DNA of 63,296 nt, counting the filler, from Reclinomonas americana ATCC 50394 (lineage: Eukaryota), in assembly GCA_048213135.1 (NCBI GenBank). It is 4 parts of 3 records of this genome, joined end to end, with 100 filler letters (N's around TTAATTAATTAA, not from the genome) between each part and the next. Parts side by side here need not be neighbours in the genome. Positions count along the whole stretch, not along the records: positions 1 to 25,676 come from PS015513.1; positions 25,777 to 46,432 come from PS015513.1; positions 46,533 to 61,751 come from PS015514.1; positions 61,852 to 63,296 come from PS015518.1. One strand, 5' to 3'. Shown one piece after another: positions 1 through 63,296 of this stretch. How positions within the stretch are numbered: the stretch's first letter is position 1; the number at the start of each line of letters is the position of its first letter. The notes under the pieces were generated by a model, which was given only the letters and a program-made list of their open reading frames with translations, made no database searches and was not told the DNA's origin. The position numbers and the translations under genes were made by a program.

Positions 1-1344
1 TGTGCGCGCATGACAGTGAGAGTGAGTGTCACATTTGAGGATGCTTGAGCGTGCAGACCGACTGGGCGTCGGCGATGCGAGCGGCCAGTGCTGGAGTGGA
101 GGCGTTGAGTGATTGCAGTGAGCCTCTGGCGCCCATGCTGCGGTGTCGATTGCTGTCGCGCAAGGCTCTGGCGGTGCATCAGTGCAAGCGACCGAGTGCA
201 GTGCTGCGCGATAGTTGCGTTTGTCTGTCTGTCTGTGTGCCTTCTCAGCTCCTCGTGCTGCTGTCGAGTTGACGCGTCTTGTCGGTAGCGCTGGCCATGC
301 TGAACTCGGTGTTTGAGGACGATGCGGAGGCGCTGTGGGCGTCGGTGGTGCAGCCGTTTCGAGAAAAGGAGCTGGAGTTGTCATTCTGGGTGGCGTGGGA
401 GGAATCGCTGCCGCTGTCGACGCTATCGGTGGCCACGCGACTGGCGATCTGTCGGCAGTGTGTGCGACTTGGCGAGTACGACGAGGATGTGGTGTTGAGA
501 GTGGTGGCGGCGGAGATGATGAGTCGGCATGGCGATGAGCTGTCGTTCTCGTTGGATGAGGTGTGCTCCGAGTCGATGCTGGGTGCCATGCTGGGCGGCC
601 TCATGGAGCGGTACCCGAACGCGGGCGAGTGGATCGCGTCGGCGTCTCGTGATGCACCCGAGCAGAACATGGTGTACAGTTCCGAGGCCGACGCCGTCCT
701 CGGCGTGTTTCGACGCATTGTGGATCACGGTGAGCACCTCACCTCCCTCCCCCCCCCTCTCTCGCCCCTCGTGTCTTCTCACTGTTGGAGAATGGGTGGC
801 AGGCGAGGATCGGCATCGGCAGGTTCTGCAAGACGACCGCCGTTTCGCTCTCATTCTCGGTTTCTACCTCATGTTTTCACTCAACATGGCCGAGCCGGCC
901 ATGGTGCTGGCACGTCAGCTGGTTGGCCTCGGTCGTTGCGTTGTGCCGTGTGAGTGTTGTTGTGGGTGAGGTTCATGTGCTCACCGCCGACTGGCATGCA
1001 GCCGAGTGGAAGCAGCTGCTGGTCGATCTGCACTTTTTCGATCGCATGCGCCACGTGACAGGCCTCGCCCGCACCCCCGACGAGCAGATTCAGTTGTACA
1101 AGCAGTTCCTGTTGGAGATGGGCTTCACCGAGGGTGAGGTATTTTGCTGTTGTTTTTGTTTTTGTTCTTCGTGTGCTCATCGCGATGCTGCGCGGCAGAC
1201 GTGTTGCCGGAGCGTGCGCCCGTTCAAGACCCGCTGCCACCAGCGCGTCCGGTCATGTCGCCTCTGGTACCAATGTCGGTGGAGTTGGTGCCGGAGCTGC
1301 CGGCTGGCCACCCGGCGAGCGAGGACTTCCCGATACCGCGTTGA
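1..1344 (+). CDS. Hypothetical protein, 3' part (5' end outside the window); about 5 exons
   Basis: Introns 214-288, ~731-790, 935-1001 and ~1134-1198 join the frames into ...LRD-TLAMLNSVFEDD...DH-EWVAGED...VGLG-PEWKQLL...FTE-DVLPER...FPIPR*. No family recognised. Confidence 0.7.
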
Positions 1345-1543
1345 CGAAGAAGATTCAGTGAATACGTACCCCCAGCAGCACAAGGAAGAAGAATCACCAT
1401 GATCGAGCAGGCAGTTGTCTGGCCAGCATCGACGTGCAGTCGTCGCGACATGATCGATCGTCTTCACACACAACGCACGCGGGTTTGAGAGAGCGGAGGC
1501 AGCTGCAACAACACTTCCAACGAATAGATTCACAGGGGAAATC

Positions 1544-2442
1544 ATGAGTGCTGCAACGGTGGCCCGCAATGTTCTTTTGCTCAGCTCGGGCATGTTGTTA
1601 CGAAATTCACACGATTGATTCTGGTGCAGAAAGAATAAGTTTCTCACAACGGTCGTCTTGTCATTGTTGCCAGTGGCCTGAGTGGCCTTCATCATCTCCT
1701 GTTCCCCGCCTCGGCGGCAAGCGTGCTGCTCGGTGCGTGCGCGCGCGTGTGTGTGTGAGTGTGTGTGCACGCAGAAAAGAAGCTCGAACGGGAGAATATC
1801 AGGCAGTTTCTGCGCTGACGTCCGCGCGCGCGCGCGCACGTGCGTGCTGTCGTTGCTGAACATGTGCATGTGTCTGTTGTGCCACAGGCGTCTCCAACCC
1901 CTCAGTGGAGCTCCGCACAGTGCTGCAGGTGCGTGTCAGTCGTTGAGGGTTCTTTCTGTTTGTGGGATCTATTCTTTTTATGTCCGTGGGGGATACAAGC
2001 TCTTCACGACCTAATTCCAACCACATTCCTGCAACTCCGCAGACTTCTGGATGCGCATTCCTGCTGCTGGCCGCCGTGCTGTTCTTGTTGCGTTACGAGC
2101 GAGTGAGCGACACTTCATACACGGACAGTGAGGGAACGAGAGCGCGATGTACATTTTCTTCGAGCCGCCCGATTTGTGTGTACGACCTAAAATGCGCACG
2201 ACAGCTTGCCAATCACCAAGATGGCGCTGCGTGCCGCCGGTACCGGATTCATCATCAGCGGCCTCGGCATGCTGCTGACGTTCTACAACATGTCGGTGGT
2301 CAGCACCATCTGTTGGATCCAAACCGGCCTGCATCTCGGATTTGGCATTGTTCTCCTCACGAATCCGGGCATGCATCTCCCCGCCATGCCACGCCTAATT
2401 CAGGGCAACGGCATTCACCAACCGGAGAAGAAGAACGAGTGA
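1544..2442 (+). CDS. Small four-TM membrane protein with a C-terminal KKxx ER-retrieval motif
   Basis: Five exons give MSAATVARNVLLLSSGMFGLSGLHHLLFP...GVSNPSVELRTVLQTSGCAFLLLAAVLFFLPITKM...QPEKKNE*, with four hydrophobic segments. Donors at 1597 (GTTACG) and 2087 (GTTGCG). Confidence 0.75.
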
Positions 2443-2715
2443 CGGAGGCAAAACGGCAAGGAGAAACGGTTGTGTGCGTGTGTGTGGGCAAGCCAGCGAG
2501 GTGAACAACAAGTGGACGCGTGGAAAGTCAGTGTATAGCTGTACTCCAGGGCATAGGATTATATAACGTCTTTACACATGGGCTAGTTGCGTAACCAAAG
2601 GACAGCGGGTACAGTGCGAAGAGTGGGGAACACAAGGGTAGAGGGAGAGAGAGAGTTAGAGACTGCAAAAGAGTGACACAAACAAAAGAAAAACCATTAC
2701 TCTACAGAGAAACCA

Positions 2716-3644
2716 TTATCGAACATGTGCATGCGCAGTCCGAGATCTCGTCGAACGCGCCACGGCCGCGGAGTTAGTCGTCGTCAACGATGCGGCCACC
2801 GTCTTGCTCGCACATTCTGCGGCTGCGGTGTTGGCATGGGCGGTGGTGGACATCACCGATCGGTAAGGACATTGTTGCAAGGCGAGCAGCGTCTGTTCGT
2901 ACGGCAGTGGCGCAGGCAGTGTGCGATACACGGACTCTGCGCTAGACATGCGTGCAATGGCGCCCGCGTCACCGCTATAGTACAGTTGCACGTCGGTCAA
3001 GTAGGCGCGCTGTTGTAGCAAACAGAGCGGTGATTAGCCCCCGAAGCGCACAGAAAAAAACTCGAGAAACAGAATCTCAGCGGTTCTCACTAGTACCTGC
3101 AGCGCGAGAGATACCGGAATGCATAATGGTACCGAGGAAAGAATAAGAAGAAGAAGGGAAGGAAGGAGGGTGTGGGAAGGAGGAGAGCGCAAGAGCAGCA
3201 GTGCGCGTGTGTGGTGGCTTTGCTGCATTAGGGTAAACAGGATTGGAACTGAAGAATTGGACGCCATTCGCCGACTCAACAGCCACACATCCCTTCCCTC
3301 TCACTCTCTCCCCGAGGGGGAGGAGAGAGCGGGCGTCACGCAACGCGAAAAAGAGACACACGGAAGCGAGAGAGAGAAAAGAAAGAGAGAGAGAGTGTGT
3401 GACTGAGAATCGAATGTCGGGAAACACACACACACACCAGTGACTGCAGGGCCTCGGTCACTCGCGGGTCGTCTTCGAGGCATGCCATCGCGTGTTCTTC
3501 TTGCTGATCAAAAGTCATGTGCGTTTGTGTTTGTGGTGTGGTGGTCTCCTCTCCCGACTTGCTCAAAACAGAAAAAATGTCAACAAATTCAGACAATAAT
3601 TTGTCGACGAACAAAGTTTGACAGAAATCAACAGAAAAAGGCAA
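2716..3644 (-). CDS. Possible hypothetical protein (exon structure unresolved)
   Basis: Coding-looking ORF segments at 2716-3021 and ~3437-3644 separated by GA/CA-repeat intron-like DNA. No motif. Confidence 0.3.
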
Positions 3645-4477
3645 CTGCCGACGAGTGTGAGTGTGAGGGTGTGTGAATTCGGGTACGAAGGTGGGGGTCA
3701 GACGTGTCGTGGCGAGAGAGAGAAGAATAATTGATCAATCGCGCGATAGTTGCCAAAAACGAGAATTGGCAAACTGTCGCGCTAATCTTTGTTGTTTCGC
3801 TCCTCTCCCGAGATGCCAATGTTAAATCTCCATGCGGCGCCTGTGCAGTGCAATACATAGGGGTCAAGCGAATGCCGAGTGCGGTGCCAGCGCACCGCGA
3901 CGAATTCCAAGAGCACATTTTTGTGCGCGTGCAGTGCGTTGCAGCACCCACCACTTGCGCGCTGTGCCACTTGGCGGACGCGCTCTGCCACACGGGGTTG
4001 AAGTCTCCCATTCCACTCGTCTCTGCTCATCCACTGCCTGGCACACTCTTCGAGCCGCATAGCATAAACTGTGCTATCGCGAAAGACCACCAATTCTGGG
4101 CAACGGTGGCTACGATGGGCAATCCTCGAGATCTCGGTATCTCGCAGCGCTAGCAAGCGAGCGTGCACGACCAGGTGGACCAGACGCACCACAAAACGGC
4201 GCCGATAGACCCGCACAGCCACTACAAGTACACCTTCTGCCACGCCACATTATCACGCACATACTGCCGACCCCTGACGCACAACTGCAACAACATGTGC
4301 GGCGACACCGCACAACCACAGATACGCCCCCTCGCCCGCACCTAGTGGATTCAATTCTCTCCGCCTCACGCACCCTTTCCTCGCAATACCTTTCTCGGCA
4401 AGCAGACAACAAGCGCACATCGCCCACCGCACAATTGAAAAGAATCGATACCGTATCGATATCTGCAGGGGTCCTCC

Positions 4478-5650
4478 TCACAGATCCCAGTCGCCCGACT
4501 CGTCGGTGTTGCGGATGGCACCACCTTCGTCGCCGTCGCCGCCGCCGCCCTCGAGTCCAGTTGGCGACATGGCCGGGTGTGAGACAGCGCGTGAGACGGC
4601 GGTCTCGGAGACCGTCATGGCCACCTGCGCGTCGGCACCGGTCAGGACCGCCTCGCGTCGCCGCCGCTCCTGCGAGATCTCCTCCAGAATGAACGCCGAC
4701 GCCATGGACTTGCCCGAGATCTGCGCCAGCATATCGCGCGCCCGCCGCGCCTCGCCCTCGGTCACACGCAGCAAGTGCTCCGATTGCGACACCACCAGCG
4801 CAATACGATCCAGCTGCTCATTCAATCGCCGCGCCGGCACCGTCACCTCCTTGTGCACGGCCTTGTGCAGATCACTGGCCGAGTGCTCCAGATCGCGCAG
4901 TCGCGTACCGAGGTTGGCCGGCGCATTCAAAATCTTCGGGCCACGCTTCACCATAAACGTAGTCACGCTCTCGCGCACACGATTGCCGAGCTTCTGCAGC
5001 CCGCGTGCCAGCGCGCTCTTCTTCTTCGGCTGCGGCGGTTCCTCTGCTGCTGCTGCTGCTGCTGCCTCAACGACCTGCGCATTCTCACCAGTCGGCTCCG
5101 CGACAACAGCAGCAACAACGACAGGTGCAGCGGTCGGCGACGGCGCAGCAGTGGCGTTCTTGTTGCGCGAGAACAGATTGCTAAAGCCGGTCTTGAGCCG
5201 GGAGAACATGCCTCCTCCGCCACTGCTCTTCCCACTGCTGCTGCTGTTGGTGTTGGAGGCAGCGGCGGTCGGCGACTTTTTCTGACTCTCCTCCGAGGCC
5301 GCCACTGTCTCGCGTCTGCGCTCCTCCAGCAACCGCCGCTTATCGCCCATGGCATCGCCGGGGTACGGTGGAGGCGGTGCTCGCTGCTGCTGCTGCTCAG
5401 GCTGTTGTCGCGCAGCTTCTCTCTCGCGCTGTGCCTGCAACTGCGCGCGTGTTCTCGCCGCCATGGCATCCAGCTGCGCATCACGCTCCACAATCGCCTC
5501 CAGACTGCTGCTGCTCGCCGACAGCTGCATCTCGCGCTCCTCGTCCTCCTCCTCTGTCGGCATCGACCCTGCCGTCCTCTCATCCTCCTCCATCTCCTCG
5601 TCCTCGTCGTCTTCTTCCTCTTCCTCGTCCTCTTCGTCATCCTCGCCCAT
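4478..5650 (-). CDS. Acidic N-terminus and coiled-coil protein (weak SNARE-like heptads near the C-terminus)
   Basis: Uninterrupted ~390-codon ORF MGEDDEEDEEEE...LNEQLDRIALVVSQSEHLLRVTEGEARRARDMLAQI...GDWDL*. Confidence 0.7.
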   Translation of the reverse strand: MGEDDEEDEEEEEDDEDEEMEEDERTAGSMPTEEEDEEREMQLSASSSSLEAIVERDAQLDAMAARTRAQLQAQREREAARQQPEQQQQRAPPPPYPGDAMGDKRRLLEERRRETVAASEESQKKSPTAAASNTNSSSSGKSSGGGGMFSRLKTGFSNLFSRNKNATAAPSPTAAPVVVAAVVAEPTGENAQVVEAAAAAAAEEPPQPKKKSALARGLQKLGNRVRESVTTFMVKRGPKILNAPANLGTRLRDLEHSASDLHKAVHKEVTVPARRLNEQLDRIALVVSQSEHLLRVTEGEARRARDMLAQISGKSMASAFILEEISQERRRREAVLTGADAQVAMTVSETAVSRAVSHPAMSPTGLEGGGGDGDEGGAIRNTDESGDWDL

Positions 5651-5979
5651 GACTGTAGACAGAGTGAGTGGCGAGTGAGGCACACAGACAGAGTGTGACA
5701 CGCACCTACACGCGCTCGTGTGGGCAACACGGCCACTGCGGGTGGAGGCACCACAGCGCGAGGAGCAGGCGCCTGCATATGAGTGTGTGAGTGTGTTAAT
5801 AGACACTCTCTCACACGTGCATGTGCGCGCTCACCGCAAAGTAGTCATCCTCCTCCTCCTCGTCGTCCTCACCGTGCGTCACCACTCCCTTCTTACTGCT
5901 CATGTTTGCCTGTCAGAGAGTCACACTCACAGTCTGTCAAATCAACGAGCTCTTCTTTCATTCTCTCTGTGTCTTTGTC

Positions 5980-6675
5980 ATGCGCGCCACTCTCCTCCTC
6001 CTCGTCCTGCTCATCGCTGCCACTGTGCTCGTCGCACTGTGCGCAGAGGCCGCGCGTATGCCCATGCCAGGTAACGCGCACATAGTCTCTCTCTTTCTCA
6101 CACTCGTTTGACACTCTGACACACACTGTGACACACAGGTGGCCAGTTCCCAGTGGGAGTTGCGTGCCTCTCATTAAGAGAAAGACAGAGAGAGAGAGAG
6201 ACAGAGATTGCGCGCGAATCATCTTTTCTCACTCATTCTCTCGCATGTAGTCGGGCGACCTTGAGCGCGAAGACATTGTCGCTGCTGCGCAGGTACTGTC
6301 CTCTCTTGCTCTTCTCCTTCTTTGACTTCTCTGTCTTCACACGTGCGCATTCTCCGAACACAACAGGCCGCTGTCTCGCACATTTCCTCGACACAGAATC
6401 TGCGCGTGCAGCTCAGCCGTGTCACGCGCGCGGCCACACAGGTTGTCGGTGAGTGAGCGCACTCAACTCACCTCTGCTCTCTCGTTGGCTTGTCACGCGC
6501 GCTCACCTCCTTCGCAGCCGGTCTGAACTATTACCTCACGGTGGAGCTCGACGAGCTTGGTGGCGCCGGCAACACCAAGCGCACCTACGATGTCGTCGTC
6601 TATCGCGGCTTTGATCGCAAGTACTCGGTCTCGCGTGTCTCGGAGGTCCACGAGACCAGCTTCGGTTCCGAGTAA
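5980..6675 (+). CDS. Secreted cystatin (cysteine protease inhibitor)
   Basis: Signal peptide MRATLLLLVLLIAATVLVALCAEA, N-terminal PGG and the QVVAG motif (split by an intron, QVV-AGLNYYLTV). Five exons, including a 20-nt exon at 6139-6158. Confidence 0.9.
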
Positions 6676-7629
6676 CTTCTCTGTCTCATCCTTTCCTTTC
6701 CCTCACAACCCGCCTGCCTGCTTGCTTGCCAGTGCGTTGTATAAAGAACANNNNNNNNNNNNNNNNNNNNNNNNNNNNNNNNNNNNNNNNNNNNNNNNNN
6801 NNNNNNNNNNNNNNNNNNNNNNNNNNNNNNNNNNNNNNNNNNNNNNNNNNNNNNNNNNNNNNNNNNNNNNNNNNNNNNNNNNNNNNNNNNNNNNNNNNNN
6901 NNNNNNNNNNNNNNNNNNNNNNNNNNNNNNNNNNNNNNNNNNNNNNNNNNNNNNNNNNNNNNNNNNNNNNNNNNNNNNNNNNNNNNNNNNNNNNNNNNNN
7001 NNNNNNNNNNNNNNNNNNNNNNNNNNNNNNNNNNNNNNNNNNNNNNNNNNNNNNNNNNNNNNNNNNNNNNNNNNNNNNNNNNNNNNNNNNNNNNNNNNNN
7101 NNNNNNNNNNNNNNNNNNNNNNNNNNNNNNNNNNNNNNNNNNNNNNNNNNNNNNNNNNNNNNNNNNNNNNNNNNNNNNNNNNNNNNNNNNNNNNNNNNNN
7201 NNNNNNNNNNNNNNNNNNNNNNNNNNNNNNNNNNNNNNNNNNNNNNNNNNNNNNNNNNNNNNNNNNNNNNNNNNNNNNNNNNNNNNNNNNNNNNNNNNNN
7301 NNNNNNNNNNNNNNNNNNNNNNNNNNNNNNNNNNNNNNNNNNNNNNNNNNNNNNNNNNNNNNNNNNNNNNNNNNNNNNNNNNNNNNNNNNNNNNNNNNNN
7401 NNNNNNNNNNNNNNNNNNNNNNNNNNNNNNNNNNNNNNNNNNNNNNNNNNNNNNNNNNNNNNNNNNNNNGGAGGGAGCAAGAGAGGGAGTGAGAGGGAGA
7501 GGGAGGGGGAGGGGGAGAGGGGGAGGGGGAGGGGGAGGGGGAGGGAGAGGGAGAAGGAGAGGGAGAGGAAGAGGAAGAGGGAGAGGGAGGGGAGAGGGGG
7601 AGAGGGAGTGAGGGAGAGGGAGCGAGAGA

Positions 7630-7965
7630 TAAGTCAGTGAACGAGAGAGCAAGTGACAGAGAGGAACGTCATCGCCAAGGAGATGCACCATGCACTGCAC
7701 GCACGAGTGCAAGAGCAAGAGCAAGAGCAAGAGAGAGAGAGAGAGAGCAAGGGATCAACAGCGAAAGCCATCGCCCACAAGAGCAAGAGAGAAGAGAGAG
7801 ACAGCAAGCGACAGAGAAGAGTGCAGTTGCCCAAGTGTGCACAAGTCAGTGAACAAGAGAGAGCAAGCGACAGAGAAGAATGCAGTCTCCCAAGAGATGC
7901 AACCCCAGCTGAGTACGCAAGAGAACAAGCAAGAGAGAGAGAGAGAGCAAGCGATCAACGACAAT
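7630..7965. repeat. Degenerate purine-rich tandem repeat in an intron
   Basis: Recurrent AGAGAGCAAGYGACAGAGAAGA.TGCAGT and AAGTCAGTGAAC units. Confidence 0.6.
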
Positions 7966-8054
7966 GCAGTCGTCCAACGTGCATGCACAAGTCGCATTCC
8001 CCTTCCTCCCCTTCTCCTCTTCCCCTTCTCACTCTCTCCGCCCGTGCACGCAAC

Positions 8055-8480
8055 TCCATGCCCCTCCAGTCGCATGTTTGGCGCCTGCAGACCGCTGGTG
8101 CGCTTGGGACCCTGCGCGCGATCCATCACAAATGAGACTCTCTCATTCATCACTTTTCTCTCTCACACACATGCACACACGCATAAGACAGTGCACAGAC
8201 GCAGAGCGACAGGCAAACCGCTGAGAGAGAGCGCGCACAACAGACATCAGCAAGTCATGTGCAACCCACACGCACGCACACGCGCGCTCTCTCCCTTTCT
8301 CTCACGTGTGCATGCATGCACATCGCTCTTCTCCGCCCTCTCTCTCTCTCTCACCAGCGAGACAAGTGCCTGCGTTGTGTTTGCCGAGGCCGATGAGGAG
8401 GCAAGCACCAGTGCGCCACCACTTCGTTGCCGCTTCACATCCAGACCGCCCTCTGCCTCGCCATCAGCCGCTCGCTTCAT
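8055..8480 (-). CDS. SNRNP40: U5 snRNP 40 kDa WD40 protein, first two exons only
   Basis: MKRAADGEAEGGLDVKRQRSGGALVLA...QALVSL joined to GPKRTSGLQAPNMRLEGHG, matching the U5-40K N-terminal motif (GPPRCSSLQAPIMLLSGH type). The WD40 repeats are not visible because of the gap. Confidence 0.75.
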
Positions 8481-8654
8481 CTTAGTCAACAAGAGTACGA
8501 TAGTCACAGCGATCGATCAATGGATCNNNNNNNNNNNNNNNNNNNNNNNNNNNNNNNNNNNNNNNNNNNNNNNNNNNNNNNNNNNNNNNNNNNNNNNNNN
8601 NNNNNNNNNNNNNNNNNNNNNNNNNNNNNNNNNNNNNNNNNNNNNNNNNNNNNN

Positions 8655-8775
8655 CCTTGCGCACATGCGGAGGAACGTACTTGCGCGGGCCGTCGCCCGC
8701 GCTCACGCCATCGGAGTGGGAAGAAGTGGTGTTGGTCTGGTCCGACCCAGAAGCCGTCTGGGTCACACCGTTGCC
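8655..8775 (-). CDS. Exon fragment with a KYVPPHVRK motif (unassigned, possibly an RNA-binding protein)
   Basis: The YVPPHxR motif occurs in DED1/DDX3, eIF3g and NOM1-type proteins. The fragment abuts an N gap. Confidence 0.35.
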
Positions 8776-9676
8776 TGTGGAAAAGAGGTCAGAGAGTGGT
8801 GAAGAGGAGATGGAGAGAGGAGATGGAGAGAGGAGATGGAGGAGGGGAGAAAGGAGAAGAGGGGAGTGTGTGAGGTTCTATAACGGGACACTCGGGGCGG
8901 TTTGAATGGCGCGAATCCCAATGTGCCAAGGATATTCTCTCGCCCCCGCTTCCTTTCAATCAGAGAAAACGAAAGGAGAGTGGCGAATTGTGACTACAGA
9001 GAGGCGGAGGGAGAAGGGAGAACGAGCGACAGGGAGAGGGAAAGTGAGTGTGGGTGGGCATGGAAATGCACGCGCGCGCGTACAAGACAACAACTCGACC
9101 GACAACAGCGATTGGTGGAGGAGGGAATCGAAAAGGAAGGAATCCCATGTGTGGAACAAGTGACAACACGAGAGTGAGAGAGGGGAAAGAGCGTGAGTGT
9201 GGGGTTTGTGCATGTGCAGATGTCCAACGGTTTCCATAACGGTCGACAACGGTGAGAGAAGAGAGTGCGTGGCGAGTGGGTGGCTAGTGTGTGGAGGGAG
9301 TTCGGCGAGGGTACGAACCATTGTGGGGATTAACGCTCATATATCAGAAAAAAGGGTTCAAAAGGCCTCAAAAGGAAGTTTGGCGATCGGTCCGTTGGTC
9401 GGCGTCAAGCGACGGACGGCCGGGACCAGCAGGACGAGTTCGTGCGAAGTTCAACAACGCAAGAACAATAACAACTTTCTATTCCAAACAGCAACACAGC
9501 TGCATGAAGATCACCATCCCAGAAACTGAGACATCACGGAAACGAGAAAAGTCGAGTGTCTGATGCTGGCGTCTCTGGAAAAAATCACGGCTCATCACAA
9601 GCATGGATTTGAAGCCAACCTCCTTCATTAATTAAACACCCGTTGTCTGTTTGTACACCATACAACAATTTACCCG

Positions 9677-12600
9677 TCATCCGCGACGGCTGGAGCCTGC
9701 CAAACCCACCAGCACATAACTCGACACCATGCCGATGCCCTTGACTGCATGCATGTGCCAGCAAAGGTGAGTGTGCGCGAAGGATGGACTATGCTGCACA
9801 CGCTTTACAACCACGCACCTTCCACACTGGCCGATTCAACATCAAACACACCGCGTGTCTTGCGGTGCGTCGCCTGTGTGTTTCACCATCATTGGTCAGC
9901 GACGACGAAGCCAAGTGCTCTTTTTCATCCCCGCTTCTTTCGCCCTCTCACCTCACTGATCTGGATGGCTCCCATGGGTGCGGAGCTCTCCATGCGCGAT
10001 GCCATGTTTACCGAATCTGACGCAAGATGAGAGAGACGTGGGAGAAAACGCGGAGCAATCAGCTGTCTCCAACCCCACTCACCGCCATACAAGTCGAACG
10101 TGCGAATGAGGCCAGCCACGATGCCCGACGTCACCGGGCCAGTGTTCACGCCGATGCGGAACTTGATCTCCAGTTGTCGCTGCGTGCCAAGTCAGACACA
10201 CGAAACACATGCAGACGAAGAACGAGCGGCTTTCACGAAACTCGCTGACACAAGTCCAATATGACCTGCTTGGCAGCCATCGTAAACTCCACCACCGCCG
10301 TGGCATGATCGTGACGCGGCACGTACATGCCCGACACGGCGAGGTATGCCGACCCTACGTGTACACGACACACACGTTGAGTTCTTGTGGGGAGGCTCGC
10401 TCCCTTTCTGTGTGGCACTCACCAATGGTCTTCACTCGCTCGATATTGTGCTGCTTCACGAGTCTGTCGAACGCGCTCAGCAGCACGTGCAACACCTCTA
10501 TCTTCTCCAGCAGCGACACTTTGCCGTCGCCACCCACTGCCCCTGCATGTCAACGCAGTTTGAGCAACACCAAGAAGATGCGATGCGTCTTTCACCCACA
10601 CACGACCACTGCACCTGCGCTGCCGGCTGCGTGCTGCACAGAGAGCACCTTGACAAATGTGCACGTCACTTCTGGGTGGAACTCAAACATGGTTGGCGTG
10701 TCGTCAATTACATGCTGTGGTGCGTCTGTCAGGTTGGAAGCATTCGGCGGAGAGGAGCGCCACATCAACGCACCGCATCAAGCATGTTGAGCGCGCTGCC
10801 GAACGACGAGGCGGTGAGCTTGTCGAGTGCGGGTCGAGGGAATGACACACCGAGCAACTGCGCCAGGCGATATGAGCCGAAAAACACACACACACACACA
10901 CACACTGATAACAACGGAGACCACCAAACCTCCTGCAAGTTGACATTGCGAGTGCGCTGTTCATACATCGCCTGCAGCTGCGAGTTGCGTTCCGAGATGC
11001 GCACCATGATGCGCTGTCGACCTTCCCACGCCGTCTGGAAGCCACGAACAAGCAGCGACACACTACGCCAGCATTCATCAAGTCAACAGGCACATACTCT
11101 TCTGCTCGCAGTACTCGAACGGTGCACGCAACACTTGTCCATCTTTCCGCGCAATCTCCATCTCGCAGCCACACCCCGACTGCACCACGTCGCGAAGAAC
11201 AAGCGGCCGCAGCAGTGTTTGCACGTTGGCGTGACCTGCGCACACCCATCACAGTTGAGGAGGGCAGTCGCAAGAACAGCAAGCACCGTCAGCGACGCAC
11301 CGGTCAGCTCCTCCACCGAGTACCCGAGAAGCCGCGGCACACCCATGTTGCACCACTCCACCTCTCCATTCTCGTCCGTCCACAAGAGCTGTGCACGATG
11401 AAATGGGATCATAAGCAACACTCGTTCTTTCTCTCTCTCTCTCATTAGATCATGGACACGCAACAGCATCGGTGGTCATGGACAGCAGGTTGGTGATTTC
11501 GTCGATTCGTTCCTCGTACGAGCTGCGCACCTTGGCCTCGTCCATATTGTTGCGCACCACTGCACAAAACATGCGCCCTCCCGGCACCATCACATCGAGG
11601 ACGTGGATGCGCACCGCAATCACTGATCCGTTCTTGCACAGCGCCTTCACCTCGCGCCCACTGTGCACGCACACAGTCAGTGGCGATCAACCAAATACTC
11701 TCGCGCCATCGCCATGTAACACCGCAACTGCAATGCCGCAGCGTGAGCTCGTTCACCAGTCTGCGAGTGCGTTGAGAGATACTGTGCCAGGTACCTGCAC
11801 GTACAACCAGCGACGATCAGATCTATATGCTATTACTCATACTCAATTGTCGCAACCTCGCTTGCACGCAACGAATCATGTCGTTCCGAGTGCGGTGCCG
11901 GCACCAGCATGCGAATGTTTCGACCAACCAGCTCGGCGGCGCTCGTGTAACCGAACAGTTGCACGGCAGCCTCATTCACTTCCTGCACAATGCCTTGCGT
12001 GTCGGTGTAGATGAGCCCGTCCGGCAGCGTGTGCACCATGGAAACCGTCTGCGGTAGTGCGATGATGAGCAAAAGCAAGTGGTTGTGCAAACTGTCCACA
12101 CGCTGCGTACCTTGGCCAGCCGCGCCGCGCCCTCTCTCAACGCAACCAACTTGTCTGCCGCCTCCATCATGGTGACGGCAAAGAATCGTCGTCCATTCAC
12201 CTCACACTCCACCACTGACAAGTCGACGGGCACCAGTCCACCGTCTCGATGGCACGCCTGCAGGAGTGCCTCATCAGCAACGGGCACACGCACGATTCTC
12301 AGGGCATGCACGCACCTCAGTGCGGCGCACAACCGTCAGCGGACGCCGTGTGGCTGCCGGTTGTGTCACGTGCCGGCTAATGTGTGCGTCGTGCACGGCG
12401 TGCAGCTGTGCCGGAATGAGAACCTGCACAGTACGATCCACCATGAGCACAGCTACCACCACCACCAGAGAGACACATCATCCGACCGCAAGCACCTTGA
12501 CGTTCTGGCCCACGATATTGTCGGCGGCATATCCCAGCACGCGCGTGACCATGCGATTGGCGAATTCGATAATGCCCTGCGTGTTGCGGCATGCATCAGC

Positions 12601-15600
12601 AACATCTCCCTCAACCACACACCATCGACAACTCCTCCATACACACCGTCTCCCCAGCCAACAGCAGCACACGACCTGTTCACGACTGAAAATGAGAGAG
12701 TGCAGTAGAGACACAACAGCACTGCACAGCAAGACAGGTGCGAAACTTGCGATGATCTCGCGGAACATGTGCTCGTGCTCGTTCATCGCTCGGTTCACCT
12801 CCATCGAGGCGAGCAGTGAATCTGTGTTTCGCTTCCTCTCAGCCCCACATTGAGGATCAACAGAGCTAAACCAGGGCGCCAGCACGCAACGAGGCAGCAG
12901 CTGCAATTGCAGCTCGGCAACGGAGTTGATCACAGTCGTCGGTACGTGCATGAGGGTGCGTTTGAAGAACCGAATTTGCATGTCCATCTCCGCGAGCAGT
13001 GGTCGCAGCAGAAACACCGCCCCAACAAGAGTCACCAGGAGCCCAGTGACCAGCATGGCCTCGGCCAGAAACTCGGTGCGCTGCACAAAGCGGTCCAGGC
13101 CGTCTTCCAGCAGCTGCGATGCGAGCGATGCAGTGAGAGCACTGTTGCCACATTGCGCACATCATCTCCTCCTCTTCCTACCTGGGAACTGGCCGCAAAG
13201 TAGTCCATGAGGATGTACGTCGAGGCCACCAAGAAGTCCGCAAGATCCAGGTCCTTGGCCGTCGGCGGGTCGTGCAGTGTCGAAGCCAGCAAGTCGGATG
13301 CATCCAACACTCTGTTGATCTGCACGCCAGTGTGAGTGAGACATGAGGTGATCACACCCCATCGATCTCCCCCTCCCACACACCAGTTCATGTATCGGCA
13401 GGCACTTGAGCTGTTGCACCCACGACGGATTGGTGGTCACGGCAGCCTCGGCAGTTGTGCATCGCGCTCCGTACAGCAATTTGTGCTGCTGCTCATCAGC
13501 TGCGGCATCCCACCCATTGTCCATGACTTCGTCGACAACTTGTAGGTGTTTCGCTCTCGTCTACGCACGACACGATGGTGCGTGAGTGTTGAGAACACGT
13601 ATGATTGTCAATCCCACGCTATCGTCTCACCGTAGTCACGAGTCCCTGCAAACGTGCTTGGGTCTGTTCGCGCGGCACCAATCCAACCGGATTGAGGTAC
13701 TGCACAGCCACCATGATCAACACTGGAAACGTGGTGGCACGTGACTGTGCGTTCCCCAGCACGGTCATCTCCCGCACAGTCTCTGCCGCAATCGCCGATG
13801 CACCATACCTGATGAGCAAATGTTAGCGCACAGAAGAACAAAAGGATGCACTGTTTCTTCCAGCCACCACCACCACCACCACCACGCAACGACATGCACG
13901 CCGTGGCGACAAAGGCCACGAGCACAATACAGCAGGCACGGAAGAAGATATTGTGCATAAACTGCATGTCGGCGCGCGTGCACTGCGTGGGCAGGTACTT
14001 GTTCGTCACTGTCGTCGACGGGTGCACTCCCTGTGCCCAAGAACAGCAAGTGACAGTCAGCACATGAAACCAGATCTGGACTCCTTCCTTTCCCATCACT
14101 ACGCAACATCACGAGCAGCCTCCGAGGCCTCCAGGTAGTTGAGGTAGTGGTCGCGCATCTTGTGGTGCACGACGCGCACGTCAGCCTTTGGCACCAGCGC
14201 AAAGGCTCGCAGACTGCGAGTCAGCGTGTGACGAATGCCGAGCACCATGGGCAGGAAGGCAAGCATCAGGAGTGCCACACAGAGTCTGCGTGTTCAGGTG
14301 GCACATTAGTTTGTAAATGAATGAGAAGAACGCATACTAGCACGCACCCGCCAGCCAGCGCAAAGTCAATCCACGCTTCGACACCGTAGCCGTTGGCGAG
14401 TTGCACCGTGTGATCGTTGAACTCTTGTGCGATGCGATACACGGCGTCGTTGGTGGCGCCGCCGTTCGCCAAAGCAATGACAAGGTTCTCCTCACGGATG
14501 CTCATGGTGCGCACAGACATGTGGAACACATCCTAGCGGAGAATTGAGGTAAGCGAACTGGCATAGTACTTCTTATTGCAACACCAGCACACCGCACACC
14601 ATGGTGCTGTCGAGAAATCGATAGATCACGTCGATGGTGGGCACCGTCTGCGACACAAGCTGACCACCGATGTTGTCATACACAATGGTGCGGAATGGAG
14701 CAGTGACACTGACGGCGGAGACGTAGGGTCTGGCAACAAGGATACATCACGGTGAGCAACCCATTGAAACCAACAATGCAGCCAATCTCGGCAGCACACA
14801 CCGCGTGGCCAGCTGGTCCAGAATAATACGCGAGGCAGTCACGTTGGCTGCGAGGAACGGCCGCAAGTCATCCACTTGGGCCGCACCGTTGACACCCGAC
14901 AGCGCGGCACTCCAGATGCGCCACGCCAGCAACGTATTGGTGACTGCGTCGACACACACCGTGGACAGGTCGGCGAAAAAGTCGTTGTTGGACTGGAACA
15001 CCGCAGTCATGGAGTACGATCGTGTAAACACAAAGAGAATGGCCACAAGGCACGCCGCGGTCATGATCAACAGCACCCACAGAGCGCGCGTGATGGTCGG
15101 ATTCTGCGGTTACACACTGAGGGCAGAGAGCTCCATGACTTGGCATCATCGTCCCAGAGACAACTGACCTTTTCGCTGACGATTGTGCGGCGCAGCTGCG
15201 CAGAGCTGGTGCTGTCGGCACTCACACCGGAGCGCATGGAACTGCCACCAGAATGCTTGGAGCTGCGTAATGAGAGTGAAAATGGGGGAAGAGCTATATA
15301 CTGCACACATACAACGGTGCTTGCGTTACCTGCCACCTCCCACCGACGAGCCGCGATCGCTCAGCGCGTCGTTCGCATCGTTGCCGGCAAAATCTGCACG
15401 GCATCGAGAGTCAGCAGTGGGGGAAAAGAGGGCGCACACGTGGCTGCGCACGAAACTCAGTTTCTTCGACGTGCGGCTCCTCGACTACAACAGCAAAGTG
15501 AGCATCGCGTACAGACAACGAAACAAAACAACCAAAAGAAGACAGCACTCACTTCGCCACGTGACAATTTGACGGCGCTGCGTCGCGTGGCTTCCTCTGT

Positions 15601-18473
15601 CGTCTCCTCCGCTCCAGCAGTGTCCACTTCTGTCGGCGATGAACGCTGATGAGCACAGCAGCAGTCGGCGACAGCAGAAGGACAAAGGACACTGCTGCAC
15701 CTTTGGCCGTCTGCCAGACGGACTTGCTCGGGCGCACGGCAATTGTCTCCACTTGTGGAATGTCATCGTCGCCATCTGAGACTGTGCAGAAATGCAAGGT
15801 GAGCAACCTTGCGTCATTGACGGCAACTCGATGCAACGATCGCAACTGGTGCTGCAGCTGCTGGAGATGGTATCGGTCTCGGTCTCGTCGTTCGGGTCGT
15901 GCTCTGCCATGCACAGGTCGTCGCCGGCACTTGATTCTGCATGGTCAAACATGACGCGGCGCAGTTGCTGCGTAGGGCAAGTGGATGAGCCAATAGAGTG
16001 AATATGCATGAAAAACATGATCGACAGCGCACCGCTGAGGCCTCCTCCAGCGCAAACAAGCGTTCCTTGACACGGTTCTGCGTGCACAAGCCGTCGGCAT
16101 TGGAGGTCATCTGTTCGGCAAGGTCGTCCAGTCGCCGACTTCCGAGTTCGTCGTTCTTGATCTCGGAGGTGAACTGCGTTGCATGAGTACAAGGCAGTCC
16201 AGCTCAATCAAACCTCAGATGACATAAGAATACCTGTGCGTACCACAGTACGAGCTCGGCCTGATCCGGGAACTCATCCAGCAGCCTCTTGAAACCCTCT
16301 TCGCACTTGCGTTCCTGCTCCCGGAGCGTCAGCAGGAGCGACAACACCCTGTCCTCTGTGTGCGCAAACAAACAAGTCAGTCGAGCTGCTCACTGGCGTG
16401 CGCACCAACCAACATGGACGCACCACGTCCAGCCTGCTCCAATTGTCGCCACACGGACATGAGCACCACGTAGCACTGGCACCACTCTTGGTGCACGGCC
16501 GCCAGCCGCACCCGGTACAGCTGACTCTTGAAGTTGACATCCTGCGCTAATGTGCTCACAATCTCGGAAACCACGCGCCGCATATCCACCGGCAACGTCG
16601 CCTCCATTTCGTTGCGTGCGGCAATGTCGGCAATCATCTGCTGCGCCTGCCTCACATCCGTGTCGAAGCTCCACATGTACAGAGCACTCAGCAGCGCCAC
16701 ACAGTCGGCCTGATTCACATTTTCCACAAAGTTCATCCGCCCTGTTGACAACATTGTGCGTGAGGCACACATGCGCACAAGTACACACAAACACACACAC
16801 ACACACACACACACCAAGCTCGAAAATGTCCATGGCACGGTTCCACGGATCGGATGCCGACACAGGTGGGAGTCTGGCGGCCAGCTCCACCGACCACACA
16901 TTCGGGAAGAGTCTCTTCAGATCCGCCTCCAGGTTCTCTCCGCTGGCACTGCTGCCACCACTCAACGCACCGCGCTGCACGATAAAGAAAGAGGAGATGA
17001 GGAATTGTGGAGGCAGGAAAGTGCAGCCAGGCAAAACACACCAAGTATCGTGCAGTCGGACTCGACAAGTCCGCGAGACTCGACGACGACGACGACGACG
17101 ATGCAGCAGTGGTGGCCGAGCTGCGCACCACGGCGGCTGCAAAGACGTCCATGTGCCGACAAACGTTTCGGTATCGAAGGTGAGTGGCCAGCAGGCCGCA
17201 CACACTTCCCAGGCACAGCCCGCCGACCGCCACCGCCGCCTGCGTGAGCCACGACGACGAGAGGAGCAGGCGAGCGGCGGTGGGCACGAGAGCCAGATAC
17301 ACGCCCGCGCAAGCAGCCAGTGTCACCGCGGCGCACAAGGCGGCGGCCAGCGGCGCCGACACCCGTCCGTGCACCGGCAAGTACTTGAGCACGCCGATGA
17401 AGAGCAGCAGCGCGCCGAGCGCAGCGGCCACCATGTGCACCAGCGGGAGTGCGTCGGCCACAAACGTGTGTGTCACCGCCAGCAGCACGCGCAGTACGTT
17501 GAGGGCGGCAATGTAGCGGCCGCTGAGGATGCCGGAGGACCAGAGACGGGAGGTTGGCTTGAAGTCCAGCGAGCTGGCAGAAGAAGAAAAGTGAGGGGAG
17601 AGGGAGAGGAGGGGAGAGGAGGGAAGAGGGAAGGGGGGGAGGGAGAGAGAGGAGGGGGAGGAGAAGAGAGAGAGAGAGAGAGAGAGAGNNNNNNNNNNNN
17701 NNNNNNNNGAGAGAGAGAGAGAGAGGCACAGTGTGCGGACGCAACAGCAGTGGCACAATGCAGCTGAGTGTGGCGAGCAGCAGAGAGAGAACGAGCCCAA
17801 CGGCACCGAGGAACACATTACTCGGGTCGTTGCATCCTGTGGCATGTGAGATGAGTGGAAGTGAGGGGGAGGAAGAGTGGGAGAGAACAGCGCAACTCCA
17901 CGACGTGGAATGCACAGTGGCGCTGAGGTGTTGCAGTGTGCGAAAGTCGCAATGCAGTGGGCGAATCAACAGCAGCACCACTGCAGTCAGCAGCGGTCCC
18001 ACCGCCAGTGCCAGCTGTTGCCATTCCGTCACACGTGAGTGAGTGCGAGAGAGAGAGACAAGAGAAAACAGGAAAAGACGACGCACCAGAAATCGAACGA
18101 CGCTAGCGACTTGTCGGATTCGTGAGTTTGGTTGTTCGGTGGTCGCCATCTGTTGCGTGTTGCGGCACTGGCGCCAGACGAGGAAGAGAAGCAGAGTGAC
18201 AGACACCGCGGCAAAGACCCACGCCACGTACAAGCGCGATATCGACATCTGCCCAAAGCGAAAAACAATCATCAGCGCGCATGTTGTAATGATAGCATTG
18301 GTGAGTATTGCACATACCATTTGCGGCAGCAGAGTCGCGCCAGTGAATAGGCTCTCACTGGCACCGCTGGGGAACACGGACGGCACGAACACTTGGGCCA
18401 GCACGCTCAAGTGCAGCCACACGAACGCCGCAGCGTCGAGCGGGGTTATCTGCGGAGGCACACGAAAAAGCAT
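9677..18473 (-). CDS. Large multi-TM protein with three PAS domains and a C-terminal class III nucleotidyl cyclase domain (TmcB-like architecture); about 35 exons
   Basis: PAS segments GIIEFANRMVTRVLGYAADNIVGQNV, LPDGLIYTDTQGIVQEVNEAAVQLFGY and DALLWTDENGEVEWCNMGVPRLLGYS. Cyclase motifs VKTIGSAYLAVSG, FRIGVNTGPVTSGIV, TFDLYGDSVNMASRMES and VKGIG. Many hydrophobic exons. The start codon is uncertain. Confidence 0.85.
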
Positions 18474-18980
18474 TGCAATGAATATCAAATCGCGTAACCA
18501 GTTGTGCGGTGAGGGAGAGGGAGAGAGTGGTGCGAGAGACAAGTCAGGAGTGGTGGTGACCAACGTCGTGTACGGTGCTGCGAGAAGAGAGAGGTAATGC
18601 GCACGCGCTACGGCGGGGGTAGAGGCAGCAAAACTCTTTTGCGGCCGGCGCGAAAAGTGAATCTGGCACGTCTTCGCGACAAGGCGCGGTGGTGTTCGTG
18701 CACGCAACAGAGGAAAACAGTGGCCGCTGTCGATGCAGCTGCGCCAGCTGCCGGCAGAACTTGTCCACGGAGCCTGTCATGACGCGAAGACCAAGAGACA
18801 ACAACCAACGGCCGAAATCCACACAAGCGTGGCCAGTCTGTCACACACGCACGCACACACAAACAAAAGAAGATCGCTTCAGTGCATGCAGGGTCCCCCA
18901 CGCACACAGAGTGAGTCACACACACGATCACCCGGTCATGCAAGACGAAGTCACGCAAGTCGGCAAACTCACCAAGAACG
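18474..18980 (-). CDS. Probable extra 5' exons of the PAS-cyclase gene, or a small separate gene
   Basis: The frame stays open upstream of M18473. Exon ...CRQLAQLHRQRPLFSS followed by GTTGCG (18708) can splice in frame to IHFSRRPQ. Confidence 0.35.
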
Positions 18981-19341
18981 GAGACTGTCTTGGCTCACCA
19001 CTCCGGAGTAAAAAAACGGGTGACAAGTTCCTGTTTCCTGTCGTAGGAGACGTTGGAGACGGCACGTTCCTCCCGGAGATTGATCGTGTGAACAATGTGC
19101 GTTCGGTCACGCGTACACGGAAGTTTCCGCCACACATGAGCACTGGAGTTAGTATGGAATGGCGATGTGTGGCGTGAGTGGGCGACGGATAAAGGGAGAA
19201 CATAGAGACACGAATGCGGAGGGCGAAAAAAATATCCTCCACACCGTGACGCGTGAATTGACGCAGCGATGTTGGGGAAAAGCAATCGATTGAATAACCA
19301 TTCAATCATTTTTCAACAGCAACTTAGCAGGTGTGAAGTGC

Positions 19342-22233
19342 TCAACGACGACCACCGCCACCGCCCAGCAGCGCGAGTAGGAAGAGGAACAGATTGGCGA
19401 CTGTGGAACGAGGCAGAGAGATGGAGGAGATCGGAAAATGCGCGGTGAGTAAAATGATTGGAAATACCGGCAATTTCCCGCCAATGACGACGCCTCCTCC
19501 CCCCGCACTCACCATCCAGGTACAGCGACACCGCCGGCATCACCCACTCGTCGAGATTGTTGGAGTACTGATGCAGGAGCAGGGAGGTGTCGTAGAGAAT
19601 GTAGAGGCTGAAGATGATGGAGCCGGCCAGACTGATGGCAAAGTAGACCCACGAGCCCAGCGGCACCACCAGCTGAATAAACAGCGTAATGATAAGCGCC
19701 ATGCTGGCAACAAACAGCGCCGGGCCCTAAAACAGCAGTGGTGAAACCGATGGGAGTCAGCAGTGGTCACAGGCATTGCACATGCTGATCATGCGAAGCC
19801 ACCACGTAACGAGGAACGAGAAGTCCTTTTTCGTGATCAGCACAAACGCAGTTAGTCCAACAAAGATGAGCGCCGTTACGATGAATGCCTACGCGATCAC
19901 CACCCCGCAAGGTGAGCAACAGCAACATAATCAGCGCATCGAAAAGCGTCTACGGTACCTCCAGCACGACTTTGGTGTCATAATGTGCAGCGATGAAGGC
20001 CACCATCCATGAGAACGCCTGGCAAATGGCACGTGAGCTCACGATACAGGCCCAAATCAATCACATTTTTGCAAGCACGGACACGTACAAATGTCCACAC
20101 AAACAGGAGAATGCCGTTCCACGGCGCCTGCAAAAAACATACAGGAGGCGGACAGCGTCAGCAACTACAACTGATCACAACGCATCGAGGTTTCCCGCTC
20201 GCACACCTTCTTCCTCACGTAGATGAGCACAAAGAGAAGCACAAGTGTGACGACCCATGAGGTCCAGAACATCCAGTTCTGCGGGCGACCAATCAAAAAA
20301 GTTCATCGAACAAAAAATAACACAGAGGAACGACGGAACACGCACCGCGCGAAGCGCCCAATTCCGAGCGCCAGGTCTGCATCAGAAATCAATCAATCAA
20401 GTAACGGAAGCAGCCACTCCTGCGCGGCAATGGCCCGACAAAGCACGCAACGAGAAGAGCAGAATGCAGCTGATGCCGATCGTCAGCGACAACATGAGGA
20501 GCAGGACCGTGTATACGCGCTGCGATGGCGGCACCAAGGTGAGCTTGTGGGGGTCAATACGGTCACACGAAACGACAAAGCGGCTCACCACAATGAATGC
20601 TGTGGATCCGGAGGAGGACGACGACAACGACAACGACAACGACGACGCAAGTGAGCAAATTCCGCCCAATCGATTTCACCGAAGCAGAAGAGGGAAAACA
20701 GCAGAGGAGTAGCGATCACCACACCAAGGAAACCAAAACGAGTGCCACTGACCCAAGAGCGATGAATGCAGAGTGCAGCGAGCGGAGAGGGATGGAGCAG
20801 AGTGCAGCGAGTGGAGAGGGATGGAACTGAGTGCACGAGTGGAGAGGGATGGAGCAGAGTGCGCGAGTGGAGAGGGATGGAGCAGAGTGCACGAGTGGAG
20901 AGGGATAGAGCAGAGTGCACGAGTGGAGAGGGATGGAGCAGAGTGCAGCGAGTGGAAGGGATGGAACAGAGTGAGTGCACTGCACCTTTCTTGGCCCGTG
21001 ACCGAAGCAGCAAAAGGAAAAAAAGCCAGAGGAGTAGCGACCACCCAGGAAAGCAAAGCGAGTGCCAATAGCGACGACGGAAGAGTGCAGCGAGTGGAGA
21101 GGGATGGAACAGAGTGCACTGCACCTTTCTTGGCCCGTGACCCTTGACCACACCAAGGTAAGAAAAGCGAGTGTTGCTGACCCAATAGCGACGAAGGCTG
21201 AGTGCATGAGTGGAGAGGGATGGAGCAGAGTGCACGAGTGGAGAGGGATGGAGCAGAGTGCACGAGTGGAGAGGGATGGAGCGGAGTGTACGAGTGGAGA
21301 GGGATGGAGCGGAGTGTACGAGTGGAGAGGAATGGAGCAGAGTGCACTGCACGTTTCATGGCTCGCGACCGAAGCAGCAGAGGAAAACTGCCAGAGGAGT
21401 AGCGATCACCACACCAAGGAAAGCAAAGCGAGTGCCACCAGCGAAGAACGCAGAGTGCACGAGCGGAGAGGGATGCACTGCACCTTTCTTGGCCCGTGAC
21501 ATATGATCGGCCACGTACGCGTTGCGCTGCGCCTCTGGATCCCACTCCGGCTGCCGTCCGTGCCCACCACCACCACCACCGCCTCCACCACCACCACCAC
21601 CTCCGCCTCCGCCTCCACTCGGATCTTTCGGTGGGTGCGGATCAGCAGGCGGGTACGGATACGGCGGTGGTGGCCCGACATTGTGATAGGGCGCCTGCGC
21701 GTGTGCCGCCTACAACATCGCACTCAAAGCAGTCAGCCAAGTGCTCTCTCCTTTCCTCCCTCCCCAGCCTCACGAGCCTTTACGGGTTCCGTCGGCAGAC
21801 CTAGCGAATCCAGCACGTAGCCACGCGCGACATTCACATCGCCACCAGCGGCCTGCAGCAGCTCATGGAGGACAGCGGGGTCGACCTGCGGGAACTCGCG
21901 ATGGAGAGCCTCCACTGGGTTCACCTGCAATCAAAGATGAGATGGATCGCCACATAAGAGATGCGGAGAGTGACTCACGGGAACGTGCTGTTGCTCGTAG
22001 GCAGGAGGAGGAGGTGCGGGGTATGGATACGCGTAGGCGGCTTGTGGAGGTGCGCCAGGAGGATGAGGCGGAGGAGGAGCGGCGGCATATGGAGCCGGAG
22101 GTGCGGAGGGCGCAGATGATTGCTGTCAGGGCGTGAGTGCGCGCGCATGTGTGTGAGGGGGAGAGTGTGTGTAAGCGCACACCGGTACTGCTGCTCGTGC
22201 CGCGACCGCAGCCAGAGGCCAAGGAGATGCCAT
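19342..22233 (-). CDS. TMBIM/Lifeguard (Bax inhibitor-1 family) protein with an N-terminal Pro/Tyr-rich region and a CUE domain
   Basis: AFIVRVYTVLLLML, APWNGILLFVWTF, YDTKVVLEAFIVT, KKDFSFLG, YILYDT and DEWVMPAVSLYLDVANLFLFLL. CUE-like exon VEALHREFPQVDPAVLHELLQAAGGDVNVARGYVL. Confidence 0.85.
20677..21500. repeat. Intronic minisatellite (~28-bp unit) within a higher-order repeat
   Basis: GAGTGGAGAGGGATGGAGCAGAGTGCAC arrays interleaved with GCACTGCACCTTTCTTGGCCCGTGAC and ACCGAAGCAG...GAGTAGCGATCACCACACCAAGG blocks. Confidence 0.9.
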
Positions 22234-22395
22234 TGGGATTCACTAACGATGATGATGATGACGCGTGTGCGCGTCAATCTCTGTTCTCACTCTCTTCTCC
22301 TGTAAAAGCGCGCGAGCGAGTGTGTGACAGAGTCGTTCGCACTGCGCGACTGTGGCGTGAATGCGAGGATCCTTGGCGTGTCCGGCTGCGTGTCA

Positions 22396-23598
22396 TTAGC
22401 GACGTTGTCGGAGAAACGTCAGCTGGGAGACCACTGCCAGTGGAACGTCGTAGGCGGGTGGGATGGCGCCGGCGGTGCGGCTCAATGAGGCAGCATCGCG
22501 GGCAAAGTCGGCGGCGGTGGTGAGAGTGGGTGGTGCGGGTCGAGAGAAGCAGTCTGCGTGGGAGGAGAGGTGAGGGATAGAGGGGGGAAGGGAGGGGGGA
22601 GGAGAGGAGAGGGTAGAGGAGAGGGTAGAGGAGAGGGGAGGAGAGGAGAGGAGAGGGGAGGAGAGGGGAGGAGAGGGGAGGGAGAAGAACAAGGAGCAAG
22701 GTACATGAGGAGAGAGCAAGAGAGGAGAATTGTGAGCGAAGGGCGAGGAGAGAAGAACAAGGAGCAAGGTACATGAGGAGAAAGCAGAAACAAGGAGTAG
22801 TGTGAAGGGCGAGCAGAGAAGAACAAGGAGCAAGGCACATGAGGAGAAGGCAGAAGCAAGGAGTAGTGTGTGGCAGGGCGAGGAGAGAAGAACAAGGAGC
22901 AAGGCACATAGGGAGAAAGCAGAAGCAAGGAGAATTGTGTGCGTAGGGCGAGGAGAGAAGAACAAGGAGCAAGGTACATGAGGAGAAAGCAAGAGAGGAG
23001 AAGTGTGTGTGAAAGCGAGGAGAGAAGAACAAGGAGCAAGGCACATGAGAAGGCAGAAGAGAGGATAAGTGTGTGGAAGGGCGAGGAGAGAAGAACAAGG
23101 AGCAAGGCACATGAGGAGAAAGCACCAGAGAGGAGAATTGTGTGGAAGGGCGAGGAGAGAAGAACAAGGAGCAAGGCACACGGGGAGAAAGGAGAAGCCT
23201 GATACACACACCGAGAGAGGGGGAGGTGTGCGCCAAGGCGAGGAGAGAAGAACACACACTTCTCCCTATTTTTTCTCTCTCCCTCTCCTCTCTCTTCTCT
23301 CACCAGTAAACACCGCTCGATCACTGCCAGTCGCCGTCCGTAGCAGCACAATCGCCGCATAGACCAGAAAGTAGGCGACTGCAGCGAGCGCCACCAGCAT
23401 CGGAATCGTGATGCTCCACTGCCTGCAAAGTAAAAAAAAACAGCAAATGAGTGTCGCCATCAATCAGTAAAGAGGAAGCAGAGCGCGCAACTTGTGCGGG
23501 TAATACGTGATGCCCCACGAGTGGAGAACCTCGTCAGGGACCCATGTCCACACAAGGTACACCACTGGAGAGAAGAGGAGAGAGGAGTGAGGGATAGG

Positions 23599-23668
<70 letters not shown>

Positions 23669-24647
23669 TGAGTGAGTNNNNNNNNNNNNNNNNNNNNNNN
23701 NNNNNNNNNNNNNNNNNNNNNNNNNNNNNNNNNNNNNNNNNNNNNNNNNNNNNNNNNNNNNNNNNNNNNNNNNNNNNNNNNNNNNNNNNNNNNNNNNNNN
23801 NNNNNNNNNNNNNNNNNNNNNNNNNNNNNNNNNNNNNNNNNNNNNNNNNNNNNNNNNNNNNNNNNNNNNNNNNNNNNNNNNNNNNNNNNNNNNNNNNNNN
23901 NNNNNNNNNNNNNNNNNNNNNNNNNNNNNNNNNNNNNNNNNNNNNNNNNNNNNNNNNNNNNNNNNNNNNNNNNNNNNNNNNNNNNNNNNNNNNNNNNNNN
24001 NNNNNNNNNNNNNNNNNNNNNNNNNNNNNNNNNNNNNNNNNNNNNNNNNNNNNNNNNNNNNNNNNNNNNNNNNNNNNNNNNNNNNNNNNNNNNNNNNNNN
24101 NNNNNNNNNNNNNNNNNNNNNNNNNNNNNNNNNNNNNNNNNNNNNNNNNNNNNNNNNNNNNNNNNNNNNNNNNNNNNNNNNNNNNNNNNNNNNNNNNNNN
24201 NNNNNNNNNNNNNNNNNNNNNNNNNNNNNNNNNNNNNNNNNNNNNNNNNNNNNNNNNNNNNNNNNNNNNNNNNNNNNNNNNNNNNNNNNNNNNNNNNNNN
24301 NNNNNNNNNNNNNNNNNNNNNNNNNNNNNNNNNNNNNNNNNNNNNNNNNNNNNNNNNNNNNNNNNNNNNNNNNNNNNNNNNNNNNNNNNNNNNNNNNNNN
24401 NNNNNNNAGTGAGTGACAGTGTGTGAGAGAGGGGAGTGAGTGACAGTGTGTGAGAGAGGGGAGTGAGTGAGTGAGTGAGTGAGTGAGTGAGTGAGCAAGA
24501 GTGACTGCACGAACCAAACAGTGTCCACGAGGCCATGTACACCGCCAGTGCCGTGTGCTCCGTTGACTCGTAGAACTTGGCACGTGGCAGCGACCGCGTG
24601 CATGAGAGCGGTGGCCCAGAGAGCGACGCCACCTCGGCAGCGTTCAT
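22396..24647 (-). CDS. PIGP: GPI-GlcNAc transferase subunit P (PIG-P/Gpi19)
   Basis: Four exons give ...LAVYMASWTLFVVYLVWTWVPDEVLHSWGITYYPHKQWSITIP...AIPPAYDVPLAVVS. The YLxWxxxPxxxLxxxGITYYP and IPPxxDxP motifs are typical of PIG-P. Confidence 0.9.
22680..23258. repeat. Intronic minisatellite (~58-bp unit, about 9-10 copies)
   Basis: GGGCGAGGAGAGAAGAACAAGGAGCAAGGYACATGAGGAGAAAGCA...TGTG repeated in PIG-P intron 3. Confidence 0.9.
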
Positions 24648-24699
24648 CCTATCAGAGCAACGAACGAAGCAGGACAACACGACGTCGTTTGTGAGAAAG

Positions 24700-25470
24700 A
24701 TGAACAACGCAAAGAGGTTCCTTGTGCGCAACCGCGAGAACGGCGACTTGAACCAGGTGAACTGCGATGTGCCTGTGCAGTGCGCGCGCGCGTGCTCATC
24801 TCCCTGTGTGTAGTACTGGTACAGTGAGAGCACGATTGCTGCGCTGGCTGCGGAGGCTGAGGAGCACTGTGGTGGTGGTGGTGGTGTGGCGGCGTTTGTG
24901 TCGACGCCGAGTGTGTTCTTTGCGTTGGCGGAGGACAGCGCGTTGCGGCAGCGATCGTGGTTGTTGGATGTTGCGCGCGGGAAAAAAACACGTTGTTGTT
25001 GCTTAGTCGTTGACTTGTGTGTGTCTGTGTGTAGATTGACGACAAGTGGGCGGCACTGCCTCAGTTTGTGCACTATGACTTTCGGGAACCGGTGGCCATG
25101 TCGGCGTCGCTGGCCGGCTCGTGCGATATGATTGTCATTGATCCGCCATTTATCACGCGCGATGTGTGGGAAAAGTACGCGGAGACGGCGAACTTTTTGG
25201 CCAAGCGCGATCCAGTGACAGGCAACAGTTGCGTGGCAAGTGTGGATGATGCAGTCGCTCTTGCTGACTCGCGATCCCCTGCGCTCAGTCACTGCCAAGA
25301 TCCTGTTGTCGACGATCCAGGAGAATGTCGAGATGATGAGCGAGCTGCTGGCGGTGCGGCCGCTGGCGTTCAAGCCGTCGATTCCCAACCTGGTGTACCA
25401 GTACGTGCTGTACGCCAACTACGACTCGAGTAGGTTTAGTGAGCGCAATCCAGAGGTACCCGAGGATTGA
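24700..25470 (+). CDS. EEF1AKMT1: eEF1A lysine methyltransferase 1 (N6AMT2 family)
   Basis: ENGDLNQYWYSESTI, AFVSTPSVF, FVHYDFREP, DMIVIDPPF and FKPSIPNLVYQYVLYANY. Four exons. Confidence 0.9.
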
Positions 25471-25720
25471 CGACGGGAGAGAGAGTGAGGCAGAGTTGAG
25501 AAGTACATTCTTGCTTGTGTGTGTTGATGAGAGGAAGGGAGGAGAGAGGGTCGCGAGTGCGGGAAGAAGCGGCGCACACTTTATCCAGAGGTCTCCGAGG
25601 AGAGGAAGGGAGAGAGAGACGCAGAGTAGGGGGAGGAGACAAGAGTACTCTCTCTCTCTCTCTCGTCGTCGTCGTCNNNNNNNNNNNNNNNNNNNNNNNN
25701 NNNNNNNNNNNNNNNNNNNN

Positions 25721-25732
25721 TTAATTAATTAA
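25721..25732. other. Artificial scaffold-concatenation linker
   Basis: TTAATTAATTAA (stops in all frames) flanked by 44 Ns on each side. Confidence 0.95.
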
Positions 25733-25802
25733 NNNNNNNNNNNNNNNNNNNNNNNNNNNNNNNNNNNNNNNNNNNNTTGTACACTGTTCCTTGTTTGTGA
25801 GG

Positions 25803-26597
25803 TCACGATCGCGTGCGTGCACTGGGGAAGAGGAGGCGCACACGTGCGCGGATGCTGGCTCGGCGGGCGGCGGCCTCGCGCTGCCACTGTGCGTCGTCGT
25901 CGTCGGGCGTCCACAGCGGGCCGAGCTGTGCGCCGAGCTCAGTAGTGACCGTCGGTGCCTGCAACACAAGAGTGGCAACGGTGAGTGTCAATTAACAAGA
26001 AAAGTTAGTTGATGGTTTCGCGCACCGGGCACGCCACGTGCATGATCGGAGCCGCCTGTGCCGTGAGCCGGTGAGTGAGTGAGGGCGGGCGGGAGAGCAC
26101 TGCAGAAAAACGGTCTGTCATACCGCGTCTACAGGTTCGGCGGTAGCGGCTGACTCGAGAAACAGCCCGTCAAAGTCATGCTCCGCAGTTGTCCGTTTCG
26201 GCGAGGTCGGCAGCAGCAGAGACAGGCGCGGAGGTGGCGGTGACTCCCCAAACAACGAGTCGACTTCGATCGTGTCGGAGGGGGGCGAGTTGAAGTGGTG
26301 GTGGTGGTGGTGGTGGTGGTGCGGTTGAAGTGTCGACATGCAGGACTTTGTGGTGGTGGTGGTGGGAGGAGGAGGAGGAGGTGTAGGTGTAGGTGCTGGT
26401 GCGGGCGGTGGTGGTGGTGGTGGTGGGAGGAGGGAGCGTCGGCGTCGGGTGTGCATGGGAGCTGGGGTGGGGGGATGACGAGTCGAAGGAATGGATTCGG
26501 TGTTTGCTTCAAGTGGGTGGATGGTGGTGGTCGAGGATTGTGGAGTGGCGTGGCGTATGTTGGGGATGTTTGTGTGGTGTGATGTGCGTGTAGTCAT
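25803..26597 (-). CDS. Pro/His-rich hypothetical protein, 5' part (runs into the scaffold end)
   Basis: ORF MTTRTSHH...AEPVDA followed by GTATGA, then a downstream exon ...LGPLWTPDDDDAQWQREAAARR. Confidence 0.45.
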
Positions 26598-27746
26598 GGT
26601 GGTGAGTTTAACTGCACTCGGGCCGGAGGCGAAGGAGAGTTTCGCGAAACAACCAATAGACTAATTTTTCGAGCAGTGTTCAGGAAGGGCGGAGTGGAGG
26701 GCCAGATGCATGAGTCGGGATTCGCATGTTTGTCTGTGTCATGCACTGGGGAGAAAGATGCGGAGTATTGCGCCGTTGTAATTGCATGCAGCTTTCAATC
26801 ATGTGCACGTGATGCTGCATATTTGCAGGTGACCCATGGACTCACCATCAATCGTCTGCAGCCTCACGGCTGTGGGCGATGATTGCAGGGAAGCACCTGC
26901 ATTCGAGGCAGCGCTGCGTTCAATTTGTCGTGCACGTGGCAGCTGCAAGCCCACAGCAAGCGCTCTCCCGCGACATCAGGATCGATTGATCTCCACAACT
27001 TTGAATACAGCCGGGGAGGAGGTGGTTAACTTCGGTACCGCACGCCACTCATACACGTGTACTCAGCCGGCTTACTGGATTCCCGAGATTTCGCAATACA
27101 ACCCAAGGGATTTCGTTACTGCGCCATAAGATGCACAGCGATTCGCCGCTGTCCGCCTTGACTGATGAAAACTTCTCATGGCCATGGTCGATGTCGACAC
27201 ATGCACTTGGCTCTTTATTGATTCGGTTGCGTATATACCCCCGCGCAACTATGGCATGTTGTCGCCACTGGCGTGATTGATTCCACTGACCTACGGAGCG
27301 CATGCCTTTGGTCAGCCACGCGTTGCGACGCACGTAATTGGACAAGGCAGGAAAGGCAAGCACTTCCTCGCGAAAAACCACTCGCCTCCCTCGCAAGTCC
27401 CCCTGACCCGCTTTCTTCGCAAACACCGCCGCCGTCTCCGCCTCCCGCGAGCGTCACTACATATCCGCTATAGTTCGCATATCCCGTCTGCGAGAACTTG
27501 TGACAGCGACAAAAATCGTCTTTCCTTATCGGGCGCACACCTGCCAATTCCGTAAGATGCCGCAACCTCCAATTTTCACCCTTGTTTGATTTTTTTCGCT
27601 GGTGCTTGGTGAGCAGTGACCGTCGACACCCAAACCACCCCCGCCCTCGATTTCCCCTCCTCGCCTCGACAGTGCCCACCACCACTTGAGACAACCACGC
27701 CTTGCCTGCGCTCCGGTATCAAATTCACTCACACTGCCCGCAAATT

Positions 27747-29692
27747 ATGATCATGTCAGAACGTGGCCTGTCGCCCTCCTCTCCCACCTCATCCACCTCC
27801 TCGTCATCAACCGCACCCACCGGCGGCTTCCCCTCACGGCGTGTCACACGGCGAGAGGTGTGTGTGTGCTCTCTCTCTCTCTCTCTCCTCCACTCCACTC
27901 TCTCTCACTTGTTTGTGTTCAGACTGCACTCCTCGAGGACGTGTATCAACGCAATCCGTACCCAACGCGCGAAGAGAAGGAGGTGTTGGCCAACCAGCTG
28001 CAGACATCATGGTGCGTGTGTGTGTGGGCGTGATGCGTTTTGTGTGTGTGTGCACGCGACTCGCTTTTCCCATCGTGCATCTTTCTTGATGCCCTAATTT
28101 CCCCTTTTATGGCGTTGGTGAGCCTCGACGTGTACATACCTACGTGTTTCTCTCTCGCGCTCTCGATGTGCACGCTCGCGCATCGTCCGCTCGTTGTTTC
28201 TCAGTATGCTACGCGTTTCGTATATCGCTGTTACGCTCACTGTCGCACATCTTTTGCGGCATGTCCGTGTTCGGATGTTATTGTCTGTGTGTCTCGTGCA
28301 CTTCTGTGTGGGGCACTCGCTTCGTACACGCACACAGCTATCTCCCTTCGTCGTATCGCCTTTGTGTCTCTTTAGACTGCGCATCGCGACGCTGATGAAA
28401 AAAAGATGCGCTGTCCTTTCGCACGTGTTTCTGCCTTTTTTGTCTTTTATAATTGGTGGGCGGCATCTTTCTTATCTGATGCAATGACAACTGTTGCGTG
28501 GTTCCCTTCCTCCTCGGTGTCTCTACTTTCTTTTGTGGATCTCTGTCTTTGTTCCATTTCTCTCTCTCTCTCTCTCTCCGACATGCATTTTCTATTTCCT
28601 TTACTTGTCTCTCCCCTTCCCTCTTGATGATGCAGTGACAGGTGCTGCGTGGGTCTCTTCCTCCTCTCTCTCTCTGCTTTCTTTGTGGATCTCTGTCGTA
28701 GTTCCATTTTCTCTCTCTCTCTCTCTCTCTTTTGCCACTCTAGATCTGCATCTCTTCATTTCCTTCCATACTTTTTCTCTCTCTCTCTCCTCTTCCCTCT
28801 TGATGATGCAATGACATCTGCGTCGATCCCTTCCTCCTCAGTCTCTCTGCTTTTCTTCGTGTCTCTCATTCTCCCCTCCATTCTGCCATTGCACATCTCT
28901 TCCCATTCATTTCCCTCTCCTCCCTCTCTCCTCCCTCCCTCCCTCCTCACTCACCTTCTCCTCCTCCTCCTCCTCCTTTCCCCCACCACAGGAACGTGAT
29001 CAACATCTGGATGCAGAATCGCCGCGCCCGCGAACGCAAGATGCTCCGCGAACACGGCATGGATCCACCTCCTCGCCTGCCTCCAGTCGGCGGTGAGACG
29101 GCGACCACTGCTGTCGATGGCATGGTCGGTGTCGAGTATCCGTATCACCAACATCAGCACCACCACCACGCGCAGCAACATCAGCATCACGATGCGTACT
29201 GCCAACTGCCGCCACCACCACCACCGCGCATGTTTGTGCCGCCGCCGTCGATGGATGTCGACCACGTGTATGGTACCGTGCAACCGATGGCGGCCCCCGC
29301 ACGAGCTTCACCTTCGCCCTCCGCCACGTCGTCGTCGTCGAAGCGCGGTGGTCGTAGCTCCACGGCCGCCGCCAACAAGGCCATGGGACATGCCTGGTCG
29401 GCACACTCGCTGTTTGACGCCAGTGGCGGGCAGTGGACCGACGGCCGGTCGCCCTGCTCCGACGATGTCTCCACCACGTCGTCGACCACAAGTTCCTCCA
29501 CCACCAGCGCCTCGGGAAGGTGTGTGTACAGTATCTCCGTATCTGTATCTGCTTCTCCACTTGTTTTTTTCACACCCAACTCCTCTCCATGAGTTGCAGT
29601 TCGACTGCCTCACTGCTGCAACAGTTTTCGCGCACTCCCGAGACCCCATCGCCGTTTGCCAGTGTCGCCGCTAGCTATGCGCGTGCGATACC

Positions 29693-29724
<32 letters not shown>

Positions 29725-30718
29725 TTTTGTGCGCACCTGTACTGCCCGCTGCCGTGGTGGTCGTGCATCCGTCGGCTGCAGTTTACGCACCGCCACCGCC
29801 GGCCTCAGCGGCGGTGCCGGCCAGCGAGGTGTCACTGCCGCGCGAAATGTTTGAGCCGCTGCACTTTGCCACTGTGCAAACGCAGCTGGCGTCGCACTCG
29901 GGCATGGTGATGGTGGTCGACTCGATGTGGAACATTCGCTTCTGCAATCCCATGACGCGCGATCTCATGGGTCTCACGGAGGCCGTGGCCAGTGTTCCGT
30001 TGCGTACACAGCACAGACGGAGAGTGGGAGGAGACAGTGGGGGAGTAGAAAGCACTCTTGTTTGTTCTTCTCCACTTCTCCGTCACTCAAGTCCACTTCC
30101 CTGTTTCACTTCTCTCTCACACCCTCTCTCATTCGCTCACGGTATTCCCTCACTCTTCGTGCTTGTTGCTCCCCTCATACACGCACTGTCTCCTTCCTCT
30201 TGCGACTCTCTCCTTCCCCTTGTGACTCTCTCCTTGCCCTTGTGACTCTCTCCTTCCCCTTGTGACTCTCTCCTTCCTCTTGTGACTCTCGCCTTCCCCT
30301 TGTGTCTTTCTCCTTCCCTTTGTGACTCTTTCCTTCCCCTTGTGACTCTCTCCTTCCGCTTGTTACTCTCTCCTTTCTCTTGTGACTTTCTCCTTCCCCT
30401 CGCGACTTTCCCCTTCCTCTTGTTGTCCCTCCCGCTGACCTTCTTCTCCTCCTCCATTGCAGTCTGAGCACTGTGGACCTGCCATGCACTCCGACGCTGT
30501 TCGAGGTGCTGGGCGCGATGATCAACGGCGGTCTCAACATGTGCGTGCGCACCTCGCCACCGTGGGTGGTGCAGAGATCGCCCAAGCTGGCGTATGGCGT
30601 CTCTGCTGCGGCCTCCGAGAGAATGGTGGTCATGTCGTGCGTGGGCCGACAACTGGTCGACACGGATCAGTTTGGCGGTGCACTGTTTGCGGTGGTGACC
30701 ACGGTACACCCGGTCTAA
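27747..30718 (+). CDS. Homeodomain transcription factor with a C-terminal PAS domain
   Basis: Spliced homeodomain RRVTRRE-TALLEDVYQRNPYPTREEKEVLANQLQTSW-NVINIWMQNRRARERK. PAS-like segment SGMVMVVDSMWNIRFCNPMTRDLMGL...GGALFAVVTTV. Confidence 0.85.
28475..28860. repeat. Three diverged ~150-175-bp intronic direct repeats
   Basis: TGATGCARTGACA...CTTCCTCCTC...CTTT blocks at ~28477, ~28629 and ~28804. Confidence 0.65.
30190..30420. repeat. 20-bp intronic tandem repeat
   Basis: TGTGACTCTCTCCTTCCCCT, about 11 copies, inside the intron that splits the PAS domain. Confidence 0.9.
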
Positions 30719-31056
30719 CGCAAACCTGCTGCTGCCACTGCTTTTTGAGTTTTTTGTTGATGTTGTCATCATCTAGACATTTTGCGAGTTTTTTCCCTAT
30801 TGTTAAGTGTTTTGCGAGAATTTCCCTTCCCTTCCCTTCTTGGTGCGGCTACGGTGGGCGTCCGTGAGCGGGACCCACATTTTTGCTCCTCTTATAGACC
30901 GTTTTTTTGGTGTTGTCGTCAACTGCGTGTGTACGAGTATTTGTTCCTAATCATAGACGACTTATTACTGCACTTGTGTTGTACGAAGAAAACAATTTTT
31001 GCATTGAAATGAATCCATCTTACATGACGCGCGCGGTCCATCATTCCCTGTGGCTA

Positions 31057-34000
31057 CTACAGATCGTCGGCAAAGCTCACTGCCTGGTGTGCCAGCTTGC
31101 AAAAGTTGACAAACTCGTCTCGACTGCGTCAATGAGTTTGTTGTTAGTGCCTGCCACACAGTACGTACTGCTGCTCTCTCTCCCTCCTCTTCTGTCTCTC
31201 TCCCACGCGTGCATCCAGTGACTGAGTACTGCTCCCTTGCTGTCTTGTCCTCCTCTCGCCCACTCCTTGATTGCTTCAGAGTAGAGTGTCTCGGGGTATT
31301 GTTCTTTCCCATTCACTTCGTCTCTTCTTCTGTCTCTTTCCCTGCTGCCTCAGAGACCCGCCCCTTTGCTTATACACCTCTCTTCTCACTCTCCTCGCTG
31401 ACTCTGCTGCGCAATTACACACAAACTACACATTGTATCGGGCTTCACGACAACAGGCTGCATGTGCTCACGAAACAGAGAGAGAAGGAAGGAAGAAGAG
31501 CTGTGAAGAGCTGATTTTCTTCTGCCAGCTGTAAGCAAATACTCTATTCCCTCCCCCTGCTCCCTCCCCCCCTCTCCCTTCCCATCTACCTGAGTACACC
31601 ATCCGCATTGCGATCGAACGCGCTGAGCAACTCGGCCATGTCCTCCGCCGTCGGCTCGGGTGTCAGCGCCACCTCGGGCGACAGCTGGATGAGCACTGTG
31701 TGTGTGCGACACAAGAGACGTGAGTGGCACTCAGTGAGAAGCTGGCGACATCATCAACGAAGCACGTGCCTTGTCGCAGCTCGAGCACCGCCACCAGCAG
31801 CTCATTCTGGTCAATGAATCCACTCTTGTCGCGATCGTATCTTGTGAACACCGAGGCGACCTCGTGCACAAACTCGTCCGAATCGAAATACTACGCGCAT
31901 GCGGACAGACTGAGTGACGGCGACAGCAAGTGATAGAAGGTCACCAGAAGGCACCTCGCGCATTTCGGCCAGCGAGCGACCGGCAGGAACTTCCGCACTC
32001 TCGGCATCGACATCACCCACCGGTACCGCCAAGTCTACCTCGTGTTCTTCGTCGGCACCGTCGTGTGACTGACAACGACGACGTAGTGGGTGAGTGCGAT
32101 GCGATGCATGGGAACCAGATTTTGTGCGGCGCAACGCACCTGCGCACGCTGTTCTGCGAGTGCGGCTGCTTGCTGCGCCCTGATGAGCACCAGCATTACT
32201 TGCTTCATGTAGATGCCGAATTCTTGCTCGCTCAAAACGCCTGGCGAGAGGAAGCAATCGTGAGTTCACGCACGACTCCGCATACACATCACGGCGCACA
32301 CCATCGTGATTGCGATCGAGTTGGTGAAGAGTGTCCCTCGATTGCTCCTCTGACGGCGGCCGCTGCTCCAGCATGGCCGGCTGCACCGAGGCCAGACGAT
32401 TCCACACATCGCACACGACCTTGTGAATCTCCTTCTCGTCGATAAAGCCAGACGAATCACTGTCGTAAAAGGCAAACGTCGAGGCGACAATCTCGTTGAA
32501 CTGCTCCGATTCCAAGAACTCGCCAATAACATCAACCTCGCCATCGCCGGCCTCCTCGCCCTCCTCCTCCGCCTCCTCCTCCTCGTACTAAACATCACGA
32601 GACAGTGAATAGGTGAATACTTGGCAACAAAATGTGGCTTCGGCTACTCAACTCTTGCCGATGTCGGTGCCGAGAACTGCAGCACGCAGTGTCGTCAGAC
32701 GGCGAGACTAGACAATCAAAGACAACTATTCCACACAAACCTCCACACCGCTGGCCACCAACTCCTCCACTGTCAGCATTGTCGACAGCACGTGCCGCAA
32801 GAACACGGCAAACTCGTCGCGGTCGAGGAACCTGAGTNNNNNNNNNNNNNNNNNNNNNNNNNNNNNNNNNNNNNNNNNNNNNNNNNNNNNNNNNNNNNNN
32901 NNNNNNNNNNNNNNNNNNNNNNNNNNNNNNNNNNNNNNNNNNNNNNNNNNNNNNNNNNNNNNNNNNNNNNNNNNNNNNNNNNNNNNNNNNNNNNNNNNNN
33001 NNNNNNNNNNNNNNNNNNNNNNNNNNNNNNNNNNNNNNNNNNNNNNNNNNNNNNNNNNNNNNNNNNNNNNNNNNNNNNNNNNNNNNNNNNNNNNNNNNNN
33101 NNNNNNNNNNNNNNNNNNNNNNNNNNNNNNNNNNNNNNNNNNNNNNNNNNNNNNNNNNNNNNNNNNNNNNNNNNNNNNNNNNNNNNNNNNNNNNNNNNNN
33201 NNNNNNNNNNNNNNNNNNNNNNNNNNNNNNNNNNNNNNNNNNNNNNNNNNNNNNNNNNNNNNNNNNNNNNNNNNNNNNNNNNNNNNNNNNNNNNNNNNNN
33301 NNNNNNNNNNNNNNNNNNNNNNNNNNNNNNNNNNNNNNNNNNNNNNNNNNNNNNNNNNNNNNNNNNNNNNNNNNNNNNNNNNNNNNNNNNNNNNNNNNNN
33401 NNNNNNNNNNNNNNNNNNNNNNNNNNNNNNNNNNNNNNNNNNNNNNNNNNNNNNNACGTGTCAGCCACATGCCGGCAGTCCGTGCACATGATGCTCAACA
33501 ACAAAAAAACACACCCGTCACGATTAAATCGATCAAACTGCGACATGGCCGCCTGCACCTTGTCAAAGGTCGGCGCCTCCTCCTCTGCCACCGTCGGTAC
33601 CACTTGCGCTAGTCCTGCAACAGTCCAAGAACTATTCAGAAACAGTCGATCCAGATCAACAACGCATTTCCTCTCTGCAGCTCAACTGTTCCAGAAATCG
33701 AGCACGGCATTAAGCAATTCGTGCACATCGATCGAGCCCGACTGGTCGTGGTCGTACGCGGCAAACGACTCGTCGAGAATCACCGCAAACTGTGGCGATG
33801 CGAAGAACTTGAGGAGGAACTCGGTGTGTTCACCGCCGGTATCCATGCCACGCAGGTCGCCGTCGACAGCCGGTGGCTATTTATCCAAGATTGGTGAGAA
33901 ACATCATGCATACACACACGCGCGCGCATCACCTCTTCCCCCACTCGCTCACAGACTCACTGACACACACAGCACACACATCTGAGAACACACACAGCAC

Positions 34001-35545
34001 ACATACACACACACAGCACACATACATCGGCGAACACACACACATCTGCAAACACACACACACCACCTCTTCTCCCACTCGCACACACACACACACACAT
34101 CTGCGAACACACGCACCACTTCTTCCCCCACTCGCACATACACAACAGAGACACACAGCAGAAACACTTCCAAGCAGCGATGCTTACCATCCACGGACGC
34201 GAATCCACCTGCAAATCAACGAGAGCGGTCAGTACGACAGAGAGAGTCGGGCTTCGTAAATCAACAACAGCAGCGAACGCACCCGCAAATACTTGAGCAC
34301 CAGATCGCCCACAAACAGAGCGAATTCGTTGCCGTTGAGATCGTCTTGCGACGTGATCAACGAGAGCACCGATCTCGCAAAGTCGGTGGTTGGCGGCGGA
34401 ATCGAGGACAAGTCCGGAATGATACCGGTAAGATCTGGTGTGGGGCCAGCGATGAATATCCTTCGCAGCGCGAAATCACCAACGACAAGGCACGAGCGGG
34501 TGCATCACGCAACAGTCCCAGATTTGCGGCACGGAACGCAGCACATCGCGTGCATCCACCAGGCCCTCACCCGTGGCATCCCACTCCGAAAACAGTCCCT
34601 CAATCACCGCCTGCTTGAAGTGATCCGACTGCAGCAGCTCCTCCATCGGATCGCCACCACCCGCTCCCGGGTCGCCCAGCTCATCGTCCCCTGTGTCCTC
34701 GTACACACCCGCACTGCCGTCTGTCTCATTGTCGAGACCAATCGAATCGCCGGCCTCGAACTCAACAGCCGCATGCTGCGGATGATTGTCGATGGGAGCT
34801 GCCGCAGAGGCGGCCGCTGCAGACACAGCAGAGGCAGAAGCAGGCGCAGGAACCTGTGCCTGTGGCTGCGACACCGCCGCCGTCGCCGACGGTGGCATGT
34901 GCGACTGACTGCCCTTTGCCGGCGCGGGAATGTGATGCTTGAGCGTGCCAGGCGGCAGTCGGCGCACCGCTCCCGCCGGTGCCCCCACCGTCAGCGCCAC
35001 ATACGGTCCACCCTCCTTCTCGTTGGCCTTGTGTCGCGCACGCAGCTTGTCGGCAATCTCCTCCTTGACGTGCTGCCCATCTGTTGCCTCGTTGATGAGT
35101 GATATCACAGAGATGAACGGATGCCCTTTTCTCTCTCCCAGTGTGTGTGTTGTACGTATCACTGTAAAGTTCCCTTGCGCTCTCATCTCTTCCAGGCCTC
35201 GTGTCTCTGCCTTGTTGCTGCGTGCCTCTCTCTCTCCCTCTCTCCCTCTCTCTCTGTGCCTTGTTCTTCTCTTTCTCTCTCTGCAGCTCACCCTTCGCAG
35301 TCTCCTTGTACTCTGGAAACGGCAGTGGATGACCACCACATTCGGCCAAGAAGCTGCACCACACACGCATCAGCCACACACATACACAGTCTTCCTTCTC
35401 CCTCTCCTCAGACTCACTTTGCAGCGAAATGATACAACGACGACGGTTTGGCGCGAGCCACTGCCTTGATCAGCTTCTTCACGGCCTCGGCAAGCTGCTC
35501 AGGAACAGGCACTTGTTCCACAGAATGCAGCTTTGAGAAATCCAT
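31057..35545 (-). CDS. RIIa dimerisation/docking domain plus multiple EF-hand pairs (radial-spoke RSP7-like architecture)
   Basis: N-terminus VPVPEQLAEAVKKLIKAVARAKPSSLYHFAANFL (RIIa). EF loops DHDQSGSIDVHE, DSDSSGFIDEKE, DRDKSGFIDQNE and DRNADGVLSRDE. Spans an N gap. Confidence 0.85.
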
Positions 35546-35622
35546 TGCTCGTCACAACGATTGAAAACGACTGAGGTCTGTTCGTCGGCCGGATGGTGAA
35601 TCACACATCGGAAACACGCACA

Positions 35623-36296
35623 ATGGTGCGTCGAGGCTCTCTCTCTCCTCTCTCTGTGCACTGCATGTGCCTGTGCGCTTGTGTATGTGCAACTGTGTTC
35701 ACTGACATCGCATGTGCGGGCAGGCTCTGTCACTTGAGTTCTCGGCACAAAAGTCGCTGCTGCAGTCGCTGGAGGCGGTGCACAATCAGATCGGTGTGTG
35801 TATATGTGTGTGTGTGTGTGTATACACATGTGTGTGTCTGTGTCTCTCTATACATGCGCGCACACAGTGCGTGTGTGTGAGTGTGTGTGCGCATGCTCGA
35901 CAATGTCCACTCACACTCTCACTCTCTCTCCACCAGGCGTGGCCGTGATGAACAACGACGGACACATTGTGGAAGTTGCGTCTCTCTTTGCTTCCTCCTC
36001 CTCCTTTGCCTCCACAGCAATCTCATTGGAGAGCATGTGTGCAGAAATCTGGCGAGGTGTCGGAGGACGACGCACAGCAGATCTTTATGCTGCTGCAAGA
36101 CACACACAGCTTGTTGAGCACGGTCGGTGATCCGTCGCTGCAACGTGTCACCAGTTGCGACTACGTGTGATGAGAGAAAAAGGAGAAATGACTCTTTGAT
36201 TCACCCTCTTTTCCGATTGCAGTCTCGTTCCGTGCCGCGTCGTATGTCATCACCATGGGCAACGATCGGATATACGTGGTCAAGAAGCGCTTGTGA
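35623..36296 (+). CDS. LAMTOR4: Ragulator complex subunit LAMTOR4
   Basis: M-ALSLEF...LEAVHNQIG-VAVMNNDGHIVE-KSGEV...LQRVT-ISFRAASYVITMGNDRIYVVKKRL*. Roadblock-fold pattern matching LAMTOR4 (LExxxxQxG...R+x+xF...+xVVK). Confidence 0.8.
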
Positions 36297-36385
36297 TGGA
36301 GCTGGTGTTTTGTTTTGTGGGCGATCTGTGTGGAGAACCTCTTGAGGGGGGGAGGGGAGAGAATTAACCGAGTTGTGTGTGTCAT

Positions 36386-38437
36386 TCATTTATCGCTTCC
36401 GGTCATGTGTACATCGCCGCGGCCTCCTCCACTTGCTCCTCCACCGCCGCCTCCTCCCGCCATTGCGGAAGATGCGGAGGCTGACGAGGGTCCGGTGGAG
36501 GAGCCATTCGCTGCTGATGCTGCCGCCGCTGCCGCTGCCGCTGCGGCTGCTGCTTGCGCGGCCGCCTGCTGCTGCATCTGCTGCTGTGTGGTGGTGGAGG
36601 AGGAAGAGGAGGAGGACGACCCGGATGTTGGCCAGCCTTGGATGTGCATGAGGTAGCGCAGGTTGCGGTCGAGATTCTTCATGTTGCTGCGCTTGGGATC
36701 GTTGGAGCCGACAGTCTGCGTGGCGAGGTGAGAGCGATGATGCGATGGGGAGCAGGGACCGCAGACACACGCAACCACAATGTTGACTGAGGCACACTTG
36801 GGCGGCAAGTGCAATCCGTTGTCCTTGAGCTGGGTGCGGAGATCGGTGACCAGGCTGTCCAGGTGACTCTTGTCTGCGTCGAGGGCATGAGGTGGAAGGA
36901 ATCAAGAGGCGGCGGAGCGAAGAGCAAACGTAGCGCAACGCTCAAAATCAAGCGAGGTGAAGCCGCAGTCAAAGGCCGAGTCGCTGGGATGAGAGACGTG
37001 AGAGCACCGCAAGTGGGAGGAGAGAGAGAGAGAGAGAGACGACACGGGACGAAACATGGCATCGAACAGGGCGGTAGCCTCGGTGCGCGTCTGCTCCAAC
37101 AGGGCGCGAGCCTTCTCCACCGCCGTCACATCACGATCGCACGTGTTGTCTTCGCGCTGCCGGCACATGTTCTCAAACTGCAGTCTCCGCTGCTTATCCT
37201 GCACAAGCACCAGTGAGCCGACACAAAAATGGACTGCCGCCCTCGCTGCACGCAACAAACGGCGGCGCCTGTGCTTGTGGAACGGTGTTAGGAGCGCGCA
37301 TTGCCAGTGCTTGTTGTTGTTGTTGCTGCTGTTGCTGCTGTTGTTGTTGTAGCTGCTGCATCTGTAGTTGTTGTTGTTGCTGTTGTTGCTGCTGCTGCAT
37401 TTGTTGTTGTTGCTGCTGCTGCTGCTGTTGTTGTTGTTGTTGAATGTACTGCTGCTGCTGTTGAGGGTGCATGTGCTGCTGTTGTTGTTGTTGCTGTTGC
37501 TGCTGGTGGATGGCGGCGAGCTGCTGTTGGTAGATTTGCTGCTGCTGCTGCTGCTGTTGCTGCTGCTGGTGTTGTTGCTGTTGCTGCATGTACTGCTGCT
37601 GCTGTTGTTGCTGTTGTTGCTGCTGTTGCTGCTGCTGTTGTTGTTGTTGATACTGCGCAGCGGTCACTCGTGCCGCTTGCTGCTGCGGCTGTACCTGCTG
37701 CTGAACCGGCTGCTGCACTTGCTGCACGGGTTGCTGTTGCACTGGCTGCTGCTGCGTCGTATAGTACTGCATCGGCTGCGGCGCAACCATGGTCTGCGAC
37801 GCGGTCGGCGTCGCCGCAGTCGCCACCACCTGGCCCCTCGGCATCGCCGCCATGTACTGTGGCGTCGACGGCGCCGCGTACGTGGCAGGCGACTGATTCT
37901 GCTGTGGAGGCTGCTGCGGCACCGGCGGAGGTGGCTGCTGTAACCTCTGTTGCTGCTGCTGCTGCTGTTGCTGCTGGACCATGGCTTGCCACTGCACCGC
38001 GAATCACACTGTCAATCACATCGATTCGCACACACATCGACACACACGCGCACCTGTTGCTGTTGCTGCTGTGGATGTTGTTGTTGTACAGGCTGCTGTT
38101 GCTGTTGCTGTTGCTGTTGTTGTTGCTGCTGCTGTGCATAGTACGCTGCTGCTACAGCTGCTGCGTGTTGTTGTTGCTGCTGTTGTTGTTGCTGTTGTTG
38201 CTGTTGTTGTTGGTGAGTCACTGCCATGAACGCTGCTGCTGCTTGCTGCGCTGTGTTGGAGCCATAGTGTGGCTGTGGTTGTTGCTGTTGTTGTTGAGGT
38301 GGTGCCTGCGCAACCACAGCTCCATATTGTGGCGGCACTGTTGTCGGCGGTGGTCCGTGTGTGTGCGCAACAGGAGGCGGGGGAGGAGGTGGAGGGAGTG
38401 ACGGCTGAGCGTATGTTGGCGTGTATGGGTAACTCAT
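36386..38437 (-). CDS. Poly-glutamine protein with a small C-terminal helical domain
   Basis: MSYPYTPTYAQP, long CAG/CAA tracts, then spliced PPF-DKQRRLQFENMCRQ...NLDRNLRYLMHIQGW. Family not recognised. Confidence 0.75.
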
Positions 38438-38501
38438 CGCACTGACACAACAACAACGAGAGTCCAACACGACCGACGCTTGTTGTCTGTCCTGCTGTGT
38501 T

Positions 38502-39938
38502 TCACTCAAGACCTTTTTCAACTTCGCCGTCATCGTACTCTTCCTCTTCGCCTTCACCGCCACTGGTGTAGTCGAGGGCCTGTTCTGGCTCCACTCCACA
38601 GCTGTCGCTCGCATCATCTGCGTCGCGCGACGGCGGCGCTCGCGGTGGCGAGCCCGACTGCAACTTGGCGAGGAACGACTCTTCGGTCCACCACCATCCG
38701 CCTTTGTCGCCGCCGCCGGCCGCACGCAGACCAGCCTCCAGCAGCGAGCGTGCCGTGTCTTCCAGCAACTGCGGGCGGGCCACGTGGCGTCGCCAGTCGT
38801 CGGGAATGGCGTGCACACCGTAAAAGGCACCGGCGAGTTGTCCGTAGATGGCGGCGGTGGTGTCCGAGTCGTTGCCGAGGTTGATCACCAGCAGGCATCC
38901 CTCCTCGAACGAGTCGGTGTTGAAGAAGGCCCACAGAGCGGCCTCCATGGCGGCAATGACAAAGCCGGTGCCGTAGACCTCGTCGCGACTCTTGGCCTTG
39001 TATGCGCCACGAGCCACGCCACGCACCCGGCCCTGCAGCTCGCGCTTCGGTTGCTTCCAGTAGCTGCGACCCAACTGTGCACAAGGAAACTGAGTCGTGC
39101 AACAAAGAGAGCAGCACTGCGGCAGGTGGCCACGCAACGACGCAAAACTCGGGCGACAACAGCTGCTTCTTGGTGCAGCCGGCGAGCGCGCCGACAATGA
39201 GACTGGAATAGTAGCGACAGGCGTCGATGCACAGCGGACTGCGGTGCGTCGTGCAGCTGCTCTCACCGGCCTCCTCAATGGCGGCCTCGGCGCCCGACGC
39301 AAAGAAGAAGAGCGGAGCGGCACCGATCCGCATCAGCGATCCATTCCCCGAGTACTTGATATCGGTGCTGGCTCCGATCTTCGGATCGCGCTTGCCATGT
39401 CGACAGTAGCCCGACAGCGCCGCACGAGTGGTGTTGCCAATGTCGAAGCAGCCGCGCTTGCTCGAGGCCAGATAGCCCTTTCCGTGTCGCCAGCGCAGAT
39501 AGTGCGACAGCTGATTGTTCAAATCGGTGCCTCCGCACTCGATGAGCGAGGTGGCCAGGCACAGAAACATCGACGTGTCGTCGGTCCACTCGCCCTTCTT
39601 CAGGTTATGCGGGCCCCCGCCATTCATGCACGTCACTGCCGGAAATACACATGTGAGCATACGAACTCACGCCAGCGCGGAAAGAAACACAATGAGTGTG
39701 CGCGCACCTGTGCGAAAGGAATTCCGCGGCTTGAACTCCACTTGCGCGCCAACAGCGTCGCCCGTGGCACAACCAAACACACACCCGAGATATCGATCTG
39801 TACATGCACATATATATGAGCCCGATTCAGTCAAGATGAGAGCAAGAAAACCAAGAACACACCAATGAGCGGCATGCCGCCCGTCTCCAGTGTCTCATAC
39901 GACACACCACTGCCACTGCCACTGCTGCCACTTGCCAT
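38502..39938 (-). CDS. ADP-ribosylglycohydrolase (DraG/ARH family)
   Basis: GCATGDAVGAQVEF, GGGPHNLKKGEWTDDTSM, SGNGSLMR, TTHRSP and NLGNDSDTTAAIYGQLAGAFYG. Confidence 0.92.
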
Positions 39939-40133
39939 TCTTCTCTCGCACGAAGAAGCAAAGGGACAGACAGAGACGAACGTTGCATGCTCGCGCACGG
40001 CAACTGTCCACTTTCATCACACGCGCTCATTTGTGAGAGACGCACGCTCTCTCGTGCGCGTTTCTCTCTCTCTCTTGTGTGCCTGTGTGTGTTTGTAAAG
40101 AGAGAGTGTGTGCGTGAGAGTGAGAGTGGTAAA

Positions 40134-40589
40134 ATGTCAGTGGCGTGCCCGAATGGGTGTGGAACGAGTGTGGAGAGTGAGTCTGCGTTGATTGCGCATC
40201 AGAGATGGTGTATTAAGGGACGTGTTCCGTGTCCGTTTCAGAGCTTTGGGTGTGACTTGACAGTTGCGTTCGAGAACACGACTTGTCTCTTGTCACGTGT
40301 TTTGCTCATTGTCATCATCATTAGTGTGCGCGTGATGAGCTTGGGCGGCATGAGCAGGAGGATATGCACTTTCACTTGTCGTTACTGTGTGCCACGTTTC
40401 AGGAGCGGTGAGTGGTTGAGCGGAGAGAGAGCTGCAGTTGTGTGCGAGAAAAGGCCTCGATCTCGGGGAAGGGCGGCAGCACACCTGTGAGCACATAGAG
40501 GGAAAGAGAAGAGTGAGGAGGGAGATAGACAGAGCAAGGAGGACAGGGGAGAGGAGTGACGGAAGAACAGTCGAATGAATGCCGCGGAT

Positions 40590-40620
<31 letters not shown>

Positions 40621-43600
40621 AAGGAAGGGGAAAGTGAAGGAGGAAAGGCGAGGAAGGGGGAGTGAGGGGGAGAGGGAGAGAGAGAAGGGTGAGAGTGTGT
40701 GCGTGAGAGAGAGAGAGAGAGAGATGGATGATGGAGAAAGGGCGAGGGAGAGGGAGAGAACCAGAGACAAAGAGAGAGTGAGAGTGGAACTTTGAGGGAG
40801 AGGGGGAGAGTGAGAGAGTGCGTGAGCGATCATGAGTGATTGTGATTTGAGGTCATCGCCGCAGCCTCTTTCTCTCATCCTCTCTCATCTCTCTTCTCCC
40901 GCTCCTCTTCTTCTCTTCCAATCACTTCTCTCAACTCCTCTTCCATCTCCTCGAGGGAAGAAGAAGGACAGAGGAGGGAGAAGCGACGAGAGGGGAGAGA
41001 AAATAATGGGAAGAGAGGAGAGAAGAGAGCGGAGACACTCTCTCCCCCTCTCTTCTCTTCTCTCTGTCCTCCCTTTGTCTCCTCTCTCTTCTCTCCTCCC
41101 TTGTTTCCTCCCTCTCCCCACTCCTCTCTTCCCTTTCTCTCCTGCTATCTCTCCTTCTCCCCTCACTCTTTCTTCTCTCTCTTTTCTCCCCACTCCTCTC
41201 TTCCCTCGACCCCTCTCTCTCCTACTCCCTCTCCCTTCTCCCCCCTTTCTCTCCTTCCCCCCTTTCCCTTCTCCCCCCTCTGACGCCCTCTCCTTTTTCC
41301 AGCGACACCGAGTATCGCAAGATCATTGCGGAGAAGGACCAGATGGTGTCGGCGTTGCACCAGTCGGTGGTCGACTTGACGTCGGTGTTGCAGGATAAGG
41401 AGAGCACGATTGCGGAGCTGAAGAGCGGCTATCGCTCGATGCAGGACCTCATGTCACGACTCATGGTCTCTTGTCAGCGTCATTTTCTCTCCTCCTGTGC
41501 TGTCCCTCACTCCTCTCTCTCCTTGTGTTGTGCCAGACCGAGTCACAATCACAGGCACTGGCCGTGGCGCATCTGCAGGCCGCCGTGCACGGATCGGCAG
41601 TGGCGACAGCAGCGTCGGCGTCTGCGGCGCCGGCATCACCACGCAAGCAGCAATCGCCGGCTCGATCGCAGAGTTTTGTAAATGTGCGCTCGTTGACGCC
41701 GGCGGCCGCGGCCGCGGCAACGCCACCACCGACAGGAAGCCTGTCGCCGCGGTTGCGCTCGTCGAGCCGCGGCGGTGCGGACACACCAGAGTCGCCGCGT
41801 GTCGGCAGCTTGCGGGATCTGTCGGCCGCCGGTATGGCACCGGCGGCGACGGCGGCACCGACAGCGCTCTCGCCCGTCTCGGGAGCCGGTGCGATTGCGC
41901 CTGCGGCGAATCGGCGCAGCAGCTTGGCCGAGGTGGCACCGCGCACGGCGTCTCCGAAAAAGGATCACGCCCGCGCCGAGGTATGGAGTGTGCTGTGTGT
42001 AGACTCAAATGCAATCGCTGTTGCTGACCAATCATCGCATTGAGCAGGCCCAATACCCACCTCGCAAAGCACCCACCGCCGAAGCTCTCGTGCCCGCTGC
42101 TCCCTCCCCATCCCCTGGCGTTGCTGCCGAGGCCGCCACAGTGTCGTCGTTGCCGAGTCCGCGCCGACGTGGCAGTGGTGTTGCGGTGGCTGTTTCGCCG
42201 ACTGCGGCCGCCGCACTCAGTGCCTCGCAGTCGGCACCGCCGTCCATGGCTCTAGGTGCAGTTGTTGCGGCTGCCCCCGCAAGTGCCGCGCCGGTGCCAC
42301 ATCCAATCGTACCGACTCTGTCGCTGGCGTCGGCCGGTCTGTCGAGCCCCGTGAGCAACGCCAAGCATTCGCCTCGCATGTCACCACGCAGCATCTCGTC
42401 GGGCCGGCCACCAGTCGGCCTCACGGGCGGCAGTTCACCACGCCACTTTGCCACTCAGTCGTCGTCGGTGGCGGTGGCGGTGGCAGTGGCGCCCGGCTCA
42501 CCCGCTCCCGAGGTGACGGAGACGGTGTCGGACAGCGAGGCCCCGTTGAGTGCCGGCCGCCGACCACCACTCGGCACCTCGGCCGACCGTCCACGCACAC
42601 CACCTGCACAGCCGTCTGCGTCGCCCACGGTTTCCCCATTACGGCCGCGCACCGGCACTCCTATGCGTTCCAATCCCGAAACTCGTCGCAATATCATTAA
42701 TCAGCTACACTCCAAAATCCCCCGCAAGACCGGCAGTCCGGTGCCGCCTGCAAGTGGCGACAGCGGTAGCGGCCTGACCAGCGTTCACACCGCCCCTCCA
42801 GGCCTGCTGCTGGCACAAATAAGAGAGGCGCAGGCGCAGGATGAGTCGCTGGCGGCGTCACCAGGTGAGCGTCTACTGATGTATCCCCACCAGTTGTGTG
42901 GTCTCAGTGCATTTCTTTTCCCCCGCGACAGACTTGTTACGTGTGAGCCGAATAAGTGGTGGAGGTGGTGCTGATGACGATGCGTCGGCGGGTGGCTCCG
43001 ATCGGAGAGCGTCGCTCAATTCGTCGTTTGAGAGCTCACTGGCGGACGATGGACGGTCCTCGGCGCTCATGTCACTGCACTCGCCTCGGAGGAATTCAGC
43101 GCGCGACATTGTGGCCAGCTCCATGGAGGAGCGGCGCGATCCGTCGCCTGAACTCGCCATTCCGCAAGTGTCGAGCCTGTTGCCACCATCGGCCGAGCTG
43201 CAGCGTCGCTTGTCACATCAGAAATCGTTGCGTGCTGTGCGCACTTGTTGTGTTGTCGCTCACATCCTTCCAGTTCTCCTCACTTGTGACACACCAGACC
43301 AACGAGCGCCGACTATACGGTTTTGTGCCCGACGTGTGGCCGCAAGGTTCCACTCGAGCGTTTTGAGAAGCACGAGCAAATGTGCCAGAAGAACGATTCA
43401 GCGGTGCGTGTGTGCTGTTGGGTGATGCGCAATTAGTGGTAATGGCGTCACCCTCAATACTCGTGCAGAAACGTGCCGTGTACGGCTCGGTAAGTTCGAT
43501 TCCCAGTCCGGGCTCGGCCACCGGACCCGCCACCCCGCAGTCCAGCAGTGCGGCGAGCAGCGCCAGCAGTTCATCGTCAACAACACCAAGTGGCAATCCA

Positions 43601-44181
43601 CCAGGGCCCACCTCCGCGTCCAGTCAGCCAGCCACATTACCGCGGCCCAAAGCGCACAGTAATGGTCGAACGGCCTCTGTGGGTGGCGCGGCTGCTACGG
43701 GCGAAGGTCGCTCACCGCGCGCCTCACCACCCAGTAGTCCACCCACCACAGCATCGCGGCAGGCAAGGCAGAGTCCGCCACCTGCCAACGGGCGTGCTTC
43801 GGCGCGACCATTGTCGTTTAGTGGCAGTTCGCTGGCGGCCAGCAAGAACATGCCTGCGGATTCTGTCGTGCGGAGCAGCGGGTCAACCTCACCCACTGGA
43901 TTTACACGTGCTGCTGGTGCCTCTGCATCGGCACTGCCGATGCCGGCCTCCTCGGCTCGATCACCAACACGGCAACCCTCGTCGGCGACCGGCATTCCTT
44001 CACTGTTGCGCTTCTGAGAGTCTGTGTGTTTGATCCTCCCTGCCTTTTTTTGCTGACGAGGATGCCCTCAAAAATCCGATATTGCAGCAGATCGGCCCAA
44101 CAACGACTCGTCCGGTCATCGCGCCCCGTAAGTGCGTCGGGCAGCGGTGCGCCAGCCACCAACGGTAGCAGTAGCCGGTAG
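40134..44181 (+). CDS. TRAF-type zinc finger, coiled coil and long Ser/Pro-rich disordered tail
   Basis: CPNGCG...HQRWCIKGRVPCPFQSFGCDLT-CARDELGRHEQEDMHFHL, then the heptad-rich YRKIIAEKDQMVSAL. Confidence 0.75.
40432..40473 (-). repeat. 42-bp dispersed repeat, copy 1
   Basis: Exact reverse complement of 46533-46574. Confidence 0.9.
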
Positions 44182-44306
44182 CAGTGGGTAGTGGTGGTGG
44201 AGGAGGAGGCGGATGTACGAAAAATACCCAAATGAGAATCGCGCACTATAGGCTTCACGAATGCAAGCTGAATCCAGTCATTTATGATAGATTTCGGTTC
44301 CAGTCG

Positions 44307-46400
44307 TCACACCTTGTAGTACGCTCCCATTCCCTGCGTATCGTCGTGCTCTACCTTGGCTTGGGCCATGGACCGCTTGCTGCCCGACCGTCGCCGACGC
44401 CGGCACCACCACTTATCCCAACATGATGCCGAGATCTGCTGCACGTCGCCGCTGTCGCCGCGGTGCAACAGGGAGGTGGCCGAGTGCGTGCGACCCGAGG
44501 CCGTGTCGTCAAACGGGTCGCCGCTCGACTCGCCGTCATCGTCTCGCGTGAAGCTGTGCGGGCAGATGCGACGGCCGATTCCACGCACCAGATCGGTGAA
44601 GAGAGTGCGGCCGACTCGTCGCACACCGCGTCGGCTGCGATGCAAACCGCGACCCTCGCTCTTCAGCTGGTACACCAAGCGGTTGCAGTGTTGCGAGAGG
44701 CGGAAGCGCGGATACAGATCGCTCTGCATGCTCACGTAGACGTGCCGCTGAGCCTCGTCAAATGTGCGCGCATGTGTCCGTTTCTGCGCAAAGTCTTCCA
44801 CAATGGCCGATCGCAGCACGTCTGCCCATGGGACGCAAGTGAGCAACTCAAGTCGCTGGAGACAGATGATGTGGTGTGCACGCGTACCTGAAATGTTGAT
44901 CTCTCGCATCGACCCGTCGGCAATGAACCTGTCGAAAATGCTCTGCGCCAGCCCCTCCCACGCCGGTGTGCCCTCTCTTCGGTGCAATTCGTCGACCTAC
45001 ACATACACACACACTCCCAGCATGAATCGACGAGCCACAATGTGGGTGTGCGGCGCCGCAGACGCAACAGCCAAGTAAAACATCAAGTTCTCCTCGGCAT
45101 ACGATTCTTCGAGGTAGGCCTCTGTGGACACACACCCCGTGGTGAGAAAACACACATGAGAAAGAGAGAGAGAGAGCGAGAGAGGGAGAGAGAGGGAGAG
45201 AGAGAGGGAGAGAGACGAATGGAGAGAGAGAGGAGGGGTGCTCGTGGAGGGAGAAAACACGCACCGAAATAAAAGAGACCGAGTGGGTCGCGAATGAGGT
45301 CCTTGACTTGCTTTGGTAATACCTGCACGGGGGTGAGTGAGTGTGTGACTTGCAGGTGAGAACAGCCATGCAGCAGACCGTGGTCTCTGTGAGTCCAAAC
45401 ACCAGAGCAATTGCCAGACCTGCAACAATCGAAGGGTGAGGACAAGGACCTGAGCTTACCCTTCTTGTCTCTTTCTACTCCTCCTCCCTTCCATGTCCCC
45501 TCCTCTTTCTCTCCTTGCGCTATCCCCTCTAATCGTCTCTCTTCCGCTTTTCCCTCCTCTCTGTCAGATTTCAAAGGACATATAGCACTCACCGCTGAGG
45601 CCCTTCGAGACAACGGCAAACCACACCAACACGTTGGTGGCCGACGTGGCATCGACCGAGTCCATCAGGCGGTACGCCAGTGGGAACACCCAAAACGCCA
45701 CAAAGAGCACAATGTACCTGCTCCATCGGTGAGCATCACGACACGGACAAACGTGACTGGCCACCACGCCGCAACGCAACACAATGGTCTGCTTCTTGGC
45801 GCGGATGGTGGCCAGGTACACAGATGGCGGAATGGAGCCGAGATTGGGTGAGCCGCGGAGAATCATGGACATGCGCATGGCCGGCTGATCGCCGTTGCGT
45901 CGCGAGGCCACTGCAGCAGAATGATTGTAAAAATAAGCAACGCAGGCGATAAGGAATAGATACACTGCTGGAGCACGCAACGTGAAGTGCGGTTCGCGGC
46001 GCCCTCGAGAATGTGCTGCTCAAAACCGTCAGAAGCAAGAACAAGGAGATGAGTCGAAGAGGGCGGCGCTTGATACTCACCGAGCGGACCATCATCCACG
46101 ACGCTTCGGTGGAGTTGCGCGGTTGCTTGTTTCGGGCTGCTGTGGTGGCGGGGGCTAGAGACGCCTCGCCTCGCGGCGTCGTGACCATCTCGGACATCTC
46201 CACTGAGCGGTCGACGGCCAAGCGTGGCGTTGAGACAGGTGTCGCCGGCGCCGTCGGCGGCAGCAGCACCACGGTTGGGGGCGCAAATGTCACGGTGGCC
46301 TCGCGCCTCGGCGCCGCCGGTGATGTAGGCACGGAGGAGCTGGGATCGGTGGGACGCGGTGACATCATGGGCGACTCTGCCACGGCTCCAGTCGACAGTG
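44307..46400 (-). CDS. GPCR-like transmembrane protein fused to a C-terminal RGS domain (5' part missing)
   Basis: TM6/TM7-like IVYIVLFVAFWVFPLAYRL and VWFAVVSKGLSGLAIALVFG. RGS motifs LIRDPLGLFYFEAYLEESYAEENLMFYLAV, IFDRFIADGSMREINIS and FDEAQRHVYVSMQSDLYPRF. Confidence 0.85.
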
Positions 46401-46476
46401 CTGCGGGTGAGAGAGGGGAAAGGAGAGGGAGGNNNNNNNNNNNNNNNNNNNNNNNNNNNNNNNNNNNNNNNNNNNN

Positions 46477-46488
46477 TTAATTAATTAA
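46477..46488. other. Artificial scaffold-concatenation linker
   Basis: N44-TTAATTAATTAA-N44. Confidence 0.95.
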
Positions 46489-46532
46489 NNNNNNNNNNNN
46501 NNNNNNNNNNNNNNNNNNNNNNNNNNNNNNNN

Positions 46533-46574
46533 CCCTTCCCCGAGATCGAGGCCTTTTCTCGCACACAACTGCAG
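46533..46574 (+). repeat. 42-bp dispersed repeat, copy 2 (supplies a 3' splice site)
   Basis: CCCTTCCCCGAGATCGAGGCCTTTTCTCGCACACAACTGCAG, followed by the exon EQYNDIK. Confidence 0.85.
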
Positions 46575-47841
46575 GAGCAGTACAATGACATCAAAGAGTG
46601 CGCGCAGAGTCTCGGCTTGATCCCCAGGTGAGCCTTACGCGCACAACGAGGATCTTTTGCAAGTCACTGATGCTGTCGACAGTGGCAATGCCGGTGACTC
46701 GGATCCGGAGTTGATGACCACGGAGAAGACGATCATGTTTGTGACGGTGGCGCGCGCCAGCATCGAGGGCAGTGATCCGAGTCGTCGCAGTGAGGACATT
46801 CCCCTGGGTCCATTCGGCTCCGATGCGCGCGAGTTGCCGGCGGTGCGTCTGCTGGTCAAGGTGATGACCGACTCGGAGGCGATGGCGTTCTGGTCGTATC
46901 AGCGGCTGCGGCAGGTGTTTTTCCATGCGGATTTCGGTGTCAGCATGCAGGAGTTTATCGATTCGACGTGGCAGCTGGCGCGCGAACGGTTGCGACCGCC
47001 GCTCGACATGGAGGCCCTCGAGCCGCACGTGGTGTCGATTGAGGATGTGCTGCAATCGTGCGTGCGTGCGGGGGAAGAATGTGATGGGGACATGTTTGAA
47101 CTCACAGAGCGCTTTCTCTCCCTCTCTCCCTCTCGCTCTCCCCCTCTCCCGCTCCTCTCCTCCCTCCTCTCTCTNNNNNNNNNNNNNNNNNNNNNNNNNN
47201 NNNNNNNNNNNNNNNNNNNNNNNNNNNNNNNNNNNNNNNNNNNNNNNNNNNNNNNNNNNNNNNNNNNNNNNNNNNNNNNNNNNNNNNNNNNNNNNNNNNN
47301 NNNNNNNNNNNNNNNNNNNNNNNNNNNNNNNNNNNNNNNNNNNNNNNNNNNNNNNNNNNNNNNNNNNNNNNNNNNNNNNNNNNNNNNNNNNNNNNNNNNN
47401 NNNNNNNNNNNNNNNNNNNNNNNNNNNNNNNNNNNNNNNNNNNNNNNNNNNNNNNNNNNNNNNNNNNNNNNNNNNNNNNNNNNNNNNNNNNNNNNNNNNN
47501 NNNNNNNNNNNNNNNNNNNNNNNNNNNNNNNNNNNNNNNNNNNNNNNNNNNNNNNNNNNNNNNNNNNNNNNNNNNNNNNNNNNNNNNNNNNNNNNNNNNN
47601 NNNNNNNNNNNNNNNNNNNNNNNNNNNNNNNNNNNNNNNNNNNNNNNNNNNNNNNNNNNNNNNNNNNNNNNNNNNNNNNNNNNNNNNNNNNNNNNNNNNN
47701 NNNNNNNNNNNNNNNNNNNNNNNNNNNNNNNNNNNNNNNNNNNNNNNNNNNNNNNNNNNNNNNNNNNNNNNNNNNNNNNNNNNNNNNNNNNNNNNNNNNN
47801 NNNNNNNNNNNNNNNNNNNNNNNNNNNNNNNNNNNNNNNNN

Positions 47842-47925
<84 letters not shown>

Positions 47926-48359
47926 CCTTTGTGTGTGCAGGTGGTTCGAGACCATGTTTGCCGGCATGTTTGAGCCGCGCGATGTGCAGAGGTGAGTCCA
48001 TTTCTCGTGTGTGTGCGCACAGTCTGCTCGTGTGCTGATGCTTTCGTGCGCAGCATCTGGGATGCCACGATTGTGGCCGGGCACGAGTACCTGCACTGCC
48101 TGGCTGCCGCCATTCTCGGCGTTGTCTTCCGGCCGTGGTCGGCTGAGCGACACGGTCCGGCGGTCTCGTTCCTCGTACGCAAGGTGCGACACGCCCGCCT
48201 GCCTGCCCTTGCGTGTGTGTACTCTCCAAGACTCACGTGCCTTCTTCCACAAAGGTCTCGGACATTTCCGTCGACGAGTGCATGCGCCGTGCACACGAGC
48301 TGTTTCGCCTGAAATTCACCCTGGCGACGGCGCCGCCGCACATTCTGCCGCTGCTGTGA
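46575..48359 (+). CDS. TBC-domain protein, TBC1D7-like (5' end missing)
   Basis: EQYNDIKECAQSL, AMAFWSY and WFETMFAGMFEPRDVQSIWDATI resemble the TBC1D7 motifs EQYxD+ and WFxxxFAG...+WD. No IxxDxxR finger seen. Confidence 0.7.
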
Positions 48360-48408
48360 GGCGACGCCTCCCCCCTTTGTGGTGCCTATGTTTTTCGTTT
48401 CTATTTTA

Positions 48409-49535
48409 CTATTCGGCCCACGAAATGCCGCCGCCATCCGCCCCCAGCAAGTCGTCGTCCTCGACGCCTTGCATGTGCGACGATTTCTGCGGCGATTTGC
48501 GTGCCATTGGCGGCGCGTACATCTTGCCGTGCTGGTACCCGCCGATCTGATACCCGGCGTAGTCGTCGTACTGCACGGGGCTCGTGACCGGCGTCTCCTC
48601 GATGGGGATGGCATACTCGTCGTCCACGAGATCCGATTCGGGTCGTGCCATTTCTTCTTCTGCTGCTACTGCTGGCGGAAGTGGTGGTGGTGGCGGCGGA
48701 GGTGGTGGCTTGGCCGACACGGTGCGCGCAATCGGCGTCGAGTGGAGCACGGCCGAGTGCGACACATGTCGTCGCAGCACGGGGGTGCCGAAGAATGCCT
48801 CCTCCGGCATCAGCAGCTGTTGCAACTCAGTTGACTCTGTGCGTGATTAAATGAATACAGTGGTCATTGCTTGATGACGGTGGTGATCGACGCACCACGC
48901 TGCTCGGGAGTGCGCGATGCCGGTGCCGGCTGTGGTGAGCGCATCAGGGCCATCATTCTCGTCGAATCGTCACCAATGCTGCGGAACAGCGGCGACCGCA
49001 CACCCGGCGAGAACGGCGCTGCACCTGCCGCTCCCCCAATCGGCATTGGCGACAACAACGCCCCTCGCCCTCCACCACCCCCACTCGTGGCAGTATGCAG
49101 ATGCGGCATTGACGCCTGCTGTTGTCGTCGCAGCGACGCCCACTCGTGCTGTCGCGGTGAGAAGGCCGTCGAGCACGGTGCCGGCAGTGGTGACAGCGTG
49201 CCACACGACATGGACGCCGAGCGTGGTGAGGACCCACGCCGCAAGACAACCACTGGCACACAGTTAAGCAACGGAATACGATGTGCGTGCATTCCTTCTC
49301 TTTCTTCTTCTTCTTCACCCTCCCTCTGCTGCTCTTCGTTGTGTCCCTCTCTTCCTTCACACACACCTGGTGGCTCCGCCAGCATGTCGTGCTCCACATC
49401 TCGCGGTCCTTGCGCACCCCTCCCAATCGACACCGACGACAATGACCGTGCACTGATCATTGGCCGCCCCTGTTCCACCACCCGCACCACTGCATCATCG
49501 CCGTCCTCGGAAAAAGGCCTGCTGTCACTCTCCAT
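48409..49535 (-). CDS. Low-complexity Ser/Pro-rich hypothetical protein
   Basis: ORF segments MESDSRPFSEDG..., ...VRSPLFRS... and QQLLMPEEAFFGTP...GISWAE*, separated by GT-AG introns. Confidence 0.55.
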
Positions 49536-49768
49536 TCCACACCTTTTCTCGCGACAAGGCAGAGAAACGTGAAGTAACGGTGCAATCAAATGTTATTTGT
49601 CCAGAAATCCACAACTGCCCTCGCCAGCATTGTGTGACGACATTTGGCGGGTTAGAAGCCAACCACCTCTCACTCAGCACGCACGCTGTCGTTACTCTAT
49701 CTTCTCCTCCCCTCTCTGTGTGTGTCAGAGAGAGAGAGAGAGAGAGAGAGTGTGAGTGAGTGAGAGCA

Positions 49769-52700
49769 ATGAGCGCCTCCTCGCCCACACACGATGCCAA
49801 TGGCAGCAGTGGCAGTGGCAGTGCATTTACTCCGCTGGCCACCATGCGACGACGCTCTTCACTGCCGTCGTTTGTGCACAGTCGCAGCATCATCCGCCCT
49901 CCACCTGTCAACACCAAGTGGCGTTCCATTGTCGAGTGGGACGAGGGCGTTCCACTGCCGATCTCCACACACGAGGCGGCGGCGGCTCTCCGCGACATGA
50001 TTCCGACTCGTCCGCGCGCTGCCTCCCCGTCCTCATCGACGCCACCACACACGCGCAAGAGCAAGAGGAAGAAGAAGAAGACCAAGAAGCCGGTGGCCAC
50101 GGATCGCGAGGAGCAAGAGATGCAAGTGAGTCCGCAATATGTGCTCGATTCGCGGGGTGCGCCTGCGCGGGAGGAGCCNNNNNNNNNNNNNNNNNNNNNN
50201 NNNNNNNNNNNNNGCAGACCCATTCGGTGCCGACGCTGGAGGGCACTCGCCTTGTGCGGCCTTCATCGGAGGGCACGTCTGCATCGTCGCGCTTTGTGGA
50301 TCGGATTCGCCAGCAGGCGGCCGAAAGTCGACGCGAGAGATCAATATCGCCGCCGCCGCAGCAGAACGGACAGGCGTCTGGCATGTCGACGCCAGTCAAG
50401 AATCTGCGTGGGCCCGCCGGGGAAGAGCAGCAGCAGTCGCCGTACCGCAACCTGCAGTTGGACACGTCGGACTCGGGCCTCAAGGATCGCACTGTTGCCG
50501 CGTCGCGTGACGACTTTTCCGACGACGAGTCGGTGATTGTCGATGACGATGATGACGATGATGATGATGAGGAGGGTGACGTGCCGACTGCCGTGTCGTT
50601 GACCATGGCCACGGCCTCGTCGGAGGCCCCCGAGTTCCCGAACCTGCGGAACTTGCAGCACATGACGGTGGCGGAGGAGGCGCAAATGCAGCAGCGCATC
50701 ACCACGCTGCGCACGCTGCACAAGTTTGTGCCGGCTGCGGTGGTGCACTTGGCGGAGCGGCTGGCGGGGCGAAACCTGAGCATCACTGCCGGCTATCGGC
50801 AAGAGTACGAGGGCTGCCTCATGCTGGTCGACGTCTCCGGTTTCACGGTGCTGGCGGAGACACTCTGCAAGACGGCCGCCGGTGTCGACTCGCTCTCGCA
50901 AGTCATCAACGAGTACTTTTCGCGTCTCATCGACTTTGTGGATCGGTGTGGCGGCGACACGCTGTATTTTGTCGGCGACGCACTGGTGGTGTTCTTCCCG
51001 GCGGTGATTGAGAACTCGCAGACGGAGAGCGGTGGCTCAGGCGCCGCCGCTCGAGATACGTTGTCCTCCAGTCCGCCGCCGCCACCTCTGGGTAGCCGAG
51101 TGCGCGAGCGGTCGTCGTCCATGGGTGGTGTGCCGGTGCCGGATCGGGAGCGCGACACGCTGCTGCCGACCGTTGGCTCCGAGCACGGCTCGTTTGCGAG
51201 TGAGACCGGTCTGCGCCGCTCTCCGTCAGTGTCGCGTCGCGCACACACGCCGCCGACTGGTGGGGACAGCGACTTGAGCTCCGGCAGTGGTGGCAGTGTG
51301 CGCAGCAATTCGTCGTCCGCGAACAGTCCGGCGTTTGGCAGCAGCGTTCCGTCGTCGTCGGTATCGACCACCCATCAGCGACAGCAGGCGCAACGAGAGC
51401 AGATGGAGGTGGCGCTGCAAGTGGCCGCGCGCAACGCCGCCTCCTGTGCCGTGCTGCTGCAACGCGAGGCCGGCTGTTTCAAGTTCCGCGATCTCACGCT
51501 CACCTTGCACATTGCATTCGCCACCGGCAACATCCAGTGCGCCATGCTGGGCGGCCATCAGGACACGGTCAAGTACCTGTTCAGCGGCTCGGCGTACTCC
51601 AAGTTGGCGGAGACGGCGACGCTCTCCGGCAACGGCGACATTACACTGTGCGGGCGCACCCGGCAGCTGCTGATGATGCAGTTGCGACGCAACAGCGTGT
51701 GGAACCTCAACAGCGCTCCGCCCGACGCTGCCATTGCGTACGAAATGCTGAGTGACGTGGAGCTGCGTGGATTGGGTTGGCGAGAGATTCGTGGCATCGA
51801 CGGTCCGCTTGGCGAGGGCGAGGCGGCAGCGGAGGAGGCTGAGGAGGGCGACCCGTTGCAACAGGTGTGGCTGCTGCAGTTCTCGCCGAGCGCCAAGGTG
51901 ATTGTGTGCGAGGAACGTGATGGTGAGTGACGACTGTCGGTGTTTGTTTTTCCTTTGGATTACCTTGTGTACTGACGTGCCTGTTTGTAGCGAGTGCCGC
52001 GAGTCGAGAGGCACTGGACCCGCACCGTGCGCTGTACGGCAACGGAGCGCCAGAAGTGCTGCTCACGTCGATGAAGGCACTTGTTAGCGACCACATCCGA
52101 CCGACAATCTTGCGCGCCGCACCGATTGTGCCGCAGCTACTCGACGTGACAGTGCTCTTTGTGTCGTTCTGCAAGTCACCGGAGCACGCCCAGGAGAAGC
52201 TGCGCGGTCGCGACTGGTGAGTGATGGAGGACGAGGGCGCACGGGGGAGAGAGAGAGAGAGGAGGAGAGAGAGAGGAGGAGAGAGGAGGGAGGAGAGAGG
52301 AGGGAGGAGAGAGAGGAGGAGGGAGGAGAGAGANNNNNNNNNNNNNNNNNNNNNNNNNNNNNNNNNNNNNNNNNNNNNNNNNNNNNNNNNNNNNNNNNNN
52401 NNNNNNNNNNNNNNNNNNNNNNNNNNNNNNNNNNNNNNNNNNNNNNNNNNNNNNNNNNNNNNNNNNNNNNNNNNNNNNNNNNNNNNNNNNNNNNNNNNNN
52501 NNNNNNNNNNNNNNNNNNNNNNNNNNNNNNNNNNNNNNNNNNNNNNNNNNNNNNNNNNNNNNNNNNNNNNNNNNNNNNNNNNNNNNNNNNNNNNNNNNNN
52601 NNNNNNNNNNNNNNNNNNNNNNNNNNNNNNNNNNNNNNNNNNNNNNNNNNNNNNNNNNNNNNNNNNNNNNNNNNNNNNNNNNNNNNNNNNNNNNNNNNNN

Positions 52701-55700
52701 NNNNNNNNNNNNNNNNNNNNNNNNNNNNNNNNNNNNNNNNNNNNNNNNNNNNNNNNNNNNNNNNNNNNNNNNNNNNNNNNNNNNNNNNNNNNNNNNNNNN
52801 NNNNNNNNNNNNNNNNNNNNNNNNNNNNNNNNNNNNNNNNNNNNNNNNNNNNNNNNNNNNNNNNNNNNNNNNNNNNNNNNNNNNNNNNNNNNNNNNNNNN
52901 NNNNNNNNNNNNAGGGAGAGAGAGAGAAGGGAGAGAAGGGGTCGTGAGTGAGTGAGTACGAAAATATGTACAGTCATCGTGGGCTCACCTTTGCTTCGGC
53001 ATGTTGCAGTCCGTTCCAGCAGGCCATGCTGCGCACGCAAGACATTGCCGCCTCGTTCGAGGGCTGCCTCTCCAATGTGTTCGCGGACGAGAAGGGAGTC
53101 GGTGGCATTGTCGTCTTTGGTCTCAATGTCAAGTCGCGCGGCGAACAGAATCGGCGCGGAGTGTTGTGTGCGGCGCAGCTTGCTGCCGTCCTCACCGAAC
53201 TTGGATTCACCGAGGCAACCATTGGCGTCACGTTGCGTAGTCTCATTCTTGTCGAAGTGCGGGTCGGCACCACTGACCAACAACCACACAGATGTGGATA
53301 CACGTACACGGGCACGGTCGGATCGTCCACTCGACGACTCGACTTTACTCTGCTCGGCGACGTGGTCAACACCGCCGCAAGACTCATGGCTGCCGTCAGC
53401 AAGATGAGCATGAACATCAAAGGTGGGATGTGCACCGTGACCTAGTGCCTGCCGTCGTCTCCGCTCACACACCCACTCGCTCGCAGGGAACGCCAAGGTG
53501 CTGCCGGTGCTGTGCGAAGAGCCCGTGTGTCAGTCGTCTCTCGGAAGTCAGCGCATCGGCAGCACAATGTACGGCCTCGATCCGCACCCGCTGTCGCTCA
53601 AGCTGAAAGGTGTGTGCAAGTGCATCACCTCTCCGGTGGCGAATGGAGTCTCATGCCCTACTTTGTTTGTGCACAGGCAAGTCGTCCGATGTGCAATGCT
53701 ATCGGCTCTTGTACTACTCGGAAAAAGCGGCTGTGTCATCGGTGGTGAGCGTCAAGCGTGGCGCCAAGGTGCAGGCGCCGCGAGTCTCCGACGAATTCAT
53801 GTTTGTTGGCCACGCTGCTGAGTTGTCGGCACTGCGTTCCGAGCATGCCCGTGCGCGTGCGCTCCACGCCACCTTCACCAAGGCGCAAGCATCGACCACC
53901 AACACAGCCTCTGGTTCCTCGGCACAGGCTGGCGGATCGCCCACGGAGAGCGTCTCACAGTTGCCGCCGCCACTCGGCTCGTGCGGTCGCATGGTGGTGC
54001 TGCTGGGTCCGCCGGGAGCCGGTGCCTCGACTCTTGTTGCGTTGTGCTGGCCGTTGGTCTCGCTCAGTTGTGTTGCTGAGCATGAATTGCGCCACAATGC
54101 AGGTTCGCCAATTCGTCAAGGAAGCGACGCCAGTGAATACGGCCAAGGCGGCCGCCTCACAAAGCAAAGGCACGGCCAAACCGAAAAAGGGCGTCGGCCG
54201 GTTGCGCGGCCATGTTCGCTTTGACTCGCAGCTGAAGATGCCTGTTTCTGTTGCGTGCTCCGCCTCCATTGATGGTCTGCACATCTGGTCACCATTTGTG
54301 CTGACCACTTGTGGCACTCTCGCACACACAGTTGCCGATCGTGATGGTGTCTAGCGACAGCATCCAGATGGGTGGACCGTTTTCGTCATGGAAAAAGGCA
54401 TTTTCACAGCTTCTCGCCTCCACGCTCTCTTCTGATCGCTACCGCAGCGTTGCTGGGTGCGTTTCTCTCCGCTTGCAGCTACGTTGCTCTGTGCACTCAT
54501 TGTTTGCGCAGCCTGTCGTCTCGCAATGGAACATCGCGAGCCTCGCTTGTGCAACACCTCCTGCTGGAGTTGCAGATGCGCTCGTGGGCCCCGCTGTTGA
54601 ACCCGGTGCTGGACACGGGATTCCGCGATGCGCTCCCGCTGCAGAATCTGTCGCAGCGCGAGACCGATGAACGGCGCCTCCACTTGGCCGTCATGCTCTT
54701 TGACCACATGCTCAAGTATGTGTACGGTGAGTCCGATTGATTGGCAGCTCGAAAGGTGAATTTGCGCGCGTGCTCACGTGTGGCGGCGACACAGGATCAC
54801 TGCATGGCTACGCAATTCTGGTGCTGGAGAATGCCCATATGATGGACGAGTGGTCACTTCGTCTGCTCAAGACGTTCCTGCTCACCAATCTGGAAGTCCG
54901 TGGTGCGCCACTCCGTCGCCTGCCCTTCTTCATGGTGGCGTGCCTGCGCTCGGCGTTGTTTATCGACCGTGAGTTTGCGGACACGGACGCCGCTGAATCC
55001 GAGGTCCGACGTGGTCTCGGCATTCCGCGCCGTTCAATGGAGCACGTGACGGTGTGTGTGGGGTGTGTGCTGGGCAGCTCTTCTTGGTTGGTGCCTGACT
55101 TGTTGACATAGATTGTACCCATTCGCTCGTTCGACCTGACGGAGTGCGGCTTGTTCCTCGCTCAGTTCACTCAGGCCGCCGTCTCCGAGCAGGTGAGTGA
55201 ATGTAAAGAAAGAAGAGGGAAATAGTTGTGGTCATGTCATGAATCTTGTGTGCGCTTGCAGGTCACTGCGGAGCTGTATCGTGGCACCAAGGGCTGCCCC
55301 GGTCATCTGGACCTCATGACGCGTGCTCTGCTGAAGAGCAATGTGCTGGCCATCGACAATGGCGTCTGTCGGGTGCGTGAGCCAACATGGCTGCTCTTTC
55401 GCGCGCCTGTGGTGATTTTCTGACTGTTTTCCCTTCCAGTTCTCACGCACAGGCTACGAGACCGTGTTGGATGCGTCGAACAATCTGGGTGCACTGCTCG
55501 AGCACCAATTCGACTACCTCAAGCACACGGAGCAAGACGTCTTGCGAATCGGTGCGTAGTTCATGGAACCGATCGCGAGTGAGTGCGATGGGTGCGTGTC
55601 GCTGACATACAATACGTGCAGCGAGCGCGATTGGTCAATCATTCACCGTGCACTTCTTGTACGCGGTGTACGCCTCGGTCTATCGGGACTCGACGTGTAC

Positions 55701-58700
55701 AGCAGAGGAGATGGGAGACATTCTGGAGAGTTTGGTGAACGAAGGCCTGCTGGTGCACTCGCAGAGCGGCAAGTACATGCAGTCGGCCGGCGGCTCCGAC
55801 GACGAAGATGAGGAGGAGGACGACGCGAGCGATGGGTTGCTGACCGACGACGACGGCGAAAGCGAGCAGCTGCACTACGAATTCCATCACAGCAGCACGC
55901 GCTTTGCGCTCTACCACCAGATGCTGCCGTCGCGTCGCAGCAAGTGCCATCGCGTGGTCTACGATTTGCTGAAGCAGCGCATTGCGGTGCGCGGACTCTC
56001 AATGTGTTGCTTTCCCTGCCGCCATGTTTCCGTTTCTGACTCTGGTGATCGCTGAAAACAGGAGCGCACACACAATGGCGAGTCGTACAATGAGCAGATG
56101 CAGTCTCTGGTTGGTGCAACTGTGGTACTGTTTTTTTCTTAATAATGTGTTGTCTCACCAGCAGTCACAGCTCCCCGAATTGTCGCACCACGTGTACTAC
56201 AGCCTGGTCGACAGCATCTGCGAGTATCCGAAGGAGACGCGCGCCACAAGTGCGTCGTGTTTGAAGTGTTGAAAAGGGGTTATTTTCTCATCTCTCCATT
56301 GCTCCACAGACGCTTTGCTGCGGCAGCAGGTAATGGAGGCCGCGAACTTGATGCGACAGCATGCGTTGAACTTGGTGGAGGCCTGCATGTATCGCGATGC
56401 TATCGCCACATTCGACAAGGCACTCCGCCTCATTCACGAGTGCGGCTACGTCAAGAACGACAGCGAGTTCCAGTACCTCGAGTTCACTCTGGTCAACGTC
56501 GTCGGTCAGTGTATGATCTCTATCGGTGGCAACGTGGCGGAAACCGAGCGCGCGCTGACCCGCGCTCTGTCGCTGGTGCCGGCACCCGTGGCCGTTGCGT
56601 CGATTTGTGCTGCGCTGCTGAGATACCATCAAGAGTGAGGTTCTTACCCATCAACAGGGCCAGGAGGACGCATTCGTGCAGCCGCGCTACGACGTGCTCA
56701 GCAATCTGTGGAGTCTGTACACGACGCACGGTCACCGGCACCCGACAGCCGATTCGAACAAGTTGTGGGATCAGCTGCTTCGATTGATTCCAAAGCTGGC
56801 GGACGAGAAGCGCTTGATTGACGTCAATCGGTGAGTGTTCCACAGCAGCATCACCTCTGTGCCTAGGTGATTGTATTCATCGCTTCACTGCACAACAGCA
56901 TCGGCACGCTGCACTTGGCGGAGATGGGCGACTTGCACGGCTCGCTCACGTACTTCCGCGAACTGAGCAACATGTACCAGCTGGAGAAGCATCGCGACAT
57001 TCTGGTGGAGTACCCGCGCGTGCTCGATCCCGGTTTGCACGCGTACACGAGGGCGAGTGTCAATTATGTTTTGCTGGGCGAGAACGGCAACGCCATTCGG
57101 TATCTGGAGCTGGCGTTGGAGATTTGCCGTGCCATCAGCCACAACCTCAGTCGCGAGTACTTTTTCCTGCGTGCGGGGTTCGTCCTCAGCTCTGTCAGTC
57201 AGCTAAAGGAGCTGGCGTCGGTGGTGGAGGAAGGCATGCGTATGGCGGAGGAGAACGAGATGGTCGAGTGCTTCCAGGTGTGCCTGTTCTTCTCGTACTT
57301 GGTGGAGTATCACAGTCGAGTGCGGGCGCGCGAAGGTTTGTCACAAAAGGTGGAGTTCTCGTGCTGGTGGCGATGCTCAGTTTGTTTGCGCAGCGCTCGG
57401 CGAAGCGAGTGGCTCATCGGCGGCAGCCGCGCCGGTGCAACTGACGGTGGTCCAGACGGCGGTGGCAAACGCCAAGCAGCAGCCCGGCGGCAGTCGCCTC
57501 CTCAAGGACCTGTTTCAGCGTCACAAGAGCCCGGTGGTGCGCACGCCCGAGGCACTGCTGACTGTGATGACGGAGCAAGTGGACCAGGTGCTGAAGAACT
57601 TGCCCGAGGCGCCGTTTTTGATTGTGCCTCTGGCCGATCTGCTGATTGAGAACGGACGGTTTGCCGTTGCCGGCCGCCTGCTGTCGTTTGCACTGGGTCG
57701 CCTGCGGGCGCACGATTCGCACACGATGCCGTGGATTGCGCTGCAGCGGCGGGTGGGGTGGGTGTGCTGTCGGCGGCTGATTCGGTGGACCGATCCCGCC
57801 AATGAGGATAAGACGATTGAGCCGGTGTTGGTGCGCATAAGGGGGAAGGGAGGGAAAGGGAGGGGCAAGGGGAAGGAAGGGGGAGAAGACAAGGAGAAAG
57901 ATAAGGTGGAGAGTGAGAAGAGACAGGGAGGTAGAATGAGGGGAAAGAGAAGGGCGGACGAAAAGGGAGAGGGGACGGAGAGACAAGGGGAATTAGCCAA
58001 GGGTGCATGCGATGGCTGATGTGCAGAAGTGCACACTGAACAAAAAGACGAAATAGCACTTGTGCAGCAAACGAGTGCGTGTTTGTTGACTTTGATGGAA
58101 TCACGCAGGAATCCGAGTGGCAAAGTGCGATCGACGAGTTGGAGCTGGCGTTGCAGTCGACGAGTCTCGAGTACCGACTGCGGCGCGAGAGGGAGCGATG
58201 TGCGGCTATCCTGTGCTGCATTTGGGCACTCACCAGCCGCCATCACGAAGGGTGCGTCGTGCCGTGCGGAAGAGTTTATTGTGAGCGCACTCTTTAACGC
58301 GATTTGTTGTGCTATGCAGACTGCTGACATGGGCTCGCCAACTTCGAGTGCGTGGGGGCTTGTCTCTAATTGCATTCGTTGATACTTGTCTCAAGTCCTT
58401 GTCGCAGGGCAAGAACACGGACATCGATCTGCCGCCACCGGTGCGCCACGACGCAGCGCTGACGGCGTCGCTGTTTGAGAACATGCCAGACTCGATTCGG
58501 CGTCTGCGCAACAACCTTGTCACCAAGTCGCGTCTGGCGAAAATGACACAAGAGGTAACTTATGTGAGAGAGAGGGAAGAGTTGACTGTGAAGCTCACTT
58601 TGCGGTTGTGGCAGCTTCGCGATACGCTGTGGGGCAGTCTTGTGGACCTGCTGGCCAAACACTTTGAGGACATGACGTTCAAGAGGCGCGACAGCGCGTT

Positions 58701-58704
58701 TTGA
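49769..58704 (+). CDS. Soluble adenylyl cyclase-like protein (ADCY10 type: C1 + C2 + P-loop/STAND + TPR-like region); about 22 exons
   Basis: C1: LMLVDVSGFT and FVGDALVVFF. C2: VTVLFV, NVFADEKG, IGVTCG...GS and DFTLLGDVVNTAARLM. NTPase: FVGHAAEL, LLGPPGAGASTLV, LVLENAHMMDEWS, TKGCPGHL and YEFHH. Helical TPR-like tail. Confidence 0.9.
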
Positions 58705-58744
58705 CAGGCGGCATGTCATGTTTTATGTACTTTATGTATAAAGG

Positions 58745-59280
58745 AAAAGAGAATGAGAGGGAGATAGAAAGGAGATGAGAATGCCGATGACAATCAGTCT
58801 CGTGCAATACCGAAGATTTGTTTTAATGAAATGTTATGCTGTACAGATGTACGATAAGGAGAAGAGAATGACGATGGCAATCTGTCTCGTGCAAGAACCA
58901 ATCCGCAAAACAGATATCTAGATGTACGGGAACTGTATGGTGGTTCGGAGAATAGGGAGTGCAGAGAGATAAAGAGTCTCGTGCATCACCATAATGCTGC
59001 AGTGGTGTGGGAAACGTGGAGAGAGAAGAGTACGGATCTTGTGCAACAACGACTGCGATTTTCAGTGAAGTATAATGTCGCACTGATACAGAAACGGTAT
59101 GGTGGCTCTGAGAACAAGGAGCGAGGAGAGATAGAGAAGAGAATGACTATGACGATAAGTCTCGTGCATCAGCAATATGCTGCAGAGGTGTGGGAAAGGT
59201 GGAGGGAGAAGAATGCCAAAGACAATTCATCTCGTGCAACAAAAACTGCTGTTTTTAATGAAGTATAATGCTGTACAGCA
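58745..59280. repeat. Diverged intergenic tandem repeat
   Basis: Recurrent GAGAATG.CGATG.CAAT...TCTCGTGCA and TAATG..GTACAG units. Confidence 0.6.
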
Positions 59281-59355
59281 CACAAACGGGGAAAGGGTGG
59301 CGGGGGTTAATTGCGATTCTAAACAACCTTTTCTTTTCTCTTTTCACACACACGC

Positions 59356-60875
59356 TCAGCACCGACATCTGTTTTGTCTCGGCGCATTGGCCGCTTGTCC
59401 AATGCGCGAACCTTTCGGTGACGACGCAGCAGCCTTGCTCTCCTCGGCCTCGATCTGCTCGCGCACGGCGAGGGCGGCGGCTTGCAGGTCACGCGACTCC
59501 TCTTGCACGGTCATGGTGTGGTTGAAGAGGTGCCACATGGCGGTGTTGACGTTGGAGTTGTTCTTGGCGGAGGTGAGGAACCTGCGAGGGGGGAAGGGGA
59601 AGGTAAGGAGAAGGGAGGAGGGCACGGGAGGAGAAGGATAAGGGAGGAGTACAAGTGTGTTCTCTCTTGAACACGAGAAAGCAGATAAGAGATGCACGCT
59701 CAAGACGTGTGCATTCGCACTTTCTCTCTCTCACACATACGACTACACTGGCAAATACAAACATATGGAGGCACACGAGACCTCCTCTTCCCTATGCTGA
59801 CACATCTTCGCTCACGCTCTCCCTCAATCACGAAGGAAGAAACAAGTACGAATGTGCTGGTAAAGAAAGATAAGGGAGGCACACACACACAATCTCCTCA
59901 TTCCTCGTCTCTCGAAGGCGCCATGACTACACTTACACATCTTCTCTCGCGCTCTACCTTGCTATCCCGACAAGAAACAAATACAAAAGCGCTGAGAAAG
60001 AAAGATAATGGACATAGCCAAACGAATGTGCTGGAAAAGAAGACAATGAAGGCACATACAATAATCTCCTCGCTCTTCTCTCTCGAATGCATCCATGAGA
60101 ATGGTTACGCATCCTCGTTCGCACTCTGTTTCTCTCGGCAAGAAAAAACAAACGAATGTACTGAGAAAGACACGGAATCTCCTTGCTCTTATCTCGAAGG
60201 CGCCCATGACGACACTGACACATTATCGGTCGCACTCTCAGCTGCTATCCCGGCAAAGAAACAAATACGAACGTGCTGGTACACGAAATATCCTCACGCG
60301 CGCACTCATAGAACGGTAACACACCCTCGCTCGCACTCTCTTTCTCTCCGCAAGTAGGCACTTGTAAAGAAAGACTAACAGACGACAAGAGACTTTCTTT
60401 TTCTCTCGCATGCGCCCAATCGAGTGCACGCATGCCAGCCCGCAGTTTGTCTCTTTGTCTCTCAGGAAAGGAATGAAGCCAGTCTGCATGTGTTTGCAGA
60501 GACAGACAAACAGACGACAAGAAATCTCCTCTTCTCTCTCGCCTGCTGGTGGCGCATTCTCCCCCACTTCCCTTTCTCTTCTCCCGCTACTCGCACTCAC
60601 GCACCAAGTAATAAAGCCGTGCTCTCTGCAGAACTCGTCCATGCGGTCCATCACCAGAGGATCAAGCGCCGGATCCAGGTCGGACTTGTTGCCGACAAGC
60701 ACACACGGAATTGGTGGTCTGCCCGGCACGTGATCCATGCGCACCTTCTCGTCAATGTCACGCTTCCACTCCAGCACCTTTTCGAACGACAGCGGTCGGG
60801 TGAGGTCGAAGACGACCAGGGCGCCGACGGCCTCCCGGTAGAATACTCTGGTGAGGCGCACCGTTCGTTCTTGGC
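59356..60875 (-). CDS. Rab GTPase of the Rab32/38/29 group (5' exons missing)
   Basis: GQERTVRLTRVFYREAVGALVVFDLTR, EWKRDIDEKV, PIPCVLVGNKSDL, FCREHGFITW-FLTSAK and a C-terminal CRC prenylation motif. Confidence 0.85.
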
Positions 60876-61712
60876 CTGGGGGAGGGGGAAGAGGGAGAAG
60901 GGAGAGGGTGAGAGAAGGGAGCGGAAGAGAGACAAGGAGACGGAAAGAGAGTGGGGGACCGGGAGTGGAAACAGAGAAGAAGTGGGGAAGGAATATGAAG
61001 CGGGTGAGGAGGAGAGAAAGGAGGACAAGTAGAGGGGGAAAGAAGCGGGGCAACCGGAGTGGAAAACAGAGAAGAAAAGAGGAAGGGAAGGAGCGGATGA
61101 GGGGAGAATGAGGAGGAGAGGGAGAAGAGAGACGGGAAAGGTCGATGGAGACAGTGCGAGAGGAAGAGGAGGAACAAGGAAAAAGTAAGGAGTGAATGAG
61201 TGGGTACGAGGAGAAGGGGGAAGGGAGAGAGAAAAAAGGGAAAGAAGTGGGCGGGGGCAGGAGAAGGGGAAAGGGGGGATAGGAGAAGGGGGAAGGGGGA
61301 GTGGGGGTGAGCGATTGAACAAAGGCGGAGAGAACGAGGCAGGGGAGGGACTGAGAAAGGGCGGGGAACGAGAAAGAGGGGGCAAGTGCGGGCACGGGGA
61401 ATAGAACGAACATTCGTAGAAAAGGGGGAAAGGGAGAGGAAGAGGCAGTAGAAAGAAGACGGACATACACGACAAGGAAGATGAAAACGACATGCGGGAG
61501 TTGAGGAGACACCGAGAGAGTGACAATTCCCCAAGCACAAAGGCGCATGCCAAGGCAAAGGCAGGTGGCGGCTGAGATGAAGGGAGACACCAAATGCGAA
61601 AGAGATTACTCCCCCACAAACTGAAGGAACAGCAGTTGCGTGTCTTCGTGAAAGGAAACAATGAACCAAGCGGCTATCATGACACTTGCGAGAGAAACAA
61701 GCTGTACCCCAT

Positions 61713-61748
<36 letters not shown>

Positions 61749-61795
61749 CTCNNNNNNNNNNNNNNNNNNNNNNNNNNNNNNNNNNNNNNNNNNNN

Positions 61796-61807
61796 TTAAT
61801 TAATTAA
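61796..61807. other. Artificial scaffold-concatenation linker
   Basis: N44-TTAATTAATTAA-N44. Confidence 0.95.
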
Positions 61808-62470
61808 NNNNNNNNNNNNNNNNNNNNNNNNNNNNNNNNNNNNNNNNNNNNAGAGGGAGAGGGAGAGGGAGAGGGGAGAGAGAGAGACGAAAACGCAGGT
61901 CGCGAAGAAGTGGTGGAGGATGCACTGACGAGACAAGGCGTGAAGTCTGCATCGGACGGGGTTGTTCCTACTATCAGCATTTCTCTTTGTCTGTCTTGTC
62001 GTCAGTATGTATCATTTCATCAGTACCTCAGATGTCTTTCTATCTCTCCGCCTGTATATCTTGCACACAGAATCTCGCTGAGGGTCAACACTCTTTTCTT
62101 GCAGCAGGATGCTTTGCTCCAAGTGAAGGAGTAGAAGAAGCACTTCCATACTTCATATCCACGTCTCCCTTGTGGAAGAAGGCCCTTCCACACACAAACA
62201 CCGCCCCCTAGTGTCCAATGTCTCTCAGTAACGGTCTCCCTCTCTCTGTCTGTCCATCCGCCTGTCTATCGCGGTGTCTATCTATCTCCTGTTTCTCCAG
62301 CAACCGGTGCAACTTCAGCAATCTCAACACAACGGACACTGAAACTCACTCAATTTCTCAATTCTCGCCTCTCCCCTCCCTTCTCCTACTGTCCTCCCTT
62401 TCCCCCTTCCCCTTCCCACTCTTTCCCCTTTCCCCCCCCCCTCCCACGCAACTCTATCCCTCTCCACCAC

Positions 62471-62962
62471 CTCCGGCGCCATCCAATACGGCGTCCCAAT
62501 CATGGTGTTGCGCTTCGAGTACGAGTTGAACATTTGCGCCGACACGCCAAAATCCGCCAGCTTCACCTCGCCGCGCGTGCCCAGCAGCAGATTGCCGCCC
62601 TTGATGTCGCAGTGGATCATGCGTCGCGAGTGCAGATACACGAGACCCTTCAGCACCTCGCGCACCACGTACGCAATGACCTCCTCGGGGAACGGCGCCT
62701 CCATGGCCTCGTACACGTGCGCCACCGAGCCGCCACCCAGGTACTCCATGGCGATCCACAGACGCTCGGGGGTTTGGTAGGCGCCGAGGAAGCGCACAAT
62801 GTTCGAGTGGTCACAGGCTCTCATGAATTCGATTTCCTTGCGGAGGACCTGGTGGTGTGAAGGGGGTGAGGGAGAAGGGGGAATATGAGGGGAAGGGGGG
62901 ATGAGGGGAAGGGGGATGAACGCAACGTCCATGCCTTCGGGGGTGAGGTCGAGGGGGAGAAC
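62471..62962 (-). CDS. STE20-family protein kinase, internal exons
   Basis: KEIEFMRACDHSNIVRF, LWIAMEYLGGGS, IHCDIKGGNLLL, KLADFGVSAQ and KRNTMIGTPYWMAPE. Confidence 0.92.
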
Positions 62963-63296
62963 CTGTGGGGTTTGATGTGGGTGAGTGGGAGGGGGGAAGG
63001 GGGGAAGGAGGGAGGGATGAGAGGAAGAGGAAGCGAGAGAAGAGTAGAGAGAGGAGAGGAGAAGAGAGACAAGTGACGAAACAAGAGACATACAAAGAGA
63101 AGAGAAGAAGAAGAGACGAGTGGCTTCTCTCTCTGAACTCACAGGACACAGAGAAGAGAGAGAGGAATAGACAAGTGACGAGCGTCACAAACGAAACAAG
63201 AGACAAAGAGAAGAGAAGAGAACAAGAGACGAGAGGGAAGGGAAAAACAGATGAGTGGATTCTTTCCTTCGCTCTCTCTCTCTCTCTCTCTCTCTC

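What the first reader, a model, noticed from the sequence alone, without database searches (positions are those of the whole stretch)
214..62926. A major second class of 5' splice sites: +1-shifted GT-TGCG donors
Seen in sequence: 36 donors read GTTGCG, GTTACG or GTTGAG, i.e. the local consensus GTGCGT/GTACGT/GTGAG with one extra T. First intron base on the + strand: 214, 935, 1597, 2087, 6159, 24970, 25228, 29999, 35975, 36154, 40263, 44005, 53232, 54036, 54250. On the - strand: 8054, 11132, 11464, 12890, 13890, 14107, 17745, 18708 (tentative), 19810, 20451, 23491, 33686, 34513, 36775, 36939, 37256, 39138, 45068, 45780, 45981, 62926. Wherever the next exon is visible, cutting at the GT restores the frame, often inside conserved motifs: PIG-P YYPH-K-QW, RGS FYLA-VDE, cyclase IGV-T-CG, TMBIM FSFL-G and LAMTOR4. 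That is about a quarter of the roughly 140-150 introns I modelled by hand, and the class occurs on all four scaffolds. Most of these sites lack the normally conserved +5G. Established knowledge: shifted or bulged U1 pairing at GUUAAGU sites (human INPP4A, GTF2H1) exists but is rare. Inference: this lineage uses that register routinely, or has variant U1/U6 snRNAs or a dedicated factor.
Basis: partly seen in the sequence, partly recalled or inferred. Interest (0 to 1): 0.92.

Follow-up and report, generated by a model that had tools for sequence, protein, structure and literature searches.

The report
One-base-shifted GTTGCG splice donor class
In this intron-dense, GC-rich eukaryote roughly one intron in five starts with GTTGCG(T) instead of the usual G|GTGCGT-type signal, as if the usual signal were read one base out of step; this is rare in studied organisms and would mislead standard gene prediction.

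Summary
All 36 coordinates carry the stated hexamers.

**Junction support**
- Four of these donors are pinned by homology:
  - TMBIM 19810: Pfam profile 99-124 | 125-195.
  - MTase 24970: profile 8-58 | 59-117.
  - PIG-P 23491: profile positions 40, 41, 42 | 43.
  - TMBIM 20451: best of 4 in-frame alternatives.
- Six more fit domain matches without being pinned.
- A gene parser that began with no donor model converged on GTTGCG as its top hexamer (20 of 132 introns). It recovered 19 of the 36 sites.
- GTTGCGT is the most strand-asymmetric non-repeat 7-mer in the window (36 sense: 6 antisense).

**What it looks like**
- The class looks like the local canonical motif slid by one base.
- Canonical donors have G at -1 in 26 of 39. 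GTTGCG donors have it in 1 of 36, and their +5 to +8 positions mirror canonical +4 to +7.
- This favours a shifted register over a bulge.
- The textbook U1 5' end pairs almost not at all with the consensus (-0.6 kcal/mol).

**Limits**
- No RNA reads, whole genome or snRNA genes were available, so the mechanism is inferred.
- No prior description was found.

The parts
214..288 (+). class B intron, ata|GTTGCGTT ... TAG
   Evidence: motif; recovered by the parser trained from a donor-blind start; range
935..1001 (+). class B intron, gtc|GTTGCGTT ... CAG
1597..1673 (+). GTTACG donor; 3' end tentative
   Evidence: motif only; range; not recovered
2087..2204 (+). class B intron, ctt|GTTGCGTT
6159..6165 (+). 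GTTGCGT donor motif; 3' end not settled
   Evidence: motif only
7909..8054 (-). GTTGCGTG donor; 3' end tentative
   Evidence: motif; local frame model only
11063..11132 (-). class B intron in the PAS-cyclase gene
11389..11464 (-). class B intron in the PAS-cyclase gene
   Evidence: next exon matches PAS_9 profile 7-40 from its residue 4
12722..12890 (-). class B intron in the PAS-cyclase gene; 3' end from the parser
13809..13890 (-). class B donor in the PAS-cyclase gene
   Evidence: motif; local frame model only
14031..14107 (-). class B intron in the PAS-cyclase gene
17739..17745 (-). GTTGCGT donor motif; intron runs into an N run
   Evidence: motif only; no model possible
19727..19810 (-). 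GTTACG intron in the TMBIM gene, ctc|GTTACGTG ... TAG
   Evidence: exact: Pfam Bax1-I 99-124 | 125-195; own HMM 139-164 | 165-233; best of 9 in-frame alternatives, 246.1 against 224.6 bits
20377..20451 (-). class B intron in the TMBIM gene, followed by a 31-nt exon (20346-20376)
   Evidence: best of 4 in-frame alternatives, 246.1 bits against 241.3 for the GC donor 3 nt downstream
23423..23491 (-). class B intron in the PIG-P gene
   Evidence: exact: PIG-P profile 15-40 for residues 35-60 of 61, then H, split codon K, then 43-86
24970..25034 (+). class B intron in the N6-adenine methyltransferase-family gene
   Evidence: exact: PF10237 8-58 | 59-117; best model against P0002 and P0003, 175/151 bits against 171/147 for the GC parse
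25228..25288 (+). class B intron in the same gene
   Evidence: profile 117 then 121, in a variable loop
29999..30005 (+). GTTGCGT donor motif
   Evidence: motif only; the parser chose GTTCCG at 29994 instead
33615..33686 (-). GTTGAG intron in an EF-hand gene
34435..34513 (-). class B intron in an EF-hand gene
   Evidence: local frame model; family not confirmed, 0 Pfam hits
36154..36222 (+). class B donor (GTTGCGA) in the same small gene
   Evidence: local frame model; family not confirmed
36716..36775 (-). class B intron; the only site with G at -1
36874..36939 (-). class B intron
37199..37256 (-). class B intron after the Q-rich exon
39075..39138 (-). class B intron in the bacterial-like ADP-ribosylglycohydrolase gene
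   Evidence: the two Pfam halves (33-188, 195-287) lie in different frames; exact junction not discriminated, 360.9 against at most 366.8 bits
40263..40324 (+). class B intron in the TRAF-type zinc-finger gene
   Evidence: zf-TRAF profile 7-49 ends 2 residues before the donor; next exon has no hit
44005..44090 (+). class B donor
   Evidence: motif; local frame model only
44997..45068 (-). class B intron in the RGS gene
   Evidence: upstream exon ends on the ...FYLA match to GAIP 38-55 (E=1.4, only hit); next exon carries RGS profile 47-112
45718..45780 (-). class B intron in the RGS gene
45911..45981 (-). class B donor in the RGS gene
   Evidence: motif; local frame model only
53232..53291 (+). 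class B intron in the soluble-adenylyl-cyclase-like gene
   Evidence: next exon matches class III cyclases from its residue 2 (5mbg_A 111-145, E=9e-4; ADCY10 389-419); upstream exon not detected on its own
54036..54102 (+). class B donor after the P-loop exon
   Evidence: donor used by the parser with another acceptor; range
54250..54331 (+). class B donor
   Evidence: motif; range
62849..62926 (-). class B intron in the STE20-like kinase gene
   Evidence: next exon starts at Pkinase profile 46 at its residue 3; upstream exon too short to test
56594..56657 (+). extra class B intron not in the list, gcc|GTTGCGTC
   Evidence: predicted, listed
15782..15846 (-). extra candidate, cca|GTTGCGAT
   Evidence: predicted, listed
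62446..62452 (-). extra candidate donor, aga|GTTGCGTG, at the end of the kinase exon
   Evidence: Pkinase match ends at residue 130 of the 132-residue exon 62453-62848; downstream exon not found

Best explanation
These are ordinary short U2-type GT-AG introns, mostly 58-86 nt, with the same CTSAC-like branch region and YAG end as their neighbours. They differ in the 5' splice site, which reads H|GUUGCGU(G).

The unit that is recognised is the heptamer G-N-U-G-C-G-U:
- When N is G, the cut falls after the first G (canonical class, G|GUGCGU).
- When N is U, the only GU lies one base upstream and the cut falls before the first G (H|GUUGCGU).

So recognition of the 5' splice site is set one base downstream of the scissile bond. 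In this register +1G sits opposite U1 C9, +2U is unpaired, and +3U to +8G pair as +2 to +7 do in the canonical class. I would expect the U6 ACAGAGA contact to +6G/+7U to be offset in the same way. The catalytic step then takes the only GU available. One effect is that an intron can follow an exon that does not end in G.

Shown here: the introns and their exact junctions for 4 sites, the abundance of the class, the one-base offset of the whole consensus, the T requirement at +3, and the near-absence of -1 G.

Inferred: that U1 (and U6) read the shifted register. Because a textbook U1 end hardly pairs with GUUGCGU, I also infer that this organism's U1 probably carries a G opposite the conserved C, as reported for Mastigamoeba balamuthi.
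For: Junctions.

Abundance and specificity.

Offset of the consensus:
- Class A (n=39, parser-derived): -1 G 26, +3 G 36, +4 A19/C20, +5 G 39, +6 T21/C15, +7 G 21.
- Class B (n=36): +1 G, +4 G 34, +5 C 35, +6 G 36, +7 T 29, +8 G 18, -1 G 1.
- Fisher p=1.7e-9 for -1 G, A against B.

Complementarity of the two classes: GGTGCGT is 30:6 sense:antisense, [ACT]GTGCGT is 27:23 (no excess), and [ACT]GTTGCGT is 34:6.

T-specific at +3: GTAGCGT 0:0, GTCGCGT 5:4, GTGGCGT 8:10.

Class B is stricter downstream than class A, as expected if one lost pair must be made up: C 35 of 36 against 20 of 39 (p=3.6e-6), and T 29 of 36 against 21 of 39 (p=0.016).

In homology-pinned introns, -1 is G in 5 of 6 non-B donors and 0 of 5 class B donors.

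With a U1 end carrying G at position 5 (ACGUAC, reported in the passages), duplexfold puts class B in the shifted register at -5.3 kcal/mol.

Both classes share 3' ends and sit in the same genes: TMBIM has 2 class B and 5 other introns.
Against: - No RNA evidence: no run was listed.
- No snRNA gene could be inspected.
- With the textbook U1 end the class B consensus pairs at only -0.6 kcal/mol. GUUGAGU, which is rare here (1 of 36), would pair better.
- By the same calculation H|GUGCGU is more stable than H|GUUGCGU under every U1 with C at position 8 that I tried. It is less stable only with my hypothetical ACGCAAC end. Yet H|GUGCGU shows no sense-strand excess. U1 helix stability alone therefore does not explain the choice.
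- -1 is not enriched for A or G as pairing with U10 would suggest. It is T15, C11, A9, G1, and the avoidance of G is unexplained.
- Thecamonas and Mamiellales are reported to prefer +4C with a standard U1 (passages), so a variant U1 is not required by a GCG consensus.
- The class A set comes from my own parser and contains false calls. My hand-made strand map drew partly on that parser.
Confidence: 0.55

Rival explanations
1. A second U1 (or U1-like) snRNA species is dedicated to this class. Its 5' end would be fully complementary to GUUGCGU, for example A instead of C at position 8. The organism would then run two co-dominant U2-type donor classes, each with its own U1.
For: - The class is sharply defined and strict: 33 GTTGCG, 29 of 36 with +7 T.
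- The textbook U1 barely pairs with it (-0.6 kcal/mol), whereas a hypothetical ACGCAAC end gives -11.6. That end still gives -10.1 for CAG|GUGCGU but only -7.4 for CAC|GUGCGU, which matches the observed lack of H|GTGCGT donors.
- Changed U1 ends matching changed donors are reported in Entamoeba and M. balamuthi (passages).
Against: - No snRNA gene is available, so this is untested.
- If class B were the perfectly paired class it should tolerate more downstream variation than class A. It tolerates less.
- The ACGCAAC sequence is my own construct.
Confidence: 0.2
2. U1 pairs in the canonical register with one of the two U's (+2/+3) bulged out, as in the human 'bulge +2/+3' register.
For: - It gives the same number of pairs as the shifted register.
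- The register exists in human: 68 predicted and 54 curated sites of 201,541 (Table 3 passages of PMC4856993).
- With -1 G, duplexfold does choose this register.
Against: - In this register -1 faces C9, so G should be favoured as it is in class A (26 of 39). It is 1 of 36.
- A bulge need not be U, yet GTAGCGT, GTCGCGT and GTGGCGT show no sense-strand excess.
Confidence: 0.1
3. The motif is read mainly by a protein or by later spliceosome components (U1C, LUC7, PRP8, SNRP27, U6/U5) rather than by a U1 helix, and the resemblance to a slid canonical motif is secondary.
For: - Predicted U1 pairing is very weak with the standard end.
- The avoidance of -1 G and the preference for H|GUUGCGU over H|GUGCGU are not explained by helix stability.
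- SNRP-27 changes affect the choice between neighbouring 5' sites in C. elegans (passages of PMC6140464).
Against: - Nothing in the window bears on these factors.
- The offset copy of the whole canonical motif out to +8 is most simply an RNA-RNA register.
Confidence: 0.1
4. The introns are GC-AG introns that start 3 nt further downstream (GTT|GCGTG), or the donors are mis-modelled or chance occurrences.
For: - A 3-nt slide keeps the frame, so frame arguments alone cannot exclude it.
- 11 of the 36 sites have no independent support here.
- The ADP-ribosylglycohydrolase junction is not discriminated.
Against: - Profile continuity leaves no room for an extra residue at 24970 and 23491.
- The GC parse scores lower at 20451 (241.3 against 246.1 bits) and at 24970 (171/147 against 175/151 bits with one more gap).
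- GTTACG at 19810 has no GC alternative and is exact.
- The strand asymmetry and flank statistics argue against chance.
Confidence: 0.04

Closest known systems
Human 5' splice sites recognised by a shifted (+1) U1 register (Roca and Krainer 2009, recalled; described in PMC4856993, passages seen)
   Same: The cleavage site lies one base upstream of the position set by the U1 register. [quoted passage not shown] There is a GU followed by a pyrimidine, with the G of the usual '+5' at +6.
   Different: In human it is rare: all validated noncanonical registers together are 1.5% of 201,541 sites, and the sites are A-rich (the test oligo is .../GUCAAGUAU). Here a single sequence, GUUGCGU, makes up roughly 15-25% of introns and pairs poorly with a textbook U1. 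No experiment exists for this organism.
Human bulge +2/+3 register (PMC4856993, Table 3 passages)
   Same: GUU at the start of the intron, with one U surplus to the canonical helix.
   Different: It predicts that -1 G is favoured. Here -1 G is 1 of 36. There are 54-68 human sites in all.
C. elegans unc-73(e936), a G-to-U change at intron position +1 that activates cryptic 5' sites, modulated by SNRP-27 M141T (PMC6140464, passages). That one cryptic site lies at -1 is recalled from Dassah 2009, which I did not see.
   Same: Converting G|GU... to GUU... moves the usable GU one base upstream while the rest of the signal stays put.
   Different: There it is a mutant, inefficient, out-of-frame event. 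Here it would be the normal, in-frame way of splicing many genes.
Entamoeba GUUUGU donors with U1 ACAAAC, and Mastigamoeba balamuthi GUGCGC donors with U1 ACGUAC (Roy and Bowser, bioRxiv 10.1101/2022.06.08.495308, passages)
   Same: Lineage-wide departure from GUAAGU, including U at +3 (Entamoeba) or C at +4 (Mastigamoeba), with a matching change in U1. This gives a precedent for the U1 change I infer.
   Different: Those lineages have one transformed consensus read in the canonical register. Here two classes coexist in the same genes and differ by a one-base slide. This window does not fit the M. balamuthi genome figures (GC 60.7%, mean intron 137 bp, scaffold N50 442 kb; passages of PMC8136499).
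Thecamonas trahens and Mamiellales: preference for C at +4 (GYGCGY) with a standard U1 (same preprint)
   Same: The canonical class here, G|GTGCGT, has the same +4 C habit.
   Different: No GTTGCG class is mentioned in the passages I saw. I did not see the figures.

Membership tests
U2-type GT-AG spliceosomal introns | GT at +1/+2 and AG at the 3' end | tested here: met
   All 36 start with GT. The 35 ranges tabulated (33 listed sites and 2 extra candidates) end in YAG.
U2-type GT-AG spliceosomal introns | Removal joins two coding segments in frame with the protein family continuous across the joint | tested here: met
   Exact at 19810, 24970 and 23491 and best-scoring at 20451. Consistent at 6 more sites. 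11 of 36 untested.
U2-type GT-AG spliceosomal introns | Branch-site and pyrimidine-rich 3' region like other introns of the genome | tested here: inconclusive
   CTSAC-like motifs are visible in the 3' ends. A 3' PWM trained on class A separates class B from other GT sites only weakly (p=0.014) and does not separate it from unclaimed GTTGCG (p=0.16).
U2-type GT-AG spliceosomal introns | Spliced out of RNA at these bases | not testable with these tools
   No RNA run was listed.
Shifted-register 5' splice sites (Roca and Krainer type) | The consensus is the canonical one displaced by +1, with +1G in the place of -1G | tested here: met
   Position tables. -1 G is 26 of 39 against 1 of 36 (p=1.7e-9).
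Shifted-register 5' splice sites (Roca and Krainer type) | Better predicted pairing to U1 in the shifted than in the canonical register | tested here: inconclusive
   With the textbook U1 end no register pairs (-0.6 kcal/mol). With G at U1 position 5 the shifted register is the minimum (-5.3). The organism's own U1 is unknown.
Shifted-register 5' splice sites (Roca and Krainer type) | Rescue by suppressor U1 in the shifted register only | not testable with these tools
   Bench experiment.
Bulge +2/+3 register | Canonical pairs on both sides of one bulged base, so -1 G is favoured and the bulged base is free | tested here: not met
   -1 G is 1 of 36. Only T is found at +3; the other three bases show no sense excess.
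GC-AG introns (start 3 nt downstream) | One extra codon kept in the mRNA relative to the GT parse | tested here: not met
   (see the rival explanation).
U12-type introns | 5' RTATCCTT consensus (recalled) | tested here: not met
   The sequences read GTTGCG.
Introner-like repeat families | Introns similar to each other along their length | tested here: not met
   All-against-all blastn of 35 class B introns gave 6 non-self hits of 12-14 nt. These are the shared first 12 nt or GA repeats.
Co-evolved U1/donor pairs (Entamoeba type) | U1 5' end complementary to the changed donor | not testable with these tools
   No genome. No snRNA in the window.

The most novel reading that the evidence does not exclude
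This eukaryote runs two co-dominant U2-type donor classes in the same genes. In a fifth to a quarter of its introns the bond that is cut lies one base upstream of where the recognition register points, either through a re-tuned single U1/U6 system or through a second U1 species made for GUUGCGU. If so, the G needed by the recognition helix can be supplied by the intron instead of the exon, which frees intron positions from the usual 'exon ends in G' constraint.
Probability: 0.5. Interest if true: 0.85.

Novelty: new variant of a known kind. Interest (0 to 1): 0.78.

Why it matters
**For splicing.** How U1, U6 and PRP8 agree on the exact bond to cut is still open, and the known off-register sites are rare human exceptions or worm mutants. 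An organism that splices a large share of its genes this way would be a natural system for studying the hand-off. It would also test whether a lost C8:+1G pair is made up by stricter downstream pairing or by a changed snRNA.

**For intron evolution.** One such intron sits in a gene whose nearest relatives are bacterial, so the class can apparently arise in newly gained introns.

**For annotation.** Gene finders with a single donor matrix and a +5G expectation would miss or misplace about one intron in five here. My own parser missed 17 of the 36.

Tried and rejected
- **RNA evidence:** no RNA holder was listed for window:33500-43499.
- **Whole genome:** none is held.
- **Earlier findings and the protein Atlas:** both were closed.
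- **snRNA genes:** there were 0 Rfam matches at gathering score. At E up to 1 there were 40 matches, all miRNA-, snoRNA- or sRNA-like hits on low-complexity stretches, and no U1 or U6.
- **Relatives:**
  - The large cyclase exon found nothing among longer proteins or in metagenome contigs.
  - The kinase exon found 80 loci, but the best is 59% identical, so no close relative was available to compare donors.
- **Rule-based 3' signature:** not discriminating. The background is 34%, GTTGCG 48%, GTGAGT 51%.
- **3' PWM test:** weak.
- **ADP-ribosylglycohydrolase junction:** 153 alternatives were scored against an HMM of 57 homologues. The claimed one scored 360.9 bits against a best of 366.8, so it is not informative.
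- **Exons without a family match on their own:**
  - LAMTOR4-like exons: 0 Pfam families.
  - RGS upstream exon: 0 Pfam families, and only E=1.4 against PDB.
  - Cyclase upstream exon: no cyclase hit.
  - TRAF downstream exon: no hit.
- **Donor-blind parsers:** they over-predict, and many of their non-consensus donors are surely wrong. I use them only for enrichment.
- **Organism:** I considered Mastigamoeba and Thecamonas and set them aside. The genome figures do not fit, and Thecamonas is described as intron-poor.
- **Prior description, searches run:**
  - 'gttgcg' + 'splice site' + 'intron': 8 papers, none about donors.
  - 'guugcg' anywhere: 279 papers, 15 listed, none relevant.
  - 'guugcg' + 'intron' + 'splice': 13 papers, none relevant.
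  - 'shifted base-pairing' + 'U1 snRNA' + 'splice sites': 40 papers, 25 listed, all on human, yeast or worm.
  - A five-term search, 12 papers listed.
  - Subscription journals and supplementary files were not searched.

Full report
**Material**

The window is four scaffolds of a GC-rich (about 57% of called bases), intron-dense eukaryote. The scaffolds are joined by 44N-TTAATTAATTAA-44N linkers at 25677, 46433 and 61752, and there are further N runs inside them. No whole genome is held. No RNA run was listed. The window holds no Rfam family at gathering score, and no snRNA at E up to 1. Everything below therefore rests on the 63 kb itself and on protein homology.

**The motif is there**

All 36 coordinates begin with the stated hexamer on the stated strand: 33 GTTGCG, 2 GTTACG and 1 GTTGAG. 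GTTGCG occurs 83 times on the two strands, and 43 of these are followed by T.

**Are the sites real exon-intron junctions?**

I translated the exons on either side of a claimed intron separately, cut exactly at the claimed bounds, and scanned them against Pfam. Three junctions are exact:
- TMBIM (Bax1-I): the 26-residue exon ending at 19811 covers profile 99-124, and the exon starting at 19726 covers 125-195.
- N6-adenine-methyltransferase family: the exon ending at 24969 covers 8-58, and the exon starting at 25035 covers 59-117.
- PIG-P: residues 35-60 of the 61-residue exon cover 15-40, which leaves H for 41 and the split codon K for 42. The next exon starts at 43.

I then built an HMM from 26 TMBIM homologues. 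It places the same joint at 164|165. With it I modelled the whole gene, which has seven introns:
- ctc|GTTGCGTG
- gcg|GTGCGTGT
- aag|GTGTGCGA
- ttt|GTACGTGT
- gag|GTACCGTA
- ctc|GTTACGTG
- atg|GTGAGTGC

The claimed donor is the best of 4 in-frame alternatives at 20451 (246.1 bits, against 241.3 for a GC donor 3 nt downstream). It is the best of 9 at 19810 (246.1 against 224.6). For the methyltransferase gene the claimed donor at 24970 is best against both homologues used (175/151 bits), and the GC parse costs 4 bits and one more gap in each.

Six more sites fit domain matches without being pinned: 25228, 39138, 40263, 45068, 53232 and 62926. The LAMTOR4 label could not be confirmed. Eleven sites have only the motif or a local frame model.

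- A parser that allows any GT as donor, with no donor or acceptor model, put GTTGCG first or near first: 10 of 221 introns, and 4 of 71 to 5 of 85. The hexamer is 83 of 7641 GT hexamers, giving p=1.8e-4, 0.0076 and 0.0024.
- When the same parser learned a free table of donor hexamers from its own output, it settled on GTTGCG as the commonest donor (20 of 132). GTGCGT followed with 11, GTGAGT with 10 and GTGTGT with 10. It recovered 19 of the 36 claimed sites. This procedure reinforces itself and over-calls, so I use it as enrichment evidence, not as an annotation.
- Among all 7-mers, GTTGCGT (36 sense: 6 antisense) is the third most strand-asymmetric of 945 tested and the first that is not a repeat word. 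GTGCGTG (39:10) and GGTGCGT (30:6) come next.
- GTTGCA, GTTGCC, GTTGCT and GTTGCG[ACG] show no asymmetry.
- With a strand map taken only from the donor-blind parse the figure is 24:5.
- Claimed and unclaimed GTTGCG differ at positions the definition did not use. +7 T is 27 of 33 against 15 of 50, and -1 G is 1 of 33 against 12 of 50.
- The introns are not a repeat family.

**What the class looks like**

Canonical donors from my parser (GT[AG][AC]G, n=39, noisy) have the following composition:
- -1: G in 26
- +3: G in 36
- +4: A in 19, C in 20
- +6: T in 21, C in 15
- +7: G in 21

The 36 claimed donors have:
- -1: G in 1 (T15, C11, A9)
- +4: G in 34
- +5: C in 35
- +6: G in 36
- +7: T in 29
- +8: G in 18

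Class B is therefore class A, including its exonic G and its +7 G, slid by one base. The heptamer is G-N-T-G-C-G-T. With N=G the cut follows the first G. With N=T the cut precedes it.

The two classes are complementary. GGTGCGT has a strong sense excess (30:6), [ACT]GTGCGT has none (27:23), and [ACT]GTTGCGT has 34:6. In the homology-pinned introns, -1 is G in 5 of 6 non-B donors and 0 of 5 class B donors.

Only T is found at +3. GTAGCGT (0:0), GTCGCGT (5:4) and GTGGCGT (8:10) show no excess.

**Mechanism**

These features fit the shifted register described for rare human sites, in which all pairs of the 5'ss/U1 helix move by one position (passages of PMC4856993). In that register +1G faces C9, +2U is unpaired and +3U faces A7. 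They do not fit a bulged U in an otherwise canonical register, which would favour -1 G and would not require T.

Class B is stricter downstream than class A (p=3.6e-6 for C, p=0.016 for T), as expected if a lost pair has to be made up.

A textbook U1 end does not explain the sequence:
- duplexfold gives -0.6 kcal/mol for CAC|GUUGCGUGC. GUUGAGUGC gives -3.8, yet the GAG form is 1 of 36.
- With G at U1 position 5, the change reported for Mastigamoeba balamuthi (ACGUAC, passages), class B folds in the shifted register at -5.3 and G|GUGCGU at -14.8. I therefore expect a changed U1 here.
- Against this, Thecamonas and Mamiellales are reported to prefer +4C with a standard U1.

Two things remain unexplained:
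- The active avoidance of G at -1.
- The preference for H|GUUGCGU over H|GUGCGU, which every U1 with C at position 8 that I tried would bind better.

A dedicated second U1, or reading by proteins or later components, remain live rivals.

**How common**

My parser gives 22 of 132 introns (17%) while missing 17 of the claimed sites. TMBIM has 2 of 7. By strand excess, GTTGCG (57:21) is on a par with the top canonical hexamer GTGCGT (57:29). A share of 15-25% is a fair reading. At least three further candidates exist: 56594, 15846 and 62452.

**Known or new**

- In human, validated noncanonical registers together are 1.5% of 201,541 sites, and bulge +2/+3 accounts for 54-68 sites.
- The worm unc-73(e936) G-to-U change at +1 activates cryptic sites.
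- Lineage-wide changed donors with matching U1 are reported for Entamoeba and M. balamuthi.
- I found no paper describing GTTGCG/GUUGCG donors or a lineage that uses an off-register class at this scale. Subscription journals, figures and supplements were not seen, and I do not know the organism, so a note in a genome paper cannot be excluded.

I file it as a new variant of a known kind.

Noticed in passing
25677-25776, 46433-46532, 61752-61851: The four scaffolds are joined by an artificial linker, 44 N + TTAATTAATTAA (stops in all six frames) + 44 N. Models must not cross these joins.
   Followed up: yes
38505-39666 (-): The ADP-ribosylglycohydrolase gene has its 120 best listed relatives at 50-58% identity. 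These are about 308-residue proteins from metagenomes, and one is named as Verrucomicrobiota. The gene is split into two frames by the 64-nt GTTGCG intron. This looks like a horizontally acquired gene that later gained a class B intron.
   Followed up: partly
Two were predicted as donors by the parser. One sits exactly where the kinase-domain match of exon 62453-62848 ends.
   Followed up: partly
class B donors, position -1: G is almost absent at -1 (1 of 36), and A is not enriched. Neither the shifted nor the bulged U1 helix predicts this.
   Followed up: partly
20346-20376 (-): A 31-nt exon in the TMBIM gene lies between a class B intron and a G|GTGCGT intron. It is needed to keep the frame.
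   Followed up: yes
49756-58700 (+): A large gene has class III cyclase blocks (match to ADCY10 residues 389-419), a P-loop (GPPGAGAST) and TPR matches. This is a soluble-adenylyl-cyclase-like layout.
   Followed up: partly
24970 (+) and protein P0001: P0001 is the closest methyltransferase relative, at 63% identity. It has a non-homologous N-terminal stretch that ends just before FDRKW, the position of the 24970 intron. This suggests an unspliced intron at the same place in another GC-rich organism.
   Followed up: no
whole window: (CT)n, (GT)n and CAG/CAA repeats are very abundant and dominate k-mer statistics. They also draw weak miRNA-like Rfam hits around 40950-41190.
   Followed up: no

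Follow-up and report, generated by a model that had tools for sequence, protein, structure and literature searches.

The introns predicted in the window (the whole stretch of 63,296 nucleotides of Reclinomonas americana DNA analysed in this work) carry two classes of donor motif, with boundaries defined modulo the GT-AG rule: an ordinary form, G/GTGHGT (H = A, C or T; the slash marks the splice junction), and a second form, H/GTTGCGT. The class is associated with the last base of the exon (-1), and in the gene models GTTGCGT-type donors are almost confined to exons not ending in G. The reading that we favour, with a probability of roughly 0.5, is that both forms present a single recognition window, that the second is read in a shifted register, and that the exon end sorts one form from the other. 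Donor recognition displaced by one base, which is known but normally rare, would here serve about 30% of the predicted introns.

Results

All introns considered here are predictions of a simple gene finder of our own, trained on the window alone, whose donor score covers intron positions +1 to +9 and excludes the exonic -1 base. It gave 149 predicted introns in 19 gene models, typically short (about 60-80 nt), in which a branch motif CTSAY (S = C or G, Y = C or T) precedes CAG by about 18 nt; judged by these models, the window is intron-rich eukaryotic DNA with two donor forms. The ordinary class (GTGNG) comprises 72 predicted donors, and eight ordinary donors without -1G, lying in or beside (GT)n runs that leave the boundary ambiguous, were dropped. 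The shifted class comprises 45 of the 149 predicted introns (about 30%), namely 29 with GTTGCGT and 16 with close variants (GTTGCG followed by C, A or G, GTTTCG followed by T or C, GTTACGT, GTTGAGT and GTTGTGT). The two classes have median lengths of 68 and 70, share the branch motif, the branch distance and the CAG, and are mixed within 15 of the 19 gene models, which suggests that one spliceosome processes both. No snRNA gene, U1 included, was found within the window.

The GTT donors are probably genuine. In a donor-blind model GTTGCG is the hexamer chosen most often (28 of 236), and GT..AG splicing that starts at the G of GTTGCGT is consistent with the frame at 14 of the 15 sites that could be tested (58/176 and 277/756 in the controls). 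Pfam profiles run without a gap across two predicted shifted introns, one with t/GTTGCGC at 24970..25034 (+, 65 nt), where the methyltransferase profile PF10237 passes from positions 8-58 in the exon before to 59-117 in the exon after (58/59), and one with c/GTTACGT at 19727..19810 (-, 84 nt), where Bax1-I (PF01027) passes from 99-124 to 125-195 (124/125). Profile spacing also fits across three other shifted donors: a/GTTGCGT at 25228..25288 (+, 61 nt; PF10237, 59-117 before and 121-165 after), a/GTTTCGT at 10180..10241 (-, 62 nt), whose flanking exons in the gene model fit the spacing of guanylate-cyclase PF00211 (57 ... 98), and c/GTTGCGT at 39075..39138 (-, 64 nt), in an ADP-ribosylglycohydrolase gene (PF03747, 35-184 before and 196-287 after). 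Against an HMM of homologues, the spliced product of the last reaches 352.7 bits, and no splices other than length-compatible ones remain open. Gene model and Pfam together place c/GTTGCGT of 11795..11872 (-, 78 nt) at the end of a PAS exon, and a/GTTGCGT of 61572..62452 (-) at the end of a kinase exon (Pkinase 46-171); this predicted intron crosses a gap, and only its donor, at 62452, is placed. Ordinary donors occur beside them, for example g/GTGAGT at 10017..10082 (-, 66 nt; PF00211, 98-127 before and 129-149 after) and, from the gene model of the Bax-inhibitor gene, at 19401..19512 (-, 112 nt).

The other shifted introns come from the gene models. GTTGCGT is predicted after A at 214..288 (+, 75 nt, phase 1) and 35975..36044 (+, 70 nt). 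It is predicted after C at 935..1001 (+, 67 nt, branch CTCAC, CAG), 12822..12890 (-, 69 nt), 13809..13890 (-, 82 nt), 20377..20451 (-, 75 nt), 43227..43297 (+, 71 nt), 45911..45981 (-, 71 nt), 56594..56657 (+, 64 nt) and 62849..62926 (-, 78 nt, with only ATGGAC upstream in the model), and, with less certain acceptors, at 29999..30462 (+, 464 nt) and 53232..53486 (+, 255 nt). After T it is predicted at 11063..11132 (-, 70 nt), 11389..11464 (-, 76 nt), 14031..14107 (-, 77 nt), 34435..34513 (-, 79 nt), 37199..37256 (-, 58 nt), 44997..45068 (-, 72 nt), 45718..45780 (-, 63 nt), 54036..54102 (+, 67 nt) and 54250..54331 (+, 82 nt, branch CTGAC, CAG), as well as at 18450..18708 (-, 259 nt, acceptor less certain) and, across a 20-N gap and with an uncertain acceptor, at 17574..17745 (-). 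The predicted variants are a/GTTGCGG at 11661..11728 (-, 68 nt), a/GTTTCGC at 12676..12746 (-, 71 nt), a/GTTTCGT at 15394..15456 (-, 63 nt), a/GTTGCGA at 15782..15846 (-, 65 nt) and 36154..36222 (+, 69 nt), a/GTTGCGC at 17837..17896 (-, 60 nt), c/GTTTCGT at 20520..20573 (-, 54 nt), c/GTTGCGC at 32069..32135 (-, 67 nt) and 36874..36939 (-, 66 nt), a/GTTGAGT at 32588..32652 (-, 65 nt), t/GTTTCGT at 36984..37055 (-, 72 nt), a less certain c/GTTGAGT at 42545..42736 (+, 192 nt) and a weak t/GTTGTGT at 53163..53214 (+, 52 nt).

When the -1 base is tabulated against donor class over the 149 predicted introns, G stands at -1 in 47 of the 72 ordinary donors but in only 2 of the 45 shifted ones (Fisher p = 7e-12), so that the original observation, that shifted donors nearly always follow a base other than G, holds in 43 of 45 cases, a set that does not exactly reproduce the 36 shifted donors first counted. 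The contrast holds for the exact motifs alone (36/54 ordinary vs 2/29 GTTGCGT, p = 1e-7), in the donor-blind model (27/38 vs 3/30, p = 4e-7), for donors chosen by both models (33/43 vs 1/28) and among frame-consistent donors of a signal-only, frame-tested set (15/20 vs 2/14). Seen from the exon, 43 of the 84 introns after A, C or T are shifted, against 2 of the 65 after G. The exceptions are the predicted GTTGCGT introns at 36716..36775 (-, 60 nt), which had been named as the sole G case, and 12049..12146 (-, 98 nt; aagttg/GTTGCGT), which is a second. Among the remaining donor types, -1G is present in 9 of 17 GTR donors (R = A or G) that fall outside GTGNG and in 7 of 15 grouped as ‘other’. 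For the 149 introns as a whole, constraint on the exon end is weak: 65 have G at -1, where codon composition would give 51.4.

That this pattern argues against chance, as had been claimed, depends on the baseline. G precedes GTTG in 13% of the 657 such sites in the window, and against that raw figure the 3 G among 43 GTTGCGT copies are not significant; against phase-aware exonic baselines, however, the 2 G seen in the shifted class fall well short of the 10.6 expected from NGTT (p = 6e-4) and the 14.0 expected from NGT (p = 1e-5). The -1G of the shifted class (2/45) is also rarer than the -2G of the ordinary class (17/72, p = 0.009). G at -1 of shifted donors thus looks actively avoided, not merely free.

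The raw sequence displays both motifs. GTTGCGT occurs 43 times in the window (21 on the plus and 22 on the minus strand) against 12.0 expected under a third-order Markov model, and is the most enriched 7-mer once simple repeats and the artificial TTAATTAA linker are set aside. It is preceded by C in 15 copies, T in 15, A in 10 and G in 3 (12146(-), 27226(+) and 36775(-)); the raw contrast is 37/94 for GGTGCGT against 3/43 for GGTTGCGT. Six copies lie antisense to gene models, and about 10 of the 43 are probably not donors. In G-x-TGCGT enrichment is confined to x = G (37 seen, 15.1 expected) and x = T (43, 12.0), whilst x = A (8, 9.1) and x = C (22, 23.2) show none; in GT-x-GCGT, enrichment in the window is limited to x = T. 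Moreover, the G at +7 of ordinary donors (67%) recurs at +8 of shifted donors (51%). The proposed alignment of G/GTGCGT with /GTTGCGT agrees with both the enrichment and this offset.

The shifted class is conserved at +4 (G, 87%), +5 (C, 93%) and +7 (T, 82%). Ordinary donors have A, C and T in about equal numbers at +4, the counterpart of the shifted +5 with its 93% C, which suggests that the two classes are not read identically. There is no preference for A at the shifted -1 (27%), opposite U1 U10, and the shifted -2, which would face G11 in the shifted register, is mildly pyrimidine-rich.

Pairing energies were calculated with RNAduplex (nearest-neighbour) for two candidate U1 5′ ends, a standard one and a Mastigamoeba-like ACGUAC-type one, either of which may differ from that of the host. 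With the standard and the ACGUAC-type end, respectively, c/GUUGCGUG gives -0.6 and -5.3 kcal/mol and c/GUGCGUG gives -2.5 and -8.4 kcal/mol; after a non-G exon end the shifted form is thus weaker than GTGCGT with both candidates. In addition, g/GUUGCGUG equals or exceeds the non-G forms in strength, and GGTTGCGT beats HGTTGCGT with both ends. Neither the avoidance of G nor the abundance of the shifted class would therefore be predicted from pairing strength alone.

Discussion

According to the shifted-register reading, both forms would share one seven-base recognition window, G-K-T-G-C-G-T (K = G or T), which in H/GTTGCGT is moved along by one base, with the first G of the intron in the place taken by the last G of the exon in the ordinary form. 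The snRNA that first reads the donor, be it U1 or another, would most likely pair with the two forms in a single register; for the second form this is the ‘shifted’ register of the literature. Cleavage would then be set at the sole GU of the recognition window. The last base of the exon would set the form: after G, GTGNGT would be kept, and after A, C or T the intron would mostly begin with GTTGCGT. Since the forms differ by one intronic T, an intron could gain or lose that T and switch form with its coding sequence untouched. This switching, its selective reason and the pairing register itself are what we infer.

On these grounds the original interpretation is partly supported. It held that the intron supplies the missing -1G contact itself, in keeping with which no preference for -1G is seen, as the shifted register predicts, but the duplex energies do not favour the shifted form, and supplying the contact does not by itself explain either the existence of the class or its avoidance of G. 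It also held that coding sequence is thereby freed, which fits the weak overall constraint on the exon end but not the depletion of -1G below the coding background, and that cleavage would be re-registered later by U6/U5. Against the shifted-register reading stand the lack of an A preference at -1 and the differing demands of the two classes at +4 and +5; moreover, the ACAGAGA of U6 would pair poorly with the GCG at +4 to +6 of shifted donors unless one base bulges.

An unlikely alternative, though the one that survives best, is that GUUGCGU has a dedicated reader, either a second U1 species or some other factor, so that each of the two donor dialects would have a reader of its own. The 5′ end of such a U1 would match the whole motif (e.g., with A instead of C opposite +2), and the -1 rule would arise because -1G benefits the ordinary U1 only. 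The tighter conservation of the shifted class at +4, +5 and +7 would follow from pairing of all seven bases, the energies of a single U1 do not favour that class, and there is precedent in the altered U1 5′ ends of Entamoeba and Mastigamoeba and in the coexistence of standard and modified U1 variants in Physarum, as outlined by Roy and Bowser (2022, bioRxiv 10.1101/2022.06.08.495308). However, the window contains no U1 gene, a perfectly matched reader predicts indifference at -1 rather than depletion of G, and individual genes carry the two classes next to each other, with shared 3′ signals.

It is more doubtful still that the register does not change at all. In that case GTTGCGT would be a strong signal on the intron side, recognised by U6 or a protein, and donors carrying it could do without the exon side. 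In splice-site modelling, -1G is traded against matches at +3 to +6, and here too donors without -1G carry the stronger intron-side motif, so that an ordinary trade-off, together with the rarity of GGTT and small numbers, might account for the low -1G; the 13% raw frequency of G before GTTG and the leaning of the other weak donors on -1G (7/15 and 9/17) agree with this. Here, however, the compensation is not graded but a discrete one-base insertion, and the second motif that it yields is sharp (odds ratio about 40). The phase-aware expectations (10.6 to 14.0 G, 2 seen) and the comparison with -2G of ordinary donors tell against this reading, and the one-base offset of the enriched motifs with its +7/+8 G match would be unexpected of an unrelated motif.

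We regard as very improbable a bulge register, in which +1G would pair canonically with C8, one U of +2/+3 would bulge, and GCGU would pair as in GTGCGT. It is known in human donors, for which Table 3 of Tan 2016 (PMC4856993) gives 68 sites predicted to bulge at +2/+3, it likewise requires U at +3, and RNAduplex chooses it for g/GUUGCGUG. In this register, nonetheless, C9 stays free for -1G and the usual preference for G is predicted, against the 2/45 observed, by which it is already disfavoured; besides, its shifted form is always worse than GTGCGT, giving no reason for 30% of introns to use it. The missing -1G favours the shifted U1 register over the bulge, because only the former predicts no preference for -1G.

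Least credible of all is an artefact of the gene models or of the initial picking of sites, for although all introns are predicted, the eight dropped donors were ordinary ones without -1G and some GTTGCGT copies are antisense or probably not donors, the -1 base lies outside the scoring, and the raw counts, the donor-blind model and the frame-tested set all show the contrast.

Shifted-register 5′ splice sites of human genes were reportedly described by Roca and Krainer in 2009 (NSMB 16:176). Both this and the bulge +2/+3 register have been experimentally established in human cells, with ACA/GUCAAGUAUA as the model shifted-register oligonucleotide (Tan 2016, Table 2, PMC4856993). Human shifted sites resemble those of the window in retaining GU at +1/+2, in a consensus slid by one base, with +1G replacing -1G opposite U1 C9, in an exon end other than G, and in cleavage that remains at GU. 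They are a small minority, whereas here 45 of the 149 predicted introns belong to the class and its heptamer hardly varies, and, unlike them, the donors of the window have no A(-1) or C(-2) preference and seemingly avoid -1G; the pairing here is a putative one. The bulge register (Roca et al. 2012, via Tan 2016, PMC4856993) shares with the window the GUU start and a consensus after one skipped U, but retains the -1G:C9 pair.

Among Archamoebae, as far as the account of Roy and Bowser (2022, bioRxiv 10.1101/2022.06.08.495308) goes, Entamoeba has GUUUGU(U) donors with ACAAAC in U1, and Mastigamoeba has GUGCGC with ACGUAC. Entamoeba shares with the donors of the window U at +3, and Mastigamoeba G at +3 and C at +4. 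Common to both cases are a lineage-wide departure from GUAAGU and the idea that the reader RNA changed, not the introns only. In Archamoebae, however, one donor form dominates, whereas here two forms occur in the same genes, sorted by the last base of the exon.

Results

The window (63,296 bases, ~54% G+C, 14 runs of N) is eukaryotic and intron-rich. Its genes were modelled by exon/intron dynamic programming, using codon log-odds trained on the window and an explicit intron length term. Splice signals were scored with matrices for the acceptor, the branch and the donor, the donor matrix having two components and covering only +1 to +9 (+1 is the first intron base); the last exon base (−1) was left out of donor scoring. 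After removal of three models, two of them antisense to better models and one low-scoring, there are 149 predicted introns in 19 gene models scoring at least 40, and the third codon positions of the predicted CDS, over the whole window, are 43% G, 32% C, 15% T and 11% A. Ordinary donors are GTGNG, mostly G/GTGHGT (the slash marks the exon end, H is A, C or T), and the 45 shifted donors are 29 GTTGCGT and 16 close variants.

The heptamer GTTGCGT occurs 43 times in the window (21 copies on the + strand and 22 on the −), against 12.0 expected under a third-order Markov model, and is the most enriched 7-mer once simple repeats and the artificial TTAATTAA linker are set aside. This enrichment is comparable to that of GGTGCGT (37 versus 15.1 expected) and GGTGAGT (29 versus 10.8 expected). 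Many copies are followed, 55–85 nt downstream, by a branch-like CTSAY motif (S is C or G, Y is C or T) and CAG. The gene models use 29 of the 43 copies as donors; a few more, at 6159 and 40263, look like donors in genes outside the models, and about ten, of which six lie antisense to modelled genes, are probably chance copies, which agrees with the 12 expected by chance. The copies at 10984 (+) and 16611 (+) lie antisense to well-supported gene models and are followed, at 128 and 72 nt, by a good branch and a good acceptor; they may be either chance occurrences or introns in antisense transcripts.

Ordinary donors read G1 T2 G3, then A (32%), C (36%) or T (32%) at +4 and never G (0/72), followed by G5, T6 (75%) and G7 (67%). 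Shifted donors read G1 T2 T3, G4 (87%), C5 (93%), G6, T7 (82%) and G8 (51%), the ordinary +7G corresponding to the shifted +8G. The near-obligatory C at +5 of shifted donors, as opposed to the free +4 of ordinary ones, shows that the two classes are not read identically. No compensation by +4C was seen in ordinary donors without −1G (6/25 versus 20/47, p = 0.13). Common to both classes are the branch motif (CTCAC, CTGAC, CTCAT, CTGAT), a branch-to-3′ distance of 18 and CAG; their median lengths are 68 and 70, and neither has a clear preference at exon positions −2 and beyond. Both are mixed inside genes, as in the PAS-cyclase gene model (9677–14505, − strand), whose predicted product has PAS domains ahead of an adenylate/guanylate cyclase domain and which has 26 predicted introns, 10 shifted, 14 ordinary and 2 other; its exons are mostly of 20–70 codons, and its PF00989, PF13426 and PF00211 matches lie on single exons.

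Four lines of evidence, on predicted introns, indicate that the GTT donors are probably real. A donor-blind model demanding GT only over-predicts (236 introns), and its commonest donor hexamer is GTTGCG (28), followed by GTGTGT (16), GTGAGT (13) and GTGCGT (9). In a frame test, signal alone decided the acceptor, and coding potential alone decided the flanking frames. With the intron beginning at the G of GTTGCGT, GT..AG splicing then connects the two best frames at 14 of the 15 testable sites; the control figures are 58 of 176 (GTC sites) and 277 of 756 (GT sites of every kind). Exon-by-exon Pfam scans find PF10237 continuous across the donor at 24970 (GTTGCGC; 8–58 before, 59–117 after) and PF01027 across that at 19810 (GTTACGT; 99–124 before, 125–195 after), and profile spacing agrees at 10241 (PF00211), 25228 (PF10237) and 39138 (PF03747). 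At 39138 the spliced product scores 352.7 bits against an HMM of homologues and the reading is open only for length-compatible splices, a test that resolves length modulo 3 only, all length-compatible shifts scoring 351–356 bits. A donor at the second GT of GTTGCGT is ruled out by the 5-nt change of frame, the frame test and the profile continuity. Likewise, an intron starting at TT, with the G kept in the exon, is ruled out, as such an intron would have to end in something other than AG, and no base is conserved just after AG in shifted introns (G 14, T 12, A 11, C 8; n = 45). Under the GT-AG rule no other boundary fits, and the evidence, indirect and on predicted introns, places cleavage at the GU of +1/+2.

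The original prediction held that shifted donors are used almost only where the exon does not end in G, and this is borne out on predicted introns: in the contingency table of −1 base by donor class, G is at −1 in 47 of 72 ordinary donors and in 2 of 45 shifted ones (Fisher p = 7e-12), with an odds ratio of ~40 for donor class sorted by the last exon base. It named 36775 as the sole exception, which is wrong, as the main set contains one more, at 12146. The −1G counts are 36/54 versus 2/29 for the exact motifs (p = 1e-7), the ordinary share being 32/46 without donors embedded in (GT)n runs, 27/38 versus 3/30 in the donor-blind model (p = 4e-7), 33/43 versus 1/28 for donors picked by both models, and 15/20 versus 2/14 in the signal-only frame-tested set. 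The (GT)n runs hold several predicted donors (t/GTGTGTGT), e.g., at 16808 (−), 40593 (+) and 35871 (+), whose exact boundary is ambiguous and which raise the count of ordinary donors without −1G. In raw window counts, G precedes 37 of 94 GTGCGT and 3 of 43 GTTGCGT copies. Seen from the exon end, shifted donors make up 2 of the 65 introns following −1G and 43 of the 84 following A, C or T.

Whether this argues against chance, as had been claimed, depends on the baseline. Across the window G precedes GTTG at 13% of 657 sites, against which 3/43 is unremarkable, whereas phase-aware exonic baselines, which derive from our gene models and from few sites (54, 32 and 222), predict 10.6 G for the 45 shifted donors from NGTT (p = 6e-4) and 14.0 from NGT (p = 1e-5), with 2 seen. 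In addition, −1G in shifted donors is rarer than −2G in ordinary ones (17/72, p = 0.009). Given the exonic baselines and this comparison, G looks avoided at −1 of the shifted class, and not simply unneeded. Ordinary donors do constrain codons, with −1G in 9 of 19 at phase 2 against a background of 19%; shifted donors exert no pull towards G, which is at −1 in 0 of 12 at phase 2 and 0 of 13 at phase 1. Over all 149 introns −1G is seen 65 times against 51.4 expected from codon-position composition, a weak constraint and an example of how splicing signals can cease to constrain codons. The proposed freeing of coding sequence is true across the gene set, but not for the single shifted donor, where −1 is ‘anything but G’.

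The form G-x-TGCGT is enriched for x = G and x = T only, which backs the proposed alignment of G/GTGCGT with /GTTGCGT, GGTGCGT and GTTGCGT being its only enriched members; GT-x-GCGT is enriched for x = T only (A 0, C 9 and G 23 copies versus 2.4, 12.7 and 20.6 expected). The signal is a seven-base window, G-K-TGCGT (K is G or T), cut before whichever GT is present. The enrichment pattern and the match of +7G to +8G make the shifted donor from +3 onward equivalent to the consensus from +2 onward, as in a shifted register, where +1G lies at C9 of U1. Human shifted-register donors (Roca and Krainer, as cited in Tan 2016, PMC4856993) relate to the consensus as GTTGCGT does to the ordinary donor in this genome. 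Donors read in this register have no need of −1G, and pairing of A at −1 with U10 and of C at −2 with G11 is possible. In our shifted donors −1 is A in 27% and −2 is C in 29% and T in 31%, with no pairing signature beyond +1.

The bulge +2/+3 register, with +1G at C8, one U bulged and C9 left for −1G, likewise requires U at +3 (Tan 2016, PMC4856993), so that +3U cannot tell it from the shifted register. It retains the −1G:C9 pair, however, and predicts the usual preference for G, a prediction that the shifted register does not make (PMC4856993). This preference is absent (2/45, as opposed to 47/72 in ordinary donors), and, since only the bulge register predicts it, the −1 base on predicted introns favours the shifted register. 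The original interpretation is thus supported as regards the register, and only partly as a whole, its energetic rationale and the later re-registering by U6/U5 being proposals.

U12-type introns have the donor /RTATCCTT and the branch TCCTTAAC near the 3′ end. A minor-spliceosome origin of the shifted introns is rejected on their GTTGCGT donor and on a CTSAY branch, 18-nt distance and CAG that are as in ordinary introns. An introner-like mobile family is rejected too, no sequence being shared beyond the splice signals: in an all-against-all blastn of 137 introns the longest match is 27 nt, every match inspected is a simple repeat, and a single match, of 13 nt, links two shifted introns.

Discussion

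Shifted and bulge registers are already known in human, and Archamoebae are known to combine atypical donors with an altered U1. What is apparently new, pending RNA evidence, is that slid-by-one donors, at 45 of 149 predicted introns, make up the second of two major classes and that the last exon base does the sorting. No such genome was found in full-text searches on the heptamer and the registers, and the matches listed for the heptamer include no splice-signal title. If RNA data agree, this would be a natural system in which roughly a third of the introns depend, by a simple rule (the last exon base), on a non-canonical U1 register whose proof is so far confined to a small minority of sites in human. 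The fixing of the cleavage site after the departure of U1, the slack of U6 and the co-evolution of snRNA variants with donor classes would all become directly testable. Single-matrix gene finders will penalise +3T and mis-splice ~30% of the introns here, and a two-class donor model is needed.

Duplex energies were computed by RNAduplex (nearest-neighbour) with two assumed U1 5′ ends, the standard one and the ACGUAC-type described for Mastigamoeba by Roy and Bowser 2022 (bioRxiv 10.1101/2022.06.08.495308), from both of which the host U1 may differ. With either end c/GUUGCGUG takes the shifted or a mismatch form and is weaker than c/GUGCGUG, and g/GUUGCGUG, pairing in the bulge register, is no weaker than the non-G forms. 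Pairing energy alone thus explains neither the presence of shifted donors at half of the non-G exon ends nor the avoidance of G. A single U1 could account for this avoidance if its productive register is the shifted one, −1G being selected against as drawing U1 into the bulge register; some bulge registers formed in vitro go unused in cells, possibly owing to U1C (Tan 2016, PMC4856993). Alternatively, a second U1 species that is complementary to GUUGCGU throughout might be at work. For Entamoeba, Mastigamoeba and Physarum, Roy and Bowser 2022 (bioRxiv 10.1101/2022.06.08.495308) report U1 5′ ends that are altered or of more than one kind. An Rfam scan of the window at gathering thresholds gave no match to snRNA or other families. 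U6 pairing with the GCG at +4 to +6 would need one bulged base.

We give a chance of roughly one in five to the reading that this genome has two parallel donor ‘dialects’, where gain or loss of a single T at +3 would toggle each intron to follow the exon-end base set by coding. The readers would be two U1 snRNA species differing at one 5′-end base, or one U1 whose register is set by the position of the G, and −1G would be avoided in the GTTGCGT dialect as pulling U1 into a competing, unproductive register. If the two dialects do exist, they would amount to an evolved, genome-wide flexibility of register lifting the usual splice-site constraint on codons, and U6 would have to tolerate an extra base at ~30% of donors.

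The GTTGCGT intron at 39138 lies in an ADP-ribosylglycohydrolase gene (38502–39938, − strand) whose best database relatives (~308 aa) are 50–58% identical, with top matches at 57–58%, and are mostly of bacterial or metagenome sources, including Verrucomicrobiota, Gammaproteobacteria and Anaerolineae MAGs; if the gene is bacterial in origin, this intron was gained later. The proteins of the window are themselves absent from the protein database, in which the best match of a methyltransferase exon is 63% identical. A metagenome scan for further DNA of the organism or a relative, with the 569-aa exon at 50215–51921, gave 598 pattern matches, none of them confirmed. A kinase exon at 62453–62848 (− strand; region 62849–63296) begins at position 46 of the Pkinase profile. 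Nothing but CT-rich low-complexity sequence precedes the 62926 intron, so the window either lacks the N-terminal lobe or stops short of it.

The 100-base spacers at 25677–25776, 46433–46532 and 61752–61851 consist of 44 N, TTAATTAATTAA and 44 N, and are artificial six-frame-stop linkers joining contigs, which is why TAATTAA heads the 7-mer enrichment list. At least 37 identical bases (GTTGTGTGCGAG...GGGAAGGG) are found in inverted orientation at 40437 (+) and 46569 (−), the second copy running into the linker gap. They may stem from overlapping contig ends or from a local duplication with inversion.
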